Positions 1 through 64,000 of a DNA stretch of 64,000 nucleotides are shown here, one piece after another; within the stretch, counting starts at the first letter, position 1, and each line of letters begins with the position of its first letter. The position numbers were made by a program, and so were the translations under genes. Location of the stretch: the IMG/VR virus record IMGVR_UViG_3300029908_000004, positions 1 through 64,000 of that record. One strand, 5' to 3'. The notes beneath the pieces were generated by a model. The model searched no databases, was not told the origin of the DNA, and saw nothing but the letters and a program-made list of their open reading frames with translations.

Positions 1-841
1 CGACGTGTTCGTATAATGGTAGTTTCAACTTAGCTAACTTGTCCCGCATAGCTTTTACTTTATCTGGGTATTTCTGTAGTCTATCTTGACCTACATCCAT
101 ACTCTCAGAGTCATCAAACCACCCCTCTAAAGCGGGGTCGAAAGCCGTCCATTCATGGCGAGCCCCAGCCCCAACCATACTTAATGTGGCTTTGGAAGAT
201 AACGAAGAGGTACCTATTACAACTAAGTCTCTTCCTTCACTACCCGTGGATAGAACCATGTATCTTTCACCGGGTTTGAACTTAACGTTCGTGCTACCGG
301 GTACTTTATATTCTTTATTACAACGTAGAACTGTACCCTCACAACATCTATCAAACAGAGGTGTGTCACCAGTTACCGGTGGCGGTGGGAAAGGTGTACT
401 TTCTATCTCTTGACGTCTAGCTTCTTTCTTAGCCCAGTTAGTTAGTGTGGGAGAAATATACACTTTTATCCCATAGCTTTCGAATATCTTTGCGTAGGGG
501 TGGTCCTTAAAATCATTCTTTAGATATAACCACAACTCCATATTTAGTTGGCTGTTGTCACAGCACCCAGAAACACCATAGAAAGCAGGATTACGCATTT
601 CCATAACGTGTTTACGCTCTTCTAACTCTCTCCATATATCAACAGCTTCGAGATCATTCGGCTGTATAACTAAATATCTTCCACCCTTATGGAACGTTAC
701 TGATGGGTGTTCTACAACTAATTTTGGAGCTGGTTTAGATGATTTTACTTTCTTCTTTGGTGGCTCCGGTGTTGGATCATTTACTACACTTACGGTCTCT
801 ACCAATCCTACGACTGGAACTTGGATCTTCGTTCTCCTCAA
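1..841 (-). CDS. Large phage protein, N-terminal part (runs off the window start); function unknown
   Basis: Manual translation: an open frame from TTG at 841 to position 1 with no stop (MRRTKIQVPVVGLVETV...KLAKLKLPLYEHV). Absent from the ORF track. Confidence 0.7.
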   Translation of the reverse strand, partial: MRRTKIQVPVVGLVETVSVVNDPTPEPPKKKVKSSKPAPKLVVEHPSVTFHKGGRYLVIQPNDLEAVDIWRELEERKHVMEMRNPAFYGVSGCCDNSQLNMELWLYLKNDFKDHPYAKIFESYGIKVYISPTLTNWAKKEARRQEIESTPFPPPPVTGDTPLFDRCCEGTVLRCNKEYKVPGSTNVKFKPGERYMVLSTGSEGRDLVVIGTSSLSSKATLSMVGAGARHEWTAFDPALEGWFDDSESMDVGQDRLQKYPDKVKAMRDKLAKLKLPLYEHV

Positions 842-846
842 CTTGA

Positions 847-978
847 CTATCCCCCTAAATTAGGGAAAAGCTGTATCTTAAATGGTAGCTTTCCCTTAGT
901 GGCTTGGTAATATAATAAAGCCACATCCATTATTACTGCAACCATTACTACTATAATGGTCACGAAAAACATTCGCAT
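847..978 (-). CDS. Small membrane protein (43 aa)
   Basis: Manual translation MRMFFVTIIVVMVAVIMDVALLYYQATKGKLPFKIQLFPNLGG; one hydrophobic helix. Confidence 0.5.
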   Translation of the reverse strand: MRMFFVTIIVVMVAVIMDVALLYYQATKGKLPFKIQLFPNLGG

Positions 979-987
979 TAACTTCCT

Positions 988-1281
988 TTACATCTTATCG
1001 GGCTTGAACACTATACGTTTCTTCCCTTTGAATTGTGTTACAATCTTTCCTAATCTCCACAATCTCCTTGATGTAGGAGCTTTACGGATGGAAAGAGTCC
1101 CGAGGTTAGGGATTATTATCTCTTCACCTCGGGATATTGCTGCCTGTAAGACAGAAAATACTATGGATACAATAGCCTTAGATTTCCTGATGGGCAAACC
1201 CATCGTTGATGATACTAGCTTTGCTAGTTCTTTCTTGGTTATAGTTCTAGGCTTTTGCCCAAATGTATTCAATTGCCACAT
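988..1281 (-). CDS. HU/IHF-like DNA-binding protein
   Basis: TKKELAKLVS...SKAIVSIVFSVLQAAISRGEEIIIPNLGTLSIRK...KRIVFKP matches the HU/IHF pattern. Confidence 0.8.
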   Translation of the reverse strand: MWQLNTFGQKPRTITKKELAKLVSSTMGLPIRKSKAIVSIVFSVLQAAISRGEEIIIPNLGTLSIRKAPTSRRLWRLGKIVTQFKGKKRIVFKPDKM

Positions 1282-2236
1282 CTACTTTATTCACAATGTC
1301 TGGAATGATATCATCGTAGGACTTTTGCATGTGTCTGCATAGTATCTCTTCGATGGGGCCTTTTACAAAGCCTCTACCATCCTTTATTCTAGCTTCTATC
1401 TCTTTATGTGTTAATATACTACCAGTCTCATCGTATCTTTCTGATAAGTCTTCTCTGGCAGACATAACTATTTCGTCATGGACGACAAATAGGATTCTAG
1501 CATCTTCAGGACCGTAGTTTTTCTCTATCAATTCGTTGTAAACGCCAGCCATTGCTGGTTTTAGCATGTCAACGTTTCCAGCTTGAATAGGTTGATTACC
1601 AGCCCATCTACGTATTTGTGCTAGTAAACCATCTGCGTCTCTATCTTCAGCGGAAGGTAAAGTATAATGTCTAATCCTACCACGAGGAGATGTAGAATAC
1701 CCATAACGTACAGCATTGTTACCTGTTTCTTCTAACCATCTCTTCAAGACATGGAATTTAGCAAAGAAAGCATTTATGAAGTCTTGCGCTGCCTCTGGTG
1801 TCATCCCAGTCATTGCTGCAATTCTAGCAGCACCGGCACCATAAGTAGTGCCAAAGGTTACAGTCTTAATGTTGTTACGGATAGTAGATAATTCTTGGTG
1901 CCTAGGATGTAACGGATCCTTACGAGCTATATTAATAGTGTCATAATCAAAATTTAGTGAGGCACCAAATACTTCTACTGAATTATAACAATGTATGTCT
2001 TTACCTGAGTTAATAGCGGCTATTAGAACTGGATCACGGCTTAGGTGAGCCATAAGCTTCACTTCTATCTGTGCATAATCAGCAGATAGAATCCTATGTC
2101 CTTCTTGTGCTCTAATAGCCTCTCTAATATCAGGAACTCTGGTATAGATATCTGGTGAAACTTTACCATTTTCTTCTATGCGCGCATAGTATTCTTTAAG
2201 GCCGATTTTACCTATTGGCTTATAATTATATTCCAA
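1247..2236 (-). CDS. polA: Family A DNA polymerase, C-terminal (palm/fingers) subunit
   Basis: Motif A ILSADYAQIEVKLMAHLS, motif B RNNIKTVTFGTTYG, motif C ILFVVHDEIV. Confidence 0.93.
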   Translation of the reverse strand: MEYNYKPIGKIGLKEYYARIEENGKVSPDIYTRVPDIREAIRAQEGHRILSADYAQIEVKLMAHLSRDPVLIAAINSGKDIHCYNSVEVFGASLNFDYDTINIARKDPLHPRHQELSTIRNNIKTVTFGTTYGAGAARIAAMTGMTPEAAQDFINAFFAKFHVLKRWLEETGNNAVRYGYSTSPRGRIRHYTLPSAEDRDADGLLAQIRRWAGNQPIQAGNVDMLKPAMAGVYNELIEKNYGPEDARILFVVHDEIVMSAREDLSERYDETGSILTHKEIEARIKDGRGFVKGPIEEILCRHMQKSYDDIIPDIVNKVDVAIEYIWAKA

Positions 2237-2819
2237 TTGCTCCTTCTATTACTAGTTTTACTTTATCTAATGTGTCCTCTATCATTTTTCTGTATTCTAC
2301 AACAGATTTAGTATGCCCAAAACGAGAACATAATTTCATCCATATGGCTACACGAAGTACATCGTCTGGGGACCCGTTACTTTTTATTGTATTAGCTTTA
2401 TGAGATATAACCCAAGAGTTATTTTGTGTGTACCCCTCAATCGGAATGAATTTATCTATCGTTGCCGATTCCGGTACAGGTTTTTCTGTACCAATCATAA
2501 AGCTTGTTCCAAATACGGGGCATGTCTGATTTAGATACTCGTTAACAAAGTCCAATGTTATATCTATTGGAACGTTCTCCAGTCCTGAACGACGTTTAGC
2601 ATTGTTTAGTAAATATCTGGGTTGTTCAGCTTTCCTAGACTTTCTGTAATGTTCTTGTTTCTTAGCCCTCAATTCTATTGCGTTGTTGTGGTGGTGATCC
2701 CTACAGTTACAACGTCTAAGAGTTTGATGGTGTGTTAACTTCCCAGACCTATATTCCTGTAGTAAATCAGGATATTTTTCTAGTCTGGATAATAACTTGG
2801 CTTCTGATAATTTTTGCAT
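2226..2819 (-). mobile_element. Free-standing HNH-type homing endonuclease gene (HEG1)
   Basis: CPVFG...ATIDKFIPIEGYTQNNSWVISHKANTIK beta-beta-alpha motif; insertion flanked by a 7-nt direct repeat AGAGTTC (2134-2140 and 2861-2867, minus strand). Confidence 0.8.
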
Positions 2820-2837
2820 TGGTAATTCTCGTATACC

Positions 2838-3002
2838 TTACATAGTATAGGAGAATTGGTGAACTCTCCAAACAATTTTCTTGTATTGGGTGTTAACAAC
2901 CTCTAGGCCAGTGTCATCCTTGACCACTGGCCTTAAATCATAGTAATATTCTTTACCGTCTTTGATGCCGAGTGGTTGACGTTCGGCTACTATACTACCC
3001 AT
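2838..3002 (-). pseudogene. Displaced original 5' end of the polymerase C-subunit gene (54 aa)
   Basis: MGSIVAERQPLGIKDGKEYYY...KKIVWRV aligns with the current N-terminus MEYNYKPIGKIGLKEYY...PDIYTRV and breaks at the AGAGTTC repeat. Confidence 0.7.
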
Positions 3003-3004
3003 TA

Positions 3005-3454
3005 CTATTCTTCACCCTTTGCTCCATTTGGATCTTCTGTGTCATCCTCGTACAAATCACTAGAGTTAGTGTTATCGTCATTGTTCTCAGCGAGTTGACG
3101 ACCAAGGAGTTCTTGCTGTGCCCTCATGTTATTACGTAGTAACCTCTCAGTAAATCCTTCGAAAGTAATAACACCATTGTTATCTTTGTATGGGATCCAA
3201 ACACGATCACCAGCAATTTGTGTGAAATGAGTAGCTGCAGCCATAAGTAGTTGCAATTCAGCGATTTGTGCGTTGCCCCTACGAATCTGAGCCTGACTAA
3301 CTGCTTTACCAGCTTCACGTTCTGCTGTTACAGCATCAGTCTTTGCTGCTTCTAGATTTAGGAATAGCTGTTCGATTTCCTGTTGTGCCTCTGGTGATAG
3401 TTCATTAATTCTAATCTTTGTGGTTCGAAATGCTTTGCGGAATTGGTTTCCCAT
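3005..3454 (-). CDS. Hypothetical coiled-coil protein between the polymerase halves
   Basis: 149-aa ORF with SD (AGGAG), an alanine/glutamate-rich helix and an acidic tail. Confidence 0.75.
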   Translation of the reverse strand: MGNQFRKAFRTTKIRINELSPEAQQEIEQLFLNLEAAKTDAVTAEREAGKAVSQAQIRRGNAQIAELQLLMAAATHFTQIAGDRVWIPYKDNNGVITFEGFTERLLRNNMRAQQELLGRQLAENNDDNTNSSDLYEDDTEDPNGAKGEE

Positions 3455-3466
3455 AGCTATATTCTC

Positions 3467-3556
3467 CTATTGATACTTCATCCAAACATCTTTGAATTGC
3501 TTTTTAACAAATGCTAACTCTTTTGGATCTTTCACTACTGCGTAGCGCTCTTCCGG
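3467..3556 (-). pseudogene. Displaced original 3' end of the polymerase N-subunit gene
   Basis: PEERYAVVKDPKELAFVKKQFKDVWMKYQ* parallels the current end PTERFCEVKGEELSEIQQLFSEKIKQFTS*; it has no start codon. Confidence 0.7.
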
Positions 3557-3597
3557 ACTATCTGAGTTTCAATTTCGCTTGTTTTCGCTGGATCTAC

Positions 3598-3608
3598 TAT
3601 ACTATATA
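3598..3608 (+). promoter_or_regulatory. TATACTATATA promoter motif of HEG2
   Basis: Lies just upstream of SD AAGGAG and ATG 3626; the same motif precedes all six endonuclease genes. Confidence 0.6.
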
Positions 3609-3625
3609 ATAGCAAGGAGATCAAT

Positions 3626-4261
3626 ATGCGAGGTACTAAGTTAAAGTTAGTTAAAAATCAGGTATTTGGTTACCTAGAAATAATAGAGGAAGACGGATTC
3701 AAACTTCAACCTAGCAACTCTAAGAAGAACTTGAAGGGGATCCGCAAATACCTCTGGAAATGTAGATGTACAGCGCCTAGTATAAAAACCGGAATAGTTT
3801 GTAACAAAATAGTAACTATAGCCGGCTCTGATATGGTTTCTGGACGTGTTATAAGTTGTGGTTGTTGTAGGGGCCATTTCGGTATGGGTGGTTTAGGAAA
3901 AGAGTATTCAAAACGCCGTAACGGAATAGGTAATCCTGCTTTTAGGACTTTGTTACGTAGATATAAGGGTGGTGCTAAAGATCGTAGTATAAAATGGACA
4001 TTAACTGATGAAGAATTCCTGGGATTAACGAGTTCTCCTTGCTTTTATACAGGGAGGTTACCAAGTTCCGAATCCAGATCTGAGAAGTCCAATTTAGGAT
4101 TATATTTATACAATGGCATAGATAGACTAGATAGTTCTAAGGGATATACAAAGGATAATTGCGTACCTTGTTGTAAACAGGCAAACTTCGCTAAACATAC
4201 TCAATCTTTTGATGAATTCATTGAGATGTGTAATATGGTTTCAGACCGTTTTAGGAAGTAA
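3626..4261 (+). mobile_element. Antisense HNH homing endonuclease gene (HEG2)
   Basis: N-terminal WKCRC..C/SCGC element plus CFYTG...NGIDRLDSSKGYTKDNCVPCCKQANFAK; own SD and promoter. Confidence 0.88.
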
Positions 4262-5570
4262 ACTGTTTTATCTTTTCAGAGAAGAGTTGTTGTATCTCAC
4301 TTAGCTCTTCTCCCTTCACCTCACAAAACCTTTCCGTTGGGCGAGGCATTTGCTGGAAGTCACTAGAGTATCTACCTGTAGCGATTGTTCCCTTCTTAGA
4401 TAAACTACCGTCTCCAGAACCTAGTTGATTAAATTCTGGGTGTAACCGTCCAGTCTTTGTATTGACCCTCTTTAGTAGGTTTTCACCGTAAGTCGAAGTA
4501 ACTTTCATTACGTTAGAATACTCTGCTAATGCTTTAGCAATAGGGTGATCAATAGATTCCAATGTTTCTCTCTGGACATTTTCTATATCAAAGTCTAGAT
4601 TTCTCAACGCTGCCAATTTCTGAGCAGGGGAATTAAGATCAAATACATTCTTAACTTCTGGTATTAGGGATAATTCTACTTTACCTTTGCTTTTTAGTTC
4701 CTTGTCATAAGAATTGAGTATTTCTATTTCTAATTCTTTCTGCCTACTCTCCCAATAGGAGAGAGCTAGTTTAAGAGTGTCCCTATCTAAATTAACTCCA
4801 TTGAGTTCCATGGAAGCAGTCACAGGTAGTACGTTAAACTCATCTTGTGCTACTACTTCTAGTTTCCAATGTTTCAGTTGTTCTTTTTGTTCATTCATTA
4901 CTGGAAATAGTAGAATAATATCTCTGGCAGCGTAGTAAGCCATATCTTTGGATATCTTTTCTCCACGTTCTTTGAAGTGGATAAAGTCAGCTCTAACTTC
5001 CTTTGATATCATCCTATAAGGCTTATATCTACGTGCTAGATCTGCTAATCCTACCTTTATTCCATTCAAACCAGAAGTTAGTAGTTGTTCGGCTAGCATA
5101 GTATCATACATATTATTTATATGTATTTTATACTTAACAAATAAGTATTTGAAGTCATATACTAGGTTTTGACCTAGATGTAGAAGTGTTTTATTTTCTA
5201 GGACATCGGCGAGGTAAGGCACTAGTCCGGGTTGTATTAGAAATACTTTACTTTCATTACCTAATTGCAACAGTAATAATTTAGAACCTTCCCGCCAAGG
5301 ATCTAAACCAGATTTCTTATCTTCACCAGTAGTTTCTGTGTCTAACCCAATCGTACCCATTTCAATTAGGGTATCAACTATCCAAGACAGTTGTTTACAT
5401 TCTCTACCTTCATCAATAATTATCCATTGAGAACGAGGGACGGCTTCTGTCTCGAAGCCGTCCTCTAACCATTCTTTATAGCCAACAACATAATAGTTGA
5501 TTGGTATTTTCTCTTCTATTTGATGGCTTACTATCTCTATAGATTTGCCCCGTATTGGAGCTCTACTCAT
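4251..5570 (-). CDS. polA: Family A DNA polymerase, N-terminal subunit (3'-5' exonuclease plus thumb)
   Basis: ExoI GLDTETTG, ExoII GQNLVYDFKYL, ExoIII YAARD, and RLHPEFNQ...TGRYSS. Confidence 0.92.
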   Translation of the reverse strand: MSRAPIRGKSIEIVSHQIEEKIPINYYVVGYKEWLEDGFETEAVPRSQWIIIDEGRECKQLSWIVDTLIEMGTIGLDTETTGEDKKSGLDPWREGSKLLLLQLGNESKVFLIQPGLVPYLADVLENKTLLHLGQNLVYDFKYLFVKYKIHINNMYDTMLAEQLLTSGLNGIKVGLADLARRYKPYRMISKEVRADFIHFKERGEKISKDMAYYAARDIILLFPVMNEQKEQLKHWKLEVVAQDEFNVLPVTASMELNGVNLDRDTLKLALSYWESRQKELEIEILNSYDKELKSKGKVELSLIPEVKNVFDLNSPAQKLAALRNLDFDIENVQRETLESIDHPIAKALAEYSNVMKVTSTYGENLLKRVNTKTGRLHPEFNQLGSGDGSLSKKGTIATGRYSSDFQQMPRPTERFCEVKGEELSEIQQLFSEKIKQFTS

Positions 5571-5583
5571 TACTTAACCTCAT

Positions 5584-6159
5584 TCACTTTTCATTGAAAG
5601 GTCTATAAAATAGGGAGCTATACACAACCTGTGTTGCCATATCTCTCAATAACTCTAGATTACCTGATACCACACCAATAACTAAATCAAATGGGTACCC
5701 GTCTAATTGTGTTTCAGATGCGTGATTAGGATCTCTTGATGGGTCAATGAATTGTGTCCCATCTGGATTAAGTCTAATGATATCAATTACCAATCCACCT
5801 AATGATTTAATCCAGTTCGCTTCATTAATAAATCTTACATCCGTTATCACGGCGATTCCGGGTTCTTCTTGTAGTATTCTAGCGTTTACCTTACTTATCC
5901 AGCAATCTGGGTCTCTTGCTCTTTCTACTTCAGTACCTATGTACTGAAGCATCTTCGGATAATTATAGATTGGATCTGGTTTAGTATCCAATTCAATAAA
6001 TGGATATTTTATTACTAGACTCTCGTGGTTATCCCTACAAAAGATCTTCAATTCCTTCGCAAATGAATAAGTTCTTGCGTATGAATACTCTTCTAATATA
6101 GACTTGGCAAACGTGTCTTTACCTTGTCTAGCTTTGTGTCCTAGACCTATGATTAGCAT
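5584..6159 (-). CDS. Deoxynucleoside monophosphate kinase
   Basis: IIGLGHKARQGKDT P-loop, LQYIGTE, VITDVRFINEA, HASE. Confidence 0.9.
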   Translation of the reverse strand: MLIIGLGHKARQGKDTFAKSILEEYSYARTYSFAKELKIFCRDNHESLVIKYPFIELDTKPDPIYNYPKMLQYIGTEVERARDPDCWISKVNARILQEEPGIAVITDVRFINEANWIKSLGGLVIDIIRLNPDGTQFIDPSRDPNHASETQLDGYPFDLVIGVVSGNLELLRDMATQVVYSSLFYRPFNEK

Positions 6160-6647
6160 TATTTATGTTTGGTTTGGTTATCAAGAACCTTTTGTATATT
6201 TGCTGGTGAGTATGTGTCTGGCGGTTTAATAACCTTACCGTCTTCCCTCTTGTGGATAGTTCCATCTGACCAGACTTTACTCATATTAGAGCGGTTCACT
6301 TCTTCGAATACTTCTTGTCCTTCTACCCCAGCTGCACTGAAGGCTCCATAAGTAACAACTAATTGGTCTGCACAAGCGTCAACGTACTCAACAAAGTCGG
6401 GTTCGAAATTGTCTGTATCAATATAAACATCCTGTGAACCAATTCTTAGGACTTGCCCAGCTCTATCATTAATGAATAAATTACATCCACAAGCTTTTAC
6501 AAATTCCATTGCCTCTTCATATACTAATCTTGCTCTGAGACGCAATGTATCTTTATCAGGCAATTCTGGGCTACTCTTAACCTCTTGGCCAAAGAGTTCC
6601 ATCATCTTATTAACATCGCCTTGTGGATTATATGGTTTTTCTGACAT
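6159..6647 (-). CDS. MazG/PRA-PH-like NTP pyrophosphohydrolase
   Basis: LRARLVYEEAMEF...DACADQLVVTYG...EVNRSNMSK...REDGKVIKP. Confidence 0.85.
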   Translation of the reverse strand: MSEKPYNPQGDVNKMMELFGQEVKSSPELPDKDTLRLRARLVYEEAMEFVKACGCNLFINDRAGQVLRIGSQDVYIDTDNFEPDFVEYVDACADQLVVTYGAFSAAGVEGQEVFEEVNRSNMSKVWSDGTIHKREDGKVIKPPDTYSPANIQKVLDNQTKHK

Positions 6648-7068
6648 CCTTTAATTCCTCTTTCCAAGCTTCAGTTGCTATCCATCCTCTGGATATCCCA
6701 TCTACTGCTATGTAGGCTTCTATTACACTAGACAGCCTCTCTCCCAGTGGACGATCACTATCTTCTATTATACTAGCATGCTCATCTAATCTCAAACCAT
6801 ATTCACGAAGAATATTTTGTAGGACTGGCATTACAATACCCACTCCTAATTTTTCCAAAGACCTTACAACTCTTCCAGCATCTGTTAGATACAGTTTTTT
6901 CCCTTTAGGTTTTTGATATGCATAAACTATGATTTGTTCGTTGTCTTTTGTTTTAAAAGGTAGTTGTATTTGATAGGTAAGGACGAGATCTTTGACTTCA
7001 CTTATGATAATGTGCTTGGCGTTGTATAGTGGCAAAGCTTCTTTTAATATTTTTGCTTCACGTCTCAT
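6628..7068 (-). CDS. DUF1828-like protein
   Basis: QLPFKTKDNEQIIVY...YLTDAGRVV pattern. Confidence 0.55.
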   Translation of the reverse strand: MRREAKILKEALPLYNAKHIIISEVKDLVLTYQIQLPFKTKDNEQIIVYAYQKPKGKKLYLTDAGRVVRSLEKLGVGIVMPVLQNILREYGLRLDEHASIIEDSDRPLGERLSSVIEAYIAVDGISRGWIATEAWKEELKDVRKTI

Positions 7069-7114
7069 TAGTTTCTTTGCACCAGTTGGCTATAGTTTAT
7101 CTAAACAAATGGAA

Positions 7115-7138
7115 GCGCTAGGTATTTAATTCTAGCGC
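7115..7138 (-). terminator. Probable intrinsic terminator hairpin
   Basis: GCGCTAG/CTAGCGC stem followed by a T-rich tract on the minus strand. Confidence 0.45.
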
Positions 7139-7151
7139 CTCCCGTAATAGT

Positions 7152-7418
7152 TTACATACGTTTTGTTTCATTATCCCGCTCCAATGGCGGCTTCACACCT
7201 TCAATATCCAAACTTACAGTAGTGGATGTGTTTAGAGCTTCATACAGGTCTTCAGATAGTGAATCTGATATAACTAACCTAAGGGCTACTTCCATAAACC
7301 TTGGCGCTTTTTCTATCTTAATCAATTGGATACGAGCTGGTACCTTCATATCTTGAAATAGAAAACCACCATTGTTATAAACAGCGTTTACATTGACGTG
7401 TACTTTCCCATTTGCCAC
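7152..7418 (-). CDS. Hypothetical protein
   Basis: 88-aa ORF, GTG start with SD. Confidence 0.55.
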   Translation of the reverse strand: MANGKVHVNVNAVYNNGGFLFQDMKVPARIQLIKIEKAPRFMEVALRLVISDSLSEDLYEALNTSTTVSLDIEGVKPPLERDNETKRM

Positions 7419-7509
7419 GTGTCACCTCTGTATGCGTTTAAATTGAGGATTACTACTTTTCTACAGTCTTAATGTATTTGAGCATAGAACAATCACTCCT
7501 AAAAAATGA

Positions 7510-10032
7510 TTACTTACATTTAGAGTAACCACACAACACACTACATTCTGTGCAGCCTGATATAAATCTTAGCTGTGCCCCACAATCAGGGCATTTAGGT
7601 GTATGTTTTGTTATATTTTCATCTTTGATAGCTGCTAGCTTTGTCTCAATAACAAATGGTATATTGGAAATCTTTGAGGCGAAGTATGGTGCTGCCTTCT
7701 CAAAGATGACTTCATCTATTAGCTGAACGGCAGAAGTAAAACACTTACCGTTATACCATAAAGCAGACTGCCCACCAACTCTTCTTAGTTGTTGGCGTAT
7801 CTCTTTGGAAGACACATTGGATCTAAGCAATAAACTTATTAATCTACCTGCTAATTCTATCCATTCATTACCAGCGTTCTCACGTAGAAATACTTCTATT
7901 ACTCTACCCTCAATCTGATGATTAACGGTTACGTATAGCTTACCATCTCTACCATCTGGGATAACATAAGTTCCCCCATCTAGGAAATCTGGACGCTCAA
8001 TAACTTCTTTCTCTTGTATCGGTTTTAGTACTGTTTTAAGAGATGTGGGCTTCTTCTCTTCTCTTATTAGTACACCTTCACGACATCCGTCTCTGTATAC
8101 AGTTATTCCTTTTAGCTTAAGCTTGAATGCTAGGTTATATACATAAGCAACGTCCTCTACTGTGGACGTAGTTGGCATATTAACTGTTTTGGATATAGCG
8201 TTATCACAATACTTCTGAAATGCAGCTTGCATTCTAACGTGTTGTTCAGGGGTTACTTGACTAGCATCTACAAAATAACTAGGAAGTTTATCTTCTTTGT
8301 GTTCAGCTAACCAAGCTTCTGCCCTTGAATCATAGTACTCTCTTACACCAATTGTATCCTGTCTAGTATATTTAAAAGCAAATATAGGCTCTATACCAGA
8401 AGAACATTCATCTATAAGAGAAATAGTCCCTGTTGGGGCTATAACAGTAACGTGACAGTTTCTAACTCCATGCTTTTTGTACAACGAGTATAAGGTTTGG
8501 TTTTGAGTAATATAACGATGAGCAGGATGACAATTTATATCCTTAGATAATTGTCCCATCTTATTATCAAAGAATTCTACATTATTCTCTAGCTCTGGAA
8601 AGGGTCCAAACTCCTTGGAAAGCATAGTAGATTCAATCCAAGCGTAGTATTGTATCCACTGTCCTATCCTTTCACCCACTTCATATGATTCATCACTACC
8701 ATAAGCGATATGTAAATCTAATAGTAAATCTGCTACTCCCATTACACCTAAACCAATAGGTCTAGAAGCTTTGGTAGTGTCAGTTATCTCTTGGATAGGA
8801 TATTCGTTTTTCTCTATAACCGCATCTAGGAATCTAGCGGCCTTACGGGCTGTAATTGCTAATCTCTTCCAGTCTACATAGTTATACCAAGCATCTGATT
8901 TATCAGATGCTTTAGCTGTAAAGAATTTACTTACATTAATAGAACCAAGATTGCAAGAATTGTGATCTACTTGATAGTATTCCCCACACGGATTGGAATT
9001 ATGTATAGGTCCTAAAGACTTGACTGGGTTATCATCGTTGACAATATCATCAAACATAATTCCGGGTTCGGCAGAGGACCATGCTGATTCTAATATCCTC
9101 TGCCATAACAGCTTAGCTCTAACATATTTGATACCATCCTTCTCGACAACGATGTTAGCGTCATTGCGAGGATCCAGAACTGGACCTCTCCAGGGCTCAT
9201 AGCGTACTTGTTTTGCCCGTGGACCATTCTCCGGGTCATCTACAATAGCTCGGCGCAACATAAAGAGTCCATCTTCTTCAAGTACTTTCATGAACTCATT
9301 AGTTACTTTAACAGAGATATTGAAACCAGAGAATGGGGAATGCCAAGTATCTTGCTGAACACTGTTTCCATGGTCGGTGACGTCAAGCCAACCGACATCC
9401 TGCGCTACCTGGCGAGCTTGCTCTAGGCTCAGACCGTACTGGTTTAGCAGGGTGTTCAACAACCAAGGCCCAGTCTTGACTTTGCAATCTATAAAAGCCA
9501 AGATTTCAGGGTGCCAGACAGCTAACATCCACATCATAGCGATGCGCCTTCTGCCTCCCTGAACAATCGCTTCGCTCATAGCCTGAAATGGACCCATGAA
9601 GCTTATAACACCTGAAGCGATTCCACCTGAATTAGTTAACGCACCATATGGTCGGATTTGAGACCCGTCCATGCCAATACCACCACCAGTCTTCCCAATA
9701 ATGGCACCGTCTTGAATTGCTTTGAAGATACCTGGTATATCATCTGGTACATGGAGGATATAACAAGCAGATAAAGACTTCTTACTTACATAAGGATTCC
9801 CAGCATTAAACCATGTTGGGGAATTAGGAGAAAACTCCTGATTATACATTAGTCTGAAGAAAGATTCTTCTAGACCCTGTGGTTCCCCTGATGGATAAGC
9901 GCTGGAAATATCTTTTGCTACACGACGACAACAATGCTCCCATTCCGTCTCGATTTTATTGCCTTGTGGATCACGGAGATAGTAGCGTTCACTTAACACC
10001 TTTTCGGTGTTAGGTTTTAAAACTCTTCCCAT
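7510..10032 (-). CDS. nrdJ: Class II (adenosylcobalamin-dependent) ribonucleotide reductase with C-terminal TSCPD/zinc-ribbon domain
   Basis: PNSPTWFNAG, SACYIL, SNPCGE, CNLGSIN, RPIGLGVMG, IAPTGTIS, DNAISKTVN, LKGITVYRDG, terminal CPDCG...CSVLCGYSKC; no NrdB nearby. Confidence 0.92.
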   Translation of the reverse strand: MGRVLKPNTEKVLSERYYLRDPQGNKIETEWEHCCRRVAKDISSAYPSGEPQGLEESFFRLMYNQEFSPNSPTWFNAGNPYVSKKSLSACYILHVPDDIPGIFKAIQDGAIIGKTGGGIGMDGSQIRPYGALTNSGGIASGVISFMGPFQAMSEAIVQGGRRRIAMMWMLAVWHPEILAFIDCKVKTGPWLLNTLLNQYGLSLEQARQVAQDVGWLDVTDHGNSVQQDTWHSPFSGFNISVKVTNEFMKVLEEDGLFMLRRAIVDDPENGPRAKQVRYEPWRGPVLDPRNDANIVVEKDGIKYVRAKLLWQRILESAWSSAEPGIMFDDIVNDDNPVKSLGPIHNSNPCGEYYQVDHNSCNLGSINVSKFFTAKASDKSDAWYNYVDWKRLAITARKAARFLDAVIEKNEYPIQEITDTTKASRPIGLGVMGVADLLLDLHIAYGSDESYEVGERIGQWIQYYAWIESTMLSKEFGPFPELENNVEFFDNKMGQLSKDINCHPAHRYITQNQTLYSLYKKHGVRNCHVTVIAPTGTISLIDECSSGIEPIFAFKYTRQDTIGVREYYDSRAEAWLAEHKEDKLPSYFVDASQVTPEQHVRMQAAFQKYCDNAISKTVNMPTTSTVEDVAYVYNLAFKLKLKGITVYRDGCREGVLIREEKKPTSLKTVLKPIQEKEVIERPDFLDGGTYVIPDGRDGKLYVTVNHQIEGRVIEVFLRENAGNEWIELAGRLISLLLRSNVSSKEIRQQLRRVGGQSALWYNGKCFTSAVQLIDEVIFEKAAPYFASKISNIPFVIETKLAAIKDENITKHTPKCPDCGAQLRFISGCTECSVLCGYSKCK

Positions 10033-10068
10033 TAAAACCTTCCTGATATTACGAGATGTATACCTTTA

Positions 10069-10079
10069 TAGTATACTTT
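10069..10079 (-). promoter_or_regulatory. TATACTATAAA promoter motif upstream of nrdJ
   Basis: Same core as the HEG promoter motif, located just upstream of the ATG at 10032. Confidence 0.45.
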
Positions 10080-10282
10080 TACCAGTCTCAGGCTGGTTAA
10101 TTACTCTTTTGACTTCCCATTCTAATATAGCGGTTTCCTTAGGACAGCCACAAGGGATAGGTCTACAATTACAAGTCCTCCAGAGGACTGATACCCCATT
10201 CTCAGAGGCTTTTATAGCCTCTATCAAAGGTACATAAATAAATTTACGATCTAAATTATCTTCCGCAGAAGGAAAGATATAC

Positions 10283-11335
10283 TTACACTTTGGTTCCGGC
10301 ATTCTCGGAGTCTTCCTTTTTAGCAGCAACTATCATAGAACATATTTTGTAGATACTAGCTGCTGTGGAAGACAACGTTAAGCCGTCTTCCCATGATTGA
10401 TATAAAGATAGTTCATGGATAGCATTAGCGCATCTCATAGCGCGTTTACCATCTGATTGGAGTAGTAACCATTTAAATCTATTAGCTAATACAGAACGAA
10501 TAGCTTTACCATCCCCTGTATTAGCTTTGTTTAGGATACCACGAGTCTTTATCCAATCACCAGTTACAACTGCTTGCCATAGTTCAGAGACATTAACACC
10601 AATAAGATCAACAGGTTGAGCAGCTTCTTCTGGACTAGCACCAGCTAAACACTTCTCCATAGCCATCACAGCTAACCCCGGGCTAGTTATACCATTAGCT
10701 TTGAGAGCTATTATTAGCTTATCAGAGACTTTGTCTGGTAACATAGGTTGATTAGCTGCTGCCAAATGTAGATTAACACAGGTTACCAATTCTGCTAGTC
10801 CGTCTTCATTGACCCCCGGCAGAACAAAAGTTAGACATCTCCGCTTTATCGCTGGTAATAACTTGGCAGGATTCGTGGTACAAAGTATCCATATAGTATT
10901 ACTGGATTCCTCTTCAAATGACTTCAACAACACAGTTTGAGCTGGTTCAGTCGTTTTATGAACTTCATCTAGTATAATTATCCTGTGATCACCTTCTAAG
11001 GGGTATCTCCCAGCTAAGCTAACCAATGCCCTAGCATCATCTATACCATTGTTATCTGGTACATTTTGTTCGGTGATACTAAATGAGTTCTCATCATATT
11101 TTTTTATACATTCTATACAAGGCTCACCAAACTCTTTTACATGTTTACATTGTAAAGATACAGCTATGATCCTAGCTATAGTGGTTTTCCCAGAGCCCGG
11201 CTCTCCAATGAAAAGCCAGACTTTGGGGATTCTACCATTGGCTATTTGATTACGAATTTGATCTGTTATACCACGCGTGCCAACCATCATGTCTAAACGT
11301 TTAGGTCGACACGTTATACTAAGATTTTGGTCCAC
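10283..11335 (-). CDS. dnaX: DnaX (gamma/tau)-like clamp loader AAA+ subunit
   Basis: GEPGSGKTT Walker A, C..PCIECI zinc motif, IIILDEVH Walker B, CTTNPAKLLPAIKRRC. Confidence 0.88.
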   Translation of the reverse strand: MDQNLSITCRPKRLDMMVGTRGITDQIRNQIANGRIPKVWLFIGEPGSGKTTIARIIAVSLQCKHVKEFGEPCIECIKKYDENSFSITEQNVPDNNGIDDARALVSLAGRYPLEGDHRIIILDEVHKTTEPAQTVLLKSFEEESSNTIWILCTTNPAKLLPAIKRRCLTFVLPGVNEDGLAELVTCVNLHLAAANQPMLPDKVSDKLIIALKANGITSPGLAVMAMEKCLAGASPEEAAQPVDLIGVNVSELWQAVVTGDWIKTRGILNKANTGDGKAIRSVLANRFKWLLLQSDGKRAMRCANAIHELSLYQSWEDGLTLSSTAASIYKICSMIVAAKKEDSENAGTKV

Positions 11336-11553
11336 TACGGTTCCTCTATATTAAAATCATCAAAATATTTAACATCAGCATCAGTTTCACTGGAAAGAGT
11401 GTCTCTATTATTAGCTATTTTTATCAAGTCGTTGAGTGATGTACCCTCAGGAATGATAATTATCTCTTCGGTGTTGTTACCTTTTATACCAATATGTACA
11501 GGTAACCCAGCTACCAATAGCATTACGTCTGCTGCAGTTATACGTATATTCAT
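11335..11553 (-). CDS. Hypothetical protein
   Basis: 72-aa ORF translationally coupled to dnaX. Confidence 0.55.
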   Translation of the reverse strand: MNIRITAADVMLLVAGLPVHIGIKGNNTEEIIIIPEGTSLNDLIKIANNRDTLSSETDADVKYFDDFNIEEP

Positions 11554-11588
11554 TTAAACTAAACTTCTCCCTACAACTATTCCTAATC

Positions 11589-12347
11589 TTAAATGAGCGA
11601 TCTGCCTAGTATTTGTGAACTATAAGAATCTAACATAGCTGTAAATGTAGCCAATGGATTACGTTTATAAACACTTTCACTTGTAGTAACCGCTCTACCA
11701 AAACCAAAGTGTTCAGATGAGAAGCCACCTTCAGCAAAGCAGACAGCTGACCACTGTTCCTCTGTTGTTGGTATGCCCCTCTTCATTAACTCTACTGCTG
11801 TCTTTGCTTCTGGAGTAAGAATGTCATAGACATTTTCCCTATAAGTAAACACTTGTGCAGGTAGAAACTTTTTACTATTTCTCTGTCTATCTTCATCTGT
11901 AATCTCACGGTATAGCCACACCTTAGCAAAATCATGAAGGAAGATAGTTATAATTAAGTCTGTTTTAGAGAAGGTAAAGTCCCCTGGATATAGTTCCATG
12001 ATGTCTAACCCCATACCTAACATCTCACAACAGTGTTGGTCTAGTCCACCTACCCACCAGTGATGATGCTTAGCACCAGCACATAATTTTCTGAATGCTG
12101 GGTAGGCGTCATGGAGTTCTAAGTATTTCTGCTGTAGTTCTATTGGCTCTATCTGTAATAGGTACTCACGCATATTAGTTTCTAAGTACCTCTTACGGAT
12201 CAGTCTAGCATTCTCTTGCTTAAGCTTGGGTATAACCTCACGTATGTGATATTTAGTTACTTCCACTTTCTCAGGCTCCGGCTGGACTACTGGTACTACC
12301 TCTTTTTCCTTCTCATTCTCCATTTTAATCCTCGTCCCATTCTCCAT
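11589..12347 (-). CDS. HD-domain phosphohydrolase (YhaM-like)
   Basis: AGAKHHHWWVGGLDQHCCEM...IFLHDFAKV. Confidence 0.75.
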   Translation of the reverse strand: MENGTRIKMENEKEKEVVPVVQPEPEKVEVTKYHIREVIPKLKQENARLIRKRYLETNMREYLLQIEPIELQQKYLELHDAYPAFRKLCAGAKHHHWWVGGLDQHCCEMLGMGLDIMELYPGDFTFSKTDLIITIFLHDFAKVWLYREITDEDRQRNSKKFLPAQVFTYRENVYDILTPEAKTAVELMKRGIPTTEEQWSAVCFAEGGFSSEHFGFGRAVTTSESVYKRNPLATFTAMLDSYSSQILGRSLI

Positions 12348-12708
12348 AATTCAATGGTATACATTCATCAAAGTCTGAGTAAGCATCTGATGATAAGTAT
12401 ACAGAAACTCCTTTATCCCCTATGTATGCTATGACTGCTGGTTCACCATTGAAATAAGGAGCTTTAAGATTTATGATAATTTTCTGTCCGACATAAGGCT
12501 CACACATAGCATCTCCTATTTATTGCTTATCTACTCCCTACGTAATGGATAGAGGGCACCTTGGTAATCTGTATACGCTTGATCTGGGTCATCATCTACC
12601 CTTATTGTCTCATCATCTATCTCTACTGCATTGCTCTCAGCATCTACATCTTCTGAGTCAGCTACTCTTAGTGATACATTTACATAGTAGATTTTCATTT
12701 CCTATTAC

Positions 12709-12963
12709 CTAATCCTTCTTCAGGGCGTCGTTTATTTGGCAGCGTAGGCACCCAGCGTCTTCATAATTATCGTGTTTAATTTCAATTAATGCCTCACGTA
12801 GAAGCTCTTCCAATCTTTCTATACGTAGCTCAGCAGCCTTGGTCTCTGCCGTCCTAGCAGCTTTTACTAGCTCTCGTAAACATGACCACTCCGCATTGTT
12901 TAGATGATCGGCATTACGATATTTCTTAAGTAAATCAGATAGTTCTTTCTCAGTAGTTTCCAT
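12709..12963 (-). CDS. Hypothetical protein
   Basis: 84-aa ORF in the gene string. Confidence 0.55.
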   Translation of the reverse strand: METTEKELSDLLKKYRNADHLNNAEWSCLRELVKAARTAETKAAELRIERLEELLREALIEIKHDNYEDAGCLRCQINDALKKD

Positions 12964-12973
12964 ATTTCCAGTA

Positions 12974-13870
12974 TTATTTGTCTAACCTCAAACGATTAAA
13001 TACAGGAAATCTCATGGATTTATCTTCTGTTATTTCCTGAAACTTTACTTCAAATATTTGATCGATTAGCTTGCCTTCTTTATACATTTTCCAGAAGGTT
13101 TCCCTCTGGGTGTCATCAAAACCAGTGCCACATTCGGAGATAACGTGGTAAGATTTGTCATTCCACTCTACATCCCCTTCAAGTAGAACCTTGCCTAACC
13201 TTCCTACATGCTTACCATTACCCTCATAGGCTTCAGTAACAAATAAATCAGCGTCTGTCCATGGCTTAATCTTTAACCAATATGGGGAGCGTCTGCCTAG
13301 TTCATAAGGTCCGTCAGGATCCTTAACCATTCCACCTTCATAGCCCTTCTCTAACAAGTGAACGTACTCTTCTTGTATCTGAGCATAAGATGTAACTATT
13401 TGGTGTTCAACAAGTATCACACCATTAGGGTTAGCAGAACTCAAAGCATTTTCTAGCTTAGCATATCTATCTCGTAGTGGGGCATCTGTCCCACACAACT
13501 GGCCATGTACTAGGGGTACCATATCAAAGATATTAAACCTAATGTTAGCAGCGTCAGGATGTGGTTCTCTCTGTCTCTTCAGAATAGACATGGATTTATT
13601 CCAATTCTCACTGAAGAATTCACCATCGAGGAAATGATTAGCAAACTGTTTGCGAGTAAGTTGTTCTAGTATATGATCAATGTTCCAGAATGGCTTACCA
13701 TTACGGCTAAATCCAACTGCCTTACCTTTATTATCTACGATAACACCACGTAAACCATCTAGTTTTGGTTCCAACCACCATGGCTTGGTAATTTTAAATC
13801 TCTTTGGATTCAGTGTCTTAGCTAGCTGTGGATTTATAAGGAAAGAATGTTCTGGAGTTGTATCGCTCAT
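12974..13870 (-). CDS. lig: ATP-dependent DNA ligase
   Basis: EPKLDGLR adenylation motif, LDGEF, FDMV, EGGMVK, WLKIKP, ECGTGF, RFPVFNRLRLDK. Confidence 0.95.
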   Translation of the reverse strand: MSDTTPEHSFLINPQLAKTLNPKRFKITKPWWLEPKLDGLRGVIVDNKGKAVGFSRNGKPFWNIDHILEQLTRKQFANHFLDGEFFSENWNKSMSILKRQREPHPDAANIRFNIFDMVPLVHGQLCGTDAPLRDRYAKLENALSSANPNGVILVEHQIVTSYAQIQEEYVHLLEKGYEGGMVKDPDGPYELGRRSPYWLKIKPWTDADLFVTEAYEGNGKHVGRLGKVLLEGDVEWNDKSYHVISECGTGFDDTQRETFWKMYKEGKLIDQIFEVKFQEITEDKSMRFPVFNRLRLDK

Positions 13871-13881
13871 TTTATAACCTC

Positions 13882-14532
13882 TTAGAAAGAAATATCAATT
13901 TCTGTTATTATAGGTCCAGTACGTAGAAAGGATTCTGGAGAAAAGTCTTCTACTGTCCTAAATTCACCAATAGCTAGGTATAATGAAGAACATAGAGAAA
14001 ACACATCTACTTTTGATCCGTATATAGATATTGGGTACCCTCCACCACGAGCATTGTTATGGAAGTCAATTCTACTCATGATAGGCTTATCTAGAACCGG
14101 GATATCAGGAGAAACTAATATTCTTTTACATATAAAGTAGCTACGTCTACCTAGACCACACCTATAACATTGTATACCACATTCCTTAAGCTCAACAGAT
14201 GGTAGGTATTGTCGTTTTCTATACAAAGGCCAATTAGTTGGGGTCTCACACTTTATTTCTAACTGCATTGCGTTATACATATCATTTACAAGGTCACGGA
14301 GAGCCCAATCATTACCTTCAAAGTATACAGATGTCTCTGGTACTGACTCTTTCGAATGAAAACCTATTTGATAAAATATAGATTCGTATCTATCTTTTAT
14401 TTTTATGTGAGGCTCAACTTCATTAATAGATATGCTAGCTACTTTAAATCTATCTCTCCAATTTGTGGAGTAGTTATTTCTTTGCACAATTACATTTAGA
14501 CCAGACATATCAAGCTTATCCATTTGTTTCAC
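13882..14532 (-). CDS. Hypothetical protein
   Basis: 216-aa ORF in the operon. Confidence 0.65.
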   Translation of the reverse strand: MKQMDKLDMSGLNVIVQRNNYSTNWRDRFKVASISINEVEPHIKIKDRYESIFYQIGFHSKESVPETSVYFEGNDWALRDLVNDMYNAMQLEIKCETPTNWPLYRKRQYLPSVELKECGIQCYRCGLGRRSYFICKRILVSPDIPVLDKPIMSRIDFHNNARGGGYPISIYGSKVDVFSLCSSLYLAIGEFRTVEDFSPESFLRTGPIITEIDISF

Positions 14533-15211
14533 TAATCTCTTTCATTAAATCTAGTATCTTATTTGAATCTAAGTATTCTCTCTTAAATAGGAGTAAGTTT
14601 TGTTCCACTCTACCAGTCTTCTCTGGAGAAGGCTCTCTAAGTAGATAAGCTGGGTGTACCATGCAGAATACAGCGATGTTTGGTAAAATAGAAGTAGTAA
14701 ACCACCGTCCTTCATGAGTGTTTCCTTTCGGTTCCCCTCCAAGTATGGTTTTAGCCGCTACCCAGCCTAAAGTTATAACCACTTCTAAGTTTGGCATAGC
14801 AGTAAGCACACGAAGGGTTCTACTACCAAAGCAGGCTTTTATTTCATCTTTATCTGGAGGTTTCTGTGAAAGTCTGCCATCTACCCTTTGTTTTCCCGGT
14901 TGACATTGAACTACATTTGTTAATAAACATCTGTTCTGGTCTAGATTTATGAATCTTGCCCACTTATCCCACTCTCTACCTGATACACCTACTAACGGCT
15001 GCCCACGTTCTGTTTCTGTATCGCCCGGCGCTTCGCCTATGACCGCTACATTTCCATCTGGGTTACCACGTAGAATTAATCCCCTATTGTCTGGGTGTAA
15101 ATAAGATAACCTACATTCATTACAGGTTTTGGATAGTTCTTTGATTACTACCCTAGGGTCCTCTTTTATATTCGATTTTGTATCTGTTACAAGGAATGTT
15201 AATTGCCCCAC
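14516..15211 (-). CDS. Uracil-DNA glycosylase, family 4
   Basis: CNECRL, VIGEAPG..E...G.PLVG.SG, LTNVVQC, KAC, MVHPAYLLR. Confidence 0.9.
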   Translation of the reverse strand: MGQLTFLVTDTKSNIKEDPRVVIKELSKTCNECRLSYLHPDNRGLILRGNPDGNVAVIGEAPGDTETERGQPLVGVSGREWDKWARFINLDQNRCLLTNVVQCQPGKQRVDGRLSQKPPDKDEIKACFGSRTLRVLTAMPNLEVVITLGWVAAKTILGGEPKGNTHEGRWFTTSILPNIAVFCMVHPAYLLREPSPEKTGRVEQNLLLFKREYLDSNKILDLMKEISETNG

Positions 15212-15365
15212 GTTCGTTTTCTCCTACCAATTGTAGCTGAAGCGTCCCAGAATATTTCGTCTCTTAATTGGAACCTCCATGACGTCATCAGCACCATTGT
15301 AAAGCTACAAAGTACAAGCATCCAGAACTTCTTTGTGGCTAGTATTGACACAATGAAGTCGATCA

Positions 15366-16526
15366 CTATGGTTTTATCCCCATAACAACATATTTAGTTG
15401 TTATTTCATCCTCACCATCAGTAATAACTAATGGCTGTAACGGACCAGTAATCCCAACTTTCAGAGTTAGAGACTTAGATACACTAACTATATTAGACAA
15501 GTAGTCTATACCAATAGCTATCTTTATTGGTTCCTCTGTGTTAACATCCGCTGGTAACATTACTGGTAGAACATCATAAGAGTCACCTACCCCAGAGTCA
15601 TTCTTGGTAGTTATATATAATTCCGCTTTCTTTAACTCTATGTCTACGTATCCCTTGGAGTTCCGAAAGGTATTTGCCCTATCTAAGGCAGCTTTAAAAG
15701 CCATCCTATCGATAGTGAAAGTGATATTCCCCTTCTTCTCAAACACACTAGTTAGATTAGGATATTTACCAGACAATAAGATAGTGCCATACATAGTGTC
15801 ACCACATTTAAACACTATTTTATTGTTCCCATACCTAATTATGTTTATTACTTCTGTGGATCTCTTACCTAATAGTTTACCTAAAGGGGCTAGGGAAGCT
15901 TGAGGTAACTTAATTCCTTCTAATTCCCCCGGTTGTGCTTTAGATGCTTTAACGATTACACTTACAGCTATACAGTTATCTGTAGCTTGACCTTCATACC
16001 CAGTAGATGTACTTACTACATTCAAACAACTAAATATGTTACTTTGTCCAGTGTTATCTGTTGGTATACAGAACTGAGCACGACGAATGAACTCTGCCAT
16101 GTCTTTACCATTAACCTTGAAGATAGAAGGTTCCGTAAATGGTAACTTCTTTAGCTGATTTTCAACAGCAATAACGTTTATATCTGCAGTAACATGGAAT
16201 TTAGCCTTACCAAAGGCTACCTTTATTTTCTTGCCTTCTGATTCTAACGTAAGAGCAATCTCGTCGTCTCTTGGTCTGCCTTGCAAGCCACCTATTAATT
16301 GATCTGGGTTAAGAAGAACTTTACCCTCTTCCTCAATGATAGCTGGTATTTTAGTTAGGGTTTCTGAAAGTAGATTTGTAGAATAGATATATAAAAACTG
16401 CTGATCTGCTGATTTCTTCACCGCTTGTATATACACACAAGCAGTGGAGGTAGCACGTTTATCCGCAGTAGCAAAAACCTGGTTGACAGCGTCAACCAGG
16501 CTTCCAATGTTTACTTTGAGCCTCAT
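15366..16526 (-). CDS. dnaN: DNA polymerase III beta sliding clamp
   Basis: 386 aa with three-domain clamp features: QATDNCIA, LSGKYPNL, IGIDYL, C-terminal YVVMGIKP. Confidence 0.85.
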   Translation of the reverse strand: MRLKVNIGSLVDAVNQVFATADKRATSTACVYIQAVKKSADQQFLYIYSTNLLSETLTKIPAIIEEEGKVLLNPDQLIGGLQGRPRDDEIALTLESEGKKIKVAFGKAKFHVTADINVIAVENQLKKLPFTEPSIFKVNGKDMAEFIRRAQFCIPTDNTGQSNIFSCLNVVSTSTGYEGQATDNCIAVSVIVKASKAQPGELEGIKLPQASLAPLGKLLGKRSTEVINIIRYGNNKIVFKCGDTMYGTILLSGKYPNLTSVFEKKGNITFTIDRMAFKAALDRANTFRNSKGYVDIELKKAELYITTKNDSGVGDSYDVLPVMLPADVNTEEPIKIAIGIDYLSNIVSVSKSLTLKVGITGPLQPLVITDGEDEITTKYVVMGIKP

Positions 16527-16541
16527 AAGGCTTCTCCCACT

Positions 16542-17378
16542 TTAATTACTTAGTCTATCGTGACTCTCTTGAGAAACACTTGATATATGACGTTTCTTCT
16601 GACAAGAAACACAAAGATTCGCGTTGTACTTTTGCTTACTATTCGAAAGAACTTCTGGTATAGTAAGAGTAACTTCCCTGTTATTCACGGTTAGAATTGT
16701 AGTAGTTATAGGTTCACTGCAATCTTCACACTTCTGTGTGGGTATAAAGTGATCTGGTAGCTTAGGTTCTACTACCCACTTCCTTGCATCAGAATCGTAT
16801 GGAAATTCCATTGCTTCCATCTGATAGAAGTACTTTCCCGGACCGAAGGTAGATATACATCTTTTAACAGCCTGTGCAAAGGCAGAAGTAAAGGCATTCT
16901 CATCGCTACCTTCCTTCTCTCCTGTATCGCTAGCTACGCCTAATCCATCGATCCATACGGTTACCACACAACCTATCTTGTTACCGGGGTATACCTTATC
17001 TTCTGTAGCTGGTGAGCTACCATAACCCTTCTTACCCTTAACTAACTTCTGATAGTCAGTTGGGTACATGTTTTCGATCTTTACGCCCCAGTTCCAACGA
17101 CCAACTACTTTATTAAGTCGATCGTAGTACACACGGGTATCTGCGTATGCTGCTGCTACTGCTGTCTTAGCTCTATAGTTAACACTCTGTGGTCTAAATG
17201 AAACTTCTGAAGGTTCGAAATATTCTTCTAACTTTCTTAGTACTTCTTCGCGATTCTCCTCAGTAACTTTGTCTACTGGGAATCTAATTTCTGGCATCTG
17301 TTTTCTATGGCTCCGGGTAATTAAATAAAAACTTGGTACCTTTTCGATCTCTGATCGTGAAAGTAGCAAGTTCCCCAC
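16542..17378 (-). CDS. Rad52/Rad22-family ssDNA annealing protein
   Basis: AYADTRVYYDRLNKVVGRWNW...FAQAVKRCISTFGPGKYFY, plus a C-terminal zinc finger. Confidence 0.8.
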   Translation of the reverse strand: MGNLLLSRSEIEKVPSFYLITRSHRKQMPEIRFPVDKVTEENREEVLRKLEEYFEPSEVSFRPQSVNYRAKTAVAAAYADTRVYYDRLNKVVGRWNWGVKIENMYPTDYQKLVKGKKGYGSSPATEDKVYPGNKIGCVVTVWIDGLGVASDTGEKEGSDENAFTSAFAQAVKRCISTFGPGKYFYQMEAMEFPYDSDARKWVVEPKLPDHFIPTQKCEDCSEPITTTILTVNNREVTLTIPEVLSNSKQKYNANLCVSCQKKRHISSVSQESHDRLSN

Positions 17379-17480
17379 ACTTTGAACAAGGTTCTTTTTT
17401 ATCTGTATCGTAGTGGGCCACGATTACTTCAAAGGTTTCTTTACATTTAGGGCATATATATTCGTATATAGGAATTTTAT

Positions 17481-17849
17481 TTATCCTTTTACGGCTGGTT
17501 CTTCCACAGCCCCAACACTAGACACACGGTACCTAGTATTAAACTTGAACTTTCCTAGCTTCTTTACATGTTCCATAGCGCGTAGAGCTTTGGTACAAAT
17601 CTCTGTATCAATGGACCCAGAGAAGGCAGTAACAACTTCTTTACTGCCATTCCTATATTGTACCGTATTTGGGCTCTGAAAAGCAAATACTTTAGACGCT
17701 ATTTTCTTGTATGGGATACCTCTTATAGCATTCCCATCTTCCACAATACAAAGATCAACGTAAGCTAGTACACCAGTATTTTTATAGACTTCCTCTGTGC
17801 AAGTTGTTACTATTGCATGTGTTACACCTACCAATAATGGTGGCATCAT
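17481..17849 (-). CDS. Hypothetical protein
   Basis: 122-aa ORF in the operon. Confidence 0.55.
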   Translation of the reverse strand: MMPPLLVGVTHAIVTTCTEEVYKNTGVLAYVDLCIVEDGNAIRGIPYKKIASKVFAFQSPNTVQYRNGSKEVVTAFSGSIDTEICTKALRAMEHVKKLGKFKFNTRYRVSSVGAVEEPAVKG

Positions 17850-17859
17850 ACCCTCCTAG

Positions 17860-20094
17860 TTATGGGGTTAAGGCTTTTCTTAATCTCTGCATAAGAAATG
17901 TGTTTCTTTTACGGACTTCACCATTGTTCACTGCGAAGTTAATCGCTTCTTGTGTCCCCAGAAATAAAGCCATTCTCTTAGCTCTGGTAGTAGCTGTGTA
18001 TAATAGGTTTCTCTCTAACATAGGGCGATGTTGCCATAACATAACAACTATAGTCACTGGGTATTCGCTACCTTGTGACTTATGTATAGTAGTAGCATAG
18101 GCTAACTGTAATTCCTTTTCATCTTCATCATCATAGTTTACAGTAACGTTATCTATTTCTACTTGCATAGTATCTTCAGTATGGTCATAGCCCATCACAA
18201 AGCCTATGTCCCCATTGAAAACCTCTAACTTGTAGTTGTTCTTCATCTGCATAACTCTGTCACCAATACGGAAGCCAGCTTTACCAACTAGACAACCCTC
18301 TGGGTTCAGTGCTGTTCTTAACACTTCATTTAGTTCTATTACACCAGCAGAGTTTTTCTTCATTGGTACTAGAACTTGTACATCTCTTATGGAATTAAGG
18401 AATAGTTTCTGTGGTATGTACTTAGTTACCAGTGAAATCAAAGTCTCCTTTAACCAATGGACATCTTCCATTTTCTTTCCAGCATCTTCACTATAAGTAC
18501 GTGGTACACTCATTAGATACATGTTAGATACTACATCCTTTGGAAAGAATACTGGAGCCTCACCCCTACGTATATGATGGGCATTCTTTATGATAAGAGA
18601 GCCTTCCGCTTGTCTGAATACAGTATCTAGTACTGTCATTGGGAGCTTTCCACAGTCTATGATATCACGTAGCACCATCCCGGGCCCTACAGCAGGTAAC
18701 TGATCTACATCCCCAATAATAATCACTGAACAATGAGGTGGAACAGCATCAAATAGTTTATTAGCTAGGTCAAGATCTACCATTGAGAACTCGTCTAAGA
18801 TCAATAGATCAGCATCAATAGGATCCCAAGCATTGTGTGTAAACTGTCCTGTTATCTTATTGAATCCTAATAATCTATGAATAGTAGATGCTTCTCTTTC
18901 ACTTACTTCTGCTAGCCTCTTGGCTGCTCTACCTGTGGGACAAGCTAAAACTACATTCAATCCTAGTCTCTCTGCCACACGTACAATAGTCAAGGTGGTT
19001 GTCGTTTTCCCGGTACCCGGACCACCAGTAATAATAGATCCATGGTAGGAAAAGGCTTTTAATACAGCTTCTTTCTGTTCAGAACTAAGAACCATGTTAT
19101 GTTCCTTCTGAACAGCTTGTAACCTATCTTCTAGGTTAGGATTAGGTGTAAACCTATGAGTGGCCATTTCCACCAATCTTTTGGTGAGGTCTACCTCAGC
19201 TTTATGTATCATAGGTAAGTAAAGAATCTTTAATTCATTGCCAGCTCGATCTTTAATTGTTTCTTGGATTAAAGTCCCTGAAGATATAACATTATCTAGT
19301 TCTACATTAGTAATTTCACTGCTAGCACCAGTGAATACTATTACTTCTTCTATAAGCTTACCTCTATCTAAGAAGCAATGCCCATTTACCGTGGCTTCTT
19401 GTAGTACAAAGGTGAAAGCTGCCCTAACTCTTTCTGGGGATGTAGCCCAGCTAGAACTTATTAGCAGCGCCATTTTATCAGCAGTTTTAAACCCAATACC
19501 CTCTACTTGTGTTAGTCTATAAGGGTTTTCGATGAGTGTGACCTGTGCGTTAGCTCCAAACTCATTAGTAATTTTCCTAGACCAATCAGGACTAATCCCA
19601 TGATGAGCTAGGAAAATCTTCAATGGCTGTTGTGGTACAGTCATCGCCCAGTTATCTGCTATTTTCTTTGCCTTGGCTTGTGTTATCCCGACTACTTCAG
19701 TTAACCTATTTGGGTTATTGTCCAGTATGAACTTCAGCTCACTACCGAAGTGTACAGCCATTCTTCTTGCTATGACTGGTCCTACTCCCTTTATCTCTTT
19801 GTATAGGAACTTTTCTAAACCAGCGGTAGATGTAGGAATAAGTCTAATGGAACTAGTTGCTTTAAACTGTCTTCCATATATTTTATGGTCTTCCCAATTA
19901 CCAGTAAATTCTATGCACTCATCGATATCTGCTTCTGGCATGTACCCAGTTACTGTAATCTCTTTATGCTTTGACTTACATGTAGTGTAATCTAGCTCTC
20001 TAACGACACCTATCTTCCACAATCCCTCTGGTTGTCGGTACACAACACGGAGTATGTTCCCACGAATCGTTTCTATGTTATTTGTAGTTGCCAA
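17860..20094 (-). CDS. recD2: RecD2-like SF1B helicase
   Basis: N-terminal OB/HhH region (GVGPVIA), GGPGTGKTT, ILDEFSMVD, GDVDQLPAVGPG, YATTIHKSQGSEY, LLYTATTRAK. Confidence 0.95.
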   Translation of the reverse strand: MATTNNIETIRGNILRVVYRQPEGLWKIGVVRELDYTTCKSKHKEITVTGYMPEADIDECIEFTGNWEDHKIYGRQFKATSSIRLIPTSTAGLEKFLYKEIKGVGPVIARRMAVHFGSELKFILDNNPNRLTEVVGITQAKAKKIADNWAMTVPQQPLKIFLAHHGISPDWSRKITNEFGANAQVTLIENPYRLTQVEGIGFKTADKMALLISSSWATSPERVRAAFTFVLQEATVNGHCFLDRGKLIEEVIVFTGASSEITNVELDNVISSGTLIQETIKDRAGNELKILYLPMIHKAEVDLTKRLVEMATHRFTPNPNLEDRLQAVQKEHNMVLSSEQKEAVLKAFSYHGSIITGGPGTGKTTTTLTIVRVAERLGLNVVLACPTGRAAKRLAEVSEREASTIHRLLGFNKITGQFTHNAWDPIDADLLILDEFSMVDLDLANKLFDAVPPHCSVIIIGDVDQLPAVGPGMVLRDIIDCGKLPMTVLDTVFRQAEGSLIIKNAHHIRRGEAPVFFPKDVVSNMYLMSVPRTYSEDAGKKMEDVHWLKETLISLVTKYIPQKLFLNSIRDVQVLVPMKKNSAGVIELNEVLRTALNPEGCLVGKAGFRIGDRVMQMKNNYKLEVFNGDIGFVMGYDHTEDTMQVEIDNVTVNYDDEDEKELQLAYATTIHKSQGSEYPVTIVVMLWQHRPMLERNLLYTATTRAKRMALFLGTQEAINFAVNNGEVRKRNTFLMQRLRKALTP

Positions 20095-20096
20095 AA

Positions 20097-20351
20097 TTAT
20101 CTAGCTTCCTCTATCCTATTAGCGCTTATTATATGCTTTGATGTTATAGACATTGGGTCTATAGCTATTTTACCATTAACTGCCCCGCCTGTCACTGGCA
20201 CGTCTATAAAGCCTTCATTATCTATGGTTTCTAACATAGCCCGTCTGGCTCTATCAACAGCCTCCAACTCTCCACTAGCACAAATATCGAAGGAGAAATC
20301 TACTATCTCTCCTTCGTCTCTGAATCTAATGTGGTATAAAAACATTGACAC
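20097..20351 (-). CDS. Hypothetical protein
   Basis: 84-aa ORF with SD. Confidence 0.55.
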   Translation of the reverse strand: MSMFLYHIRFRDEGEIVDFSFDICASGELEAVDRARRAMLETIDNEGFIDVPVTGGAVNGKIAIDPMSITSKHIISANRIEEAR

Positions 20352-20368
20352 TTCTATTGGTTCCTTTC

Positions 20369-21142
20369 CTATATCTCGAACTCTGACTTTGGGTATTCTT
20401 CGTTATATAGCTCAAGTGGGTACCCAATAGCATTGCACAATAGTCTAGTATTATGCTCTGTAAAGTCTCTACGTGAATGTGTGTGTCCAAATATCCATAC
20501 ACTTGGTTCATTAGCAGTAATAATATCTTTCATATCACTTACAAAGTAGGGGCTAGTTTCGTGGTTTCTAAATTGAACCGGTTGACATTCATTGGTAGGA
20601 AGGTGATGAGTTATAACAATATCACCTTTCCTACATTCCTTACTAACCCAATTCCTAAAATCTGTGTTCTTATTATATGCCCACGGTAGTAAATCTTTGA
20701 TTAGGAAGGTGTCATTAATGCAACCTTTATTAATCTCAACCTCTGGGATATTTGGAAACCACATCGTGTCTCCTATGAAACGCTTATCTTCATATAGAAA
20801 CACCTCATTAGTTCGTAACACTTTGAGGTTTGTGAGCTCTGACTCTATCTCACTTATCCTATCATCTACATAAGCAGTTGACACAGCTTTATAATACTCA
20901 TGATTACCGGGTAGATATATTACCATTGGTGCTTGATCACAAAGATAATCCAATATTGTTTCTGGTTCCCATCTAGAATAACTAGGTGTACGAAAAGTAG
21001 TAAGATCCCCCGGTATTATCAATGGCATATCTTTACTAATCTTAAATTCTTCCAAATGTTTACGTTCACTTCCGCCCCAAAACTCAAGGTGTAGATCTGA
21101 TAGCAATGTTACAAACAATTTAACTCCTATCGTGCAAACCAA
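20369..21142 (-). CDS. Metallophosphoesterase
   Basis: SDLHLE, PGDL, PGNHEYY, ITHHLP, WIFGHTH. Confidence 0.9.
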   Translation of the reverse strand: MVCTIGVKLFVTLLSDLHLEFWGGSERKHLEEFKISKDMPLIIPGDLTTFRTPSYSRWEPETILDYLCDQAPMVIYLPGNHEYYKAVSTAYVDDRISEIESELTNLKVLRTNEVFLYEDKRFIGDTMWFPNIPEVEINKGCINDTFLIKDLLPWAYNKNTDFRNWVSKECRKGDIVITHHLPTNECQPVQFRNHETSPYFVSDMKDIITANEPSVWIFGHTHSRRDFTEHNTRLLCNAIGYPLELYNEEYPKSEFEI

Positions 21143-21486
21143 CTAAATCCAAGTTCGCCTTCAAACTTCTTATCAATTTCTTCAGTATGTGTATACCAAT
21201 TATAACGACATAGAATGACATAATCTTTCATTAGGGTTTTGTATAATTCAGGACTTTCTTTCTTTATCACAGAGATTACAGAGGCTCTTGGTCTTACTCT
21301 AATCTTCCTACCAGATATAACAGCTCTGATTAAAGCCAACGCTACTTCTCTTGCTTTTGGGTTCATACCACTGGTGTATCTAGTTGCTAGTATTATTCTT
21401 TCTATTAACTGATACTTTTGTTCTTCGTTTAAAGGCCGGCTTGTTACGCCTAAGTTTGTCTGGTTTTCTATTAAAGGTAGTGGCAT
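21127..21486 (-). CDS. Hypothetical protein (related to ORFs at 39476 and 40414)
   Basis: ALALIRAVIS...VISVIKKESPELY resembles the other two ORFs. Confidence 0.55.
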   Translation of the reverse strand: MPLPLIENQTNLGVTSRPLNEEQKYQLIERIILATRYTSGMNPKAREVALALIRAVISGRKIRVRPRASVISVIKKESPELYKTLMKDYVILCRYNWYTHTEEIDKKFEGELGFSWFAR

Positions 21487-21656
21487 TCGTTCTTTCTAAG
21501 AGCCCACCTAAATACCTCCTAACTCTGTTGTAGTACCATATAAAATCATAATCATACGGTCTCCATAACTCAAGAGAGTACTCTAATGGGAGAGATTTAA
21601 AACAAGGGTTACATATAGTTAGGAACTCTTCTTTCCTTCCTAAGCAAACACATTTA

Positions 21657-21950
21657 TTAGATCGTATTATTTGGATCGCCTGCTCTAGGCTGATTGACTT
21701 CTTCAAGACTTCCGCTAATGGAATTGGGATTTTCTCCATTTAATAGCTCTCTTCTCTTGAGTTCTTCTTTTACCTGTTCTTGTATACTCTTTTCAACTGG
21801 TAAAGACTCAAAGATAAATAACATACCTTGAGGTGTGCTCTCAATAAACTTTAATGAGAACCCTTCTGAAGCAATGTTATTCAAGGAAGCTTCCAATGAC
21901 GTTGCTTGGGTGTTCGTATATAAAAAACGTTTATAGGTAGGTCCCTTCAT
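21657..21950 (-). CDS. Hypothetical protein
   Basis: 97-aa ORF. Confidence 0.55.
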   Translation of the reverse strand: MKGPTYKRFLYTNTQATSLEASLNNIASEGFSLKFIESTPQGMLFIFESLPVEKSIQEQVKEELKRRELLNGENPNSISGSLEEVNQPRAGDPNNTI

Positions 21951-21960
21951 ATTATGTCCT

Positions 21961-22281
21961 TTATTCGATATCGGATCTAGTCATTTGATTATTTGTGCTG
22001 GCATGCTCGTATAGACACTCTTCAATTATTTGTTCCACGTCTACTACCGCTTGCATATAAACAAGGTCCTTAGATGTAAGAGCCATTGTCTTTCTAAGTA
22101 CCTTCCTTAGAACTTCTACAATAGCTTTATCCTTACAATCTTCCAAAGCATGATAAAGTCTAGCGCTAACGTCCGAGATACTAACTTGTTCCATCTCTGG
22201 CGAGCGTAATATCTCTCTTGCTACCTCTGGTCTGTCCTCAATGAAAGCTATTACAGCGTTCAGAGTTTTATTGTAAGACAT
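21961..22281 (-). CDS. Hypothetical protein
   Basis: 106-aa ORF. Confidence 0.6.
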   Translation of the reverse strand: MSYNKTLNAVIAFIEDRPEVAREILRSPEMEQVSISDVSARLYHALEDCKDKAIVEVLRKVLRKTMALTSKDLVYMQAVVDVEQIIEECLYEHASTNNQMTRSDIE

Positions 22282-22490
22282 TTTAACCTTCTTCGTCTTC
22301 TACGATATCACCAAAGAAATCATCTAATCTATCAGATAAATCTACCAATTCTTCTTCTTGTAGCTCAGTTCTCCCAAGCTCTTGCCATTTAAGGTTCAGG
22401 TATCCTATGCTCTCTTCTATAAAACTATCGAACTGTTCGTTATCCATCTATAAACGGGCAGAGAAGGCCAACTCCTCTGCCCAATCCTCT

Positions 22491-22892
22491 CTAAAAGGGT
22501 ATATCGTCGGGTGAAATACCACCAGCAGCCCCGGTTGATGCTACTGCAGTTGCTGTTTGTTCACTTACCTTACTAGCGCCTTCTCCAGAACGAGACAAGT
22601 TCTCTACACGATTAACAATAATCTTAGGGGCAACATGCTTAACGTTGTCCTTTGTATATTCTTCAATCTTGAGTTCACCCTCGACATATACCATTGAGCC
22701 TTTCTTCAAGTTGTTGCCTATATATTCTGCAGTCTTGTTAAAAGCTACCATGTTAATCCAAGTCGTTTCTTTCTTCTCTCCGCTGCCTTTATTCACAGCT
22801 ATAGAGAAAGTACAGAAAGGCGTTCCTGATTGACTTGTCTTGAGCTCGGGATCCTTGCCTATATTCCCGATGAACGTACATAAATTTGCCAC
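22491..22892 (-). CDS. ssb: Single-stranded DNA-binding protein
   Basis: IGNIGKDPEL...FSIAVN...WINMVAF...GSMVYVEGEL, C-terminal DDIPF; GTG start. Confidence 0.95.
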   Translation of the reverse strand: MANLCTFIGNIGKDPELKTSQSGTPFCTFSIAVNKGSGEKKETTWINMVAFNKTAEYIGNNLKKGSMVYVEGELKIEEYTKDNVKHVAPKIIVNRVENLSRSGEGASKVSEQTATAVASTGAAGGISPDDIPF

Positions 22893-23121
22893 GTAACTAC
22901 CTCATAATAAAATGTTTATTGGTTGTACTTCTTGTTGATGTTTATTGTGCAGCACTGTATACAGTATGCCTTCTCGCGGCATGCACAATTTAATGACAGA
23001 TTGCCTATGTCAACTCGAACAATCTGTCCTTTAATTGTATCTAATTGACATATTAGATACAAATTCTACGCTCTACTAACAGTCCGGATATATCGCAACG
23101 GGGTAATAGAAGCAGAAGAAA

Positions 23122-24009
23122 TTATGAATAACTGTAAGAAGACCTCTCCCTAGGTGGGGTAGGAGGCACAGGCTTAGAAAGTTTCTCAAGGGTAGGCTTG
23201 TTTCCTTGTTGCATTCTTTCTATTTCTAAGAATAATTCTGCCTTCAATGCAGACCTATCTACTTCACCTAAACACTTGATAGAACTGATACTCCACGTAA
23301 GTATATTAGCCAAGTCATTAGGACCTATGCTATAACCTCTTGCTATGAATTTAAGTAGCCTTGCTATATGCCCAGCACCTTCGTTACCGGGTACTCCACT
23401 AGAGTAGACTATCCTCTTGGCAGCTAGGTCTTGATAGTATGTATCACATACTAAACCACACCAATCACTACCATTATACCATATAACCGCTTTGGCGATT
23501 GTGAAATCAAACTTGTCTATTAAGTCCTTTGCATCTGTGAACTTCCATCGCCAAATGAATTGGATCGGGGGACAATCTAATCTCTTTGGTATAAGGAAAG
23601 AGTTTTCTGTTTCCTCAATCCCAGCTAGATCCGCAGAAGGTGACCATGTATGTAGATGACTTTGTAAATTAGCTTTGTCATAGGAAAAAAAGATATCATA
23701 ATCAGATATAGGTTCATTACCAATTACTGATCTTAAGTACCCACCAGCCAAATAAGCTTTGTTTGAATTAACTTTTAAGAAGTGAACAATCTTGTCTGGT
23801 AGAAGTAGAACAGCATTATACAAGTCTGTTTCATTCATATCTATTGTAATAGTAGCAGATGGTTTTTCTACCTCTTCCATAAAACATCTTACACATCCAC
23901 TACCTTCTCCATGAGGACAAGCGTCTTTCTTAGGCTTAACCTTTGCTTTGGCTCCAGCATTAGCTACTCTCTTTATCTCGTCTTCACTTTTCTTGTTGAA
24001 CCAAGTCAT
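23122..24009 (-). CDS. Nucleotidyltransferase (CCA-adding/poly(A) polymerase head-like)
   Basis: YLAGGYLRS...DYDIFF and FDFTI motifs. Confidence 0.65.
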   Translation of the reverse strand: MTWFNKKSEDEIKRVANAGAKAKVKPKKDACPHGEGSGCVRCFMEEVEKPSATITIDMNETDLYNAVLLLPDKIVHFLKVNSNKAYLAGGYLRSVIGNEPISDYDIFFSYDKANLQSHLHTWSPSADLAGIEETENSFLIPKRLDCPPIQFIWRWKFTDAKDLIDKFDFTIAKAVIWYNGSDWCGLVCDTYYQDLAAKRIVYSSGVPGNEGAGHIARLLKFIARGYSIGPNDLANILTWSISSIKCLGEVDRSALKAELFLEIERMQQGNKPTLEKLSKPVPPTPPRERSSYSYS

Positions 24010-24030
24010 AATGCTGCCTCCAAAGGGAAA

Positions 24031-24050
24031 GGGAACCAGTTAAGGTTCCC
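24031..24050 (-). terminator. Hairpin downstream of tRNA-Pro, probable terminator
   Basis: GGGAACC/GGTTCCC stem followed by TTT on the minus strand. Confidence 0.45.
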
Positions 24051-24057
24051 TTATAAA

Positions 24058-24134
24058 TGGTCGGAAAGGAGAGGCTCGAACTCCCAATTGTTCTCGGACC
24101 CAAACCGAGTGCCATACCATTAGGCGACTTTCCG
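24058..24134 (-). tRNA. tRNA-Pro(TGG)
   Basis: Cloverleaf; anticodon arm CTCGG-TT TGG GT-CCGAG; encoded CCA. Confidence 0.92.
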
Positions 24135-24150
24135 ATTAAACTGAATAGCT

Positions 24151-24543
24151 TTAAATATGAGGAGGTATGATACTATCATAGTCTTCCATCTCATGCGTTT
24201 GTTTGAACTTCTTAGCGGTTACAAATCCAACCTTATCACCTTTGTTAACTAGGATTAGAGCCATCTTCTGCATTTGATATAGATCTGGTTTACCCTTCTC
24301 TACGTATTCAGAACACTCTTTAACATTACAAGTGATCTCCAGTGGACCACCATAAATGCCAGTGAACTCTCTACAGAAGAAGTGCCTTTCGCTCTCAGAT
24401 TCACCAATTATCTTTGAACAATGCTCACAACTCATACAAAGGCTAGATTTACTATATTGTGGAGTTCCGTCTCTAATGTGTCTTTTCATTGGATACTCTA
24501 ATCCTTTAATCTTGGAGCGAGGGGTGAGAATTGAACTCACCAT
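24151..24543 (-). CDS. Cys-rich hypothetical protein (probable start at MKRHIRDG)
   Basis: CMSCEHC...C...C..C pattern; the upstream extension overlaps tRNA-Cys. Confidence 0.55.
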   Translation of the reverse strand: MVSSILTPRSKIKGLEYPMKRHIRDGTPQYSKSSLCMSCEHCSKIIGESESERHFFCREFTGIYGGPLEITCNVKECSEYVEKGKPDLYQMQKMALILVNKGDKVGFVTAKKFKQTHEMEDYDSIIPPHI

Positions 24544-24589
24544 TTATTAGTTTTGCAGACTAAGCCCTGAAGCCGATTGGATCCCCCGC
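24513..24589 (-). tRNA. tRNA-Cys(GCA)
   Basis: TTAGT-CT GCA AA-ACTAA; U73; CCA. Confidence 0.88.
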
Positions 24590-24937
24590 TTATGAAATTC
24601 TATAATACACGAGGACAGTAACCTCACTGTCCTCAGTTAGTTCGTTTCTATACGCACTCTTAAGAGAAGAAAGTAATGAGGAATAACTCCTGTCCTCTAC
24701 TATCTGTTCCATCTCCACATATCTAGCCGGTATATCCCTAAATATTCCTACCCAACGATCAAGTATCCTAGCGGTACCTATTACTTCATGTTGTTTCCCA
24801 CTAGGGGAACATATACAGATATCAACTATTTCTTCTAACCCAGCTAGCTCCAACCATTTTTGACCAAGGCGCACAGTAGAACCCTCGAACCCTACCTGAG
24901 TGTCAATGCTCCTTCTAGTGTGAAGAATCTTATTCAT
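24590..24937 (-). CDS. Hypothetical protein
   Basis: 115-aa ORF with SD. Confidence 0.6.
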   Translation of the reverse strand: MNKILHTRRSIDTQVGFEGSTVRLGQKWLELAGLEEIVDICICSPSGKQHEVIGTARILDRWVGIFRDIPARYVEMEQIVEDRSYSSLLSSLKSAYRNELTEDSEVTVLVYYRIS

Positions 24938-24982
24938 GTCGTCTCCAACAAGTTATAACTACTGTGTTTATTATACCATAGC

Positions 24983-25303
24983 CTAGTAAACTTCTCTGTC
25001 TAATCTTTCATTTGTTTTAACAGAAGTCTCTTCCGCACTCTTAGCTATAAGATCCCCTACAGAATTATGTTCAGGATAGTATTTCCTAAAGTGTATTATC
25101 AATGCTTGTCTAGAAGTTTCATATTTTTTAGTGTACTCTTCTAGTTCTTTATTATACTTCGCCAAGATCTGTTGTTCTCTGCTTATTACGTCTTGTATTC
25201 TAATGATGTTAGACGCTTCTGATGATAGTGTACCTGATAGACCTTGTTCCACTTTCAGTAGGCTTACACCGTCTAATTTTACGTCCTCTTTCTTGTGAGA
25301 CAT
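24983..25303 (-). CDS. Coiled-coil hypothetical protein
   Basis: Ends ERLDREVY, like the adjacent ORF (NRLDREVF). Confidence 0.6.
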   Translation of the reverse strand: MSHKKEDVKLDGVSLLKVEQGLSGTLSSEASNIIRIQDVISREQQILAKYNKELEEYTKKYETSRQALIIHFRKYYPEHNSVGDLIAKSAEETSVKTNERLDREVY

Positions 25304-25689
25304 TAGAACACCTCTCTATCTAGCCTGTTACTAATCTTCTGTTCTATAGCTATCACTGAGGTTTCCGTAGGTCTAAGAGGGTTAATTGAATGGAATACAA
25401 TTAATTCAGCTCGCAACTTTTCAGCTTCGTTTATTAAATCATCGAGCTCTTTCCTCTTGGTATTTAACACTTCGTTCAGTTGTGCGATCTTCTTTATGCA
25501 GGTATCCGCGTTACTCTCATACTCCGTTATAACAGCTATCTTTGTGGAAATGTTACCAAGCTTTTCATAGATGGAGCCTATCAATGCGCGCTCTTTATCA
25601 GCTATTTCTTTTAATGAGAAGGGTTTAACACTTACATCTGTGTTAGTACCCCCAGTAGGGCCCTCTGTTGCTTTGGAGTTCTCTGTCAT
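25303..25689 (-). CDS. Coiled-coil hypothetical protein (start MTENSK)
   Basis: SD GAGGAG precedes this ATG; the track's longer start overlaps tRNA-Leu. Confidence 0.6.
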   Translation of the reverse strand: MTENSKATEGPTGGTNTDVSVKPFSLKEIADKERALIGSIYEKLGNISTKIAVITEYESNADTCIKKIAQLNEVLNTKRKELDDLINEAEKLRAELIVFHSINPLRPTETSVIAIEQKISNRLDREVF

Positions 25690-25714
25690 GATAGACTCCT
25701 CTCTATTAATAAGT

Positions 25715-25797
25715 TGGTACTGGCGGAGGGACTCGAACCCCCAATCCCGAAGGCATCCGATCTTAAGCCGGATGTGTATGCATTCCACCACGCCAGC
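25715..25797 (-). tRNA. tRNA-Leu(TAA)
   Basis: TCCGG-CT TAA GA-TCGGA; long variable arm; CCA. Confidence 0.92.
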
Positions 25798-25803
25798 ACA
25801 TTG

Positions 25804-26124
25804 TTATAATGCTATAGTACCTGTACGGAAGGCATCCTGAGGTAAACCTTGTGCCTTTGCTCTACCTTCTTCAGCTACACCATCGTTAGGTGGTGGTGCT
25901 AATTGGAAGGAATTCCTAATCGTTTCTACTAACCCCGGTAGATCTTCAGCAGCTTGATCAACGAAAGATTGTGCTGCTTGATAATCAGATGCGTTTATAG
26001 CTATTACTGACCCATCTGAAGTATGAATACGTAGTTCAATGGCATCTCCTGATACCTTTGTTATAGTCGCTGTAACAATACAATGAAACTTTCCATTGTT
26101 TAACACTAAGTTAATAGTCTGCAT
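25804..26124 (-). CDS. Hypothetical protein
   Basis: 106-aa ORF with SD. Confidence 0.6.
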   Translation of the reverse strand: MQTINLVLNNGKFHCIVTATITKVSGDAIELRIHTSDGSVIAINASDYQAAQSFVDQAAEDLPGLVETIRNSFQLAPPPNDGVAEEGRAKAQGLPQDAFRTGTIAL

Positions 26125-26144
26125 TTTATCCTTTGTTTAATTTG

Positions 26145-26347
26145 TGGTGCTCACGGCGAGATTCGAACTCGCGACCCACACATTAGATTGTGTGTCTAAG
26201 TAGCTATAACGCGCTTTCCTACACATTTCAGTGATAGGAGTTAATCCTATCTCGGTTACGATGTACCTTTCGGGGCCTCCGCAACTCACTACCTATGACG
26301 AGCTTCCTAAGTTTGCTCCGCTCTTTCCATTCTAAGCTATCGTGAAC
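26145..26347 (-). ncRNA. 203-nt tRNA-like RNA: acceptor, D and T arms intact, anticodon region replaced by a long insertion
   Basis: GTTCACG/CGTGAGC-A-CCA acceptor; GCTT..GAGC D arm; GCGAG-TTCGAAT-CTCGC T arm. Confidence 0.7.
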
Positions 26348-26353
26348 AATATT

Positions 26354-26404
26354 TGGTACCGACGACGGGGATCGAACCTGCAACGGCTTTCGCCTCAACT
26401 GATT
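26354..26404 (-). pseudogene. Orphan 3' half of a type II tRNA (Leu-like)
   Basis: Variable arm GGCGAAAGCC, degenerate T arm, CGTCGGT-A-CCA; abuts the CCA of tRNA-Leu(TAG). Confidence 0.7.
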
Positions 26405-26481
26405 TGGTCCGGGAGGTCGGACTTGAACCGACAGAATCGAGTTCCTAAGACTCGCACGTTTGCCAATTACGTCACCCCCGG
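26405..26481 (-). tRNA. tRNA-Leu(TAG) with a short variable loop
   Basis: CGAGT-CT TAG GA-ACTCG; 5-nt variable region; CCGGGGG/CTCCCGG-A-CCA. Confidence 0.85.
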
Positions 26482-26508
26482 TTATTGGTTTCTATAGCAT
26501 GGCAATTT

Positions 26509-26733
26509 TTAGTTAGGTTTAGAGTATAGAAAAACTTGTTCGTTGTTCGGATTACCAAGGTTCATTAAACCATTCTGTATATTTCTCCCCAAGTCATTGG
26601 CTTCTTGGTCCGAATCGGTAGCCCATATCTTATGGGCCCATTCACCCTTACCTAATACTACCAGATGAACTTCATTCTTCAATAACTTTGTTAATTCATT
26701 ATTATTGGTATACTTGATGTGTCTAATAGACAT
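26509..26733 (-). CDS. Hypothetical protein
   Basis: 74 aa; its SD AGGAGG overlaps the anticodon loop of the tRNA 5' fragment just upstream. Confidence 0.6.
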   Translation of the reverse strand: MSIRHIKYTNNNELTKLLKNEVHLVVLGKGEWAHKIWATDSDQEANDLGRNIQNGLMNLGNPNNEQVFLYSKPN

Positions 26734-26740
26734 TGTAGTC

Positions 26741-26779
26741 CTCCTAAGCGTGCGCGTCTTTCAGTTCCACCATCTGGGC
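26741..26779 (-). pseudogene. Orphan 5' half of tRNA-Leu(TAG)
   Basis: GCCCAGATGGTGGAACTGAAAGACGCGCACGCTTAGGAG; stops at the anticodon loop. Confidence 0.65.
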
Positions 26780-26782
26780 TTA

Positions 26783-26974
26783 CTACGCTATCCTTATAAT
26801 TTGGAGCAATTCTTCTTTGCTTCTACAAAAATCGGTGTACAGTTTAGCAAAATCATTTGCTGCCATACAAGTACATCCAGAGAAACTACAACTTACTTTA
26901 TGAGTTCTAGTATGTATTACTTTAATAGCTAAGTCAAGAGTCTCTAGAACTTTCTCGTGTTCATCAAGTGTCAT
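26783..26974 (-). CDS. Hypothetical protein
   Basis: 63-aa ORF with SD. Confidence 0.5.
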   Translation of the reverse strand: MTLDEHEKVLETLDLAIKVIHTRTHKVSCSFSGCTCMAANDFAKLYTDFCRSKEELLQIIRIA

Positions 26975-26983
26975 AAATAACTC

Positions 26984-27366
26984 CTAGAAGTATTCTATTT
27001 TTATATTCTCTTGGGACATCATCTGGTCTACCTTCTTCCAGATTTCTTCATCAGTCATTTCTATGATAACATTACTTTGACCTAGTCTACGTGCTACTTC
27101 TATTTTATGCCAAGCTTTGAACGCAGAGGTATTAACACACTTAACGAACGCCTGTTCTTTGTTCTTGGCTTGGTCTCTACCATCTCTATGCTCAGCTGTT
27201 GCTCCAGAATCAATGTGGATACACCTTACACCATTCTGTTTGGCGTTTCTGTGAATATAGGTCTCCCGACCTAATGCTGACCGCCGTTACCGCCCGTGCA
27301 GAAAGTCTCAAAGGTAAAATCCTTGCGAGTGAGAGTAAATAATAGGTGCTTTTCTTTTTTAGACAT
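26984..27366 (-). CDS. GGQ peptide-release-factor-like protein (RF-1 domain, ArfB-like), interrupted by a 20-nt coding gap
   Basis: Frame 1, 27366-27274: MSKKEKHLLFTLTRKDFTFETFCTGGNGGQH then TAG. Frame 2 resumes at CAC 27253: HRNAKQNGVRCIHIDSGATAEHRDGRDQAKNKEQAF...IKIEYF*. The joined product would be 119 aa. Confidence 0.85.
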
Positions 27367-27949
27367 CTTGATTCCCCTTCTTGTGTTTAGCTAGGTAAGC
27401 AATGGCTTCTTCTAGGAGATGCTCATCTTCATTCAATAAACCTATGGCTGTGTTGCATTTGCTACATAGTAATCCTCTATGCTTCCCAGAGGAGTGGCAG
27501 TGATCCAGAGACAATCTAATCAATTTACCTTGTCTTGTCTTTGTTTCTTTCTCTTTACAGATAGCACACTTGCCTTCCTGTGCTTCATGAAGGTTATTAT
27601 ATTCCTGCCTTGTGACTCCGTACTTAGTTTTCAAGCAACTATTATAAGACTGCTCATATATCTTATCTTTGTTCTTGTGTCTGTTTCTAGTTGTTATCAG
27701 TCCTGTAGACTTGCTCCAGCAGGTTTTACAGATATGCCTTTTTCCTAATCTATCCCTCCGGTCGTAAAATTCACCTGATGTTTTATCAAGCTTGCATTTA
27801 GTACATATTCTTCCGGTTGGAGTTTCCAGTATAGATTTCTGGTATAGATTAAAGCAATTAGTAGAACAGAATGATTTACGGTTTGGTTTTATTTGACTGG
27901 GCTTCTTGGGGTGTACTTTCGTACAGTAGGTACATATTACATTCATCAT
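27359..27949 (-). mobile_element. Endonuclease VII-like HNH homing endonuclease gene (HEG3)
   Basis: LKTKYGVTRQEYNNLHEAQEGKCAIC...LSLDHCHSSGKHRGLLCSKCNTAIG; N-terminal zinc fingers. Confidence 0.9.
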
Positions 27950-28074
27950 GTACCTATATAGTATGTGACCTCCGTTACCTTTCTGTGTTGTCCACCCTTA
28001 CCGCCTGTACAGAAGGTCTGAAACTCAAAGTCTTTCCTTGTCAGAGAGAATAAGAGGTGTTTCTCCTTAGACAT
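27946..28074 (-). pseudogene. Original 5' part of the release-factor-like gene, truncated by HEG3
   Basis: MSKEKHLLFSLTRKDFEFQTFCTGGKGGQHRKVTEVTYYIGT*; breaks at CACAGAAA, which is repeated at 27246-27253. Confidence 0.85.
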
Positions 28075-28093
28075 AACTAACTCCTGTTGGGAG

Positions 28094-28333
28094 CTAGCTT
28101 AACCCCCCAACCTTCCAGTCCGTATGTAATAAGTCTTTATGTCGTAAGGTTGTAAACATACGGGAAACTTTCCATAGACGAGAGTCATCCATAAGTGAGA
28201 TTATACTATCTACTTGATAACCTTTTGTCTTTGGCAACCATACAACCACTTTTACTCCAGTTGGTTGATAATACTTAGCATCCAATTCTTGGAGTTCACA
28301 CTGAACATATAGCTCTTCTTCTTTTCCAATCAT
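28094..28333 (-). CDS. Hypothetical protein
   Basis: 79-aa ORF. Confidence 0.55.
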   Translation of the reverse strand: MIGKEEELYVQCELQELDAKYYQPTGVKVVVWLPKTKGYQVDSIISLMDDSRLWKVSRMFTTLRHKDLLHTDWKVGGLS

Positions 28334-28336
28334 ACA

Positions 28337-28639
28337 CTAGCTGTCCTTATCCTTAGACATATTCTTTATGTTTTCTATTAGTTCATCCACTAAATGGATC
28401 TTCACCCCATTGTTCTTATCCATGGCAATGATCCCCGACATAACTATTTCCTGATTCTCTGTGTGTTCCTTCAGCAAGTCTTTTTTGTTTAGTAAATCTA
28501 GCATTGCCTGTCCACCAGCCTGAACACCATCCCTTATACCTATTTTAAACCCCATCAGCAACCCCCTCCTTCTACCCTCAAAGAAGCAGGCCACTCCACC
28601 TACAATGTAGATAGCCATTATCATAAATACCTGTGTCAT
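28337..28639 (-). CDS. Membrane-anchored hypothetical protein
   Basis: N-terminal hydrophobic helix; SD. Confidence 0.6.
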   Translation of the reverse strand: MTQVFMIMAIYIVGGVACFFEGRRRGLLMGFKIGIRDGVQAGGQAMLDLLNKKDLLKEHTENQEIVMSGIIAMDKNNGVKIHLVDELIENIKNMSKDKDS

Positions 28640-28659
28640 AAATTCTCCTTGGTGGAAGC

Positions 28660-28735
28660 TGGTGGGAACGAAGAGATTCGAACTCTTATGGTCGACGCTT
28701 AAAAGGCGTGTGCATCACCCTTCTGCCACGTTCCC
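28660..28735 (-). tRNA. tRNA-Lys(TTT)
   Basis: ACGC-CT TTT AA-GCGT; CCA. Confidence 0.9.
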
Positions 28736-28761
28736 CAGTTTAAAAGAATAGTCTAGGTAGT

Positions 28762-29583
28762 CTACCACCCAAGCCATCTATCATTGTTTGATGTTTCACT
28801 TATTGAAGCGGACCTCTTACCATACTTAAGGATATATCCGCGTTCTTTCTCAAGTAGTTCTTCTATCCTTAATAGTTCTCTGGAGTTAGCCAGACGGGAA
28901 CCGACAAGAATTTTCTCCCCAACTTCATAGATACGTGATTCTCCGATATTTGGATCCCATCGCATCTCTGGCTTGGTAAGGGTTACCCAGCTATTCTTAC
29001 GCCATCTTTCTTCATTGACCTTATTAACGTAGTTGTACCCACGAATTAATCTATACTCACAAGCAGAGTCTACCCACAAGGTCCGAATGTTCTTCGCCAT
29101 CTGCTTTGTTATATTGTGGTTATCGATATAACTATACTTCTTATAGCAAAGGAGATTAGTTATTGGATGAACATAGAAACCAGAGACCTCCATTTTATGT
29201 AAATGGGAAGGTATTGCCATAACGGTTTTACCATCTTTTCCCATGAAGCAATTGGTGGTAACGTTCCATTTAATCCAGTGTAAGATAAAATTATTCACAT
29301 TGGTACGGGCGTCTACTACTTCCCGAATCTCACTGTATATTTTATCCCATGGTTTTCCAACACTCTTGTGTAAAAATCTTGTCAAAGGGGTTGTATATTC
29401 TATCTTGTCGTTACAATCCCATCCGTAGACACGGCCTCTCAAAGACAGGTGCGTGATGTTATCACTCGTACCTTCTTCATATTTTGAAACGTCTTTGGTA
29501 TCGAGCTTCTTTGCAGTCTTCGCAGTGGGGTATTTGTTGACACGACCACGTTCATAGACTATTTTGCCAAAGTCTTTACGCAT
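28762..29583 (-). CDS. Hypothetical protein
   Basis: 273-aa ORF with SD; PLTRFLHKSVGKPWDKIYSEI motif. Confidence 0.75.
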   Translation of the reverse strand: MRKDFGKIVYERGRVNKYPTAKTAKKLDTKDVSKYEEGTSDNITHLSLRGRVYGWDCNDKIEYTTPLTRFLHKSVGKPWDKIYSEIREVVDARTNVNNFILHWIKWNVTTNCFMGKDGKTVMAIPSHLHKMEVSGFYVHPITNLLCYKKYSYIDNHNITKQMAKNIRTLWVDSACEYRLIRGYNYVNKVNEERWRKNSWVTLTKPEMRWDPNIGESRIYEVGEKILVGSRLANSRELLRIEELLEKERGYILKYGKRSASISETSNNDRWLGW

Positions 29584-29598
29584 ATTATCCTTTAAGTA

Positions 29599-29675
29599 TG
29601 GTGCCCATGACTAGATTCAAACTAGCACCCTCTGTCTTCGGAGGACAGTGCTCTATTCATTTGAGCTACACGGGC
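29599..29675 (-). tRNA. tRNA-Arg(CCG)
   Basis: CTGTC-CT CCG AA-GACAG; CCA. Confidence 0.92.
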
Positions 29676-30042
29676 GATATGGGTCAATAATGAAACGACA
29701 GTGCCCTCTTAATTCATTGGCTATGTTCATAGCACCAACTGGGTTTAGCGAGTGTATTATTATCAGTGGTGGTGGTACACCTTGCTTGTCTATAACTCTT
29801 AATAGGTACCTAGCACAATCAAGACCAGTCTTCTCATTGTAAGTGGTATATGGAACAGGTCTATTTGGGTCGCCCTCGCCCTCAATGTACTCAAAGTAAT
29901 GTTCCATAGATAAATCATGATCAAGGCTAACAATATCTGGCATCCCATTTTCATCTATAAACTTAACAAATGCTTTATAATCTCTTACCACGATCCATGT
30001 TTTATCATAGGGATCACGAATGTCATCTAGGAATAAATTCAT
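29653..30042 (-). CDS. Cyclic-phosphate-processing receiver-like domain protein
   Basis: NLFLDDIRDP...IVSLDHDL...TGLDCARYL...IIHSLNPVGA. Confidence 0.75.
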   Translation of the reverse strand: MNLFLDDIRDPYDKTWIVVRDYKAFVKFIDENGMPDIVSLDHDLSMEHYFEYIEGEGDPNRPVPYTTYNEKTGLDCARYLLRVIDKQGVPPPLIIIHSLNPVGAMNIANELRGHCRFIIDPYRPCSSNE

Positions 30043-30335
30043 ATTTTTACCTCTTTAAACAAACCTAATTTATTATATCCATGACAAGGACGAGTGTAGC
30101 TATGTGGTTCCCCATGACTGTGGTATGTAACAATCTTTGGGAGTTTACAGATGATATAGCGATCTTTGGAAAAGATTCCGCAAAGTACGGAATTAAAGGT
30201 AGGTGCACGCCCACGATGTTTAACTCTTTCCTTAAAGAAACAAGTATTATTTAAAACCGTAAACTTGTCTCCATCCAGTTCGATGAATAGATAACCACCA
30301 CAAGTACTACATTTTCTGCTTAGAATCGTCAGCAT
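30039..30335 (-). CDS. Cys-rich hypothetical protein
   Basis: 98-aa ORF. Confidence 0.5.
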   Translation of the reverse strand: MLTILSRKCSTCGGYLFIELDGDKFTVLNNTCFFKERVKHRGRAPTFNSVLCGIFSKDRYIICKLPKIVTYHSHGEPHSYTRPCHGYNKLGLFKEVKI

Positions 30336-30552
30336 TTTTTATACTCTCTAAGATACCTTCCACTGAACCAGAGAAATTATACATGTAGTCAAAGAGTTTA
30401 TCATCTTGGAGGGAACCTCTTTCATTCTTCACTCCCTCTTTAATGTTTAACTCTTTACAACATTTAGAGTATATCTCATCTCGTTTCTTGGTGATACCAC
30501 GAATCTTCTTGGAATACTTACTTATGATTTTGGTTTTATCCTTCTTATCCAT
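30307..30552 (-). CDS. Hypothetical protein
   Basis: 81-aa ORF. Confidence 0.5.
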   Translation of the reverse strand: MDKKDKTKIISKYSKKIRGITKKRDEIYSKCCKELNIKEGVKNERGSLQDDKLFDYMYNFSGSVEGILESIKNADDSKQKM

Positions 30553-31111
30553 CTATCACCTCTGGGGTGTACCCATCAAACTTAGGATGTTCCCCAATAG
30601 TTCTAGTGTCCATATAAACTTTCAACTCTTCGAAACTTACTGGAGAAAAGTTCCAACAATCAACACCTATATCACAGGACTTCCCGTATGGTGGTAACCC
30701 TCCATGAGAGTGCCCATATAGATGCCAAGTTCCCCTCAGATCATGTCGCCAAGTACGCATAGCATAGTGACACAGCACTATACTCTGAGCCCCTACTGTG
30801 ACTTCTAACATAGAGTAACAGCCAATGAAAGGACTAGTTTTAGCTCTTATCCGCATAAGTAGGTTGTCATGGTTACCATCTACCAAAATGATACGACCAT
30901 GTAGTTTACGAATTATGGGTTCTAAGTCTACTGGTTTCATCTTCATAGCAAAATCACCAAGATGATATACCAAATCGTTTGGTTTGATCTTACTATTCCA
31001 ATTTTCTATGAGCTTGCTGTTCATCTCTGATACATCAGCAAATGGGCGCTTACAAAGTCTTATGATATTTTCGTGACCGAAATGGGTATCGGCAGTGAAG
31101 AAAGTGTTCAT
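30545..31111 (-). CDS. Calcineurin-like phosphoesterase
   Basis: TADTHFGHENI, YHLGDF, GNHD, LCHY, HLYGHSH, DIGVD. Confidence 0.92.
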   Translation of the reverse strand: MNTFFTADTHFGHENIIRLCKRPFADVSEMNSKLIENWNSKIKPNDLVYHLGDFAMKMKPVDLEPIIRKLHGRIILVDGNHDNLLMRIRAKTSPFIGCYSMLEVTVGAQSIVLCHYAMRTWRHDLRGTWHLYGHSHGGLPPYGKSCDIGVDCWNFSPVSFEELKVYMDTRTIGEHPKFDGYTPEVIDG

Positions 31112-31141
31112 ACGAGTCTCTCAAATTCTAGATTTTTATGT

Positions 31142-31218
31142 TGGGAGCCCTAGTAGGATTCGAACCTACCTAATCCATCTACAGTAAACTGTTTAGGAAA
31201 CAGTGCTGGTATAGGGCC
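31142..31218 (-). tRNA. D-armless tRNA-Arg(CCT)-like RNA with a long variable region
   Basis: GGCCCTA/TAGGGCT acceptor; only TACCAGC before ACTGT-TT CCT AA-ACAGT; canonical T arm; CCA. Confidence 0.65.
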
Positions 31219-31244
31219 TTATCAATTATTGTGGTCTCTTAGAA

Positions 31245-31321
31245 TGGTGCACCCGGAGAGAGTCGAACTCCCGGCCTTTTCGTTCGTAGCGAATTGCTCT
31301 TGTCCACTGAGCTACGGGTGC
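31245..31321 (-). tRNA. tRNA-Arg(ACG)
   Basis: TTCG-CT ACG AA-CGAA; CCA. Confidence 0.92.
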
Positions 31322-31837
31322 TTATTTCTCACTACGGGCTAACCAACCAGCTAGGTACTTAGAATACTTAGCGGGATCAGTGCTTACCAGATGTTCATAG
31401 TAAACCTTTTGCTGTAGCCTAATAATTGGTAGTAAATAATTTCTTTCTAATTCAGTATATCCTATTGTAGAAGGATTTAAACTACCATCTGCTTTTATCT
31501 TGGCACCTAGTGAAATCAAAGCTTTCTGTAATATTAGTATTGCCTCCTTGGGAGAAGCATTAACAGCTATATCAAATATCTTGTTTGCTATGTCTTGCGT
31601 TGGTAATCTATTAATAGCTGTAGCTAACCAATAATCATTGGAATATATCTTCTTAGCATATTCTAATGCTTCAGCAGTGTCCATGGTATAGAAACCATCA
31701 CTAACTGCCTTAGGATGTGCACTACTGTTGATACCAAATCTAGCCTGAGCTCCATCGGGTTCTGTGGTAACTACACCAGTTCTGGCATAGTCCTCGGATA
31801 ACATCATGAAATCGAATGCTGAATCAAAGGTGTTCAT
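31322..31837 (-). CDS. Glycoside hydrolase family 108-like peptidoglycan hydrolase
   Basis: FDFMMLSED...DGAQARFGI...IYSNDYW...FDIAVN...ILQKAL...DG...GWLARS. Confidence 0.8.
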   Translation of the reverse strand: MNTFDSAFDFMMLSEDYARTGVVTTEPDGAQARFGINSSAHPKAVSDGFYTMDTAEALEYAKKIYSNDYWLATAINRLPTQDIANKIFDIAVNASPKEAILILQKALISLGAKIKADGSLNPSTIGYTELERNYLLPIIRLQQKVYYEHLVSTDPAKYSKYLAGWLARSEK

Positions 31838-31867
31838 ATCTTTGATTAGTATACTTATTTCTTGATA

Positions 31868-31953
31868 TGGTGCACGCAGGAGGACTCAAACCTCCGAAGG
31901 TCTAAGACCGACGGGTTTACAGCCCGTAGTAATTGTCGCTATACGATACGTGC
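31868..31953 (-). tRNA. tRNA-Tyr(GTA)
   Basis: ACGGG-CT GTA AA-CCCGT; long variable arm; CCA. Confidence 0.92.
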
Positions 31954-31957
31954 ATTT

Positions 31958-32362
31958 CTATTCCTTAACTCTATACTTTTCTATCTGGTTTTCCTGCACT
32001 ATTTTCTGTCTTGCTTCGTCTAAATATAGTAGGGCCACGGCTCGCTTTTTAAACTCATCAGGGTCCCAATAACCAACGAAGTTTGAGTTAGGGTTCATTC
32101 CTAATGAGTCTACCTCATCGTTGTTCCATTGACTTCTAGTGGGTATATGCCCACAATCCTTTAGAACGTGGATGATAGCAGCTCTACGCCCCATCTCACC
32201 AAACAATTCTTCTGCTTTGTTTATGCCTTCATCATGGTGGCGATCGAACCTATGTCTTGGCCCATATCTATCAAAAGCGGAGTCCATCCAAAGGTTTGCT
32301 TCTTCGCACCTATCACCTAGTATACGCTCACAATCTCTACAATGCTCATCAAAGTGTGCCAT
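31958..32362 (-). CDS. His-rich conserved hypothetical protein (DUF6915-like)
   Basis: HFDEHC...WMD...HRFDRHHDEGI...HVLKDCGHIPT. Confidence 0.6.
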   Translation of the reverse strand: MAHFDEHCRDCERILGDRCEEANLWMDSAFDRYGPRHRFDRHHDEGINKAEELFGEMGRRAAIIHVLKDCGHIPTRSQWNNDEVDSLGMNPNSNFVGYWDPDEFKKRAVALLYLDEARQKIVQENQIEKYRVKE

Positions 32363-32678
32363 TATTAGTCTCTTTCATTTGCTCGAACTTAGATATTGAT
32401 GCTTTCCTATTACAAGAACTACACCTCACATATTTAATAGGAACATCAATTAGCCCTAAAGATAATGGATGTTGTCTGCACTTGCCAACCACTGTCTTAT
32501 CTACCTTTGTTACACCACAACAATGAAATGCAGTGTCACCAGAGATCAAGTCTCTAGCTCGTGGTCTCCACCAGTGATATTCTACATCTATAATTATTGG
32601 ACGATAGGAGCTTATCCTTAAAATCTCTCCACAACTACATTTACGAGCGTACCATATCTTTTCCATGAGAGTTTTCAC
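32349..32678 (-). CDS. Cys-rich paralog family member 1
   Basis: WYARKCSCGEILRI...CSSC..KASISKF. Confidence 0.7.
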   Translation of the reverse strand: MKTLMEKIWYARKCSCGEILRISSYRPIIIDVEYHWWRPRARDLISGDTAFHCCGVTKVDKTVVGKCRQHPLSLGLIDVPIKYVRCSSCNRKASISKFEQMKETNNGTL

Positions 32679-32985
32679 TATCCACCATTAATTCAAATTT
32701 AGATATATGTGCCCTCTTAGAACAAGACATACAATTTAAATTTAAGATACCTACACAAGATTTATGCATGTAATGGATCGTATTACAATCTTTAAGTGTT
32801 TTTTTATCTACCTTAGTTAATTCGCATCCATAAAAACTAATATCCCCATTTATAAGTTCTTTATGGCTAGGTATCCAAATTTTAATACCAATTAGATTTA
32901 AACGATGGAGTGATAATGGATGGGGAGTCTTTATTCTAAGAACCTCCCCACAACTACATTTACGGGCGTACCATAATTCTTTCGT
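32641..32985 (-). CDS. Cys-rich paralog family member 2, with ACG at the start position
   Basis: Manual translation (T/M)KELWYARKCSCGEVLRI...CMSCSKRAHISKF; SD AAGGAG lies 6 nt before the ACG; no in-frame ATG upstream. Confidence 0.6.
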   Translation of the reverse strand, partial: TKELWYARKCSCGEVLRIKTPHPLSLHRLNLIGIKIWIPSHKELINGDISFYGCELTKVDKKTLKDCNTIHYMHKSCVGILNLNCMSCSKRAHISKFELMVDSENSHGKDMVRS

Positions 32986-33001
32986 ATGATTCTCCTTAGA
33001 A

Positions 33002-33078
33002 TGGAGTTCCCGGAGAGGCTCAAACTCTCAACCTAAGGGTTAGAAACCCTTTGCTCTGTTCAATTGAGCTACGGGAAC
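33002..33078 (-). tRNA. tRNA-Arg(TCT)
   Basis: AAGGG-TT TCT AA-CCCTT; CCA. Confidence 0.93.
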
Positions 33079-33084
33079 TTATAT

Positions 33085-33408
33085 CTATACATCAGGCAAT
33101 GAGTTAAACTTTGATACCGAAACTCTACTTTTACAGCTAGAGCAAACGAAGTTAAAAAACCGATAATAACTCTCTGGGTATAGTTTATGCATTGTCTTAT
33201 CTATTTCTGTTAGTTCACAGTCAAATAGTTTAGCGTGTTTATTAAAGCTTTTCATTTCGGGTCTCCAAACACATAGTCCTTTTCTACCAGCAGTAGTGTC
33301 TAGATTACTAAATAAAGGCTCATGCATACATATTCTTATTATTTGACCACATTTACAAATAGCTGCCATCCAATGTTCTTGCATATAAACTCTTTGTGGC
33401 GGAGACAC
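33085..33408 (-). CDS. Cys-rich paralog family member 3
   Basis: WMAAICKCGQIIRI...CSSCKSRVSVSKF. Confidence 0.65.
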   Translation of the reverse strand: MSPPQRVYMQEHWMAAICKCGQIIRICMHEPLFSNLDTTAGRKGLCVWRPEMKSFNKHAKLFDCELTEIDKTMHKLYPESYYRFFNFVCSSCKSRVSVSKFNSLPDV

Positions 33409-33485
33409 CCGGGCTCGAACCGAGACTGCCTTTACAGGTCAGGATGGGTTAGCAACCCACTGCAATGCCATTATGCCATGTCTCC
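33397..33485 (-). tRNA. tRNA-Ser(GCT)
   Basis: GTGGG-TT GCT AA-CCCAT; long variable arm; G73; CCA. Confidence 0.9.
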
Positions 33486-33851
33486 ACTTTTCTCTCTTAA
33501 GTATTGTATTTCTGGGTAAGTCTTAAACTTCTCTTCCGCTTCTAAGTATAGGTCATTAAGCTCTTTAGCTTCTTCATTAACTTTTCCTCTATACTTATCA
33601 ATATCACGTAGCATATAAGTTTTTACTATATCAGAGGTACCTTTTGCCTTTCCAGTAAGCCATAGCACCCTTACTTCAGAGACGTATATACTCATGTAGA
33701 GGTTTGTGTCCTCAGAATCAGCTGGGGTTATCCCAATTATTATCCCAATGTTCTTCTTATGAGTGGAACGACAAACATGTTTACCCATTAGACTCTGTGC
33801 GTTAGCATGGGGTATCCATCCTAATCTACATCCAGTTATCAATGTACCCAT
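33471..33851 (-). CDS. Hypothetical protein
   Basis: 126-aa ORF. Confidence 0.6.
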   Translation of the reverse strand: MGTLITGCRLGWIPHANAQSLMGKHVCRSTHKKNIGIIIGITPADSEDTNLYMSIYVSEVRVLWLTGKAKGTSDIVKTYMLRDIDKYRGKVNEEAKELNDLYLEAEEKFKTYPEIQYLREKSGDMA

Positions 33852-33862
33852 TATATAATCCT

Positions 33863-33889
33863 TGGCTCCGACTTAGGGATTCGAACCCC
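33863..33889 (-). pseudogene. Orphan tRNA 3' end (Gln-like)
   Basis: GGGGTTCGAATCCCTAAGTCGGAGCCA. Confidence 0.65.
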
Positions 33890-33900
33890 AATAAACAGCT

Positions 33901-33986
33901 TGGCTGGGAAGGAGGGACTCGAACCCACACGTCTTTCGACACTGGTTCCAAAGACCAGCGCGTCTAATCCATTTCGCCACTTCCCA
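33901..33986 (-). tRNA. tRNA-Gln(TTG) with a long variable arm
   Basis: CTGGT-CT TTG GA-ACCAG; U1-A72, G73; variable arm TGTCGAAAGACG. Confidence 0.85.
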
Positions 33987-34177
33987 ATTATTAAGGCTTC
34001 TCGCCTTTCTTCACTACTACTACAGTGAGAGGTCTATTATTCCCAAGTGCAGAGAACCTTTTCCTCTGTAAGTCTTCTAAACTACCTTCTACTATTGGTT
34101 CTGGCTTAGCAGTAGGTTCAAAGTGAACCACCTTCTTCTTCTTTTCCCTAGCCTTCTTCTTCATACACCTTCCTAAT

Positions 34178-34252
34178 TGGTAGCACTAATGAGCTTCGAA
34201 CTCATATTCTCACTGTGAAGGAGTGGCGACCTAACCCTTAGTCGATAGTGCT
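34178..34252 (-). tRNA. tRNA-Glu(TTC), C33 variant
   Basis: CCACT-CC TTC AC-AGTGA; CCA. Confidence 0.8.
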
Positions 34253-34255
34253 ATA

Positions 34256-34846
34256 TTAATGTTTCTTAACTTCTTTCACATTGACGCTGCTAACATCTAT
34301 ATCTTTAGGACACCAATTAAAGACTGGGCTTTTAGACACTTCATTTAACGCCATCATTTGGGCATGTCCTGCGTTATACGCACTTTTTATTATTACCAAA
34401 CGTGAGATAGTAGTCATTGTTTCTACAGTCACATAGTAATCACCAGTTTCCTCTGTGATTCCCATTTCTTCAAGGACACTGTTCGCCCAGTTAACTTCCT
34501 TATCAGTTGCTGTGGTAGCAGTGAACTCGAAGTAATGATCAGGAATATATTGACACTTGGGAAACTGTTCCCTAGTACGTCTCACAATTAATCTTTGATG
34601 TGGATGAGTCTTAGGATAGACATGTTCGTCTGTTGTTAAATTAGACGTCCCACTTGTATCAGACCAGTTCCAACTACTACGTGATTTACTTTTCATGAAA
34701 AATATAACTTTTACAGACTTCACCTTATGATTAATGGTGTTACCTATCGTAAGATTTAAGTCCAATATTGCCAGAGCTTTCACTCTCTTTTGTATCTCTG
34801 TACCTATCTTGATACGTTCTTCTTCAGTCATTCTTGCTATTGCCAT
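34256..34846 (-). CDS. Hypothetical protein
   Basis: 196-aa ORF with SD. Confidence 0.7.
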   Translation of the reverse strand: MAIARMTEEERIKIGTEIQKRVKALAILDLNLTIGNTINHKVKSVKVIFFMKSKSRSSWNWSDTSGTSNLTTDEHVYPKTHPHQRLIVRRTREQFPKCQYIPDHYFEFTATTATDKEVNWANSVLEEMGITEETGDYYVTVETMTTISRLVIIKSAYNAGHAQMMALNEVSKSPVFNWCPKDIDVSSVNVKEVKKH

Positions 34847-34861
34847 GATTTCCTTTGTATC

Positions 34862-34938
34862 TGGTGGTGCTAGTGAGATTCTAACTCACATTCTGTATCT
34901 TGAGAGGATACCTACCTATCCAGTTAGTAGATAGCACC
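34862..34938 (-). tRNA. tRNA-Glu(CTC)
   Basis: GTATC-CT CTC AA-GATAC; T loop TTAGAAT; CCA. Confidence 0.78.
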
Positions 34939-34950
34939 TTTTATAAGAAT

Positions 34951-35025
34951 TGGTAGTCCCGGTTGGAATTGAACCAACAACCTTTCCGTTATCAGCAGAA
35001 TGCTCCACCCTTGAGCTACGGAACT
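34951..35025 (-). tRNA. tRNA-Ile(GAT)
   Basis: TTCTG-CT GAT AA-CGGAA; CCA. Confidence 0.93.
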
Positions 35026-35256
35026 ACGAGATTAAATAATGCTGGGGACTTAAGTGTTATATCTAATTGGTAAATACCCTACATACACAGTAGTTAACTT
35101 ATTTAATTCCTCACAACAAATTGAGCAAGCGTTAACATAATAATAAATCTTAGGTTCATTGTTAAACGTACCCAAAGATTGTCTTACTATTTGTTTAGTC
35201 CCATTACACTTCCAACATATTCTTGAATGTATAGTTTTTCTATCGAACATAACTCT

Positions 35257-35330
35257 TGGCTCCGACCGGTGGATTCGAACTACCATAACAACTTCCAGAG
35301 AGTTGTGTCCTACCATTAAACGAGGTCGAA
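35257..35330 (-). tRNA. tRNA-Gln(CTG)
   Basis: CAACT-CT CTG GA-AGTTG; U1-A72; G73; CCA. Confidence 0.88.
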
Positions 35331-35933
35331 TTAATTCTTTAACACAGCCCAAGCGTTTACTAATGTTTCAAATGTTTCTTCTACCCTAGTAATCTTAGAA
35401 ACTCTTGGTACTTCCTTAAGATCTTTTATAGCTTCCTCATGGGCTAGCAAAGCTTCTAGTAGCCTCTGATCAACTTCAGAACGCCTGTCAAGTGCTATTA
35501 CCTCTGGCTTCATACCTCTATCCATTGCTAGATTAGCTAATGAATCGGCATGTTTATTCTGTTCTCTAGGTACCCACTTCAATGTAAGATTAACTCCAAG
35601 CTTCTTCAGCTTGGCCATTCTAATACGGGCTGCTTTGTATAGCTCTAATAAGTCTACACTTTTAACATTCCAGTTACCGCTCAGTTGCTCGATTATTAGC
35701 TTGGAATCAGAGTGAACTACAACAATATTATAGTTCATTTCTATAGCATAATCCAGAGCTCTAATAAGTGCTGTGTACTCGGCATAGTTATTACTTTTAT
35801 CTTTAAGATAGTCGCTCTTCTCAAGGATACAAGTCTTCTTATTACCCTCTACAAGTATACCTGATACGCCTATCCCTGCTGCTCCCGGGTTAGCTCTTGA
35901 ACCACCATCACAGTAGAGCCAAAGCTCAGGCAT
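35331..35933 (-). CDS. rnhA: Ribonuclease HI
   Basis: YCDGGSRANPG.AGIG...NNYAEYTAL...HSDSKL...WVPREQNKHADSLAN. Confidence 0.93.
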   Translation of the reverse strand: MPELWLYCDGGSRANPGAAGIGVSGILVEGNKKTCILEKSDYLKDKSNNYAEYTALIRALDYAIEMNYNIVVVHSDSKLIIEQLSGNWNVKSVDLLELYKAARIRMAKLKKLGVNLTLKWVPREQNKHADSLANLAMDRGMKPEVIALDRRSEVDQRLLEALLAHEEAIKDLKEVPRVSKITRVEETFETLVNAWAVLKN

Positions 35934-35952
35934 CTTGTACCTCTACTTTCCT

Positions 35953-36026
35953 TGGAGAGATGTATCGGGTTCGAACCGATGATTACGCGTTGGCAACGCA
36001 TTATTTTGCCCCTAAATTAACATCTC
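35953..36026 (-). tRNA. tRNA-Gly(GCC)
   Basis: ATGCG-TT GCC AA-CGCGT; U73; CCA. Confidence 0.8.
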
Positions 36027-36282
36027 GTATCTGTTCTACACTAAACTTAGATTTAAGGCGTATGACACCCTCTAAATCTGTAGTAAATTTAAAGAAGATC
36101 CCACGTCTATTCAATTTATCTATTAGGGTATCGATATGTATTTTACGAGATTCATCATCCCCACCAACATGGCTTATTACATCACGTAATGTACGTATCT
36201 CATCATAACTAAGTACAATAGAATAGAGTTCTACATTAGAATCAGCCTTAGAACGGAAGATATTTATCCTTGTACTCTTCAT
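36001..36282 (-). CDS. Tandem paralog family (RINIF...VGG...R) member 1
   Basis: LRDVISHVGG; similar to the ORFs at 36331 and 36533. Confidence 0.6.
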   Translation of the reverse strand: MKSTRINIFRSKADSNVELYSIVLSYDEIRTLRDVISHVGGDDESRKIHIDTLIDKLNRRGIFFKFTTDLEGVIRLKSKFSVEQIRDVNLGAK

Positions 36283-36330
36283 GATTAAGCCTCAGTGAAG
36301 TATATGGAATCCTTCATATCCTCTCATCCA

Positions 36331-36555
36331 CTATTGTAGATACCACTTTGAAATTCGTATGTTATCAACATACTTCCTACGACTTGTAATAGCAGACCCA
36401 CCAACAGACCCCAGTATATCACGTAATACTTGCGCTTCTTCGAAGTTGAGGGTTATAGTGTAGTAGGTTGTTTCATTAGGTATGCTTATACGAATGGAAT
36501 TGAATACATTTATTCTTATATGTTTCATAATGTTACCTGAAATAAATAGCGCCAA
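36331..36555 (-). CDS. Tandem paralog family member 2
   Basis: RINVF...LRDILGSVGG...SRRKYVD. Confidence 0.55.
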   Translation of the reverse strand: MALFISGNIMKHIRINVFNSIRISIPNETTYYTITLNFEEAQVLRDILGSVGGSAITSRRKYVDNIRISKWYLQ

Positions 36556-36796
36556 AATCCATATCAGATCTTCTGCGTCCGACGTTATCTTTTATTCCAC
36601 TTGCGTCAAGGCTTCTTAGTACCTCATCGGCATAGCACCTTCGAGTGGTGCGAGGGCCGCCGACACTCATTAAGATATCAAACAAAGTCTCAGCTTGCTT
36701 AGTATTCAACTTCAGTATAATAGGAGCTTCTTCTTTCACAGGTCTATTATTCTGCAAAAATATATTCAATCTATCGGTTAAATGTGGATTTTCCAT
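36533..36796 (-). CDS. Tandem paralog family member 3
   Basis: RLNIF...LFDILMSVGG...TRRCYAD. Confidence 0.55.
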   Translation of the reverse strand: MENPHLTDRLNIFLQNNRPVKEEAPIILKLNTKQAETLFDILMSVGGPRTTRRCYADEVLRSLDASGIKDNVGRRRSDMDFGAIYFR

Positions 36797-37029
36797 TTGT
36801 GTCCGTTTTTACAAGAACCAACCTTCGTTTTGGTTTGACATACGACTTGTGGATTCGTTTCAGGACGAGCTGGGTTACATGATGCGGGGGACTCACTTGG
36901 ACAATGAGGACAGTAGCTAACTATTCTCATTCTACCTCTTGCTCCTCCCGGGGAACTATGCGCTCTACCATTCATTTGTTTCAACTTACGTTTCGTAACC
37001 GTTGAATGTTTAACTACCCCTGCTGCCAT
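36778..37029 (-). CDS. Small Cys-containing hypothetical protein
   Basis: CPHC...C...CKNGH. Confidence 0.5.
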   Translation of the reverse strand: MAAGVVKHSTVTKRKLKQMNGRAHSSPGGARGRMRIVSYCPHCPSESPASCNPARPETNPQVVCQTKTKVGSCKNGHKWKIHI

Positions 37030-37056
37030 ATTTTCCTTCCCTGTGTTAAGTCATAC

Positions 37057-37191
37057 GGATATAGTTTGAACAAGATGTTTTTCGATGCTACCATTACACC
37101 AAGCTGGCATAAATTATTAAATGGTGCCAGCCCTGGGATTTGAACCCAGACCCGTTCGTTATGAGTGAAGATAACCTTGCTCTGTCGACCC
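37057..37191 (-). ncRNA. YrlA-like Y RNA 1 (permuted tRNA-like domain)
   Basis: GGGTCGA-N8-GGTTATC, then T arm CTGGG-TTCAAAT-CCCAG, acceptor GGCTGGC/GCCAGCT closed by a loop, D arm GTGT-AATGGTA-GCAT, and 3' CTTGTTCAAACTATATCC pairing with the 5' end. Confidence 0.85.
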
Positions 37192-37214
37192 GTATGATTT
37201 GAATTTAATGATGA

Positions 37215-37348
37215 GGATATGGGGTGGAATTGGGTAAGCCTTTCGGCTGACGGATGTTCTACCATTTGAACTACATCCACTCGATTGAATGGAAGATTGG
37301 ACTCGAACCAATAACATTCTGTTTGAGATAACCAATTTCTATCGACCC
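37215..37348 (-). ncRNA. YrlA-like Y RNA 2
   Basis: GGGTCGA-N8-GGTTATC; ATTGG-TTCGAGT-CCAAT; acceptor hairpin; GTTC-AAATGGTA-GAAC; 3' CCAATT...ATATCC. Confidence 0.85.
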
Positions 37349-37359
37349 TCATCTAATAC

Positions 37360-37824
37360 TTATTGTGTAGCTTCCTTTTCGTTCCTTGATGGTGAGGTGC
37401 ACTCCTTGCGCGTGTTGGCCACCATCTCCTCGTACATGTGACCAAGCTGCTCTGATTCTTGGGCATGAGCTTCTGCCACTTCATCTACCACTACAGCTTC
37501 TGCCTGTGGTTGAGTACGTGGTGTCTTCAGCCAAAGAAGAGCAGCTTCCTGCGTACGCTGTGGGAACTTATCGTAACACAAGATTGCAGAAAGGATATTT
37601 ACTTTGATATCCCCTTCAACCTTTACAGTATCAGAGAGCCAGCTACCATTGGTCAGTCTTGATACAGCGATATGACGCCCCAACTTCTTGTTGAAACAAT
37701 CCTTTGGGTTGTGTGTGGAAACGGCGAAGATAGCTTCGTCTTCGGTCTGGGTATAAGCAACGCAAGCAACGGGGAAGCGATTCTCGTTGCGAAGAGAAAA
37801 TACCTTTACTGTTGGTTCAGTCAT
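37360..37824 (-). CDS. Conserved phage hypothetical protein
   Basis: 154 aa with SD; FAVSTHNPKDCFNKKLGRHIA motif. Confidence 0.65.
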   Translation of the reverse strand: MTEPTVKVFSLRNENRFPVACVAYTQTEDEAIFAVSTHNPKDCFNKKLGRHIAVSRLTNGSWLSDTVKVEGDIKVNILSAILCYDKFPQRTQEAALLWLKTPRTQPQAEAVVVDEVAEAHAQESEQLGHMYEEMVANTRKECTSPSRNEKEATQ

Positions 37825-37846
37825 ACTACTTCTCCTTTGGGGTTAA

Positions 37847-37920
37847 TGGTGGGACTAGGAGGAGTCGGACCTCCCTCGACGAATTAAGAATCCGCTGCAT
37901 GGCCGATGTGCTATAATCCC
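37847..37920 (-). tRNA. tRNA-Lys(CTT)
   Basis: GCGGA-TT CTT AA-TTCGT; CCA. Confidence 0.85.
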
Positions 37921-38119
37921 TTATTGTTTAGTCCTGTACTGCTATCACGTATTCTAAGAGACCTATTAGATCCTGAGCTATGCTTTTTAGCATAGCGGCT
38001 CCAACAACATCTCCTTTTTCTCGTAAATGTTTATCTAACAGCTCAAATCCATTGACAAACATTTCCGCTTGAGCTTCTGCTTCTTCTTGGGTTAACTCTG
38101 GCATATCATATCCTTTGTA

Positions 38120-38197
38120 TGGTGGCTAGAGAGGGAGTTGAACCCCCGACACACGGATTTTCGGTCCGCTGCTCTACCGAGACTGAGCTATCTAGCC
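38120..38197 (-). tRNA. tRNA-Phe(GAA), C33 variant
   Basis: GCGGA-CC GAA AA-TCCGT; CCA. Confidence 0.9.
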
Positions 38198-38380
38198 ATA
38201 TTTAAACTACGATTTTCTGTTAAGGAATCGTTCTAACACTACGAAAATAATGAACATAACTAATACTAAAACAATAGTCATAATTACCTTTATGTATTAA
38301 GTCTTATGTTGTAGTAGTTATAGTACAGATTCTGGATGGGCCTGAGGTCTAGAATTTATAACTACAACTACTACAAGCTC

Positions 38381-38899
38381 TTACAAGCTCTGGCGTTGGG
38401 AGATAGGTACTGCTGAGTTACATAACCACAAAGGTAAGTAGTCTGTTATACCTACTAGCCTAGAACTTTCTATTGGTTCTGTACAAATAGCTGTTAGTAC
38501 TAGTCCATCTATTCCATATATCTTCGGATTCTGATCATGGAAGGCATGGATAGGTATAAAAGCTTTGTTTAATAATGTTACTACATGCCATAGTTCATCA
38601 CTATTTCTGGCACCTAGTATCACTGTTGTAATAGGTATTATATCATCGGCCCTAGAGAATTTCATTAAACTAATAAGTCCTGGAGCGATACCCTTCTTCT
38701 TTCCCTTAGTTCTAGCATTATGTTCTTGAACTCTATCTAGGGAAACTCTCATCTTAGATACGACATGAGCTACTTGAGCAGCCGCTCTACCCCAATCTTG
38801 AGGTATGGTTCTACGAATTCTACGTGTAGTAAGGTGAGAAAATATTTCTACTTGTACTGTCTCAGCAACCACTACTACTATTCTTTTCTCTTCTGTCAT
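38381..38899 (-). CDS. Peptidyl-tRNA hydrolase PTH2-like protein
   Basis: GRAAAQVAHV...VILGARNSDEL...HAFHDQN...LTAI...P...ITDYLPLW. Confidence 0.75.
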   Translation of the reverse strand: MTEEKRIVVVVAETVQVEIFSHLTTRRIRRTIPQDWGRAAAQVAHVVSKMRVSLDRVQEHNARTKGKKKGIAPGLISLMKFSRADDIIPITTVILGARNSDELWHVVTLLNKAFIPIHAFHDQNPKIYGIDGLVLTAICTEPIESSRLVGITDYLPLWLCNSAVPISQRQSL

Positions 38900-38901
38900 A
38901 T

Positions 38902-39111
38902 CTAATCCTTGAAGGAAGAAGGAGAGTCAGATATTATTATTTCTGTTGGTGGTTCTACAGGATAAGCATTTACCGCGTCAAGAATAAACTTCATTACATG
39001 ACTACGATCACAGGCAAGTCCAACTGGTTCTCCATCGGCTGAAATGATTTCCATTCCTTCTTGCTTCCATGGTCGTGGTGGTACCTTAGGTAGTCGTATT
39101 GTTCTACTCAT
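38902..39111 (-). CDS. Hypothetical protein
   Basis: 69-aa ORF. Confidence 0.5.
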   Translation of the reverse strand: MSRTIRLPKVPPRPWKQEGMEIISADGEPVGLACDRSHVMKFILDAVNAYPVEPPTEIIISDSPSSFKD

Positions 39112-39127
39112 AAATCCTTTGAAGTAA

Positions 39128-39156
39128 TGGCGGTAGAGAGGAGAGTCGAACTCCTA
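39128..39156 (-). pseudogene. Orphan tRNA 3' end (Ser-like, G73)
   Basis: TTAGGAGTTCGACTCTCCTCTCTACCGCCA, just downstream of tRNA-Ser(TGA). Confidence 0.6.
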
Positions 39157-39181
39157 AGTCCGGTTAGGGTACTATAGTTTA

Positions 39182-39274
39182 TGGAGGAAGCGGTCCGATT
39201 CAAACGGACGGACCCCATCATTGGGCATCGGAAGTTTTCAGGACTTCTGCATTAGTTCGCTCTGCCACGCTTCC
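39182..39274 (-). tRNA. tRNA-Ser(TGA), C33 variant
   Basis: GAAGT-CC TGA AA-ACTTC; long variable arm; CCA. Confidence 0.87.
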
Positions 39275-39397
39275 AATAACCGGTAACCTCTGTTTCTAAC
39301 TGAAAATTGGACCCCTCAGTTATGCGTCGGACTAGCTAGAACGAGTTGATGCTACGCCCCATCACCGGTTACTACAACAACTCTAATTACTTATAAT

Positions 39398-39485
39398 TGG
39401 AGGAAGGAGAGGGAGTCAGACTCTCAAGTCCCTTACGGGCACCCTGAGTTTCTAGCTCAGTTGGCTTATCGATGCCTACCCTTCC
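39398..39485 (-). tRNA. tRNA-Ser(AGA)-like, degenerate D and T loops
   Basis: CTGAG-CT AGA AA-CTCAG; long variable arm; GGAAGGG/TCCTTCC-T-CCA. Confidence 0.6.
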
Positions 39486-39859
39486 TTTAATTCTAATTTC
39501 TTACAATTACATTCATTACATGCAGAATTATCATAATTATGAGACCAATAGAAATGTCCACAAATACATGTGTCTATTCCTATTGACATGAATGGTGTTA
39601 TTTGATGAAGAAGCACTTGATCTTGTTTCAAGAACCTATATAGAGAAGATCGCTTCTCTGTTCGACATCTTTTTGCATTAGGATTAAGTATTGTATGCAT
39701 CAAATCTAACAAATCTAATCCTAATGTTCTAGAACCACAGAACTTTTTATCCTTACTAACTTTCTTTAACAAGTGTAAGGCTAAAGTATCCCTGTCCTCT
39801 TGTGGTAATTGTATACGCTTCTGACTATAAAAATTCGCTAATATCTCTAATCTTTTCAT
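39476..39859 (-). CDS. Hypothetical protein (paralog of the ORF at 40414)
   Basis: LALHLL...TILNP...LKQDQVLLHQITPF...CICGH. Confidence 0.6.
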   Translation of the reverse strand: MKRLEILANFYSQKRIQLPQEDRDTLALHLLKKVSKDKKFCGSRTLGLDLLDLMHTILNPNAKRCRTEKRSSLYRFLKQDQVLLHQITPFMSIGIDTCICGHFYWSHNYDNSACNECNCKKLELKEG

Positions 39860-40167
39860 GGTGTTATAGATGTTATCTTTGGTAGAGTTGGTAGTTCTCT
39901 AGGTGATAGTGTTGGTAAACAAGGTTCATGTAATACTAATGTGGGCTGGATAAGGAGCGTCTTGTTCTTAGAGAATCGTTTGTAATATTCGATCCAAATA
40001 GCAGCATCCTGATTGGAACTTTCTAAAGCTGCATCCCAAACAAGGCTACATTCAGCCCAATGTCCGTGCCCAACGAACCCTGTGACACCTTCCATCCAAA
40101 CCACTCTGCACTTATTTTTGGCGAACGCAGAAGAACATAGTAGAAGTATAATTAATAGTTTTTTCAT
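39856..40167 (-). CDS. Secreted hypothetical protein
   Basis: Signal peptide MKKLLIILLLCSSAFA. Confidence 0.6.
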   Translation of the reverse strand: MKKLLIILLLCSSAFAKNKCRVVWMEGVTGFVGHGHWAECSLVWDAALESSNQDAAIWIEYYKRFSKNKTLLIQPTLVLHEPCLPTLSPRELPTLPKITSITP

Positions 40168-40493
40168 TTACTAGACCCTATCTTACAATCACAACCAAAT
40201 GTTTCTGGTTGTGATACCTCAGTTATGAAGCGGTCTGGGGCTCTTCTTGGTTTATCACATACCGAACAAACTTTTCCTGCTCCACAACAATCCTCGCAGG
40301 TAGTGGTCTTACCATGACAGTAGACACACACTTTTGTTGGTGGGAGTAACACGTCTAACTCATCTACTTGAATGGCAAGATTATCCAAAGTAATCCATTC
40401 ATTTTTGTCGTAGTTAGCAGGCCTCTCTGATGTACACCCACGAGCTTTCCCCCATAGATGTACTACTAAGCTGTGCATACTTTGTTTGTTCAT
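40164..40493 (-). CDS. Cys-rich hypothetical protein
   Basis: CVYCHG...CEDCCGAGKVCSVC. Confidence 0.55.
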   Translation of the reverse strand: MNKQSMHSLVVHLWGKARGCTSERPANYDKNEWITLDNLAIQVDELDVLLPPTKVCVYCHGKTTTCEDCCGAGKVCSVCDKPRRAPDRFITEVSQPETFGCDCKIGSSK

Positions 40494-40926
40494 GAGGTTT
40501 CTCCCTAGAACCCAGACTTGATTTTGAGCTCTTCACACTTACCCTTGGCTTTACCGCGTGTTCACAACCAGTGCACTTCCATTTTTTACCTATGTAATCA
40601 TGATTAAAGGATATATGCCCACATTCACAATATGGATCGTAATCACATATGAAAGGGCTTAGTTGTCCTAATAACACTGGGTCGTCTTTCTTTAGCTGAC
40701 GGATAAAGTTAGATTGTTTAAATAATAAAACTTTACTCTGTGTTGGATCTAGTATAGCCCTCGTCGTCTCTGCTAAGTCTTTTATAGAGGCGTTGGTGTC
40801 CCAGATATGCTCGTTGGTTAAAGACCACTTGAACAAGAATAACGCTAAGGCTTCCCTAAGTGCAGTGTCCATTACTATAGTCTGTTTACTATAGTCTTCC
40901 ATAATTTGTTGATATTTAGATTTCAT
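40414..40926 (-). CDS. Hypothetical protein (paralog of the ORF at 39476)
   Basis: ALALFL...AILDP...LKKDDPVLLGQLSPF...CECGH. Confidence 0.6.
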   Translation of the reverse strand: MKSKYQQIMEDYSKQTIVMDTALREALALFLFKWSLTNEHIWDTNASIKDLAETTRAILDPTQSKVLLFKQSNFIRQLKKDDPVLLGQLSPFICDYDPYCECGHISFNHDYIGKKWKCTGCEHAVKPRVSVKSSKSSLGSREKPHEQTKYAQLSSTSMGESSWVYIREAC

Positions 40927-40936
40927 AATATATGTT

Positions 40937-40966
40937 TGGAGCTATCGAAGAGTCTCGAACTCTTGA
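40937..40966 (-). pseudogene. Degenerate tRNA 3' part
   Basis: AAGAG-TTCGAGA-CTCTT-CGATAGC-T-CCA with no matching 5' acceptor or D arm. Confidence 0.5.
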
Positions 40967-41006
40967 GTTTTATTTGTAGATTAAAATTGTAGCTGAACTC
41001 CCTCAA

Positions 41007-41270
41007 CTATAAAACCATTATCTTGTCACATTCAGCTTTGTTCTTTTCTTCTTTTAGTCTTGCATCTTCTACAAGGAATGGAAGATATAATCGTTCGGCA
41101 TATTCTAGCTTAGCATTTAGCTGGGCTATTTTGTAGTTGTACGCCTCTACTTCAAGGATATCCGGGCCTACTACACTCCATGCACTAGGATTATATAATT
41201 CTCTTATTTCTTTACGACAGTTAACTATCGTTGTTCCTAATTCTTTTCTTATTGATTCAAGTGTCCACAT
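41007..41270 (-). CDS. Hypothetical protein
   Basis: 87-aa ORF. Confidence 0.55.
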   Translation of the reverse strand: MWTLESIRKELGTTIVNCRKEIRELYNPSAWSVVGPDILEVEAYNYKIAQLNAKLEYAERLYLPFLVEDARLKEEKNKAECDKIMVL

Positions 41271-41277
41271 ATATGTA

Positions 41278-41301
41278 TGGAGCTGAGAGTCGTGATTGAA
41301 C
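41278..41301 (-). pseudogene. Orphan tRNA 3' end (Thr-like)
   Basis: GTTCAATCACGACTCTCAGCTCCA, downstream of tRNA-Thr. Confidence 0.55.
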
Positions 41302-41319
41302 GGACGCTAGCTTATAAGT

Positions 41320-41394
41320 TGGAGCTACCAGAGAGATTTGAACTCCCGATTGACTGATTACAGATCAGTTGCTGTTCCACTGAGCCATGGTAGC
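41320..41394 (-). tRNA. tRNA-Thr(TGT), C33 variant
   Basis: ACTGA-TC TGT AA-TCAGT; GCTACCA/TGGTAGC-T-CCA. Confidence 0.82.
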
Positions 41395-41426
41395 TAATAA
41401 GACTTTCCTTTTGGTGACCGGTGGGT

Positions 41427-41448
41427 TGGGGTGCATGATGGGAGTCGA
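41427..41448 (-). pseudogene. 3' fragment of the original tRNA-His
   Basis: TCGACTCCCAT-CATGCAC-C-CCA pairs at all 8 positions (one G-U) with the 5' fragment GGTGCGTG at 42278-42285. Confidence 0.8.
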
Positions 41449-41488
41449 TTGACACTTTCGACTAAGTTATTCTATACTATATAGTTAT

Positions 41489-42154
41489 ATGATAACCCTA
41501 AGTATGGAACAATTTACCAAACTAAATAGTCGCTCACCAGTAGAATGTAAATGTGAACAATGTAACAGTCTTTTCTACAGAGTAAAACATGATTTACAGA
41601 CAGCTATTCGTAGGAAAGAACCAATATCATTTTGTTCGCCGAAGTGTTATGGTTTATACAGAAACACTAAGACTACTGTCAAATGTTTATGGTGTAAGTC
41701 TGAAGTAGTTAGAATACCAACTACTAAGAATGTCTTCTGTTCGAGATCGTGTTCTGCAAAATATAATAACACACATAAAACATTTGGGACTAGAAGATCG
41801 AAACTTGAGAGATTTCTAGAAGAACAAATAAAATTATCGTACCCCAATTTGGAGCTTATATGCAATAGCAAATCAGTCATCGGTTCAGAGTTAGATTTCT
41901 ATTTCCCGAGGCTCAGATTGGCGATAGAACTCAATGGTATTCTGCACTACGAACCAATCTATGGGACAGATAAATTCTCTAAAATTGTTGACAATGATAG
42001 ACAAAAAGTTAGATTATGTGAAGCTATGGGTATTGAGCTAGCAGTTATTAATTCTTCGTCATGTTCACGCATGAGCGCAGTATTTAAAACTAAGTATTTG
42101 GGGATAACACGTGAATTAATAGACTCTGTTATTGATAGAGGAAATTTGGGGTAG
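41489..42154 (+). mobile_element. Antisense PD-(D/E)XK/Vsr-like homing endonuclease gene with zinc fingers (HEG4)
   Basis: ELDFYFPRLRLAIELNGILHY; CSPKC/CSRSC repeats; TTGACA-18nt-TATACT promoter at 41449-41478. Confidence 0.8.
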
Positions 42155-42221
42155 ATAGAGAGGTTCAAACTCTCGCTAAGGGAGCCACAGACCCTCGTGC
42201 TTTCATTACACTATACCTACC
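42147..42221 (-). tRNA. tRNA-His(GTG), replacement copy
   Basis: G-1:C73; AGGGT-CT GTG GC-TCCCT; CCA. Confidence 0.88.
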
Positions 42222-42244
42222 ATACTAAAAACTCCGTCGTCAGA

Positions 42245-42285
42245 GGTGCCACAGACCAGCGCCTCACCGTTTGGCTTCACGCACC
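42245..42285 (-). pseudogene. 5' fragment of the original tRNA-His
   Basis: GGTGCGTGAAGCCAAACGGTGAGGCGCTGGTCTGTGGCACC. Confidence 0.8.
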
Positions 42286-42288
42286 ATG

Positions 42289-43393
42289 TTAATATTTTGA
42301 AAGTTGTTCCATATTTCTATGTACTATTGACTTATTTGTTAGTTTAACATAACAGTAACCCGGATTACTGGAATAGTACATAACCTTACCTACCCGACCC
42401 CTCAGATTATCATTGTCACCTATGAGTATTACGTCATCACTAATATTTAGCTTGGGGAGTATTGGATTAGTCCAAATTATTATACGATCAATGTTATACC
42501 TTTTTGGCAATGGAACTCAAATATTCTATACAATCTTTGTCAAGTTCTACTGCGTATTGATAAGCAAACAAAGCTAATACGTGGGACAGCCTTTGTTCAT
42601 TATCAGTCCCTTCATGTCTTATAACTAAATCCCTTATACCGCCTCGCTTTAAGAAAGATTCTGCTTCTTTTATTAACTTACCTTCTAAAACTGTGGTAGG
42701 AAATGGTTCGCCTAGTCTCCACATATCTATCCTATATTCTCTCCAGAAATTCTTCTGGGACACAATATACCTTTGAATTAAAGAATGCATCATAGTACTC
42801 AACATAATAGTTACAATTTAAGTTGATTGGACCATTGTATGTAGGAGAGTAGGTACGAGAACATATAATCTTTACTAGTGAGTGTGATGGTATTTGTGTA
42901 TATCCTGTTTTCGTTAACGCGAAGGCACCATAACGAAAGGGTTCAGGCTTGATTAATATACATATCCTATCCATGGCACGCCCTCTCTAACTGTTCAGCC
43001 GCCACCAAGAGACACCTTCCTGTCCGTAATTCTTCAATCAAGAAAAGAATATTACTAATACTATCATTGAGGGGAAATTGTACTATAAAAATACTGCCTT
43101 TATTAGGTCCACTTATAAAAGTTACTGCTTCTCCAGCTTCCAGTTTGGTAGGTCTTGGACCATTATATAAACAAATTCTATCCATATCACAATCTTTCTA
43201 TATACTTAGATGGAATAATATACCTCTGGCCATTTCTTATGATTTCACAGCATTCATCATTTAAATATATGAGGCCCTTTAGATAAATGTCTGTTATTAC
43301 CCCAGTAAATTCATAGCCAGATCCTGCTCGTACGTTTACTCTAAGACCAACTTCAAGATTCTTCGGTATATGCCAGATACACATACGGTCCAT
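42289..43393 (-). other. Tandem array of small DRIC/DRMC-motif paralogs (42289-42510, 42732-42974, 42967-43185, 43187-43393) plus an unrelated ORF at 42494-42805
   Basis: N-termini IDRIIIW, MDRICIL, MDRICLY and MDRMCIW; SH3/KOW-like beta pattern; ends E(Q)LS/LERI/LERA/IERL. Confidence 0.65.
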
Positions 43394-43591
43394 AGCATGC
43401 CTCTGGTTACCTCTTTTGCAAGTCCTTAATCAGTGAGTTTAAGGCTTTATTCTCGAAGAAACCAGAAGGATCAAATTCTAGTTCAGCAACTGTGTCGTCC
43501 TGTAAGTAGAAGATTTGTGTCTTACCTTGGGTGTTCTTTACGATCTTGATATGTCCTGTCCATAGTGTCTGTTCATCCATAATTATCTCCT

Positions 43592-43667
43592 TGGAGCTAC
43601 CGCCGGGGATCGAACCCGGGACCTCTACTATACCAAAGTAGCACTCTACCGACTGAGCTACAGTAGC
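43592..43667 (-). tRNA. tRNA-Thr(GGT)
   Basis: CTACT-TT GGT AT-AGTAG; CCA. Confidence 0.93.
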
Positions 43668-44042
43668 TTATACTTCATTCCTTGATTCCAATTCGTCAAC
43701 AACAGTTCGTTCTTTATTAGCATGAACTGGCTTTTTATTAATCTTTACTTTATCTATATTAATCTTCTGAAGACAGGCTATTATTCGCTTCTTGTCTGAA
43801 TCAACTTTTTTCATAGCAGCTTCGACTTGTCCTTGTATCTTATTAACTTCAGACTGTCGCTGCTCCAGATTCTTCTCGGCTTGCGCGAAGCTGGCAAGTG
43901 CCCGTTTATTTTCGTAATCCAGATTTGCTATTTCACTTAAATGAGATTGGATACTATCCAACATTCTCCTACCCGTTGGATCGATGATCCTGTCAAGGAT
44001 TGATCCTTTCGCTACACTTTTCTTTACTATCTTTTTCATCAT
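43668..44042 (-). CDS. Coiled-coil hypothetical protein
   Basis: 124-aa ORF. Confidence 0.6.
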   Translation of the reverse strand: MMKKIVKKSVAKGSILDRIIDPTGRRMLDSIQSHLSEIANLDYENKRALASFAQAEKNLEQRQSEVNKIQGQVEAAMKKVDSDKKRIIACLQKINIDKVKINKKPVHANKERTVVDELESRNEV

Positions 44043-44178
44043 TGTGCCACCGCCTCTGAAAATGTAAGAATCGAAATTAGTGAATCTGGAAAAATAAGTG
44101 CTATACCACTAAATCTGAAGATTAAAGAAGAGCTTTTTTGTCTCGCGTGTTGACTTTAGGACAACCTCTCTAGTTAGC

Positions 44179-44514
44179 TTACTTAGGCAACTTACCCTTG
44201 CTTCTAAGCTTTTCTTCAGATTCATCAAATTCGTGTTTTAGCTGTTGCCCCTGAACTGCCACTTTTACGCATAATTCCAAATATTCATCAAAATCTGACC
44301 AGTAGTCATAAGACATGGGTTCGGATTTACGACCAGAGGTGTAAGTTACAACTATATTAGGGGAACCATACACCCCGTTTTTCTTTATTTCTGTTATAAC
44401 ACCATTTTTTGTAGGATAACACGTCTTGTAAACACGTTTACCAATTTTCAACTGGTCATTTTTTATGTGAGCTCTGCTTTTCAGAATTACTTGTGATGGA
44501 AGAAGTTTTGCCAT
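44179..44514 (-). CDS. Hypothetical protein
   Basis: 111-aa ORF. Confidence 0.6.
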   Translation of the reverse strand: MAKLLPSQVILKSRAHIKNDQLKIGKRVYKTCYPTKNGVITEIKKNGVYGSPNIVVTYTSGRKSEPMSYDYWSDFDEYLELCVKVAVQGQQLKHEFDESEEKLRSKGKLPK

Positions 44515-44559
44515 AAACTAGAAACCTTTTGTCTATACTATATAATAGTGAGGTGATCA

Positions 44560-44781
44560 ATGAACGATAATTTGATTAAAATCTGCCGTAAATGTAAAAT
44601 CCCTAAAGATCGTGACGAATTCCCGTGGAAGAACAAATCCAAAGGAATTCGCCATAATACTTGTAAGCATTGTACACGGGACTATAGTGAAAACTATTAC
44701 AAGTCAAATCAAAATGAACTATCAGAGAAAGCTAAACTACACCAAAGGGAGAAAAGAGCTGCTAAACCAAATGTGGTTTAA
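44560..44781 (+). pseudogene. Truncated antisense homing endonuclease (N-terminal zinc finger only; HEG5)
   Basis: KICRKCKIPK...EF...TCKHC; promoter TATACTATATA at 44534-44544 and SD GAGGTG; no nuclease domain. Confidence 0.65.
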
Positions 44782-46502
44782 GCTTCTAATTCCTTCTCTC
44801 GTGGTTCAGCATCATAGCTATCAATAGACAGTTTCATGTCCTCAGAGAACTTTATAGCCACTTCTACTGATCTCTTGATATCTCCTATTCTAATCTCACG
44901 ACCATTATCTGCCCGAGCTAGTGTTTGTGACAAACGGATGGCATTTTTGATTTGTCGTCCGTTTAGATTATAAACACTCATCTCTTTCGACCACTGTGCA
45001 TTCATTTTGGCCGCTTCTAGTAGGTTGTACCAGATTTTCTCTCTCTTTTCCTGTCCGTTGTTACAGAAATGAAGTGCTACAGAGATGCGGCTATAAAATG
45101 CCTTATCAATATTCTTGACACGATTGGTGGTAAGGAAAAGTACTCCGTTGTGATATTCTAGCAAACGAAGGAAAACACCAACCATAGCATTTCTTTCGAT
45201 GTCGTGCTCATCACGAGCTTCCAAGAAGATATCTGCCTCATCCAGAAGGATAACAGCATCCCAAATCGTTGCTACCTCCAAGATATTGCGTAAATGAGAT
45301 TCCAAGTGTTCTGTATCTGTTCCCAATTCTCCTACTGAGACTGAATACAGTGGCTTGTGAAGAATTTCTGCAACTGCTTCAGCAGAAGCAGTTTTACCTA
45401 ACCCCGGTTCTCCATGAAGCAGGAAGATGCAGCCTCCACCTTTACCTTCAATGATATCGGTGAATCCGCCACCATGGTATTTAACCAGAGAGTAAATCAA
45501 ATCCTTACTGTCTTGATCCAACACCAGTCGATCAAAAGCATCCTCACGGAAATTGATCTCGCTCAAGCCAGAAAGTCTTAGACGTCCCCATTCCTTAACT
45601 TGTAAGCTAAACCCCAGAAGATATGGATAACAGCGCCAATAGTCTTCTTCTTTTAACTTGGTTTCATCTTTTTGGGTAACTTCTACTTCATCGTCGTCTT
45701 CCAAATTGATACCCAACATACGTCCACATTGGCCCCAAACGTCAGGTTTTAATCTGGAGAAGGAAACTGGATCGATTACCACACGACCAGAAGCTCTCGT
45801 TATCTTGTTCCCGAGCCAACTTGGTGATATCATGTTGCCTTCGTAATGAAGGTACCTACCCGGTTTAGACATTGATAGAATCTTCTCTCCACGTTCGGAC
45901 ATGGACTTCTTCTCAGAGTCAGTGACCAACCGAATTGGTAACGAACTAATTGGTACGCTACCCGGGAATCCGTTTATTCCGAATGAATAATCATTCTCCA
46001 CGATTTTGCCGCATAACCCATGTATAACCCTTAGGGAGATCCTGAATACAGGACCCATCCATGTATAATCTATTCTTGACTTCCTGACGATACCACCAAT
46101 GGCTTCTTCCCCTTGGATAACAACTTCTTTCTCTTCTGGGAAATATCTTATCATATCGTTAAGGGTAAGAACTCCGTTATCGATTCTTGCTAAGAATAAT
46201 TTCTCTAACAATTCCCCCATCGACTGAATATATTTATAAAGGTCTTTACCCTTTTTGTCAGTTTTCAGCGATGTCCCCTCGTTTGATACATAGCCGTGAT
46301 AAAACTGACACAATACATAGATAGGGTATCTATGACGATATATAATTGCGGCTTCGTAATCCCATACTTTTGTTAGATCGCTAAACACTAAAGTCTTTAT
46401 ATATTGGTCTTTAACAGATCGGAAACAGACCACTTCTTCACCAGAAATATCAAGAATTGTGTAGAAGTCTGTTGCATTAATTAATTTCTCTGCGATTTCC
46501 AT
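44778..46502 (-). CDS. AAA+ ATPase
   Basis: LLHGEPGLGKTASAEAVAE, ILLDEADIFLE, LFLTTNRV..IDKAFYSRI; start placed at MEIAEK because the longer frame overlaps two tRNAs. Confidence 0.88.
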   Translation of the reverse strand: MEIAEKLINATDFYTILDISGEEVVCFRSVKDQYIKTLVFSDLTKVWDYEAAIIYRHRYPIYVLCQFYHGYVSNEGTSLKTDKKGKDLYKYIQSMGELLEKLFLARIDNGVLTLNDMIRYFPEEKEVVIQGEEAIGGIVRKSRIDYTWMGPVFRISLRVIHGLCGKIVENDYSFGINGFPGSVPISSLPIRLVTDSEKKSMSERGEKILSMSKPGRYLHYEGNMISPSWLGNKITRASGRVVIDPVSFSRLKPDVWGQCGRMLGINLEDDDEVEVTQKDETKLKEEDYWRCYPYLLGFSLQVKEWGRLRLSGLSEINFREDAFDRLVLDQDSKDLIYSLVKYHGGGFTDIIEGKGGGCIFLLHGEPGLGKTASAEAVAEILHKPLYSVSVGELGTDTEHLESHLRNILEVATIWDAVILLDEADIFLEARDEHDIERNAMVGVFLRLLEYHNGVLFLTTNRVKNIDKAFYSRISVALHFCNNGQEKREKIWYNLLEAAKMNAQWSKEMSVYNLNGRQIKNAIRLSQTLARADNGREIRIGDIKRSVEVAIKFSEDMKLSIDSYDAEPREKELEA

Positions 46503-46519
46503 ACGAATTGTCCTTTTCT

Positions 46520-46595
46520 TGGAGCTGGTGACCGAAGTCGAATCGATAACCTCTACTTTACGAAAGTATTGCTCTTCCAATTGAGCTACACCAGC
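46520..46595 (-). tRNA. tRNA-Thr(CGT)
   Basis: TACT-TT CGT AA-AGTA; CCA. Confidence 0.88.
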
Positions 46596-46604
46596 GTTGA
46601 TATC

Positions 46605-46689
46605 TGGAGCGAGAGACGGGATTTGAACCCGCATGTCTTTCAACGGTAGCTTGGAAGGCTACTGACCAACCGAGTAGGTCATCTCCCGC
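46605..46689 (-). tRNA. tRNA-Gly(TCC) with a long variable arm
   Basis: GTAGC-CT TCC AA-GCTAC; variable region CGTTGAAAGACAT; U73; CCA. Confidence 0.82.
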
Positions 46690-46959
46690 TTATGTATTCG
46701 CTGTTGCTTCTGTGAAATCCAGATATACGTACTTTCCGGTACAGGAGGCAGTATCTGGCCCCAACTTCTCGAAAAACTCGATAGCCGCTGGGTTGGTAAG
46801 CGTCAGCTCGACGCTTCCTGATGGTGTAGAATTGGAAAAGCTCTCGTTTTCCGGGTTAGATTCGTCGCCCTTGTAAACGGCATAAAGCTTGACTACCACA
46901 TTCCCATATTGATCCTTGAGAATGTTGCTTACGGTGAACTTTGCTCGTACTCTTTCCAT
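46690..46959 (-). CDS. Conserved hypothetical protein
   Basis: VRAKFTVS...ENESFSNSTPSGSVELTLTNPAA...YVYLDF. Confidence 0.75.
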   Translation of the reverse strand: MERVRAKFTVSNILKDQYGNVVVKLYAVYKGDESNPENESFSNSTPSGSVELTLTNPAAIEFFEKLGPDTASCTGKYVYLDFTEATANT

Positions 46960-47546
46960 TTGATTTTCCTTTTCCCGTAGTTACGGGAGTCAAGTGTGTA
47001 ATTCCCAAAAATAAGATGGTGGGACCACGAGCGCGAACACAGCTCAAGCTGTATCCCACCATCAATAAAGCTATTCAGTTGTCAAATATCTATAATAGAC
47101 TGCCTAGGCAACCTATTGGTAAGCGTTAAGATTTATCATAATTCACTAGATGATCAAGCTCGCCTAAATCTAGTTCGTCTATATCTTCGGACTCATAGCC
47201 CTGTTCTTTGGCTAAAGCTAACATTGAGTATACTTGTTCATCCGAGTATTCCCAATGTCCCTTCCCTCTTATCTTGTGGTAAATTCCAAATCCCATTTGC
47301 CTACCTAAACTAAAAGGGAGAATGATTAACATTCTCCCTCTGTGATACAGAAACTTGTATGCTTAAGCTACAAGATTTTACCAAGAGGGTTCGTAGTGTT
47401 AATATGGGTGAATGAACTACCCGAATACACGAGTCCTGTGCGCCCCGTAAAGGGTGTTTCACTGGATAATACGAATTGATATCTTGGTTTCATTTTTGCT
47501 TAACTCTGATTAGTATAGCACTTCTTAGTACAAAGTCCAGAACTAT

Positions 47547-48095
47547 TTATCCAATACTTTCGGGGTCATCATCAACATAGTTTACTGTAGCCATAGAAGC
47601 AGGCATACAAAACTCATTCACTGACATTTTGTAACCACGGTTTGAGATTGTGAATGAATCTTTCCAGTTCCATTCGTCCATTACATAATTACGGAAATCT
47701 TCTTCCGTTACTTCAATGATCGTGTCAGAAGACATTTCTAGCATTGTAATCGCTCTGTCGTAGGACCTAAGATAACAACATGGGGCTGATTCAGATATGC
47801 TTAGTGAACTTATTTGTTTTGAAATGTCAATCTTAGCATCAGGCTCTTTGACTTTTGAGACTGCCCAAGTAAGTTTCTTCTTACACAGAGTCCGGAAATC
47901 GGCTACTGCTTCACGATATTCCTTCTCGTGTTTGATCCTGTTTGATTTCAGTTTCGTAACAAGGTCGGAGACCTTCATTTTTACGGATTTCATTTGAATC
48001 TCTTCTCCTAAGGTATATGGTTTGAAAGGACGATATTGTTGGTAGTTAGTAGGCTGTATATCAGTGAATTCAGCGAATAATATTGGATTTGGCAT
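47547..48095 (-). CDS. Hypothetical protein
   Basis: SYDRAITMLEMSSD...FRNYVMDEWNWK. Confidence 0.7.
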   Translation of the reverse strand: MPNPILFAEFTDIQPTNYQQYRPFKPYTLGEEIQMKSVKMKVSDLVTKLKSNRIKHEKEYREAVADFRTLCKKKLTWAVSKVKEPDAKIDISKQISSLSISESAPCCYLRSYDRAITMLEMSSDTIIEVTEEDFRNYVMDEWNWKDSFTISNRGYKMSVNEFCMPASMATVNYVDDDPESIG

Positions 48096-48121
48096 ATGAC
48101 AGGGAGTACACCACTGTATTC

Positions 48122-48316
48122 CTAGTTATCTTTAGATCCACATTTCAAAACGTTCTGAAATATATTTATTAATAACTGTCTATTAAGTTCTTGTTGTTCA
48201 ATTATACTCTTCAAAGCTGCCCTTGAGTAGGAGTTATGGAAATACAAAGTTACTATCAAAGCTACAAACCATGCAGTTGTAGGTAGTACAAAGACCCAAA
48301 ATTCATGAGCGGTCAT
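48122..48316 (-). CDS. Small membrane protein
   Basis: N-terminal transmembrane helix. Confidence 0.55.
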   Translation of the reverse strand: MTAHEFWVFVLPTTAWFVALIVTLYFHNSYSRAALKSIIEQQELNRQLLINIFQNVLKCGSKDN

Positions 48317-48853
48317 TTATATCTTCTCTCCTTGACCCTTCTCTGCGGATTCTTCTTTAGTACCTACCAAACCAATGTGAGTTAATCTCCCCGGGGTGTC
48401 AGCTTCAGTTAGAACCTTCTTCATAACTCCCAATAGGAGAAGAGCACTTTCACGTTGACCTTCTGTTATATCCTCGTGCGTATCAACTGAACGCTTAACT
48501 AATAGTTCCTTAAGAACTATACGTTCGTCGTCACTGATAGTTAGAGTATCTAATTTCTCTAATAACTTGTCCATTTGAAGATATCGAGGGTGAGGATGAT
48601 GCAAATCAGCTGTTAATTTAGCTTGGACTGTCGCCCATAACGGTGTGACTTGAGTATTTAGAACTGTTAGTTGTTTATCGATATCTTGTTTCCATACCAA
48701 CAACGCGTCCTCAGCTTCTTTTCTGTCTTTTTTAGCTTGTACATATAACGTATACACCAAGCCAAGTGTAGCAGAAAACCCAGCTAGTAAAAAACTGAAC
48801 CACCAATTTCCTGTTGTTGCTAACTCTGTAAATACTATTGTAAAAAGTAACAT
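48317..48853 (-). CDS. Membrane-anchored coiled-coil protein
   Basis: Transmembrane helix followed by a helical region. Confidence 0.6.
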   Translation of the reverse strand: MLLFTIVFTELATTGNWWFSFLLAGFSATLGLVYTLYVQAKKDRKEAEDALLVWKQDIDKQLTVLNTQVTPLWATVQAKLTADLHHPHPRYLQMDKLLEKLDTLTISDDERIVLKELLVKRSVDTHEDITEGQRESALLLLGVMKKVLTEADTPGRLTHIGLVGTKEESAEKGQGEKI

Positions 48854-48929
48854 AACTCAATGTCCCCGTCTATCCATTAAATGCTTGGAACTCTGGGGTT
48901 CACTGGTTGTAATGGGTCTTTCTGTTCCC

Positions 48930-49260
48930 AGGTAGACCCTAACCCGGTTAATCAACTAAGAAGATTAACAATACGCTGGGGCAGAAACACTGGCTAGGCT
49001 GGAAATCATCCAGGCTGGCAGAGTGTCGATACCAACAGCGTTTACGTTAACAGTTTTGCCTGTTATTGTTGTATAGTCGTTTAACGTGAGCCTATAGCAC
49101 GACCTGTCATTATTTGCAATTCATACCAAGCGAACCCGGGAGCGGCCCCTATGGTGGACACTCGGGATTCAACCTCCGTGCCCTTATAATTGGTGGACCG
49201 CGAGGGAGTTGAACCCTCGTTAATGGTCATGCTTACAAATAAATCATACAGGTTTAACCG
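48930..49260 (-). ncRNA. ssrA: Circularly permuted two-piece tmRNA
   Basis: The acceptor piece (49260-49191: T arm GAGGG-TTCAACT-CCCTC, GCGGTCC-A-CCA) precedes the coding piece starting GGGCCGC at 49148 (G3:U70). Helix 2 TTGCAAATAA/TTATTTGTAA; pk1-like element; AATAACA-GGC resume context; tag ORF 49060-48965. Confidence 0.85.
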
Positions 49261-49746
49261 TTAGAACTTAAATACTATTCCACCGCTATAACGAAACCCA
49301 GAGACCCCTTTACCATCATGAATTGAATATATGTGGTCTAGGTCAATGGCTCTAATAGCAACATGTTTAAATAGGTTGTAATCAACTGCTCCGCCAGTGG
49401 CTATAGCAAATCCAGAATCCGAAAACTTATTAATCTCTGCACGTTCCCAGCCTAGTAATACGTGGCTGGATACGTCTATGTTTCCTACTGAGAATAACTT
49501 TACAGTAGGACCAACAGAGTATACATAAGCTCGCTTACCGTCTGAGAAATTGCCACTTAGGTCTACTGTTGCACCAAACCTAGGAGTGAAGAAGTAAGTT
49601 CCATCTGCTTGATACCCAAGCACGTTGGAAAACTGACTTACATCTGTATGGCGATATTGAATACCACCGTAGACCTCGACCTTGTCTTGGGCGAGTGCGA
49701 AAGTACTTAATAGTACCATAGCAACAGCTAACATGAAATTACGCAT
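49261..49746 (-). CDS. Outer-membrane beta-barrel protein (8-stranded, OmpX/Ail-like)
   Basis: Signal peptide, amphipathic strands, C-terminal GIVFKF. Confidence 0.75.
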   Translation of the reverse strand: MRNFMLAVAMVLLSTFALAQDKVEVYGGIQYRHTDVSQFSNVLGYQADGTYFFTPRFGATVDLSGNFSDGKRAYVYSVGPTVKLFSVGNIDVSSHVLLGWERAEINKFSDSGFAIATGGAVDYNLFKHVAIRAIDLDHIYSIHDGKGVSGFRYSGGIVFKF

Positions 49747-49863
49747 TTATATTTCTCTCCTTGGAAATCTTATGGGAATCAGGTGCAGGGCTTTAGGCTA
49801 CAATCCCATCTTGTAGTAGCTCCTAAAGTGTCTAGTGTTACCTAGAGCCTACACCCTCACTAT

Positions 49864-49938
49864 TGGCGATCCAGATCGGATTTGAACCGACACAAACTTC
49901 AGAGACAGTGAAGTGCACTGCCGTTATGCTACTGGACC
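49864..49938 (-). tRNA. tRNA-Asp(GTC)
   Basis: CTTCA-CT GTC TC-TGAAG; G73; CCA. Confidence 0.9.
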
Positions 49939-49950
49939 AAAATCTTAGGT

Positions 49951-50213
49951 GGATATAATTGGAATTGGATATTTCGGATATCTTAGTCCAGCAAACATCA
50001 CCAGCGTCAAATATCCTACACCTTTATGTGGTCAAAGGTAACCGCACTGACTTCTCAATACTAGTAGTGTCTTAACCAGACACAGGCTTATAACTATTTA
50101 ACCTCTGTGTTTGCTATTCTTTCAAATAGCTCTTCTCTATCAGAGAAGGTTTAATTGTCCCCGAGGTAACGGGTACTTGCACGGTTATAGAGATAACCAA
50201 GTTCCGGCGACCC
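49951..50213 (-). ncRNA. Long Y-RNA-family member (about 263 nt)
   Basis: GGGTCGC-N8-GGTTATC at the 5' end; GGAACTTGG pairs with the 3' CCAATTCC; ends TATATCC; several internal hairpins. Confidence 0.65.
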
Positions 50214-50223
50214 ACCAAAGGTC

Positions 50224-50394
50224 TTAATGCTTTATTGTTACTCCTGCTGTGTTTACAAAACCTAATAACACGGTTAGAGCCCAGAAGAATAACCCCCAAG
50301 CTAGCATATTAAATCTAGGATTGGGGAAATTAACACCACAAGCTGCGATCAATAAACAAACCACAGCTAAAATCATTAGAACTAAACCTACCAT
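50224..50394 (-). CDS. Small membrane protein with two transmembrane helices (56 aa)
   Basis: MVGLVLMILAVVCLLIAACGVNFPNPRFNMLAWGLFFWALTVLLG... Confidence 0.65.
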   Translation of the reverse strand: MVGLVLMILAVVCLLIAACGVNFPNPRFNMLAWGLFFWALTVLLGFVNTAGVTIKH

Positions 50395-50445
50395 TGTAAA
50401 ACCCCCATATTTACCTTCTAGAGGTTCAACGAACGTAGTTTGTTG

Positions 50446-50667
50446 TTATTGCAATCCAAGTAGTGGAAGTTTTGCTCCACCACTCTTACCTCTTGTCTTC
50501 TTGCCGGGCTTGAACTTAGCCTTGGCATATCTGACAGAGGGTGGGTATGCTTTCATTACCCTTTCACGATGAGCTTCACGTTCAGCTGCCTTACGAAGTC
50601 TCGTAGCTTCTTTCTGCTCTTCAGTCCTTGGGAGATGTACAGTTTCTCCATTCACTCGACAGCGCAT
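50446..50667 (-). CDS. Small basic protein
   Basis: 73 aa, K/R-rich; SD AAGGAG. Confidence 0.55.
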   Translation of the reverse strand: MRCRVNGETVHLPRTEEQKEATRLRKAAEREAHRERVMKAYPPSVRYAKAKFKPGKKTRGKSGGAKLPLLGLQ

Positions 50668-50709
50668 ATGTAGCTCCTTTTAATGTTTGGAACTATTTAT
50701 TCATCTCTC

Positions 50710-50784
50710 GGATATGGATTGACAAAGGTATTGCCTGCACGCAGGCTGTCATTTTAATTGTAGATAACCTTTATACTTCGACCC
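50710..50784 (-). ncRNA. Short Y-RNA-family member
   Basis: GGGTCGA-N8-GGTTATC...CCTTTGTCAATCCATATCC; ends pair. Confidence 0.8.
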
Positions 50785-50802
50785 GAGATTCTTTGTTGCT
50801 TA

Positions 50803-50904
50803 AGATGTAGATTGATAAGGGAATGCCTTTTCCCGAGATGGATCCGGGAACCACTGTAGGCAACAGCTAGCTTGCGCTTTTAGATAACCCTTGTCGTTCG
50901 ACCC
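50803..50904 (-). ncRNA. Y-RNA-family member
   Basis: GGGTCGA-N8-GGTTATC...CCCTTATCAATCTACATCT. Confidence 0.8.
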
Positions 50905-50926
50905 TAAGCGGAATTTATATTGTTAT

Positions 50927-51026
50927 GGATATGGATTGATAAGGTTATGCCTTATTTGGGTATCGAAACCCGCTGCAGGCGACAGTTAGACTTTCGTCCA
51001 TCCAGATAATCCTCGTCGGTCGACCC
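50927..51026 (-). ncRNA. Y-RNA-family member with a T-loop-like hairpin
   Basis: GGGTCGA-N8-GATTATC...GGGTTTCGATACCC...CCTTATCAATCCATATCC. Confidence 0.8.
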
Positions 51027-51044
51027 ATAACAAAGTTGTTAAAA

Positions 51045-51188
51045 CTACTTCTTTTTACCACCCTTACCACGGTTACCACCAACGGTTGTGGTGGCTGTCT
51101 TGTTCAATGACTCGAAGCCGCCCTTTTTACTTGGTTTGCCAGTGCTACCGATCTTACCCTGACCCGGATCTTTACCCTTGTGAATCAT
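51045..51188 (-). CDS. Gly/Lys-rich basic peptide (47 aa)
   Basis: MIHKGKDPGQGKIGSTGKPSKKGGFESLNKTATTTVGGNRGKGGKKK; SD upstream. Confidence 0.55.
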   Translation of the reverse strand: MIHKGKDPGQGKIGSTGKPSKKGGFESLNKTATTTVGGNRGKGGKKK

Positions 51189-51219
51189 CGTACTCTCCCT
51201 TATTTGTACTACTTAATAT

Positions 51220-51240
51220 TGGTGGACCCAGCGAGAATTG
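51220..51240 (-). pseudogene. 3' fragment of the original tRNA-Ala
   Basis: CAATTCTCGC-TGGGTCC-A-CCA (U70) pairs with the 5' fragment GGGCTCT. Confidence 0.72.
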
Positions 51241-51283
51241 CACCTTTGTAAATGTTATACTATATAGATACGAAAGGATTTGT

Positions 51284-51362
51284 TGGTGGATCGTATGAGA
51301 ATCGAACTCATCTGAAATCTTCTTTGCAAAAGAAGTGACCACCCCGTGCAGTCCCACAACCC
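51284..51362 (-). tRNA. tRNA-Ala(TGC), replacement copy
   Basis: CTTCT-TT TGC AA-AGAAG; G3:U70; CCA. Confidence 0.88.
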
Positions 51363-51368
51363 ATTTAT

Positions 51369-51899
51369 ATGCCAATTCGTAACTGTTTATATTGTAACAA
51401 ACTATTTGATGCTCCACAACGTGATATTACCAGAGGTAATGGTAAATACTGTTCCAGGAAATGCTCTGGAAACTATAAGAGCTCTCTTCCTAGTAAAGCT
51501 CCTATTATAGAGCTTACTTGTGCTTATTGTAATAGTACATTTACTAAGCCTTCCAGATACGTTAGAAAAGCCAATTCTAGAAGCGGATTGCGCTTTTGTA
51601 ACCGTAAGTGTAAAGAACTTGGACAGCGATTAGACGGTGGTAACATAAAAGCTATACAACCATCTCATTTTGGCACAGGTACCGGAGAACACCATTATAG
51701 AGCAAAAGCTCTAAACGCATTCCCAAATAAGTGTAATAGATGTGGATATGATGAATTAATAGGGATCCTTGTTGTACACCACAAGGATCGTAACCGTTCC
51801 AATTCTCATCTATCAAACTTAGAGATTCTGTGCCCAAATTGTCACGCTAAAGAACATTACATTAATCACGATGGATCGTATAGCTCAAAGAGAAAATGA
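51369..51899 (+). mobile_element. Antisense HNH homing endonuclease gene (HEG6)
   Basis: CNRCG...VHHKDRNRSNSHLSNLEILCPNCHAKEH; CSRKC repeats; promoter motif at 51256-51266. Confidence 0.9.
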
Positions 51900-51900
51900 T

Positions 51901-51944
51901 GCTGCTTTGCAAGAGCATTGCTCTCCCGAATGAGCTAAGAGCCC
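51901..51944 (-). pseudogene. 5' fragment of the original tRNA-Ala(TGC)
   Basis: GGGCTCTTAGCTCATTCGGGAGAGCAATGCTCTTGCAAAGCAG, abutting the HEG6 stop codon. Confidence 0.8.
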
Positions 51945-52284
51945 ACGTCGTGCTTTCCTATTTAGTATACCACCAAATGTTGGAAAACACTAGAATCTTT
52001 AATCTCTTTCTCTTTCTCTTTCGCGACTCAACGCCTTCTGTTCGCGAGACCACCAGAACTTCCATGAAACACTTCTACCATCGTAGTACCAGCCAAGCGC
52101 TTTCAAACGTTCGTACGTTTCTGGTGAGGTTCCTGTCTTCTTAAGTTCTTCTGGCATTTTCTTTTCCTCATCTTGGGATTTTAGTGGAGTAGCCCGGCTA
52201 TCCGCGTCGGGCTACCCCGGTTAATTTGATGTCAAACCTAAATGGTTTTAACAAATTACGGTAGTTGTATAAACACGTGTCTGG

Positions 52285-52465
52285 AACTACGATTGTTTAC
52301 GTTAATCTCGGTGCTTTACCATTGAGCTACTCAGGCATATGTTTTGGGGCCCGAGGAGAGCATCGAACTCTCATACCCGATTTTGAAAGAAATCGTCTAC
52401 CAGATGTTGTTTCTACCAAGTGAACCTCTTGGGTAATAGATTAACGTTAAACTTAATCGTTTATT
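52285..52465 (-). ncRNA. Permuted tRNA-like RNA with a long closing stem and no GGGUCGA motif
   Basis: T arm GAGAG-TTCGATG-CTCTC, CTCGGGC-C-CCA, short linker, GCCTGAG, D arm GCTC-AATGGTA-AAGC; flanks ACGTTAATCT/AGATTAACGT pair. Confidence 0.7.
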
Positions 52466-52790
52466 TAACCTGACCCTGAGGTTGAAAGAATCCTTGCGGA
52501 CTCTTCCCAAGCTTGTTAGTTATTAGCCACTTTGTCTTTGTACTTAAGACCGGGCTTATTGCGTTTGTCCATCTTTTTCTTTGCTGATGCAATGTGTTTC
52601 TGCTTGTTACTGAACTTCATTGTACCACCTCTATAAAACATTTCTCCTACGGCAAGAAGACGAATCTTCTAGGTGGTAACATCGCATTAAACCCACGACT
52701 CTTGTTGGTTATGACCCAACCTCCGTTTACTACGTCCGTGCGACTAGTTCGTAGCGACCTCGGGGATTCCGTCCTATAGGAGAAAACTTA

Positions 52791-53549
52791 TTATGCTAAT
52801 GGAACAAGGATATAATCCATCAGCTTCTTGCCAATCTTTGAGCTTGATACGTCAATGTCCTGCTCATTGGCGCGGGCTCTTGCCTTCTTGACGAATCTTG
52901 ACAGGTTTTCAACCCTCTCCAGAAGTGAAGCTTTCATAACTGGAGTCAACATTGAGGACCATTCCTGAGTTCTCAATAGACCTGTTGCAATGGTTTCTTC
53001 CAGAATTTGACACTGTGCTGGATGTTTGTCTGTAGCCGGGTACAGAACTAGTGGTTTCTTTACAAGTGTTTTGCGCTCTGATTCCACGTCTCTCGCTTGA
53101 TAGATTCCTACTGAGCGGTTATCGTCTTGCTTGAACCCTTTTGTTGGATCAAGTGTTGGAATAGCTGTCAGAAGAACCTGAACTTCCTTCAACCTCTTTT
53201 CCAACTGCAATAGACTTGTGGCGGGGACATCCTTCAGGATTGTGTTTCCGTCATCGTCTACCACATCTGCTCTTGCTTGAGTATTTGCTACATCAACCTG
53301 ATGTGACAGGTCAATACTCTTGATCTGGAATGCCGACCACCACAACAGTTCATCTTTCACTGTTGTCTGAATCTCTGACACTTCCTCGATCTTGACTGGT
53401 GCACCTTCTGTATAAGCAGAGTAGGTCTTACGAATCTCACTGAAATGAGATCTTTTCTTCTCGAAGGTGGCCTCTAATTCAGTCCGTGTTTTTGCGGCTT
53501 GATTTTCCAAATTCTTCTCAACCGCTAGTAACTCATGTAGCTTTGGCAT
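52791..53549 (-). CDS. Conserved phage coiled-coil protein
   Basis: MPKLHELLAVEK...VPATSLLQLEK...IPTLDP...YPATDKHPAQ...KKARARAN. Confidence 0.8.
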   Translation of the reverse strand: MPKLHELLAVEKNLENQAAKTRTELEATFEKKRSHFSEIRKTYSAYTEGAPVKIEEVSEIQTTVKDELLWWSAFQIKSIDLSHQVDVANTQARADVVDDDGNTILKDVPATSLLQLEKRLKEVQVLLTAIPTLDPTKGFKQDDNRSVGIYQARDVESERKTLVKKPLVLYPATDKHPAQCQILEETIATGLLRTQEWSSMLTPVMKASLLERVENLSRFVKKARARANEQDIDVSSSKIGKKLMDYILVPLA

Positions 53550-53610
53550 ATCTGAACCTCACTTGGGTTTCTCTTTGTAAGTTTGAGTTTAGTTAAAAGG
53601 GCATGGTACT

Positions 53611-53844
53611 TTAGTACATGTCCTGATCTTGTGGTGATATAAAAGGAGGAGGTGGTGCGCCCGGTTCCCCAGTGGCTAATGCATTGCGACCAGCAGCTAA
53701 GATAATACGAATTTCTTGTATTACTCTCCAGTTCTCGTATGAGAATCTTTGAGCTGCTGTTTGGTCGTATTCAGTCATTACTTCTTCTATCATATCAAAC
53801 TGAATACGATTAAATGTTACTGTAATCTGTTCTTCCTGTCCCAT
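53611..53844 (-). CDS. Hypothetical protein
   Basis: 77-aa ORF. Confidence 0.55.
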   Translation of the reverse strand: MGQEEQITVTFNRIQFDMIEEVMTEYDQTAAQRFSYENWRVIQEIRIILAAGRNALATGEPGAPPPPFISPQDQDMY

Positions 53845-53872
53845 TTTACCTTTGTTTAGAATTGCAGATTGT

Positions 53873-54016
53873 CTAGATATTTCTGCCAGAGAATAGCCCT
53901 ATCATTAATACTATAAAGGCTAGTACTAGTAAAAGGTGGATTAAACCGCCTGCTATATGGAGACCGAAACCAAGTAACCATAAAAATAGTAAAATTATTA
54001 ATATCGTCCAAAGCAT
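53873..54016 (-). CDS. lmo0937/DUF5670-like small membrane protein (47 aa)
   Basis: MLWTILIILLFLWLLGFGLHIAGGLIHLLLVLAFIVLMIGLFSGRNI. Confidence 0.8.
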   Translation of the reverse strand: MLWTILIILLFLWLLGFGLHIAGGLIHLLLVLAFIVLMIGLFSGRNI

Positions 54017-54068
54017 ATGAATCCTTCACGTTATTGTAGGGTGGTTCCCCACCCTACAATGTTGAATG

Positions 54069-54224
54069 TTAGAGCCTACCCAATACTAGAAGTATAATGA
54101 GGATTAAAAGAACTAATCCTATTCCTCCACTTGGAAAGTATCCCCAATTCTGACTGTGTGGCCAAGAAGGCAACGCACCGACGAAGAAGAAGATCAATAG
54201 TATTACTAGGATTATTCCTAACAT
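54069..54224 (-). CDS. DUF3309-family small membrane protein (51 aa)
   Basis: MLGIILVILLIFFFVGALPSWPHSQNWGYFPSGGIGLVLLILIILLVLGRL. Confidence 0.85.
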   Translation of the reverse strand: MLGIILVILLIFFFVGALPSWPHSQNWGYFPSGGIGLVLLILIILLVLGRL

Positions 54225-54235
54225 CTGTTACTCCT

Positions 54236-54895
54236 TTACATTGATACGTTTATTGCTATTGCTACACCAGCATGTCTACTATCATATAGATAATACCCAC
54301 CACCTTCATAAACAATATAGCAATCATCTGTATCATACCAGTTATCGCCCCAGTCCCCGGGATAAGGGTCAGCTAGTACAAACCAAAAACCGTTATATTG
54401 GAAGCTTGGGAACCCATTAACCAATCTATATGGGTAGCTGCCAATTCTGAATGAGTGTTCTCTTCCGAATGACGTTCTAAACCTATCATCTGGAATATGA
54501 TACCCGTTATACCCGCCACGAGCTGCCCAAGTCTTATGTTCACCAGCCCAATTACCTGACTTGTGAGCTTGCCAATCACTTCTTTGTTCTTTTGGTCTCT
54601 GTTCTTGTTTAGGCTGTTGAGCTTGCTTCGGAGCATGTTGTTGTTTAGGCTGTTGATCTCTTTGTTCTACTCGTTGAGCGCTCGGCTTCGACATCTGAGA
54701 AGGCTGGCTGCGTGGATGTGATTGAGGACGCTGTTGGTCCATATTATGTTGTGGTTTCGCACTCTGTTGTGATTTAACTTGTTCGTGCTGTTGAGCTGGC
54801 TTTTCTTGCTTTTCACCAGACTTCTGTGCGTATACTGGGGCTATCCCAATAAGTGCACACATCAAGATACCTAAGTATCTACTTTTCATGAACAT
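54236..54895 (-). CDS. Secreted Q/P-rich protein with an aromatic beta-rich C-terminal domain (RcnB-like)
   Basis: Signal peptide, low-complexity QQP region, HIPDDRFRTSFGREHSFRI...WYDTDDCYIVY. Confidence 0.7.
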   Translation of the reverse strand: MFMKSRYLGILMCALIGIAPVYAQKSGEKQEKPAQQHEQVKSQQSAKPQHNMDQQRPQSHPRSQPSQMSKPSAQRVEQRDQQPKQQHAPKQAQQPKQEQRPKEQRSDWQAHKSGNWAGEHKTWAARGGYNGYHIPDDRFRTSFGREHSFRIGSYPYRLVNGFPSFQYNGFWFVLADPYPGDWGDNWYDTDDCYIVYEGGGYYLYDSRHAGVAIAINVSM

Positions 54896-54974
54896 TGTTC
54901 TCCATTGCTACTAATAAAAGCTCAATGGCTTTCACTTGTTTCAGTCCTACATGTTTAATTAGTATACGATAATT

Positions 54975-55373
54975 CTATCCATCTATGTTAGTGTTTTGTT
55001 TCTTCTTCCAGTCACGTATTGCAGCCGCTATCGCGTCTTGGGCAAGAACCGAGCAATGAATCTTGACCGGAGGCAGTGACAGCTCTTTCACTATGTCGGT
55101 GTTCTTGATCTGCAGAGCCTCGTCCACCGTCTTGCCTTTTACCCACTCGGTCGCCAGCGATGACGATGCGATCGCCGAGCCGCAGCCGAACGTCTTGAAC
55201 TTCGCGTCCTCGATGATCCTGGTCTGCGGGTTTACCCGGATTTGCAGCTTCATGACGTCGCCGCATTCCGGAGCGCCGACCAGCCCGGTGCCAACCTCAT
55301 CTGCATTCTTGTCCATGGTGCCGACGTTGCGCGGATTGGTGTAGTGATCCAGTACCTTATCGCTGTAAGCCAT
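54975..55373 (-). CDS. iscU: Fe-S cluster scaffold protein IscU/NifU
   Basis: YSDKVLDHYTNPRNVG...GAPECGDVMKLQI...KFKTFGCGSAIASSS...LPPVKIHCSVLA. Confidence 0.97.
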   Translation of the reverse strand: MAYSDKVLDHYTNPRNVGTMDKNADEVGTGLVGAPECGDVMKLQIRVNPQTRIIEDAKFKTFGCGSAIASSSLATEWVKGKTVDEALQIKNTDIVKELSLPPVKIHCSVLAQDAIAAAIRDWKKKQNTNIDG

Positions 55374-56067
55374 CCATCTCCTCTACTTGTTGCAAAACAC
55401 TTCTTACCTTGTTTATATCTAAGCTACTATCATCTTCAGTTCTAACTCTACGCTGCATGTCGATCCAATATGGAGCACGGCAAACGTCATTAATTCTTGA
55501 GATCTCTTCCTTCACGTTATCTGGTCCTAATCCACCAGCAAACCCTATCGGGAATGCAAACGTTGGTGACGGCCATTTGTCTGGGATGATACCCCTTCCA
55601 CCGGATTTGTCAAATAATCCTTGAGCTCTGAATCCACAAGATTTCAGTGCATAAGGTAGTAGGTTATTTACCCCGTCCAACTGAAAGATAAACTTTTTCT
55701 GACTAAGCTCCTTAAGTCTGTTTACCATACTAAATGTGGAACTGTGTGTTTCGCTGTGAGTGTTAATCTGAATTCTATCGCTTATATTAACACAAGCAGG
55801 TAGAGCTGTCCAGTCTAACTCACCAATCAGTAATTCTTTAACCCATGCACCACAGATATGTGTAGCTACCTGAAGTTCATTTATCTCAGCAGCTTTGGAG
55901 AATTGTGATATCCAATGATTGAATGGAAATCTAGGCTCACCGAAGTGGTCTCTAGATACTAAGATCCCCCATTCTACGAATGGGAACTCTTTACTAAGCT
56001 CAACCAGATCGTTGATATTGGTAGCATCATCAGCTCCAGTGATTGTTACTGTGTGTGGATAAAACAT
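55357..56067 (-). CDS. TIM-barrel protein (phosphoribosylanthranilate isomerase-like)
   Basis: VTITGADD...VEWGIL...LFDKSGGRG...GFAGGLGPDNV...YWIDM; start placed at MFYPH. Confidence 0.65.
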   Translation of the reverse strand: MFYPHTVTITGADDATNINDLVELSKEFPFVEWGILVSRDHFGEPRFPFNHWISQFSKAAEINELQVATHICGAWVKELLIGELDWTALPACVNISDRIQINTHSETHSSTFSMVNRLKELSQKKFIFQLDGVNNLLPYALKSCGFRAQGLFDKSGGRGIIPDKWPSPTFAFPIGFAGGLGPDNVKEEISRINDVCRAPYWIDMQRRVRTEDDSSLDINKVRSVLQQVEEMDGLQR

Positions 56068-56116
56068 AAACTCCTTTGTTTGGCATGGGCACGAGGGCGG
56101 AGATAGAACTAAGTTT

Positions 56117-56143
56117 TGGCACCAGATGGAAGAATCGGACTCC
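56117..56143 (-). pseudogene. Orphan tRNA 3' end (Trp-like)
   Basis: GGAGTCCGATTCTTCCATCTGGTGCCA, downstream of tRNA-Trp. Confidence 0.55.
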
Positions 56144-56166
56144 TGAGTCCTGATACTTAAATTCTT

Positions 56167-56240
56167 TGGCACAAGCACCAGGATTTGAACCCGTACGAAC
56201 TGTTTTGGAGACAGTCATGCTACCGTTACATCATGCTTAT
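56167..56240 (-). tRNA. tRNA-Trp(CCA)
   Basis: ACTGT-CT CCA AA-ACAGT; G73; CCA. Confidence 0.92.
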
Positions 56241-56282
56241 GCGATAGCCTTTTACTACATGGAAAGGCCTTCCATGTCCATA

Positions 56283-56603
56283 TTACTTCTTAAACAGTCT
56301 TTCTAATTCTCTTACATCCGGGTTAATAGGCTCTGGTTCATCCATGTTGTCATCATCATCATCATCATCGTCATCGTCATCATTGTCAAAGTATCGGTCG
56401 TAGACATATACTTGACAATTACACCTTGTAAGTGCATTTTCCATTACACAACAACCATGTTTACCTTCAGTGTGACGACATCTGAAGTGCCCACATTGAC
56501 ATACACCCGGTTTGAGTCTCAAGAGTTCTTTTATAAGTAATAATATAACAATAATCATCATTATTGCTACTACAATGATAAACAACTGAGTTATCAAGGT
56601 CAT
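56283..56603 (-). CDS. Membrane-anchored protein with a Cys/His motif and a poly-Asp tract
   Basis: Transmembrane helix, CQCGH..C.H, and a long Asp run encoded by GAT/GAC repeats. Confidence 0.65.
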   Translation of the reverse strand: MTLITQLFIIVVAIMMIIVILLLIKELLRLKPGVCQCGHFRCRHTEGKHGCCVMENALTRCNCQVYVYDRYFDNDDDDDDDDDDDNMDEPEPINPDVRELERLFKK

Positions 56604-56621
56604 AATAGCCTCTCTTTACAT

Positions 56622-56696
56622 TGGTACGCCGTGAGAGATTTGAACTCCCAACCTCTTGCTTGTAACGCAAATACTCTACCATTGAGCTAACGGCGT
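56622..56696 (-). tRNA. tRNA-Val(TAC)
   Basis: TTGC-GT TAC AA-GCAA; CCA. Confidence 0.9.
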
Positions 56697-56698
56697 AT

Positions 56699-56956
56699 TT
56701 ATTGTATCTCGTTATCGGTTATGTGGATCTTGCCTTTTTCCGTTGGTTCCACTCGGATATGTGGTTTGATGTAGCTTTTATCAATCAGTCCATTATTTAA
56801 CAGTGTAACATGAATTCTCATGTTATCTTGGATTACATCCGTTAGAACGTCATTCTGTACGATTACTGCTTCGTTTAAGTTACGAAGGGTAAGGTATTGT
56901 GAGATATTAATTAAAGCTAACCCAATCATTGAAATGATCATAATTCTCTTTGCCAT
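56699..56956 (-). CDS. Membrane-anchored hypothetical protein
   Basis: N-terminal hydrophobic segment. Confidence 0.55.
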   Translation of the reverse strand: MAKRIMIISMIGLALINISQYLTLRNLNEAVIVQNDVLTDVIQDNMRIHVTLLNNGLIDKSYIKPHIRVEPTEKGKIHITDNEIQ

Positions 56957-56986
56957 TACCCTACCCTTCTTTCTTAAGAGGCGGAT

Positions 56987-58687
56987 TTACTCCGCTTCTG
57001 CTTCTTCAGTTTCCAATACTTCCGTTTTCCCTGAAACGAATTGGGCAATCAACGAAGGCACATTGGTATCGAATCCAACCACGTCCAACGAACGTACATC
57101 GTTTGGATCTGCGATCGAGAATCCAGTTGCTGTCATCCCGATGACAATCTGATGAGCGTTACGTCCAGAACTCTGACGATAGCTCTCCAAAGCGCTAAAT
57201 ACGTGTTTAGGTCCTGCCCAAGTCTCGTTGTCAGTGATGTTGACAAACACATCGACTGGCATCTTCTTTTCTTGTGCATCCTTATATGGAAGTGAACAAT
57301 CTGTTCCTCCCCACCCTGTGCGTAGTGCCTTGGATATTGCTGCGTCTAGCTTCATGGATTTAACCAATCCAACATCAATCATCTTGGTGTTGTAGGAAGC
57401 AACGTGATGCCATGGCTCATTATGCATGATTACCATAGCCATTGCTACTGCACCCATGATTGGTGACATGTTTGGACAACCAACAAGATTTCCCCATCCC
57501 ATTGAGCCGGAACAATCCAAGCCAATGTAATAGTTCAAATTGGTGGTTTCAGCATTCTTAAACGTCTTATAGAACGCTGCGTCCATAGCATCCAAAACTG
57601 GTTTCACCACTGTCCAAGTCAACGAGCCACGAATGCCATGACCAGTTTGATAGGTTAACATAGCATTCAGAACAGTTAGTGGGTGAACACGACTACGTTG
57701 CAGATATTCCTGATCCGACAGACGTGTTACTACTAGCTTTGACGCCTCTGATAGAGGAGCTAACAGCTTGATGCTACTCATCTTACCAAGGTTCCTGATC
57801 ATTGCGTTCATGGGCATTTTCTGAAGCAATGCCTCCCAAACTGCAACGTGGTTCAATGCCTCTGTAGGGATCATTTCGCGAGTGAGGTTGTACTTCTGAA
57901 TCGCTGAAATGATTACCTTTGGGTCTTTTTCATTCTTCATTGCCTCGAACTGCTTAATCAGTTCTGGCAAGTCCTTCTCTAAATCGGTTGCTCCGTGCAG
58001 ACCTTTGGTAGCCCAATCAAACAAGGCTTTCTGCCCATTCGACAACGTAGCATGGGTACCTGCATGGGTGGCACGAAGGATGTCGCGATGGCTCCATCCT
58101 TGTGTTCCATCCACACGCCGTGATTGGTATTTCACCATCTGATAAGCCAGTTTCTGCTCATCTTTCTGTGTGTACCAATCTGCTACGCCGTTGCGTAGTG
58201 ACCTATTCCAACGCATCTTTGCGGCACCTTCGGCCTGTTTTGACCGCATGCCTTTCAGATATTCCATTAGTTGGAACAAATGCGTTCCGATACGTGCTAC
58301 GTCTGGCAGTTTATCCAAGGCGTAACCACGAGTGGATTTGTCACCGAATGCTATACACTGTGCCAACGCGAACAGGGCATAGTCATTCTTTGGAGCCCGG
58401 CCAGATACAGAGATATCGACAATCGTTTTTACTGTCTTCTCTCCATCTGCCGAAATACAGCGTTCAACGCACTTTGCGTTGTCACGCGTCAACTTGTCGG
58501 CACCAACATAATAAGTGCCACCTTCGCTTCCAAGAATTATAAATCTCTGGAGTCGGTCCCAGTCACTCAGTTCAAAAACATAACCTCCAGCGTTATTCTG
58601 AACTTGATTCTTTTCTGGGAATGGTTCACTTTGAGGAATTGTTGGCTTCATCGCCCCATACACATTTGTTAGGTTGGGTTTCTTCAT
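56987..58687 (-). CDS. rsr: Ro60/Rsr TROVE-domain RNA-binding protein with a vWA domain
   Basis: QVQNNAGGYVF...DRLQRFIILGSEGGTYY...KYQSR..GWSHRDILRATH...MIRNLGKMS...SRVHPL...LDCSGSM...GGTDCSLP...TDNETW...VVGFDTNVP. Confidence 0.96.
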   Translation of the reverse strand: MKKPNLTNVYGAMKPTIPQSEPFPEKNQVQNNAGGYVFELSDWDRLQRFIILGSEGGTYYVGADKLTRDNAKCVERCISADGEKTVKTIVDISVSGRAPKNDYALFALAQCIAFGDKSTRGYALDKLPDVARIGTHLFQLMEYLKGMRSKQAEGAAKMRWNRSLRNGVADWYTQKDEQKLAYQMVKYQSRRVDGTQGWSHRDILRATHAGTHATLSNGQKALFDWATKGLHGATDLEKDLPELIKQFEAMKNEKDPKVIISAIQKYNLTREMIPTEALNHVAVWEALLQKMPMNAMIRNLGKMSSIKLLAPLSEASKLVVTRLSDQEYLQRSRVHPLTVLNAMLTYQTGHGIRGSLTWTVVKPVLDAMDAAFYKTFKNAETTNLNYYIGLDCSGSMGWGNLVGCPNMSPIMGAVAMAMVIMHNEPWHHVASYNTKMIDVGLVKSMKLDAAISKALRTGWGGTDCSLPYKDAQEKKMPVDVFVNITDNETWAGPKHVFSALESYRQSSGRNAHQIVIGMTATGFSIADPNDVRSLDVVGFDTNVPSLIAQFVSGKTEVLETEEAEAE

Positions 58688-58771
58688 TTTCTTTTGACCT
58701 CTTACGAGACTACCAAGATAATCTGGCTTCTCGCATCCTTTATATTTGCTTTGGAGATTTTGGTTTACCCT

Positions 58772-58930
58772 TTAAGAACGATTTTCTTTGGTGAGCAGCT
58801 GGGCAACCGTTTCCAGTGAATTGAAGCTTGGGACGTGGGCGTCTGGAGGCGCTGGGTGCAAACCCTTTGCCACAGCCGTCATCTCCTCACGCAACGATTT
58901 CAGCGATTGAATTTTCAACTTGCTCGTCAT
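58772..58930 (-). pseudogene. Truncated bacterial HTH regulator (HVO_A0114/MarR-like N-terminus)
   Basis: MTSKLKIQSLKSLREEMTAVAKGLHPAPPDAHVPSFNSLETVAQLLTKENRS*; stops before the HTH. Confidence 0.5.
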
Positions 58931-58940
58931 CCTACACCCC

Positions 58941-58993
58941 GGATATGATGTTGCATAGGGTTTGTTGTCAAGGTAACCCTACGCGTTCGACCC
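58941..58993 (-). ncRNA. Minimal Y-RNA-family member (53 nt)
   Basis: GGGTCGA-N8-GGTTACC...CCCTATGCAACATCATATCC. Confidence 0.75.
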
Positions 58994-59014
58994 GTGGTCG
59001 AATTTTGTTGCTAT

Positions 59015-59076
59015 GGATATAATACGATTGAAGGCGTTTTTATCTGCAATGATTGATAACCTTCATTCTTCGACCC
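59015..59076 (-). ncRNA. Minimal Y-RNA-family member
   Basis: GGGTCGA-N8-GGTTATC...CCTTCAATCGTATTATATCC. Confidence 0.75.
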
Positions 59077-59096
59077 ATAGCCGATATTAATAGAGT

Positions 59097-59164
59097 GGAT
59101 ATAAACAACTTTGCTGGGATATTGTTTAAATTAGCAGTTTAAGGTAACCCAACGATCTCGACCC
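59097..59164 (-). ncRNA. Minimal Y-RNA-family member
   Basis: GGGTCGA-N8-GGTTACC...CCCAGCAAAGTTGTTTATATCC. Confidence 0.75.
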
Positions 59165-59331
59165 ACTCCATGATTTGATGGTGGAAAGAGGTATTGTATG
59201 TTTGGCCCAACACCGGCCTAGATATATCCGCAGTGCTGGTTTCCTCTCTTACAAATTACCTAGTTCTAGGCACCAAATAACCGTAAGCCACCAAACTTTA
59301 TTACTTCGTTTCAAAATCTTTAATATCTAGT

Positions 59332-59452
59332 AGATATAAATTTGACTGGATGTTTTAGAGTGTCCTGCCAATTAGACGATGCCGGTTACCCGGTAGAGAG
59401 ATTCGAACTCCCATAACCCGCTCCATAGGCGATAACCCAATCGGGTCGACCC
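59332..59452 (-). ncRNA. YrlA-like Y RNA 3
   Basis: GGGTCGA-N8-GGTTATC; GGGAG-TTCGAAT-CTCTC; acceptor hairpin ACCGG-GTAA-CCGG; D arm GTCT-AATTGGC-AGGAC; 3' ATATCT. Confidence 0.85.
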
Positions 59453-59502
59453 ACTAGATAAATTCATTTGCTCCCTAGGAGCGCTTTACATTCTTATGGT
59501 GT

Positions 59503-59565
59503 GGATATAAACAACTTAGTCAGGAAGTTTATCAAAGTAATAAGGTAATCCTAACTATTCGACCC
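59503..59565 (-). ncRNA. Minimal Y-RNA-family member
   Basis: GGGTCGA-N8-GATTACC...CCTGACTAAGTTGTTTATATCC; shares its 3' 17 nt with the 59097 copy. Confidence 0.75.
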
Positions 59566-59688
59566 AAACCATTTCCTATGCGAGGAGCAATAACAATATA
59601 ATAAAGAGAACTGGGTGAAGGTTCCAGAAAGCCAGAATTAGTGCTCCCTTTCCTAGTAGGGCAAGTAGAATTAGAATTAATATCATAA

Positions 59689-59919
59689 TTACCTCTCAAT
59701 TGTTGTTTCTTCTTCTTCTTTGTGTTTATTTCTTAGAGAGAGAATCATACGGGAAACTTCTTCTGCCGTTAACATTACGTCTCCCATCCTTCTGAACGCT
59801 TCTGCTAAGTTAGTAAGTGTTAGGTCGTAAAGGGTATCCATCCCATTTTCCACAATTTCCTTTACTCCACTTTCTTTCTTTTGATCCACAAACCATTTAT
59901 CCCAAAACATAGTATTCAC
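59689..59919 (-). CDS. Hypothetical protein
   Basis: 76-aa ORF. Confidence 0.55.
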   Translation of the reverse strand: MNTMFWDKWFVDQKKESGVKEIVENGMDTLYDLTLTNLAEAFRRMGDVMLTAEEVSRMILSLRNKHKEEEETTIER

Positions 59920-59955
59920 CTTAAGTGTTTCTACTTCCCGTAGTATTCTCTAAAT

Positions 59956-60032
59956 TGGCTGAGAGGGAGGGATTCGAACCCTCGGAATCTCTGGCTTAAC
60001 AGGCCAGCGCATTACCACTTTGCTACCTCTCA
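59956..60032 (-). tRNA. tRNA-Asn(GTT)
   Basis: CTGGC-CT GTT AA-GCCAG; G73; CCA. Confidence 0.93.
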
Positions 60033-60454
60033 TCATTGTTACAACTTTCTTTCTCACGTGGTAACTTTATGATACCTTTTGGTTTATTAGATTTGTATTT
60101 AGTATTGAGTTCATCAGTACCCATACATATATAATGTCCATTAAGTGGATGTTCTGGTAATTCATCTAACATAGCCATAGCTAACCTATTGAAAATGAAG
60201 TCTTTAAGGTATTTAGATTTCTTCAATTTCCCTAAATTGTGAAAGCTATAGCCGAGTCTAGAGGAACCATTTGTTCTATGTTCCCATCTACGAAACATCT
60301 TACCATTAACTATCTTACCGTCTATCTCAGCTATGAATAGATGTTCAGCTCTCATTCCTGTACGTTGTATATAAGAATGGGCTAATATCTTTACCTTGTG
60401 ACCATCTTTGGTAATGTACTTTTCTTTATTCATAATGAGGAATAAACTTTTCAT
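60023..60454 (-). CDS. Hypothetical protein
   Basis: 143-aa ORF. Confidence 0.55.
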   Translation of the reverse strand: MKSLFLIMNKEKYITKDGHKVKILAHSYIQRTGMRAEHLFIAEIDGKIVNGKMFRRWEHRTNGSSRLGYSFHNLGKLKKSKYLKDFIFNRLAMAMLDELPEHPLNGHYICMGTDELNTKYKSNKPKGIIKLPREKESCNNDER

Positions 60455-60680
60455 TTGCTTCGTTACGTAATGTAACTCTACCAGTTAAACCAGATTTTAC
60501 GCTGGTTAGGGTATAGACACCTTTAGTTTCAGATCTGGTTATAGTTACTTCCTCTTCTATATGGAAGGGTAGACGTTTGTAATAGTCCATGTCAACTATT
60601 ATTTCCATTCCATTGTCACTTAATAGTTGAACTGTTACATCACCCATTGCACCTATGTACATTATTCCACCTATAAACAT
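60426..60680 (-). CDS. Hypothetical protein
   Basis: 84-aa ORF. Confidence 0.5.
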   Translation of the reverse strand: MFIGGIMYIGAMGDVTVQLLSDNGMEIIVDMDYYKRLPFHIEEEVTITRSETKGVYTLTSVKSGLTGRVTLRNEANEKFIPHYE

Positions 60681-60687
60681 GTTGTAC

Positions 60688-60978
60688 CTACTGACGTTTC
60701 AACTCTACATCTTCAAGCCAGAACGTAACTGTCTGTAATACTTTTGTAAAATCATGAGTTATACTTGATACTCTTCCAATACCGTGACCTCTTTCACTAG
60801 GCATCGCATCAAACACTGCTAGTGAAACAGAATCTGGTATCGTAAATCTTAGATTATCCCCAATTGCTGGTATGGCTTCAATTGTGGGCGTTAGTTCCGC
60901 TTCCATATATACACTTGAGTGTTTGTGATCGCTCTGCTTCCAACCAACAATGGCTTTCATATTCCCCCTATGCAACAA
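60688..60978 (-). CDS. Hypothetical protein
   Basis: 96-aa ORF. Confidence 0.5.
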   Translation of the reverse strand: MLHRGNMKAIVGWKQSDHKHSSVYMEAELTPTIEAIPAIGDNLRFTIPDSVSLAVFDAMPSERGHGIGRVSSITHDFTKVLQTVTFWLEDVELKRQ

Positions 60979-61028
60979 ATCCCTCTAATTATAGAGGGAT
61001 TGGTAGAGTTAACTCATCTACACCCTCA

Positions 61029-61634
61029 TTATTTACGCAAGTTCCCCCATACGCTTGAACTGGCGTTGAGATCGACGGTATTGTAGGTTTCCATTCCCAT
61101 GTCTTTACTATTTAGTATAGTATGATTTTGTGTAAATTGGAAATCATGATAATCATTTACTAAATGTATGCTTGTGCCTTCGTACGCGGCGGTCTCTTTT
61201 AACCCGATAGCCGCACCAGAAAAGGTGAAATCTTTTACTATCAGTATATCAAGATCTTCATAAATTTCTGTCTGTACATTAACTATTTCATAGCTCATTC
61301 CTAATCTTGAGCTGTGGTCCTCTAATTCACGAACAACCAGTGGAAAGTTAACAGCAAATATATAACCATATACCTTTACATAGGTTATATCGTCTTTAAC
61401 TTCCAGACTTCCAAAGTTAATGATACCAACCGGTCTTTCCGCGTTATGAGAACGAAAGTCATAATTACAGTTGACTGGTGTTCCCTCCAAGGTCGGCAAT
61501 GCCTTGATTGTGCCTGACTCTGTTAGGATAACCTTTTTACCGTTGGTTCCCTTTGGTGTTCTTGTTGAGACAACGCCAATAACTGTTAATATTCCTTCAA
61601 AATATCTCTTGTTAGGATGAGCTTCTGTGAGCAT
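61029..61634 (-). CDS. Prohead-protease-like protein
   Basis: LPTLEGTPVN...H...VGII...GYIFAVNFP...LGMSYEI...FTFSGAAI.LKETAAY..TSI; start placed after the tRNA remnant. Confidence 0.55.
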   Translation of the reverse strand: MLTEAHPNKRYFEGILTVIGVVSTRTPKGTNGKKVILTESGTIKALPTLEGTPVNCNYDFRSHNAERPVGIINFGSLEVKDDITYVKVYGYIFAVNFPLVVRELEDHSSRLGMSYEIVNVQTEIYEDLDILIVKDFTFSGAAIGLKETAAYEGTSIHLVNDYHDFQFTQNHTILNSKDMGMETYNTVDLNASSSVWGNLRK

Positions 61635-61652
61635 TGTAACAGTCCTCAAGAT

Positions 61653-61679
61653 TGGGAGCGGAGGTTGGATTTGCACCAA
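61653..61679 (-). pseudogene. Orphan tRNA 3' end (Met-like)
   Basis: TTGGTGCAAATCCAACCTCCGCTCCCA shares the CCGCTCCCA end with the adjacent tRNA. Confidence 0.65.
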
Positions 61680-61683
61680 ATTA

Positions 61684-61757
61684 TGGGAGCGGGTTCTGGT
61701 AACGATCCAGCTTTTGGGCTTATGAGGCCCACGTAGCAACCTGTCTACTTACCCGCA
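61684..61757 (-). tRNA. tRNA-Met/Ile2(CAT), atypical T loop and 1-72 mismatch
   Basis: TGGGC-CT CAT AA-GCCCA; T loop ATCGTTA; CCA. Confidence 0.75.
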
Positions 61758-61808
61758 TATTGTTTGTCTAAATCACTTCCGTTAGGAAGTGATTTTAGTC
61801 TTAGAAGT

Positions 61809-62084
61809 TTAGAGTAAATCGTCCTCTGTCCCTTTTGGACTTGATGGTACAATTGCAAATCTCTTATTTTCAATGAATCTATGAATAATTTCGTGGATCT
61901 GATCTGCATCTAACACGTCAAGGTCACCACCTTGAGTCCTTTGATGTACAGGACTTAGTGCTGTAGATATGTTGTTTATCTCTAAGTATCCAAAGGGTAC
62001 ACCGAAACGGAGTATTTCTACTCTTAGACACGTAGTTAAATGATAAGTTATCGTACCATTCTTTAACTCTTCTTTTGTATTCAT
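61809..62084 (-). CDS. Hypothetical protein
   Basis: 91-aa ORF. Confidence 0.55.
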   Translation of the reverse strand: MNTKEELKNGTITYHLTTCLRVEILRFGVPFGYLEINNISTALSPVHQRTQGGDLDVLDADQIHEIIHRFIENKRFAIVPSSPKGTEDDLL

Positions 62085-62338
62085 TATTTCTTTACCACCA
62101 ACACTACACTTAATGCATTACTGGATATACGTCTCCATTTAGCTTTGAGTGGGTCTGATGCCTCTTCCCATATTTCGACAGAGCAAAATCCGTTAAATGC
62201 TGCTTCTGCAGCTTTTTCTATCACCGCTAGTAACATTTCTTTTGATACTTCTATCTTCAAAGAGCTTTCTTTTCGATATCTTTGTCACTTGGATAATCAT
62301 CTTCTATACTTAGACTGAATTTTTTGTCTACCATAGTG

Positions 62339-62590
62339 TCACTTCTTCTTTTTTATTAGTGGTTCCAAGACAAGTCTGACTATTTTTATCCACAGATCTC
62401 TGTTGTATGGTGAACACTCTTGCCAATCGTGTTCAGAAAGACCAGTATGGCCCATATACGCTCTACGAGCAGCTTCTTCTATAAAATCCTCTACATTATC
62501 TACTACTAAAGATAATAAATCTTTGGCATTAACTACTTCCTTCTTAATAGGATAGTCTCGTTCTATCTCTAAACTGTTTTTATCTGCCAT
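62339..62590 (-). CDS. Hypothetical protein
   Basis: 83-aa ORF. Confidence 0.55.
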   Translation of the reverse strand: MADKNSLEIERDYPIKKEVVNAKDLLSLVVDNVEDFIEEAARRAYMGHTGLSEHDWQECSPYNRDLWIKIVRLVLEPLIKKKK

Positions 62591-62909
62591 GGATCATTAC
62601 ACCTATTCTTAATCCTAAAGCTGTTACCTGTATTATTAAACAAGCAAAGAAAAGTAAAGCAGACCACCACATATCCCTTTGAATACACTTTCTCATACTT
62701 ATTAGGGCAAGGACACTGAATGAACCACACCATACTATCCAAAATATGTTCATATCATTCTTTCCACCACTCAGGTTTAACCTTCGCTAAGATTAGCGCA
62801 AGTGTACTTGGATACACAACAGCATGGTCTGATAGGATATCGTGGTTAAAGGTTAAATAAGCTACTTCTTTAAAGAAGATTCTTAATAATCTTAACTCTT
62901 CTTCTTCTG

Positions 62910-63176
62910 TCATAACCCTACCTTATTGTGATATTTATTCTTATGGACATTTTCTTTCTGGTTACCTATATGATAATGCCCACAATCACAACCATAGACC
63001 AAGCACTTACAATCTGGGTCTTTCCTTAGCATCCCTCTCAGATGTGCTTTTGCTTGACCTATGGTATCGTGACAATGCTTGTGTAATTGACAACTACAGG
63101 AGGTATTCATAAACCCTCTTGATATGATTATTTCAAAGAACTTTGTGAGGCAGGGAATTTCCAACCATGCCCACAC
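62910..63176 (-). CDS. Cys/His-rich hypothetical protein
   Basis: CSC..HKHCH...AKAH...VYGCDCGHYHIG. Confidence 0.55.
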   Translation of the reverse strand: MWAWLEIPCLTKFFEIIISRGFMNTSCSCQLHKHCHDTIGQAKAHLRGMLRKDPDCKCLVYGCDCGHYHIGNQKENVHKNKYHNKVGL

Positions 63177-63358
63177 TCAACCCACCAAGCTGGTGAAGTA
63201 AGGTATTTGTCTCCATCTTTTGATACTGAATATTTGGAGAGAATGGTTACTTCTTCTCCTATAGATGGATACTTTACCTTATCGCCCACTTTCATTGTGC
63301 GAGTATTTACTTTGTTTTTCATTGAATCTCCAATCGGTAGAGCTTCCCGATTCTCCAA
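63128..63358 (-). CDS. Hypothetical protein
   Basis: MKVGDKVKY SH3-like pattern. Confidence 0.5.
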   Translation of the reverse strand: MENREALPIGDSMKNKVNTRTMKVGDKVKYPSIGEEVTILSKYSVSKDGDKYLTSPAWWVECGHGWKFPASQSSLK

Positions 63359-63595
63359 CTCTACATGGTTTTCTGTCCTTTCGGACTGGGCCGTAACCCT
63401 CGAAGCTGAAAAACCTCGTGTTCAGGATGGAGTATCATCCTACGATTAGATTAGTGAGGTCGCATCAGAGCCCTAATCTAATCTTCACTTAGCGTCTAAT
63501 TTATTGATCGTATCTTTTCCGCCACGATTGGAGCATCTAAGGTGGAAATGTGAAAGCACATTTTATGGTTGATGAGACCAACCACCTAAGACATT

Positions 63596-63826
63596 TTACT
63601 TCTTCTTCTTCTTTTCTTCCAATGCAACTTCCCTGATACGCAACTCATTGGGTTTGGTCCCAACATCAGTGATGTGGTCGCCAAGGTGCTTACGCAAGCC
63701 ACTTCCCCTGCGCTTGGAATGAACCTGACCAGACGGATCAATCTTGCCACGATATTTCTTGTGGATCCCGTCAACTTTTGCTTCGTTTCTTTCCTGCTTC
63801 GGGTTGAACAACGTCAAGTCGGACAT
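63596..63826 (-). CDS. Small basic protein
   Basis: 76 aa; SD AAGGGA; poly-Lys tail. Confidence 0.6.
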   Translation of the reverse strand: MSDLTLFNPKQERNEAKVDGIHKKYRGKIDPSGQVHSKRRGSGLRKHLGDHITDVGTKPNELRIREVALEEKKKKK

Positions 63827-63843
63827 AATTTCCCTTCTGTTGT

Positions 63844-64000
63844 TTAAAGTTTGTTGTAAAGGTTGTTTAAGGTTGTTATTTCTTCTTGAGCTGTGTGAGG
63901 CATCCCAATAAGATCTCTTAGTTCTCTTTCTTGTTTACATATTGGACAAGGTTGCCCCATAACGTAGCCATTTATACATAGGCTACAATTGTGGTAGGAT
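63844..64000 (-). CDS. 3' end of an ORF that begins beyond the window
   Basis: ...SYHNCSLCINGYVMGQPCPICKQERELRDLIGMPH...YNKL*. Confidence 0.5.
   Translation of the reverse strand, partial: SYHNCSLCINGYVMGQPCPICKQERELRDLIGMPHTAQEEITTLNNLYNKL

What the first reader, a model, noticed from the sequence alone, without database searches (positions are those of the whole stretch)
33901..46689. Long-variable-arm tRNA-Gln(TTG) and tRNA-Gly(TCC)
Seen: Gln (33901-33986) has U1-A72/G73 identity elements but a Leu-like D loop and a GTC-GAAA-GAC variable arm. Gly (46605-46689) has a similar GAAA-capped arm. Known: long variable arms are normally restricted to Leu, Ser, Tyr and Sec. Inference: chimeric bodies that may be mischarged (Ser or Leu at Gln or Gly codons) or may evade recognition by nucleases.
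Basis: partly seen in the sequence, partly recalled or inferred. Interest (0 to 1): 0.6.

Follow-up and report, generated by a model that had tools for sequence, protein, structure and literature searches.

The report
Extra-arm glutamine and glycine tRNAs in phages
A 215-kb peat phage carries glutamine and glycine tRNAs with an extra hairpin arm normally seen only in Leu/Ser/Tyr tRNAs; both belong to widespread, so far phage-only tRNA families that keep the marks for correct charging, so they look like working tRNAs with an altered shape, not mistranslators.

Summary
Window 33901-33986(-) is an 86-nt tRNA-Gln(UUG) and 46605-46689(-) an 85-nt tRNA-Gly(UCC). Each has a 3-bp, GAAA-capped variable arm.

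The window is the start of a complete 215-kb phage from peat. The phage has 31 tRNAs for all 20 amino acids and no GlnRS/GluRS, class IIa synthetase or GlyRS-alpha.

The Gln tRNA is a remoulded phage tRNA-Leu(UAG). It is 75-76% identical to Leu(UAG) of cultured phages but 40% to its own canonical Gln. The changes sit at Gln/Leu identity positions (1:72, 73, 35), plus a flipped 6:67 pair. The Gly tRNA is an ordinary Gly(UCC) body with a hairpin inserted in the variable loop.

Both belong to conserved families in many uncultivated phages: 18 distinct Gln and 10 distinct Gly sequences, with strong helix covariation. All 18 Gln have U1. Gly keeps G1-C72, C2-G71, G3-C70 and U73. No such tRNA was found in 185,579 cellular species (strict pattern) or 1,203 sampled genomes (loose pattern).

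CAA and GGA codons in the phage sit where homologues have Gln and Gly.

Mischarging is therefore not supported. Escape from nucleases remains plausible but untested. I found no prior description in the searchable literature.

The parts
33901..33986 (-). tRNA-Gln(UUG), 86 nt with encoded CCA. Class-II architecture: 3-bp D stem, long D loop, 13-nt variable region.
   Evidence: ARAGORN; Rfam RF00005 50.8 bits; 18-member family with covariation in all five helices.
33931..33940 (-). Variable-arm hairpin of tRNA-Gln: GUC-GAAA-GAC on the RNA strand.
   Evidence: Sequence. All three stem pairs covary across the family, e.g. GUC/GAC, GCC/GGC, ACC/GGU.
33949..33951 (-). Anticodon UUG of the extra-arm tRNA-Gln, in loop CUUUGGA (G37, A38).
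   Evidence: ARAGORN anticodon position 36; sequence.
46605..46689 (-). tRNA-Gly(UCC), 85 nt with encoded CCA. Class-I-type 4-bp D stem plus a 13-nt variable region.
   Evidence: ARAGORN; MFE fold is a 5-arm cloverleaf; tRNA clan hit at 36.4 bits; 10-member family with covariation.
46635..46644 (-). Variable-arm hairpin of tRNA-Gly: GUU-GAAA-GAC (G-C, U-A, U.G).
   Evidence: Sequence. Family variants include GUCGAAAGAC, GUCGAGAGAC, GUCUUUGAC, GACCUAGUC and AGCGAAAGCU.
46653..46655 (-). Anticodon UCC of the extra-arm tRNA-Gly, in loop CUUCCAA.
   Evidence: ARAGORN; sequence.
35257..35330 (-). Canonical 74-nt tRNA-Gln(CUG) of the same phage, used as the comparison partner. It is only 40% identical to the extra-arm Gln.
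35953..36026 (-). Canonical 74-nt tRNA-Gly(GCC) of the same phage.
26405..26481 (-). Reciprocal oddity: tRNA-Leu(UAG) of only 77 nt, with a class-I body, 5-nt variable loop, C1-G72 and A73.
   Evidence: ARAGORN; Rfam 58.8 bits.
29653..30042 (-). 129-aa cREC (cyclic-phosphate-processing receiver domain, PF20274) protein inside the tRNA array. Homologues lie in 7 of the loci that carry extra-arm Gln tRNAs.
   Evidence: Pfam E = 2.7e-20; single copy in the genome and no hit in 14 control genomes; clustering.

Best explanation
Both genes are working elongator tRNAs of a 215-kb phage. Host GlnRS and GlyRS most likely charge them with the cognate amino acids, and they read CAA(/CAG) and GGA(/GGG) in phage mRNAs.

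The Gln tRNA arose by alloacceptor remoulding of a phage tRNA-Leu(UAG). The class-II core was kept: the Leu-type D arm, the short variable hairpin, and the T arm with its U50.U64 mismatch. Nucleotide 35 changed A to U. The acceptor end changed at 1:72 (G-C to U-A) and 73 (A to G). These changes install Gln determinants and remove the Leu determinant A73. G2-C71, G3-C70 and G10 were already present.

The Gly tRNA is a normal bacterial-type Gly(UCC) body with a 10-nt hairpin inserted in the variable loop.

The extra arm is not an identity switch. It is a change of body shape that translation tolerates and that is kept only in phages. The most likely reason (inferred, not shown) is to make the phage's own tRNA a poor substrate for host tRNA-targeting defence nucleases or modifiers, while host synthetases still accept it.
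For: Shown:
- The gene calls and anatomy are sound.
- The Gln core is 80-81% identical to Leu(UAG) tRNAs from three unrelated phages, and no canonical Gln appears among the 14 nearest tRNAs.
- blastn against 50,697 phage records returns annotated tRNA-Leu genes. The two I fetched read anticodon UAG.
- Whole-tRNA identity is 76% and 75% to Leu(UAG) of Pseudomonas phage RVTF4 and Salmonella phage smaug, against 40% to the phage's own Gln(CUG). Acceptor and discriminator differences are confined to positions 1, 6, 67, 72 and 73.
- Among 18 distinct extra-arm Gln(UUG) tRNAs from phage contigs of 25-67% GC, 95.7% of cells pair, 19 of 23 pairs change on both sides, all three variable-stem pairs covary, and 0 of 500 shuffles reach these values.
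- All 18 have U1 (A72 in 13), like canonical Gln tRNAs in the same data (47 of 60 U-A) and unlike Leu tRNAs (G1 in 58 of 80; A73 in 73 of 80).
- Among 10 distinct extra-arm Gly(UCC) tRNAs, 94.6% of cells pair and 12 of 24 pairs change on both sides. G1-C72 and G3-C70 are in 10 of 10, C2-G71 in 9 of 10, and U73 in the nine rows whose 3' end is encoded.
- The phage has no GlnRS/GluRS, class IIa synthetase or GlyRS-alpha gene.
- CAA makes up 58% of Gln codons and GGA 27% of Gly codons.
- In RNR and RecD2 alignments, CAA columns fit Q best (31.7 against E 13.2; 6 of 8 conserved columns are Q). GGA columns fit G (68.3 against S 1.2; 14 of 16).
- The forms are phage-restricted in the scans made.
- The genome also carries a cREC protein, a CCA-adding enzyme, a Ro60 homologue and a ligase.

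From the literature:
- The Gln, Gly and Leu identity sets are reviewed in PMC9976931.
- A phage tRNA-Tyr resists PtuAB cleavage because of its distinct variable loop (PMC13096335).
- The AriB nuclease reads the tRNA body as well as the anticodon stem (PMC12409363).

From my own knowledge, not checked here: GlnRS approaches tRNA from the D-arm side, leaving the variable region exposed. E. coli GlnRS charges mutants of the class-II su+3 tRNA-Tyr.
Against: - No aminoacylation, expression or nuclease data exist. One metatranscriptome contig covers the Gln gene, but it could derive from DNA.
- A Leu-type body with G73 is the kind of change that turns some tRNA-Leu into serine acceptors (PMC9976931), so partial mischarging of the Gln tRNA cannot be excluded.
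- G37 and A38 differ from the E. coli Gln consensus.
- The host is unknown, so it is open whether it has GlnRS or uses GluRS plus an amidotransferase.
- GlyRS is a class II enzyme and may face the variable region, so tolerance of the arm is an assumption.
- The protective role of the arm is pure inference.
- For Gln, the arm could simply be inherited baggage from the Leu ancestor.
Confidence: 0.6

Rival explanations
1. Neutral relic. The tRNAs are cognate and functional, but the extra arm has no role of its own. In Gln it is left over from the Leu ancestor. In Gly it is a harmless insertion that spread with mobile tRNA cassettes among phages.
For: - The Gln arm is clearly inherited from tRNA-Leu(UAG).
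- LeuRS and GlnRS are not known to read the variable arm (PMC9976931).
- Arm sequences vary freely as long as they pair.
- HNH endonuclease genes lie beside such tRNAs in other contigs, which fits cassette mobility.
Against: - Extra arms occur on many class-I isoacceptors (Gly, Glu, Trp, Thr, Pro, Lys, Asn, Arg, Val) with class-I-type D arms, which implies repeated independent gains.
- The arm stems are kept by compensatory change.
- Several phages keep a canonical copy and an extra-arm copy with the same anticodon side by side.
- None was found in cellular genomes.
Confidence: 0.22
2. Deliberate or tolerated mistranslation. SerRS or LeuRS charges the class-II-like bodies, so Ser or Leu goes in at CAA, or a non-Gly residue at GGA. 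This would either harm the host or diversify proteins.
For: - The Gln tRNA has a Leu-type core, G73, G2-C71 and C11-G24.
- A73-to-G changes can convert some tRNA-Leu to Ser acceptors (PMC9976931).
- Nematode nev-tRNAs show that class-II tRNAs with Gly or Ile anticodons can be charged with Leu (PMC3333845).
- Six of the 18 family members have A73.
Against: - U1 is present in 18 of 18 Gln members, and the complete Gly identity set is conserved.
- The window's Gln tRNA lacks A73.
- The arm is only 3 bp, like Leu and Tyr arms and shorter than Ser arms.
- The Gly tRNA has U73, which is neither the Ser (G73) nor the Leu (A73) discriminator.
- The phage itself uses CAA and GGA heavily at positions conserved as Q and G, so it would damage its own proteins.
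Confidence: 0.08
3. The job is not in translation. The extra-arm tRNAs would act as decoys that soak up host tRNA-targeting nucleases, or as handles or substrates for phage enzymes (cREC, ligase, CCA-adding enzyme, Ro60), rather than as adaptors.
For: - Phage tRNA-Tyr has been proposed to act as a decoy or supplement (PMC13096335).
- tRNA maintenance genes are present.
- Canonical and extra-arm pairs occur in other phages.
Against: - In this phage they are the only tRNAs for UUG and UCC in an otherwise complete 20-amino-acid set.
- The anticodon loops, T loops, CCA ends and synthetase identity nucleotides are all conserved, which a pure decoy would not need.
Confidence: 0.07
4. They are pseudogenes or software artefacts.
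For: - The Gly gene misses Rfam's gathering score.
- The Gln MFE fold is not a cloverleaf.
Against: - Conservation and compensatory change across many phages support real genes.
- Both have encoded CCA and intact loops.
Confidence: 0.02

Closest known systems
Phage tRNA-Leu(UAG) of T5-like phages (e.g. Salmonella phage smaug, MT074461) and Pseudomonas jumbo phage RVTF4 (PQ015378)
   Same: Same D arm, the same T arm including the U50.U64 mismatch, a short variable hairpin and the same overall length. Identity to the window's Gln tRNA is 75-76%.
   Different: Those have anticodon UAG, G1-C72(U72) and A73. The window tRNA has UUG, U1-A72 and G73, which is a Gln rather than a Leu identity set.
Alloacceptor tRNA remoulding / anticodon shifts (mitochondria and eukaryotic nuclear genomes; PMC4783518, PMC3923123)
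   Same: A duplicated tRNA gene changes its anticodon and becomes more similar to another acceptor family than to its own isoacceptors.
   Different: Here the change happens in phage tRNA arrays, crosses the class II to class I boundary, and comes with targeted changes of acceptor-end identity nucleotides.
Nematode nev-tRNAs (class-II tRNAs with Gly or Ile anticodons; PMC3333845)
   Same: A long variable arm on tRNAs whose anticodons are not Leu, Ser or Tyr.
   Different: nev-tRNAs keep Leu identity and are charged with Leu. The phage tRNAs carry the cognate Gln and Gly identity nucleotides, and the window's Gln tRNA lacks A73.
T5 tRNA-Tyr that escapes retron-Eco7/Septu PtuAB (Azam 2024, cited in PMC13096335)
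   Same: A phage-encoded tRNA whose variable-loop difference from the host tRNA protects it from a defence nuclease. This is the precedent for the proposed role.
   Different: That case is a natural class-II tRNA with an altered arm. Here an arm is present on tRNAs that normally have none, and no nuclease has been linked to them.
Allo-tRNAs and tRNA-Sec (PMC5389517, PMC7609411)
   Same: A long variable arm and unusual anticodons.
   Different: Those have 8/4 or 9/3 acceptor/T-stem geometry and Ser identity. The window tRNAs have the canonical 7/5 geometry.
tRNA-Asn(GUU) of cultured cyanophage S-CBWM1 (MG450654)
   Same: An 86-nt class-I isoacceptor with a GAAA-capped 5-bp variable arm in a phage tRNA array. 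A 76-nt Leu(UAA) lies nearby.
   Different: It is a different isoacceptor, annotated simply as tRNA-Asn. No Gln or Gly counterpart was found in deposited phage genomes.

Membership tests
Elongator tRNA (cloverleaf, Rfam clan CL00001) | 7-bp acceptor stem, D arm, 5-bp anticodon stem with a 7-nt loop (U33, purine 37), 5-bp T stem with a GUUCRA loop, and a 3' CCA. | tested here: met
   ARAGORN structures. RF00005 scores Gln 50.8 bits. Gly scores 36.4 bits to a clan member, below that model's cut-off, but shows family covariation.
tRNA-Gln identity (GlnRS, or GluRS2/amidotransferase) | U1-A72 (weak first pair), G2-C71, G3-C70, G73, G10, U35, G36. | tested here: met
   All are present in 33901-33986. 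U1 is in 18 of 18 family members. The rule set comes from PMC9976931.
tRNA-Gln identity (GlnRS, or GluRS2/amidotransferase) | Class-I body (4-5 nt variable loop) and A37/U38 as in E. coli tRNA-Gln. | tested here: not met
   The variable region is 13 nt, with G37 and A38. The phage's canonical Gln(CUG) also has G37 and A38.
tRNA-Gln identity (GlnRS, or GluRS2/amidotransferase) | Actually charged with Gln. | not testable with these tools
   Only indirect evidence: CAA codons align with Q in homologues.
Bacterial tRNA-Leu (class II) | Leu-type D arm, core and long variable arm. | tested here: met
   The core is 80-81% identical to Leu(UAG) tRNAs, and blastn hits are annotated tRNA-Leu.
Bacterial tRNA-Leu (class II) | Discriminator A73 (the major LeuRS determinant) and a Leu anticodon. 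| tested here: not met
   G73 and UUG.
Bacterial tRNA-Gly identity | G1-C72, C2-G71, G3-C70, U73, C35, C36. | tested here: met
   All are present in 46605-46689 and conserved in 9-10 of 10 family members.
Bacterial tRNA-Gly identity | Short (4-5 nt) variable loop. | tested here: not met
   The variable region is 13 nt with a 3-bp hairpin.
tRNA-Ser identity (SerRS) | Long variable arm of Ser type (longer stem) together with G73. | tested here: not met
   Both arms have only 3 bp. The phage's own Ser tRNAs are 89 and 93 nt. Gly has U73 and Gln has G73. How SerRS actually responds was not testable.
Allo-tRNA / tRNA-Sec | 8/4, 9/3 or 8/5 acceptor/T-stem geometry. | tested here: not met
   The geometry is 7/5 in both. 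The Sec model scores below its gathering cut-off.
nev-tRNA-like missense tRNAs | Class-II body that keeps Leu identity (A73) while carrying a non-Leu anticodon. | tested here: not met
   The window's Gln has G73 and U1-A72; Gly has U73 and a class-I D arm.

The most novel reading that the evidence does not exclude
Large phages keep a 'second architecture' of tRNAs as a general counter-defence. Class-I isoacceptors (Gln, Gly, Glu, Trp, Thr, Pro, Lys, Asn, Arg, Val) are given an extra arm, and Leu and Ser are stripped of theirs. The phage's adaptors therefore no longer fit host tRNA-targeting immune nucleases or modifiers, or a phage-made host-shutoff tRNase, yet host synthetases still charge them. 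Some of these variants were made by switching identity between acceptor families, such as Leu(UAG) to Gln(UUG).
Probability: 0.3. Interest if true: 0.85.

Novelty: new variant of a known kind. Interest (0 to 1): 0.68.

Why it matters
Textbooks restrict the long variable arm in bacteria to Leu, Ser, Tyr and Sec tRNAs. Here that rule is broken systematically in phage tRNA arrays, and apparently only there.

The Gln case is a natural identity-switch experiment. A Leu tRNA was turned into a Gln tRNA by changes concentrated at positions 1:72, 73 and 35. This makes testable which synthetases tolerate an extra arm.

If the arm shields tRNAs from defence nucleases, it would be a new general tactic in the tRNA-centred arms race between phages and bacteria.

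The sequences are also ready-made candidates for orthogonal tRNA scaffolds. They also warn annotators that isotype and class mismatches in phage tRNAs are not necessarily pseudogenes.

Tried and rejected
- **Deposited phage genomes.** Megablast of window 33000-47000 against 50,697 phage records found nothing. A distant search of 44700-46700 hit only a tRNA-Thr in a 735-kb uncultured phage.
- **Gly in deposited phages.** blastn of the Gly tRNA found nothing. A Gly relative hit only canonical 73-76-nt tRNA-Gly genes.
- **Phage-encoded synthetases as users of the arm.** There is no PF00749, PF00587 or PF02091 in the genome. There is no RtcB either.
- **Homing endonucleases beside the two genes.** PHROGs found none in this phage, although HNH genes lie beside such tRNAs in other contigs.
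- **Codon reassignment.** Rejected: CAA fits Q, GGA fits G and CTA fits L.
- **tRNA-Sec or allo-tRNA.** Rejected on 7/5 geometry.
- **Single-sequence fold of Gln.** The MFE is not a cloverleaf and z is only -1.9. This is uninformative, so covariation was used instead.
- **RNA-library contigs.** Four peat metatranscriptome runs hold parts of 31000-36900. One contig covers 33765-33988 with no differences. Contigs cannot show a mature tRNA, and DNA carry-over is possible, so this is not counted as proof of expression.
- **Literature.** Searches found no description of extra-arm Gln or Gly tRNAs in phages. Subscription journals are not covered.
- **Not used.** I did not run the large protein-representative search, structure prediction or complex prediction, because no claim depended on them.

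Full report
**Observation**

ARAGORN finds 28 tRNA genes in the window, all on the minus strand. They include tRNA-Gln(ttg) at 33901-33986 (86 nt) and tRNA-Gly(tcc) at 46605-46689 (85 nt). Rfam's tRNA model scores the Gln gene 50.8 bits. The Gly gene is claimed within the tRNA clan by the tRNA-Sec model at 36.4 bits, below that model's cut-off of 47.

Read on the RNA strand, the Gln tRNA has:
- acceptor stem UGGGAAG/CUUCCCA, that is U1-A72, G2-C71 and G3-C70, with G73 and an encoded CCA;
- a 3-bp D stem with a 12-nt loop;
- anticodon loop CUUUGGA;
- a 13-nt variable region u-GUC-GAAA-GAC-gu;
- a T stem with a U50.U64 mismatch.

The Gly tRNA has:
- G1-C72, C2-G71, G3-C70, U73 and CCA;
- a 4-bp D stem;
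- anticodon loop CUUCCAA;
- variable region c-GUU-GAAA-GAC-au.

Its minimum-free-energy fold is a five-arm cloverleaf (z = -2.7).

**Genome context**

The window is the first 64 kb of a 215,291-bp IMG/VR virus record rated 100% complete, with about 40% GC. The whole genome has 30 ARAGORN tRNAs. One more, a tRNA-His(GUG) with G-1 at 42150-42220, is seen only by Rfam. All carry an encoded CCA and lie on one strand between small ORFs from 24 to 65 kb. Together they cover all 20 amino acids.

UUG and UCC are represented only by the extra-arm genes. Canonical Gln(CUG) and Gly(GCC) are also present.

The genome encodes:
- a class II ribonucleotide reductase, a RecD2 helicase, a split family-A DNA polymerase, a sliding clamp and a clamp loader;
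- a Ro60/TROVE protein;
- a CCA-adding enzyme, an ATP-dependent ligase and an adenylosuccinate-synthetase homologue;
- a cREC 'cyclic-phosphate processing receiver' protein inside the tRNA array.

It has no GlnRS/GluRS, class IIa synthetase, GlyRS-alpha or RtcB.

The DNA is found in peat and permafrost metagenomes from more than 20 studies.

**Origin of the Gln tRNA**

blastn of the 86-nt gene against 50,697 deposited phage genomes returns annotated tRNA-Leu genes of T5-like phages, and an unannotated site in Pseudomonas jumbo phage RVTF4. These match at 75-78% over nucleotides 2-81. ARAGORN reads both fetched examples as Leu(UAG).

In a joint alignment, the window's Gln tRNA compares as follows:

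| Compared with | Identity |
|---|---|
| Leu(UAG), Pseudomonas phage RVTF4 | 76% |
| Leu(UAG), Salmonella phage smaug | 75% |
| Leu(UAG), a 360-kb phage | 70% |
| Its own phage's Leu(UAA) | 53% |
| Its own phage's canonical Gln(CUG) | 40% |

With the acceptor stems removed, the nearest non-Gln tRNAs among 401 are all Leu. The T arm, including the U.U mismatch, is identical to that of the two cultured-phage Leu(UAG) genes.

In the acceptor stem and discriminator, the only differences from RVTF4 Leu are at positions 1, 6, 67, 72 and 73. The anticodon differs at position 35.

Positions 1:72, 73 and 35 are the ones that matter for Gln and Leu identity. According to the identity review PMC9976931:
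- E. coli Gln identity lies in the acceptor stem including the discriminator, the 10-25 pair, U35 and G36.
- U1-A72 is read by GluRS2 and the amidotransferases.
- Leu identity depends on A73 and core tertiary pairs, not on the anticodon or the long arm.

G2-C71, G3-C70 and G10 were already present in the Leu ancestor. This is alloacceptor remoulding, with the acceptor end re-tuned to the new anticodon.

**Origin of the Gly tRNA**

The D arm is of ordinary class-I type. A relative from another contig aligns end to end with canonical 76-nt tRNA-Gly genes of cultured phages once the arm is gapped out. The extra arm is therefore an insertion into the variable loop, not a borrowed class-II body.

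The 10-nt hairpin GUCGAAAGAC of the Gln tRNA is identical to the Gly hairpin of two other huge phages. Arm sequences in both families vary widely, so I read this as convergence on a stable GNRA hairpin.

**Both are members of conserved, phage-borne families**

A strict pattern required the anticodon loop, nine free bases, GAAA, seven free bases and the T loop. It found 13 places in IMG/VR, of which 12 are tRNAs.

Looser patterns found 10 distinct extra-arm Gly(UCC) tRNAs. They also raised the count of distinct extra-arm Gln(UUG) tRNAs to 18, from contigs of 25-67% GC.

| Measure | Gln family | Gly family |
|---|---|---|
| Cells that form a pair | 95.7% | 94.6% |
| Pairs changed on both sides | 19 of 23 | 12 of 24 |
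| Shuffles reaching these values | 0 of 500 | 0 of 500 |

For Gln, all three variable-stem pairs change on both sides. For Gly, the T arm was fixed by the search pattern, so its invariance is uninformative. Three Gly rows are misaligned in the arm because their stems sit in another register.

The acceptor end was not constrained by any pattern. Even so, all 18 Gln members start with U1 (A72 in 13, G in 2, U in 2, C in 1). This matches canonical Gln tRNAs in the same contigs (47 of 60 U-A). It differs from Leu tRNAs, which have G1 in 58 of 80 and A73 in 73 of 80. Gly members keep G1-C72 and G3-C70 in 10 of 10, C2-G71 in 9 of 10, and U73 in the nine rows whose 3' end is encoded.

**Not found in cells**

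The strict pattern with four extra T-loop bases was scanned over one genome for each of 185,579 bacterial and archaeal species. It gave three matches, none a tRNA. The loose Gln pattern over 1,203 genomes of three phyla gave seven matches, none a tRNA. These are pattern searches and samples, so rarity is shown, not absence.

**A wider phenomenon**

The same phage arrays hold extra-arm versions of Glu(UUC), Trp(CCA), Thr(UGU), Pro(UGG), Lys(UUU), Arg and Val tRNAs. Often these sit a few bases from a canonical copy with the same anticodon. The arrays also hold class-I-length Leu and Ser tRNAs.

The window has such a Leu(UAG) of 77 nt at 26405-26481.

The cultured cyanophage S-CBWM1 has an 86-nt tRNA-Asn with a GAAA-capped arm and a 76-nt Leu(UAA). 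Both are annotated without comment.

My sample was selected by these very features, so no frequency can be given.

**What the tRNAs decode**

In 92 ORFs of at least 200 codons, CAA is 58% of Gln codons and GGA is 27% of Gly codons.

The phage's ribonucleotide reductase and RecD2 were aligned to up to 45 distant homologues each:

| Codon | Sites | Best fit (BLOSUM sum) | Runner-up | Conserved columns |
|---|---|---|---|---|
| CAA | 24 | Q (31.7) | E (13.2) | 6 of 8 are Q |
| GGA | 23 | G (68.3) | S (1.2) | 14 of 16 are G |

CTA fits L. The genome is therefore written in the standard code at these codons. A tRNA that put Ser or Leu at CAA would damage the phage's own proteins. Together with the conserved identity nucleotides, this argues for cognate charging by host enzymes. 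No tool here can test charging directly.

**Why keep the arm**

What is shown:
- the arm is structurally conserved;
- it has appeared on many isoacceptors;
- in my scans it is confined to phages.

What is inferred: it changes the tRNA's shape so that host factors which attack tRNAs no longer fit. The supporting context is indirect.
- The PARIS nuclease AriB reads the tRNA body as well as the anticodon stem (PMC12409363).
- This phage carries cREC, ligase, CCA-adding and Ro60 genes, which suggests investment in tRNA maintenance.
- cREC homologues recur in 7 loci that carry extra-arm Gln tRNAs.

For Gln, a neutral-relic reading is a serious alternative.

**Expression**

Contigs from four peat metatranscriptome runs cover parts of 31000-36900. 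One spans 33765-33988, the whole Gln gene, without a difference. Contigs cannot show a mature tRNA, and DNA carry-over is possible.

**Comparison with what is known**

The nearest relatives by descent are phage tRNA-Leu(UAG) genes. The nearest by process is alloacceptor remoulding in mitochondria and eukaryotes (PMC4783518, PMC3923123). The nearest by appearance are the nematode nev-tRNAs, but those keep Leu identity (PMC3333845). Allo-tRNAs and tRNA-Sec are excluded by stem geometry.

Full-text searches found no description of extra-arm Gln or Gly tRNAs in phages. The library lacks most subscription journals.

**Verdict**

The 'chimera' reading is right for Gln. Mischarging is unlikely, and nuclease escape is plausible but untested. 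I rate this a new variant of a known kind, of clear interest to tRNA and phage-defence specialists.

Noticed in passing
window 26405-26481 (-): tRNA-Leu(UAG) of only 77 nt: class-I body, 5-nt variable loop, C1-G72 and A73 (a Pro-like acceptor end). Its D arm (ACGU-AAUUGGCAA-ACGU) nearly matches a 75-nt Leu(UAA) in another huge-phage contig (L023). 'Arm-less' Leu tRNAs therefore also look like a conserved phage family.
   Followed up: partly
window 42150-42220 (-): tRNA-His(GUG) with G-1, found by Rfam (50 bits) but missed by ARAGORN. It completes a 20-amino-acid set of 31 tRNAs.
   Followed up: partly
window 29653-30042 (-): 129-aa cREC (cyclic-phosphate-processing receiver, PF20274) protein inside the tRNA array. 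Homologues lie next to extra-arm Gln tRNAs in six other phage loci, and none was found in 14 control genomes. It may belong to a tRNA-repair route without RtcB.
   Followed up: partly
window 56987-58687 (-): Ro60/TROVE plus vWA protein (Rsr-like) among the tRNA genes. No Y RNA was found at Rfam gathering scores. A weak YrlA-like hit at 46543-46654 merely overlaps two tRNAs.
   Followed up: no
L025:15996-17249 (-) = genome 79996-81249: Adenylosuccinate-synthetase homologue (PF00709, E = 4e-55) in a phage. This could be a PurZ-type enzyme for 2-aminoadenine DNA. Not examined.
   Followed up: no
L025:9310-10836 (-) = genome 73310-74836; L026:489-2135 (-): A CCA-adding tRNA nucleotidyltransferase and an ATP-dependent ligase with a weak RNA-ligase signal. 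These are further tRNA-maintenance candidates.
   Followed up: no
window 1247-2236 (-) and 4251-5570 (-): The family-A DNA polymerase appears split into two ORFs about 2 kb apart. One holds the exonuclease plus the N-terminal polymerase part, the other the C-terminal polymerase part.
   Followed up: no
whole genome (G000): TGA ends only 4 of 92 long ORFs (TAA 61, TAG 27). No suppressor tRNA was seen, and I did not test for another code.
   Followed up: no
L018-L020 (360-kb contig), L024, L021-L023, L022: Other huge phages keep canonical and extra-arm copies with the same anticodon side by side: Gly 74/83, Glu 75/84, Thr 75/83, Trp 74/87 and Gln 75/86 nt. The 360-kb phage also has CUA and UUA suppressor tRNAs.
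   Followed up: partly
L163:3397-3482 (+), Synechococcus phage S-CBWM1 MG450654: A cultured phage has an 86-nt tRNA-Asn(GUU) with a GCGGC-GAAA-GCUGC variable arm and a 76-nt Leu(UAA). Both are annotated without remark.
   Followed up: partly
L021, L023, L010 (Pro(UGG) of 95-97 nt): Extra-arm tRNA-Pro(UGG) with a 7-8-bp Ser-like arm, C1-G72 and A73. Its anticodon arm differs from a phage Leu(UAG) only at nucleotide 35, which suggests a second Leu-to-Pro style remoulding.
   Followed up: no

What the first reader, a model, noticed from the sequence alone, without database searches (positions are those of the whole stretch)
37057..59565. Phage Ro60 with an expanded family of 11 Y-RNA-like genes
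Seen: eleven minus-strand noncoding elements (37057, 37215, 49951, 50710, 50803, 50927, 58941, 59015, 59097, 59332, 59503) share GGGUCG(A/C)-N8-GRUUAYC at the 5' end with invariant 8-nt spacing. Their 3' ends pair back to the 5' end and finish in AUAUCC-like sequence. Internal loops are unrelated and lengths run from 53 to about 263 nt. Five lie directly upstream of the Ro60 gene. Known: Ro60/Rsr binds a bulged helix at the base of Y RNAs (5' strand GGUCCGA in animals), and bacterial Y RNAs tether Ro60 to effectors such as PNPase; usually only one or a few Y RNAs occur per genome. Inference: this is a modular set of Ro60 RNPs in which one docking helix carries many different effector or decoy domains.
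Basis: partly seen in the sequence, partly recalled or inferred. Interest (0 to 1): 0.9.

Follow-up and report, generated by a model that had tools for sequence, protein, structure and literature searches.

The report
Eleven Y-RNA-like genes beside phage Ro60
An uncultivated jumbo phage carries a Ro60 gene plus eleven small structured RNA genes that share one Ro60-type docking stem but have different tips. This is a large example of a known RNA-protein partnership, and similar arrays occur next to Ro60 in many other phages and bacteria.

Summary
The motif GGGTCGM-N8-GRTTAYC occurs 11 times, all on the minus strand, against 0.01 expected. Each copy is the 5' half of a structured RNA whose 3' end (AUAUCC-like) pairs back to it. 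Two helices show strong compensatory variation.

The shared stem carries the published hallmarks of bacterial Y-RNA-like RNAs (GNCGA(A) and YUAY). Three members carry a YrlA-type permuted tRNA-like module. An intact Ro60 gene (TROVE plus vWA domains) lies about 250 nt downstream of five of them.

A covariance model built only from other viral contigs recovers exactly these 11 (33-55 bits; the next hit scores 9.8). The same model gives 151 hits in 84 viral loci (77 from a Ro60 search) and 109 hits in Ro60 loci from genome assemblies. Every hit is on the Ro60 strand.

Eleven copies is at the top of the range but not unique. I saw 12 in one viral contig, 6-9 in several others, 8 in a Chloroflexota genome assembly and 3 in mycobacteriophage Catera.

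Ro60 binding, expression and distinct effector roles for the variable modules remain untested. Verdict: real and correctly interpreted, a new variant of a known kind.

The parts
37210..37353 (-). E1: Y-RNA-like gene, YrlA type. It has the docking stem, a T arm, a closed 7-bp acceptor-like hairpin and a D arm.
   Evidence: Scores 70.2 bits with R1 and 49.7 bits with R2. The tRNA-like part hits Rfam YrlA below threshold (26.6 bits, E 0.0011). It carries the T-loop motif.
37051..37197 (-). E2: Y-RNA-like gene, YrlA type. It has a 7-bp acceptor stem followed by an encoded A-CCA and a 13-nt linker. It starts 12 nt after E1 ends.
   Evidence: Scores 68.9 bits with R1 and 46.5 bits with R2. The fold has z -4.8. 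Sequence was read; T-loop motif.
49944..50220 (-). E6: Y-RNA-like gene with a multi-hairpin module of about 230 nt. Its motif variant is GUCGCC. Its 3' end lies 5 nt before tRNA-Asp (49938-49864).
   Evidence: Scores 57.2 bits with R1 and 37.0 bits with R2. The fold has z -3.8 and keeps the shared P1/P2 base.
50706..50788 (-). E5: Y-RNA-like gene whose module holds a single G+C-rich hairpin.
   Evidence: Scores 64.3 bits with R1 and 54.7 bits with R2. Fold.
50798..50909 (-). E4: Y-RNA-like gene with a three-hairpin module, paralogous to E3. A 9-nt spacer separates it from E5.
   Evidence: Scores 82.4 bits with R1 and 49.1 bits with R2. Fold; sequence.
50920..51033 (-). E3: Y-RNA-like gene with a three-hairpin module. 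A 10-nt spacer separates it from E4.
   Evidence: Scores 86.3 bits with R1 and 44.7 bits with R2. The fold has z -3.3.
58935..59000 (-). E11: minimal Y-RNA-like gene (YrlB-like, docking stem plus a 12-nt loop). It is the copy closest to Ro60.
   Evidence: Scores 52.8 bits with R1 and 43.5 bits with R2. Fold.
59010..59081 (-). E10: minimal Y-RNA-like gene.
   Evidence: Scores 53.2 bits with R1 and 47.3 bits with R2. The fold has z -4.0.
59092..59169 (-). E9: minimal Y-RNA-like gene. Its 3' strand is nearly identical to that of E7.
   Evidence: Scores 42.4 bits with R1 and 39.4 bits with R2. Fold.
59326..59458 (-). E8: Y-RNA-like gene, YrlA type, with a T arm, a short acceptor-like hairpin and a D arm.
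   Evidence: Scores 66.1 bits with R1 and 43.8 bits with R2. Its ortholog at L201:5915-6049 has compensatory changes in the T arm, acceptor-like hairpin and D arm. T-loop motif.
59498..59570 (-). E7: minimal Y-RNA-like gene. It starts 6 nt after the stop codon of a small hydrophobic ORF.
   Evidence: Scores 42.0 bits with R1 and 33.0 bits with R2. It gives a weak Rfam YrlB alignment over the same bounds (16.6 bits).
56987..58687 (-). Ro60/Rsr ortholog of 566 aa, the presumed protein partner of the eleven RNAs.
   Evidence: Pfam TROVE (E 1.3e-39) and vWA_Ro60 (E 2.3e-47). Full-length matches to solved Ro60/Rsr chains 9nen, 1yvp and 2nvo (E 7e-109 to 1e-95). The DxSxS metal-site residues are invariant in alignment A3.
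59172..59300 (-). Conserved structured stretch between E8 and E9 that lacks the docking motif. It is not a family member and its role is unknown.
   Evidence: Conserved against L201:6058-6196, with some compensatory pairs. No Rfam match.

Best explanation
These are eleven genes for Y-RNA-like noncoding RNAs of the bacterial YrlA/YrlB lineage, encoded by an uncultivated jumbo phage (a 215-kb contig) that also encodes Ro60.

Every copy has the same base. Helix P1 is a variable 4-7 bp stem followed by the conserved GGGU:AUCC pairs, including a G.U wobble that is invariant in the window. Next comes an asymmetric internal loop with CGA(A) on the 5' side and UCAAUC-like sequence on the 3' side. Then comes a covarying helix P2 that ends in GG:CC, followed by UUAYC, which opens the distal module. 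This much is shown by sequence and covariation.

The base is the docking site for the phage Ro60 ring. This is inferred from two things: the match to the published GNCGAA/YUAY signature, and the strict same-strand linkage of this RNA family to Ro60 genes elsewhere.

The distal modules differ. Three are permuted tRNA-like domains; one of them has a 7-bp acceptor stem and an encoded ACCA, which predicts RNase P nicking as reported for M. smegmatis YrlA. Two are paralogous three-hairpin modules. One is a single hairpin. Four are bare A/U-rich loops. One is a multi-hairpin module of about 230 nt.

The genes sit in the phage tRNA island in head-to-tail runs with 9-12 nt spacers, and one ends 5 nt before tRNA-Asp. 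They are therefore probably cut out of polycistronic tRNA-type precursors (inferred).

The most likely function is that each RNA links or gates Ro60 towards a different partner or substrate. A candidate is host PNPase or another exoribonuclease, as shown for D. radiodurans and for Thermus phage phiLo. That would reshape RNA decay, RNA quality control or counter-defence during infection (inferred).
For: Eleven exact motif hits, all on one strand, against 0.01 expected.

All ten folded copies, and E6, adopt the same P1/P2 base.

Covariation within the window: 91.5% of cells are paired against 65% after shuffling. There are 42 double-change cells against 13.7. The covariation score is 0.686 against 0.2 or less for slid partners. 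Across 105 distinct sequences from 36 sources (the window plus 35 viral loci): 94% paired, score 0.825 against 0.21, and the G.U pair is kept in 99 of 105.

The GNCGAA(N0-1)G and YUAY signatures of YrlA/YrlB come from PMC4201824. The CGAA motif of the Ro60-bound Yrl1 and Yrl2 of phage phiLo comes from PMC12135203.

The tRNA-like modules are supported by a sub-threshold YrlA hit, by T-loop motifs, and by alignment with the element upstream of Ro in mycobacteriophage Catera, with covarying T arms.

Ro60 is intact.

Model R2, built only from other contigs, finds exactly these 11.

Ro60 linkage: 57/57, 151/151 and 109/109 model hits lie on the Ro60 strand, mostly within about 2.5 kb of the gene. 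Loci found from the motif alone also carry Ro60 just downstream of the array.

A syntenic relative (Ro60 72% identical) keeps the array between tRNA-Asn and Ro60. It shows compensatory changes, including GAGG:CUUC in place of GGGU:AUCC.
Against: There is no expression or binding data for this phage.

The Rfam YrlA, YrlB and Y_RNA models do not reach their gathering scores. They also miss the Catera locus, so this mostly reflects narrow models.

Six of the eleven copies lie 6-21 kb from Ro60.

Only 5 of 11 have the full GNCGAA, and E6 has GUCGCC.

No PNPase, RtcB or other known Ro60 partner gene was found in the window.

The pair counts were made on alignments fitted to the model. That inflates them somewhat, although the MAFFT-only alignment gives the same helices.

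Distinct effector roles for the modules are conjecture.
Confidence: 0.8

Rival explanations
1. The RNAs are Ro60-bound Y RNAs, but the copies are functionally redundant. Under this view they serve dosage, or they gate the Ro60 cavity. The different modules would be mainly nuclease-resistant caps that drifted after tandem duplication, not adaptors for different partners.
For: There are recent paralog pairs: E3/E4, and E7/E9 with near-identical 3' strands. Four members have only short A/U-rich loops. Chen et al. discuss a protective role for the tRNA-like fold. Copy number varies widely between related loci, for example 4 in L201 against 5 at the same site here.
Against: The module classes recur across distant phages. 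Lengths are bimodal (about 65-75 nt and about 115-150 nt) in the arrays. The tRNA-like module keeps its structure through compensatory changes between orthologs, which argues for selection on the modules themselves.
Confidence: 0.3
2. The RNAs act mainly without the phage Ro60. They could be decoys or sponges for host tRNA-binding or tRNA-modifying enzymes, for host Rsr, or for tRNA-directed defence systems. The tRNA-like and CCA-bearing members would mimic tRNA acceptor ends.
For: Three members mimic the upper half of tRNA, and one encodes ACCA. The elements are embedded in a 28-tRNA island that also holds several other CCA-ending tRNA-like minihelices. A Ro60-like phage protein is reported to counter the Ppl defence system (PMC11482910).
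Against: The feature conserved across all members, and across about 260 hits elsewhere, is the Ro60-type stem rather than the tRNA-like part. That stem is strictly linked to Ro60 genes. The members lack anticodon loops, so they cannot be decoys for anticodon nucleases.
Confidence: 0.1
3. The motif is a DNA-level signal: a phage promoter, a protein-binding repeat, or the ends of a small mobile element.
For: The 22-nt 5' block is highly conserved and strand-specific. The elements have short terminal inverted repeats.
Against: The terminal stems differ in sequence between copies yet always stay complementary. There are 42 double changes in the window and 542 across phages. The conserved 5' and 3' blocks are not inverted copies of each other and sit 53-263 nt apart around unrelated inserts. 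There is no excess of sigma-70-like promoters. No transposase or target-site duplication was seen.
Confidence: 0.02
4. The elements are processing punctuation, or decayed tRNA genes of the tRNA island, with no function beyond guiding RNase cleavage of the polycistronic transcripts.
For: Packing is tight, with 5-12 nt spacers between the elements and next to tRNAs, both here and in L023, L040, L016 and L090.
Against: Eight of the eleven have no tRNA-like part. The family also occurs in tandem next to Ro60 in loci where no tRNA gene (L065, L034, L025) or only one (L101) was found. The internal-loop sequences are conserved on both strands across phyla (R2 consensus).
Confidence: 0.05

Closest known systems
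YrlA and YrlB of Salmonella Typhimurium and Mycobacterium smegmatis (Chen et al. 2013, 2014; PMC4201824)
   Same: They are encoded beside Ro60/Rsr on the same strand. Their 5' and 3' ends pair. They have a GNCGAA-type motif near the 5' end and a YUAY that opens the distal module. YrlA has a permuted tRNA-like domain (T arm, acceptor-like hairpin, D arm), and YrlB is a shorter companion. In M. smegmatis both RNAs are cut from one precursor, and YrlA is nicked by RNase P and carries CCA. E2 here has the same 7-bp acceptor stem plus an encoded ACCA.
   Different: Two RNAs are described per locus in those species, against eleven here. The copies here sit at three sites spread over 22 kb of a tRNA island. 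There are extra module types (three-hairpin, single hairpin, a module of about 230 nt). Both strands of the internal loop, and a G.U pair, are conserved. The Rfam YrlA and YrlB gathering scores are not reached.
Y-RNA-like genes next to the Ro-like gene of cluster C mycobacteriophages (ET08 in Chen et al. 2014; Catera examined here)
   Same: This is a phage-encoded Ro60 with same-strand Y-like RNAs directly upstream. My model R2 finds three in the 485-nt gap upstream of Catera's Ro gene. The middle one aligns with E1, E2 and E8.
   Different: Catera has three copies at one site. Its Ro60 is only about 40% identical, and the phages are otherwise unrelated.
Thermus phage phiLo Ro60 with Yrl1 and Yrl2 (PMC12135203)
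   Same: This is a phage Ro60 with upstream Y-RNA-like genes carrying a CGAA motif in an internal loop between two stems. Binding to the phage Ro60 and formation of a complex with host PNPase were shown experimentally. This makes it the best experimental model for what is proposed here.
   Different: phiLo has two RNAs and no tRNA-like module is described for them. Nothing has been tested experimentally for the present phage.
Deinococcus radiodurans Rsr with Yrn1/Yrn2 and PNPase (the RYPER complex)
   Same: The logic is modular: one end of the RNA docks on Ro60 and the other end tethers an effector, the exoribonuclease PNPase.
   Different: Yrn1 keeps the animal-type bulged helix on both strands, and its tRNA-like parts are arranged differently. 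The present family belongs to the YrlA/YrlB lineage.
Stem-bulge RNAs (sbRNAs) of nematodes, a multi-copy family homologous to Y RNAs (from my own knowledge; not checked here)
   Same: This is a precedent for expansion of the Y RNA family to a dozen or more paralogs in one genome.
   Different: It is eukaryotic and Pol III-transcribed. It is linked to DNA replication rather than clearly to Ro60. It has no tRNA-like modules and is not viral.

Membership tests
Bacterial/phage Y-RNA-like RNAs (YrlA/YrlB lineage) | Encoded near a Ro60/Rsr gene and on the same strand | tested here: met
   E7-E11 lie 250-880 nt upstream of Ro60. E3-E6 lie about 6-9 kb from it and E1-E2 about 20 kb from it. All eleven are on the Ro60 strand. 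For the family as a whole, 151/151 viral hits and 109/109 hits in genome assemblies are on the Ro60 strand.
Bacterial/phage Y-RNA-like RNAs (YrlA/YrlB lineage) | GNCGAA(N0-1)G motif near the 5' end (Chen et al. 2014) | tested here: met
   GUCGA is present in 10 of 11 copies and the full GUCGAA in 5 of 11; E6 has GUCGCC. The consensus of the independent model R2 reads GGGUCGAA.
Bacterial/phage Y-RNA-like RNAs (YrlA/YrlB lineage) | Conserved YUAY opening the distal (V) region | tested here: met
   UUAU or UUAC is present in 11 of 11 copies, at a fixed distance from the GNCGA motif.
Bacterial/phage Y-RNA-like RNAs (YrlA/YrlB lineage) | 5' and 3' ends pair into a stem that carries the protein-binding region | tested here: met
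   Fifteen modelled pairs form two helices. In the window 91.5% of cells are paired, and 94% across 105 sequences, with strong compensatory variation against shuffled and slid controls.
YrlA subfamily | Permuted tRNA-like domain in the order T arm, acceptor-like hairpin, D arm | tested here: met
   Met for E1, E2 and E8 only. Evidence is the folds, T-loop motifs, a local YrlA hit on E1, and alignment with YrlA-type RNAs of other phages including Catera. The other eight copies lack this domain.
Rfam RF02553 (YrlA) and RF02565 (YrlB) | Score at or above the family's gathering threshold | tested here: not met
   The best scores are 26.6 bits (threshold 69) for YrlA on E1 and 16.6 bits (threshold 97) for YrlB on E7. 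The same models give no hit at the Catera or Cashline Ro loci either, so they appear narrow.
Bacterial/phage Y-RNA-like RNAs (YrlA/YrlB lineage) | Bound and stabilised by Ro60, and accumulating as a discrete small RNA | not testable with these tools
   This needs RNA immunoprecipitation, gel-shift assays and Northern blots or small-RNA sequencing.
Animal-type Y RNA (Rfam RF00019) and D. radiodurans Yrn1 | Bulged helix with GGUCCGA on the 5' strand paired to a conserved 3' strand | tested here: not met
   There is no Rfam Y_RNA match even at E up to 10 in the regions searched. The 5' strand here is GGGUCGA, without the extra C, and CGA(A) lies in an internal loop.
Ro60/Rsr protein | TROVE HEAT-repeat ring plus a vWA domain with a DxSxS metal site, full length | tested here: met
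   Both Pfam domains are present. The protein aligns over residues 7-554 with solved Ro60/Rsr chains. D391, S393 and S395 are invariant in A3.
tRNA genes | Cloverleaf with an anticodon arm, detected by ARAGORN or by Rfam tRNA at threshold | tested here: not met
   None of the 11 elements is called as a tRNA. Only partial sub-threshold tRNA alignments appear, over the T and D arms of E1 and E2.

The most novel reading that the evidence does not exclude
The phage uses Ro60 as a single hub that is reprogrammed by a library of at least eleven adaptor RNAs. Each adaptor would direct the ring to a different host or phage partner: exoribonucleases, tRNA-processing or tRNA-modifying enzymes, the ribosome, or a defence system. 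One adaptor may be nicked, end in CCA and possibly be aminoacylated. Because similar arrays of 4-12 RNAs flank Ro60 in many phages and bacteria, multi-adaptor Ro60 systems would be the rule rather than the exception, and would be an unrecognised layer of RNA control in phage-host conflict.
Probability: 0.3. Interest if true: 0.8.

Novelty: new variant of a known kind. Interest (0 to 1): 0.6.

Why it matters
In the papers I could read, Ro60 biology in bacteria and phages has been described with two Y RNAs per locus. What the variable end of a Y RNA does is still open, apart from the PNPase case. A single genome with eleven paralogs that keep one docking stem but carry at least five kinds of distal module is a natural experiment in adaptor diversity. 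It says which positions are needed for docking: the G.U pair, the CGA(A) loop, UCAAUC and UUAYC. It also offers a ready panel for pull-downs.

The survey done here suggests that large Y-RNA arrays beside Ro60 are widespread, in both viral contigs and genome assemblies. Existing Rfam models miss them. So Y RNAs are under-annotated, and a general stem-based model would recover many more.

Placement inside a phage tRNA island links Y RNAs to phage tRNA biology and possibly to counter-defence.

Tried and rejected
A twelfth candidate at 42400 (2 mismatches) was rejected. It lies inside a 73-aa ORF, has no AUAUCC partner and gets no model score.

The Rfam gathering search gave only tRNAs. E-value searches gave one partial YrlA hit and one weak YrlB hit and nothing for the E3-E6 region.

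Megablast of the locus against 50,697 phage records found no match. The DNA polymerase is 28% identical or less to any isolate, so neither host nor taxon could be assigned.

The closest Ro60 (P0002, 75% identical) has no retrievable DNA.

The script machine was lost, so boundaries and pairings were worked out by hand from the ruler output. No custom statistics or trees were made.

Alignment A4 (431 columns) was too wide to build a model. R2 was therefore built from A5, without the window, which doubles as an independent test.

The sigma-70 promoter and terminator scans were uninformative. Promoter-like sites were at or below shuffled levels in both scans; only the E3-E6 region had more terminator-like hairpins than its shuffles (6 against 1.2), and several of these lie inside the elements' own helices.

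Pfam and PHROGs searches of about 45 neighbouring ORFs found no PNPase, RtcB/RtcA, RNA ligase, kinase or CCA-adding enzyme that could serve as a built-in partner.

A mobile-element reading was rejected because the terminal stems differ between copies and there is no transposase. A retron reading was rejected because the only reverse-transcriptase-like Pfam hit (RVT_3) is an RNase H protein.

Four literature searches found no report of large Y-RNA arrays. The 2020 Annual Review by Sim et al. and the supplementary tables of Chen et al. 2014 were not available, so a published mention of high copy numbers cannot be excluded.

Full report
**1.

The pattern GGGTCGM-N8-GRTTAYC occurs exactly 11 times in the 64-kb window, always on the minus strand, against 0.01 expected from shuffles.

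Nine of these read ATATCC, one ACATCT and one ATATCT. Core lengths run from 53 to 263 nt.

Relaxing to two mismatches adds one site, at 42400. It lies inside an ORF and has no 3' partner.

**2. The elements are structured RNAs, not DNA sites**

Outside the conserved GGGU...AUCC, each copy has a further 4-7 bp of complementary sequence that differs from copy to copy. Examples are UCAUAC/GUAUGA, UUGUUAU/AUAACAA and UCUAGU/ACUAGA.

The second half of the N8 spacer, together with the GG that follows it, pairs with a CC-containing 3' strand whose sequence also changes in step.

Single-sequence folds of ten copies, and of the 277-nt E6, give the same base architecture. In order:
- helix P1;
- an asymmetric internal loop with CGA(A);
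- helix P2;
- UUAYC, which opens a variable distal module.

RNAalifold on a plain MAFFT alignment recovers both helices, with compensatory changes at 10 of 15 pairs.

On the model-based alignment of the eleven copies:
- 91.5% of cells are paired, against 65% after shuffling;
- 42 cells carry changes on both sides, against 13.7;
- the covariation score is 0.686, against 0.06-0.20 when the partners are slid.

The alignment was fitted to the model, so these counts lean towards the structure. The MAFFT result agrees with them.

**3. They match the published definition of bacterial Y-RNA-like RNAs**

Chen et al. (PMC4201824) define YrlA and YrlB by four features. These are a GNCGAA(N0-1)G motif near the 5' end, a conserved YUAY that opens the V region, location beside Ro60 on the same strand, and (for YrlA) a permuted tRNA-like domain.

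Here GUCGA is present in 10 of 11 copies, GUCGAA in 5 of 11, and UUAY in 11 of 11. The two Ro60-bound RNAs of Thermus phage phiLo were recognised by the same CGAA motif (PMC12135203).

E1, E2 and E8 contain a 5-bp stem with a UUCRANU loop (T arm), an acceptor-like hairpin and a D arm with the GG loop, in the YrlA order.
- Rfam YrlA aligns locally to this part of E1 (26.6 bits, E 0.0011).
- All three align with YrlA-type elements of other phages, including the one upstream of the Ro-like gene of mycobacteriophage Catera, and the T arms covary.
- E2 has a 7-bp acceptor stem followed by an encoded A-CCA and a 13-nt linker. This is the arrangement that makes M. smegmatis YrlA an RNase P substrate carrying CCA.

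The other eight copies fall into these groups:
- two paralogous three-hairpin RNAs (E3, E4);
- one single-hairpin RNA (E5);
- four minimal, YrlB-like RNAs of 65-78 nt (E7, E9, E10, E11);
- one RNA with a module of about 230 nt (E6).

No Rfam Y-RNA family reaches its gathering score. Those models also miss the Catera and Cashline loci, so this failure says little.

**4. The protein partner is present and intact**

ORF 56987-58687 (minus strand, 566 aa) has TROVE and Ro60-vWA domains. It aligns end to end with solved human, Xenopus and Deinococcus Ro60/Rsr chains (E 7e-109 to 1e-95). It keeps the DxSxS metal-site residues.

Known phage Ro-like proteins, mostly from actinobacteriophages, are only about 40% identical.

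**5. Independent test and survey**

Model R1 was built from the 11 copies. It found related elements in many viral contigs that had been picked up by the bare motif. I then built R2 from 92 of those elements, using no window sequence.

R2 recovers exactly the same 11 elements in the window, at 33-55 bits. With filters off, the next best hit scores 9.8 bits.

I fetched 80 of 447 Ro60-encoding viral stretches and 80 of about 600 Ro60 loci from genome assemblies. R2 gave 151 hits in the 84 viral loci I scanned (77 of them from the set) and 109 in the genome-assembly loci. Every hit is on the Ro60 strand, and most lie within about 2.5 kb of the gene. The rest of each 20-kb locus, and the whole opposite strand, serve as an internal control with no hits. 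Of the 77 loci from the viral Ro60 search, 47 had at least one hit.

Loci chosen by the motif alone also turned out to carry Ro60 directly downstream of the array. This holds for L090, L048, L025, L074 and L083.

Across 105 distinct sequences, the two helices are 94% paired with a covariation score of 0.825 against 0.21. The G.U wobble in P1 is kept in 99 of 105.

**6. Eleven is high but not unique**

| Locus | Copies (E at or below 1e-3) |
|---|---|
| L139 (74-kb viral contig) | 12, in one tandem array upstream of Ro60 |
| This window | 11 |
| L090 (viral contig with a tRNA island like this one) | 8-9 |
| L209 (Aggregatilineales genome assembly) | 8 |
| L280 (Chloroflexota CFX5) | 7 |
| L065, L101, L034, L158, L136/L137 | 6-7 |
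| L133 | 5 |
| Mycobacteriophage Catera | 3 |
| Gordonia phage Cashline | 2 |

The papers I could search describe two RNAs per locus, or three candidate regions in one phage. I found no report of large arrays. Some sources were not available to me.

**7. Genomic context**

The window equals the first 64 kb of a 215-kb IMG/VR contig. It contains a replication module followed by a tRNA island:
- split family-A polymerase, ribonucleotide reductase, clamp and clamp loader, ligase, RecD2-like helicase and UDG;
- 28 tRNA genes, all on the minus strand.

The Y-like genes sit inside this island at three sites. Within each site they run head to tail with short spacers: E1-E2 (12 nt), E3-E4-E5 (10 and 9 nt) and E9-E10-E11 (10 and 9 nt). 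E6 ends 5 nt before tRNA-Asp.

The same interleaving with tRNAs is seen in L090, L023, L040 and L016. This points to co-transcription and nucleolytic release, as reported for M. smegmatis YrlA and YrlB.

A relative with 72% identical Ro60 (L201) keeps the order tRNA-Asn, array, Ro60, tRNA-Val, tRNA-Trp. It has four family members. Two of them replace GGGU:AUCC by GAGG:CUUC. The ortholog of E8 changes both strands of its T arm, acceptor-like hairpin and D arm together.

**8. How it most likely works**

- *Shown:* a conserved, covarying docking stem; diverse distal modules; an intact Ro60 gene; and strict linkage between the RNA family and Ro60 genes.
- *Inferred from known systems:* Ro60 binds the stem through the CGA(A) region (Xenopus and Deinococcus data summarised; phiLo). 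The distal module engages a partner, such as PNPase in D. radiodurans, Salmonella and phiLo.
- *Conjecture:* the eleven modules address different partners or substrates, or some of them act as decoys.

Rival readings are scored in the Rival explanations section. They are redundancy or gating, Ro60-independent decoys, DNA sites, and processing punctuation.

**9. Novelty**

Phage Ro60 with Y-RNA-like genes is known, so this is not categorically new. Four things go beyond what I found described:
- the size of the family (11);
- its spread over three sites in a tRNA island;
- the breadth of module types;
- the finding that multi-copy arrays flank Ro60 widely in phages and bacteria and escape current Rfam models.

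I rate it a new variant of a known kind, with interest 0.6.

Noticed in passing
window 26145-26230, 31140-31225, 33860-33895, 39115-39170, 49150-49240 (all minus strand): Five extra T-loop motifs (RGTTCRANTCY) lie outside every called tRNA and every Y-like gene. They sit in odd tRNA-like or minihelix-like sequences that end in an encoded CCA. One has a 7-bp acceptor stem and a T arm but no normal D or anticodon arm. Two adjacent ones near 49200 look like acceptor/T-arm minihelices. Two follow tRNA-Gln and tRNA-Ser directly.
   Followed up: partly
window 59172-59300 (minus strand); L201:6058-6196: A stretch of about 130 nt between E8 and E9 is conserved in the related phage. The shared sequence includes GAGGAAACC and GGGCCAAACAUACAAUACCUCU, and a few pairs are compensatory. 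It lacks the Ro60 docking motif and matches no Rfam family. It may be another noncoding RNA of the locus.
   Followed up: partly
window 42150-42220 (minus strand): Rfam calls a tRNA here (50 bits) that ARAGORN does not list. ARAGORN in turn lists several tRNAs that Rfam misses. No tRNA-His or tRNA-Met was called inside the window, and two tRNA-Met genes lie just beyond its end (L001:3321-3395 and 4580-4656).
   Followed up: no
L139:8188-8323 and L149:1820-1957: In two other viral contigs the Y-type docking stem encloses what looks like an unpermuted tRNA-like body: a D arm, then a hairpin in the anticodon-arm position, then a T arm. This differs from the permuted YrlA order.
   Followed up: no
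L209 (Aggregatilineales genome assembly, 8.2-kb contig) and L280 (Chloroflexota CFX5): Ro60 loci binned as bacterial genomes carry 8 and 7 members of the same RNA family on both sides of Ro60. I did not check whether these contigs are prophages or mis-binned phage DNA.
   Followed up: no
window 1247-2236 and 4251-5570 (minus strand), with ORFs 2226-2819, 3005-3454 and 3626-4261 between them: The family-A DNA polymerase is split into two ORFs about 2 kb apart (exonuclease plus N-terminal polymerase part, and C-terminal polymerase part). Three ORFs without Pfam matches lie between them.
   Followed up: partly
window 51369-51899 (plus strand): An HNH endonuclease ORF is one of the few plus-strand genes. 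It sits between tRNA-Ala and the E3-E5 array.
   Followed up: no
L201:5762-5914: Between two Y-like genes of the related phage there is a direct repeat of about 30 nt, of the form CAAGTTTCCA..CT....CAAG.GATGAC. It has no counterpart in the window.
   Followed up: no
window 59576-59690 (minus strand): A very hydrophobic small ORF of about 35 aa ends 6 nt before E7. Another small ORF (58772-58930, 52 aa) separates E11 from Ro60. Neither has a family match.
   Followed up: no
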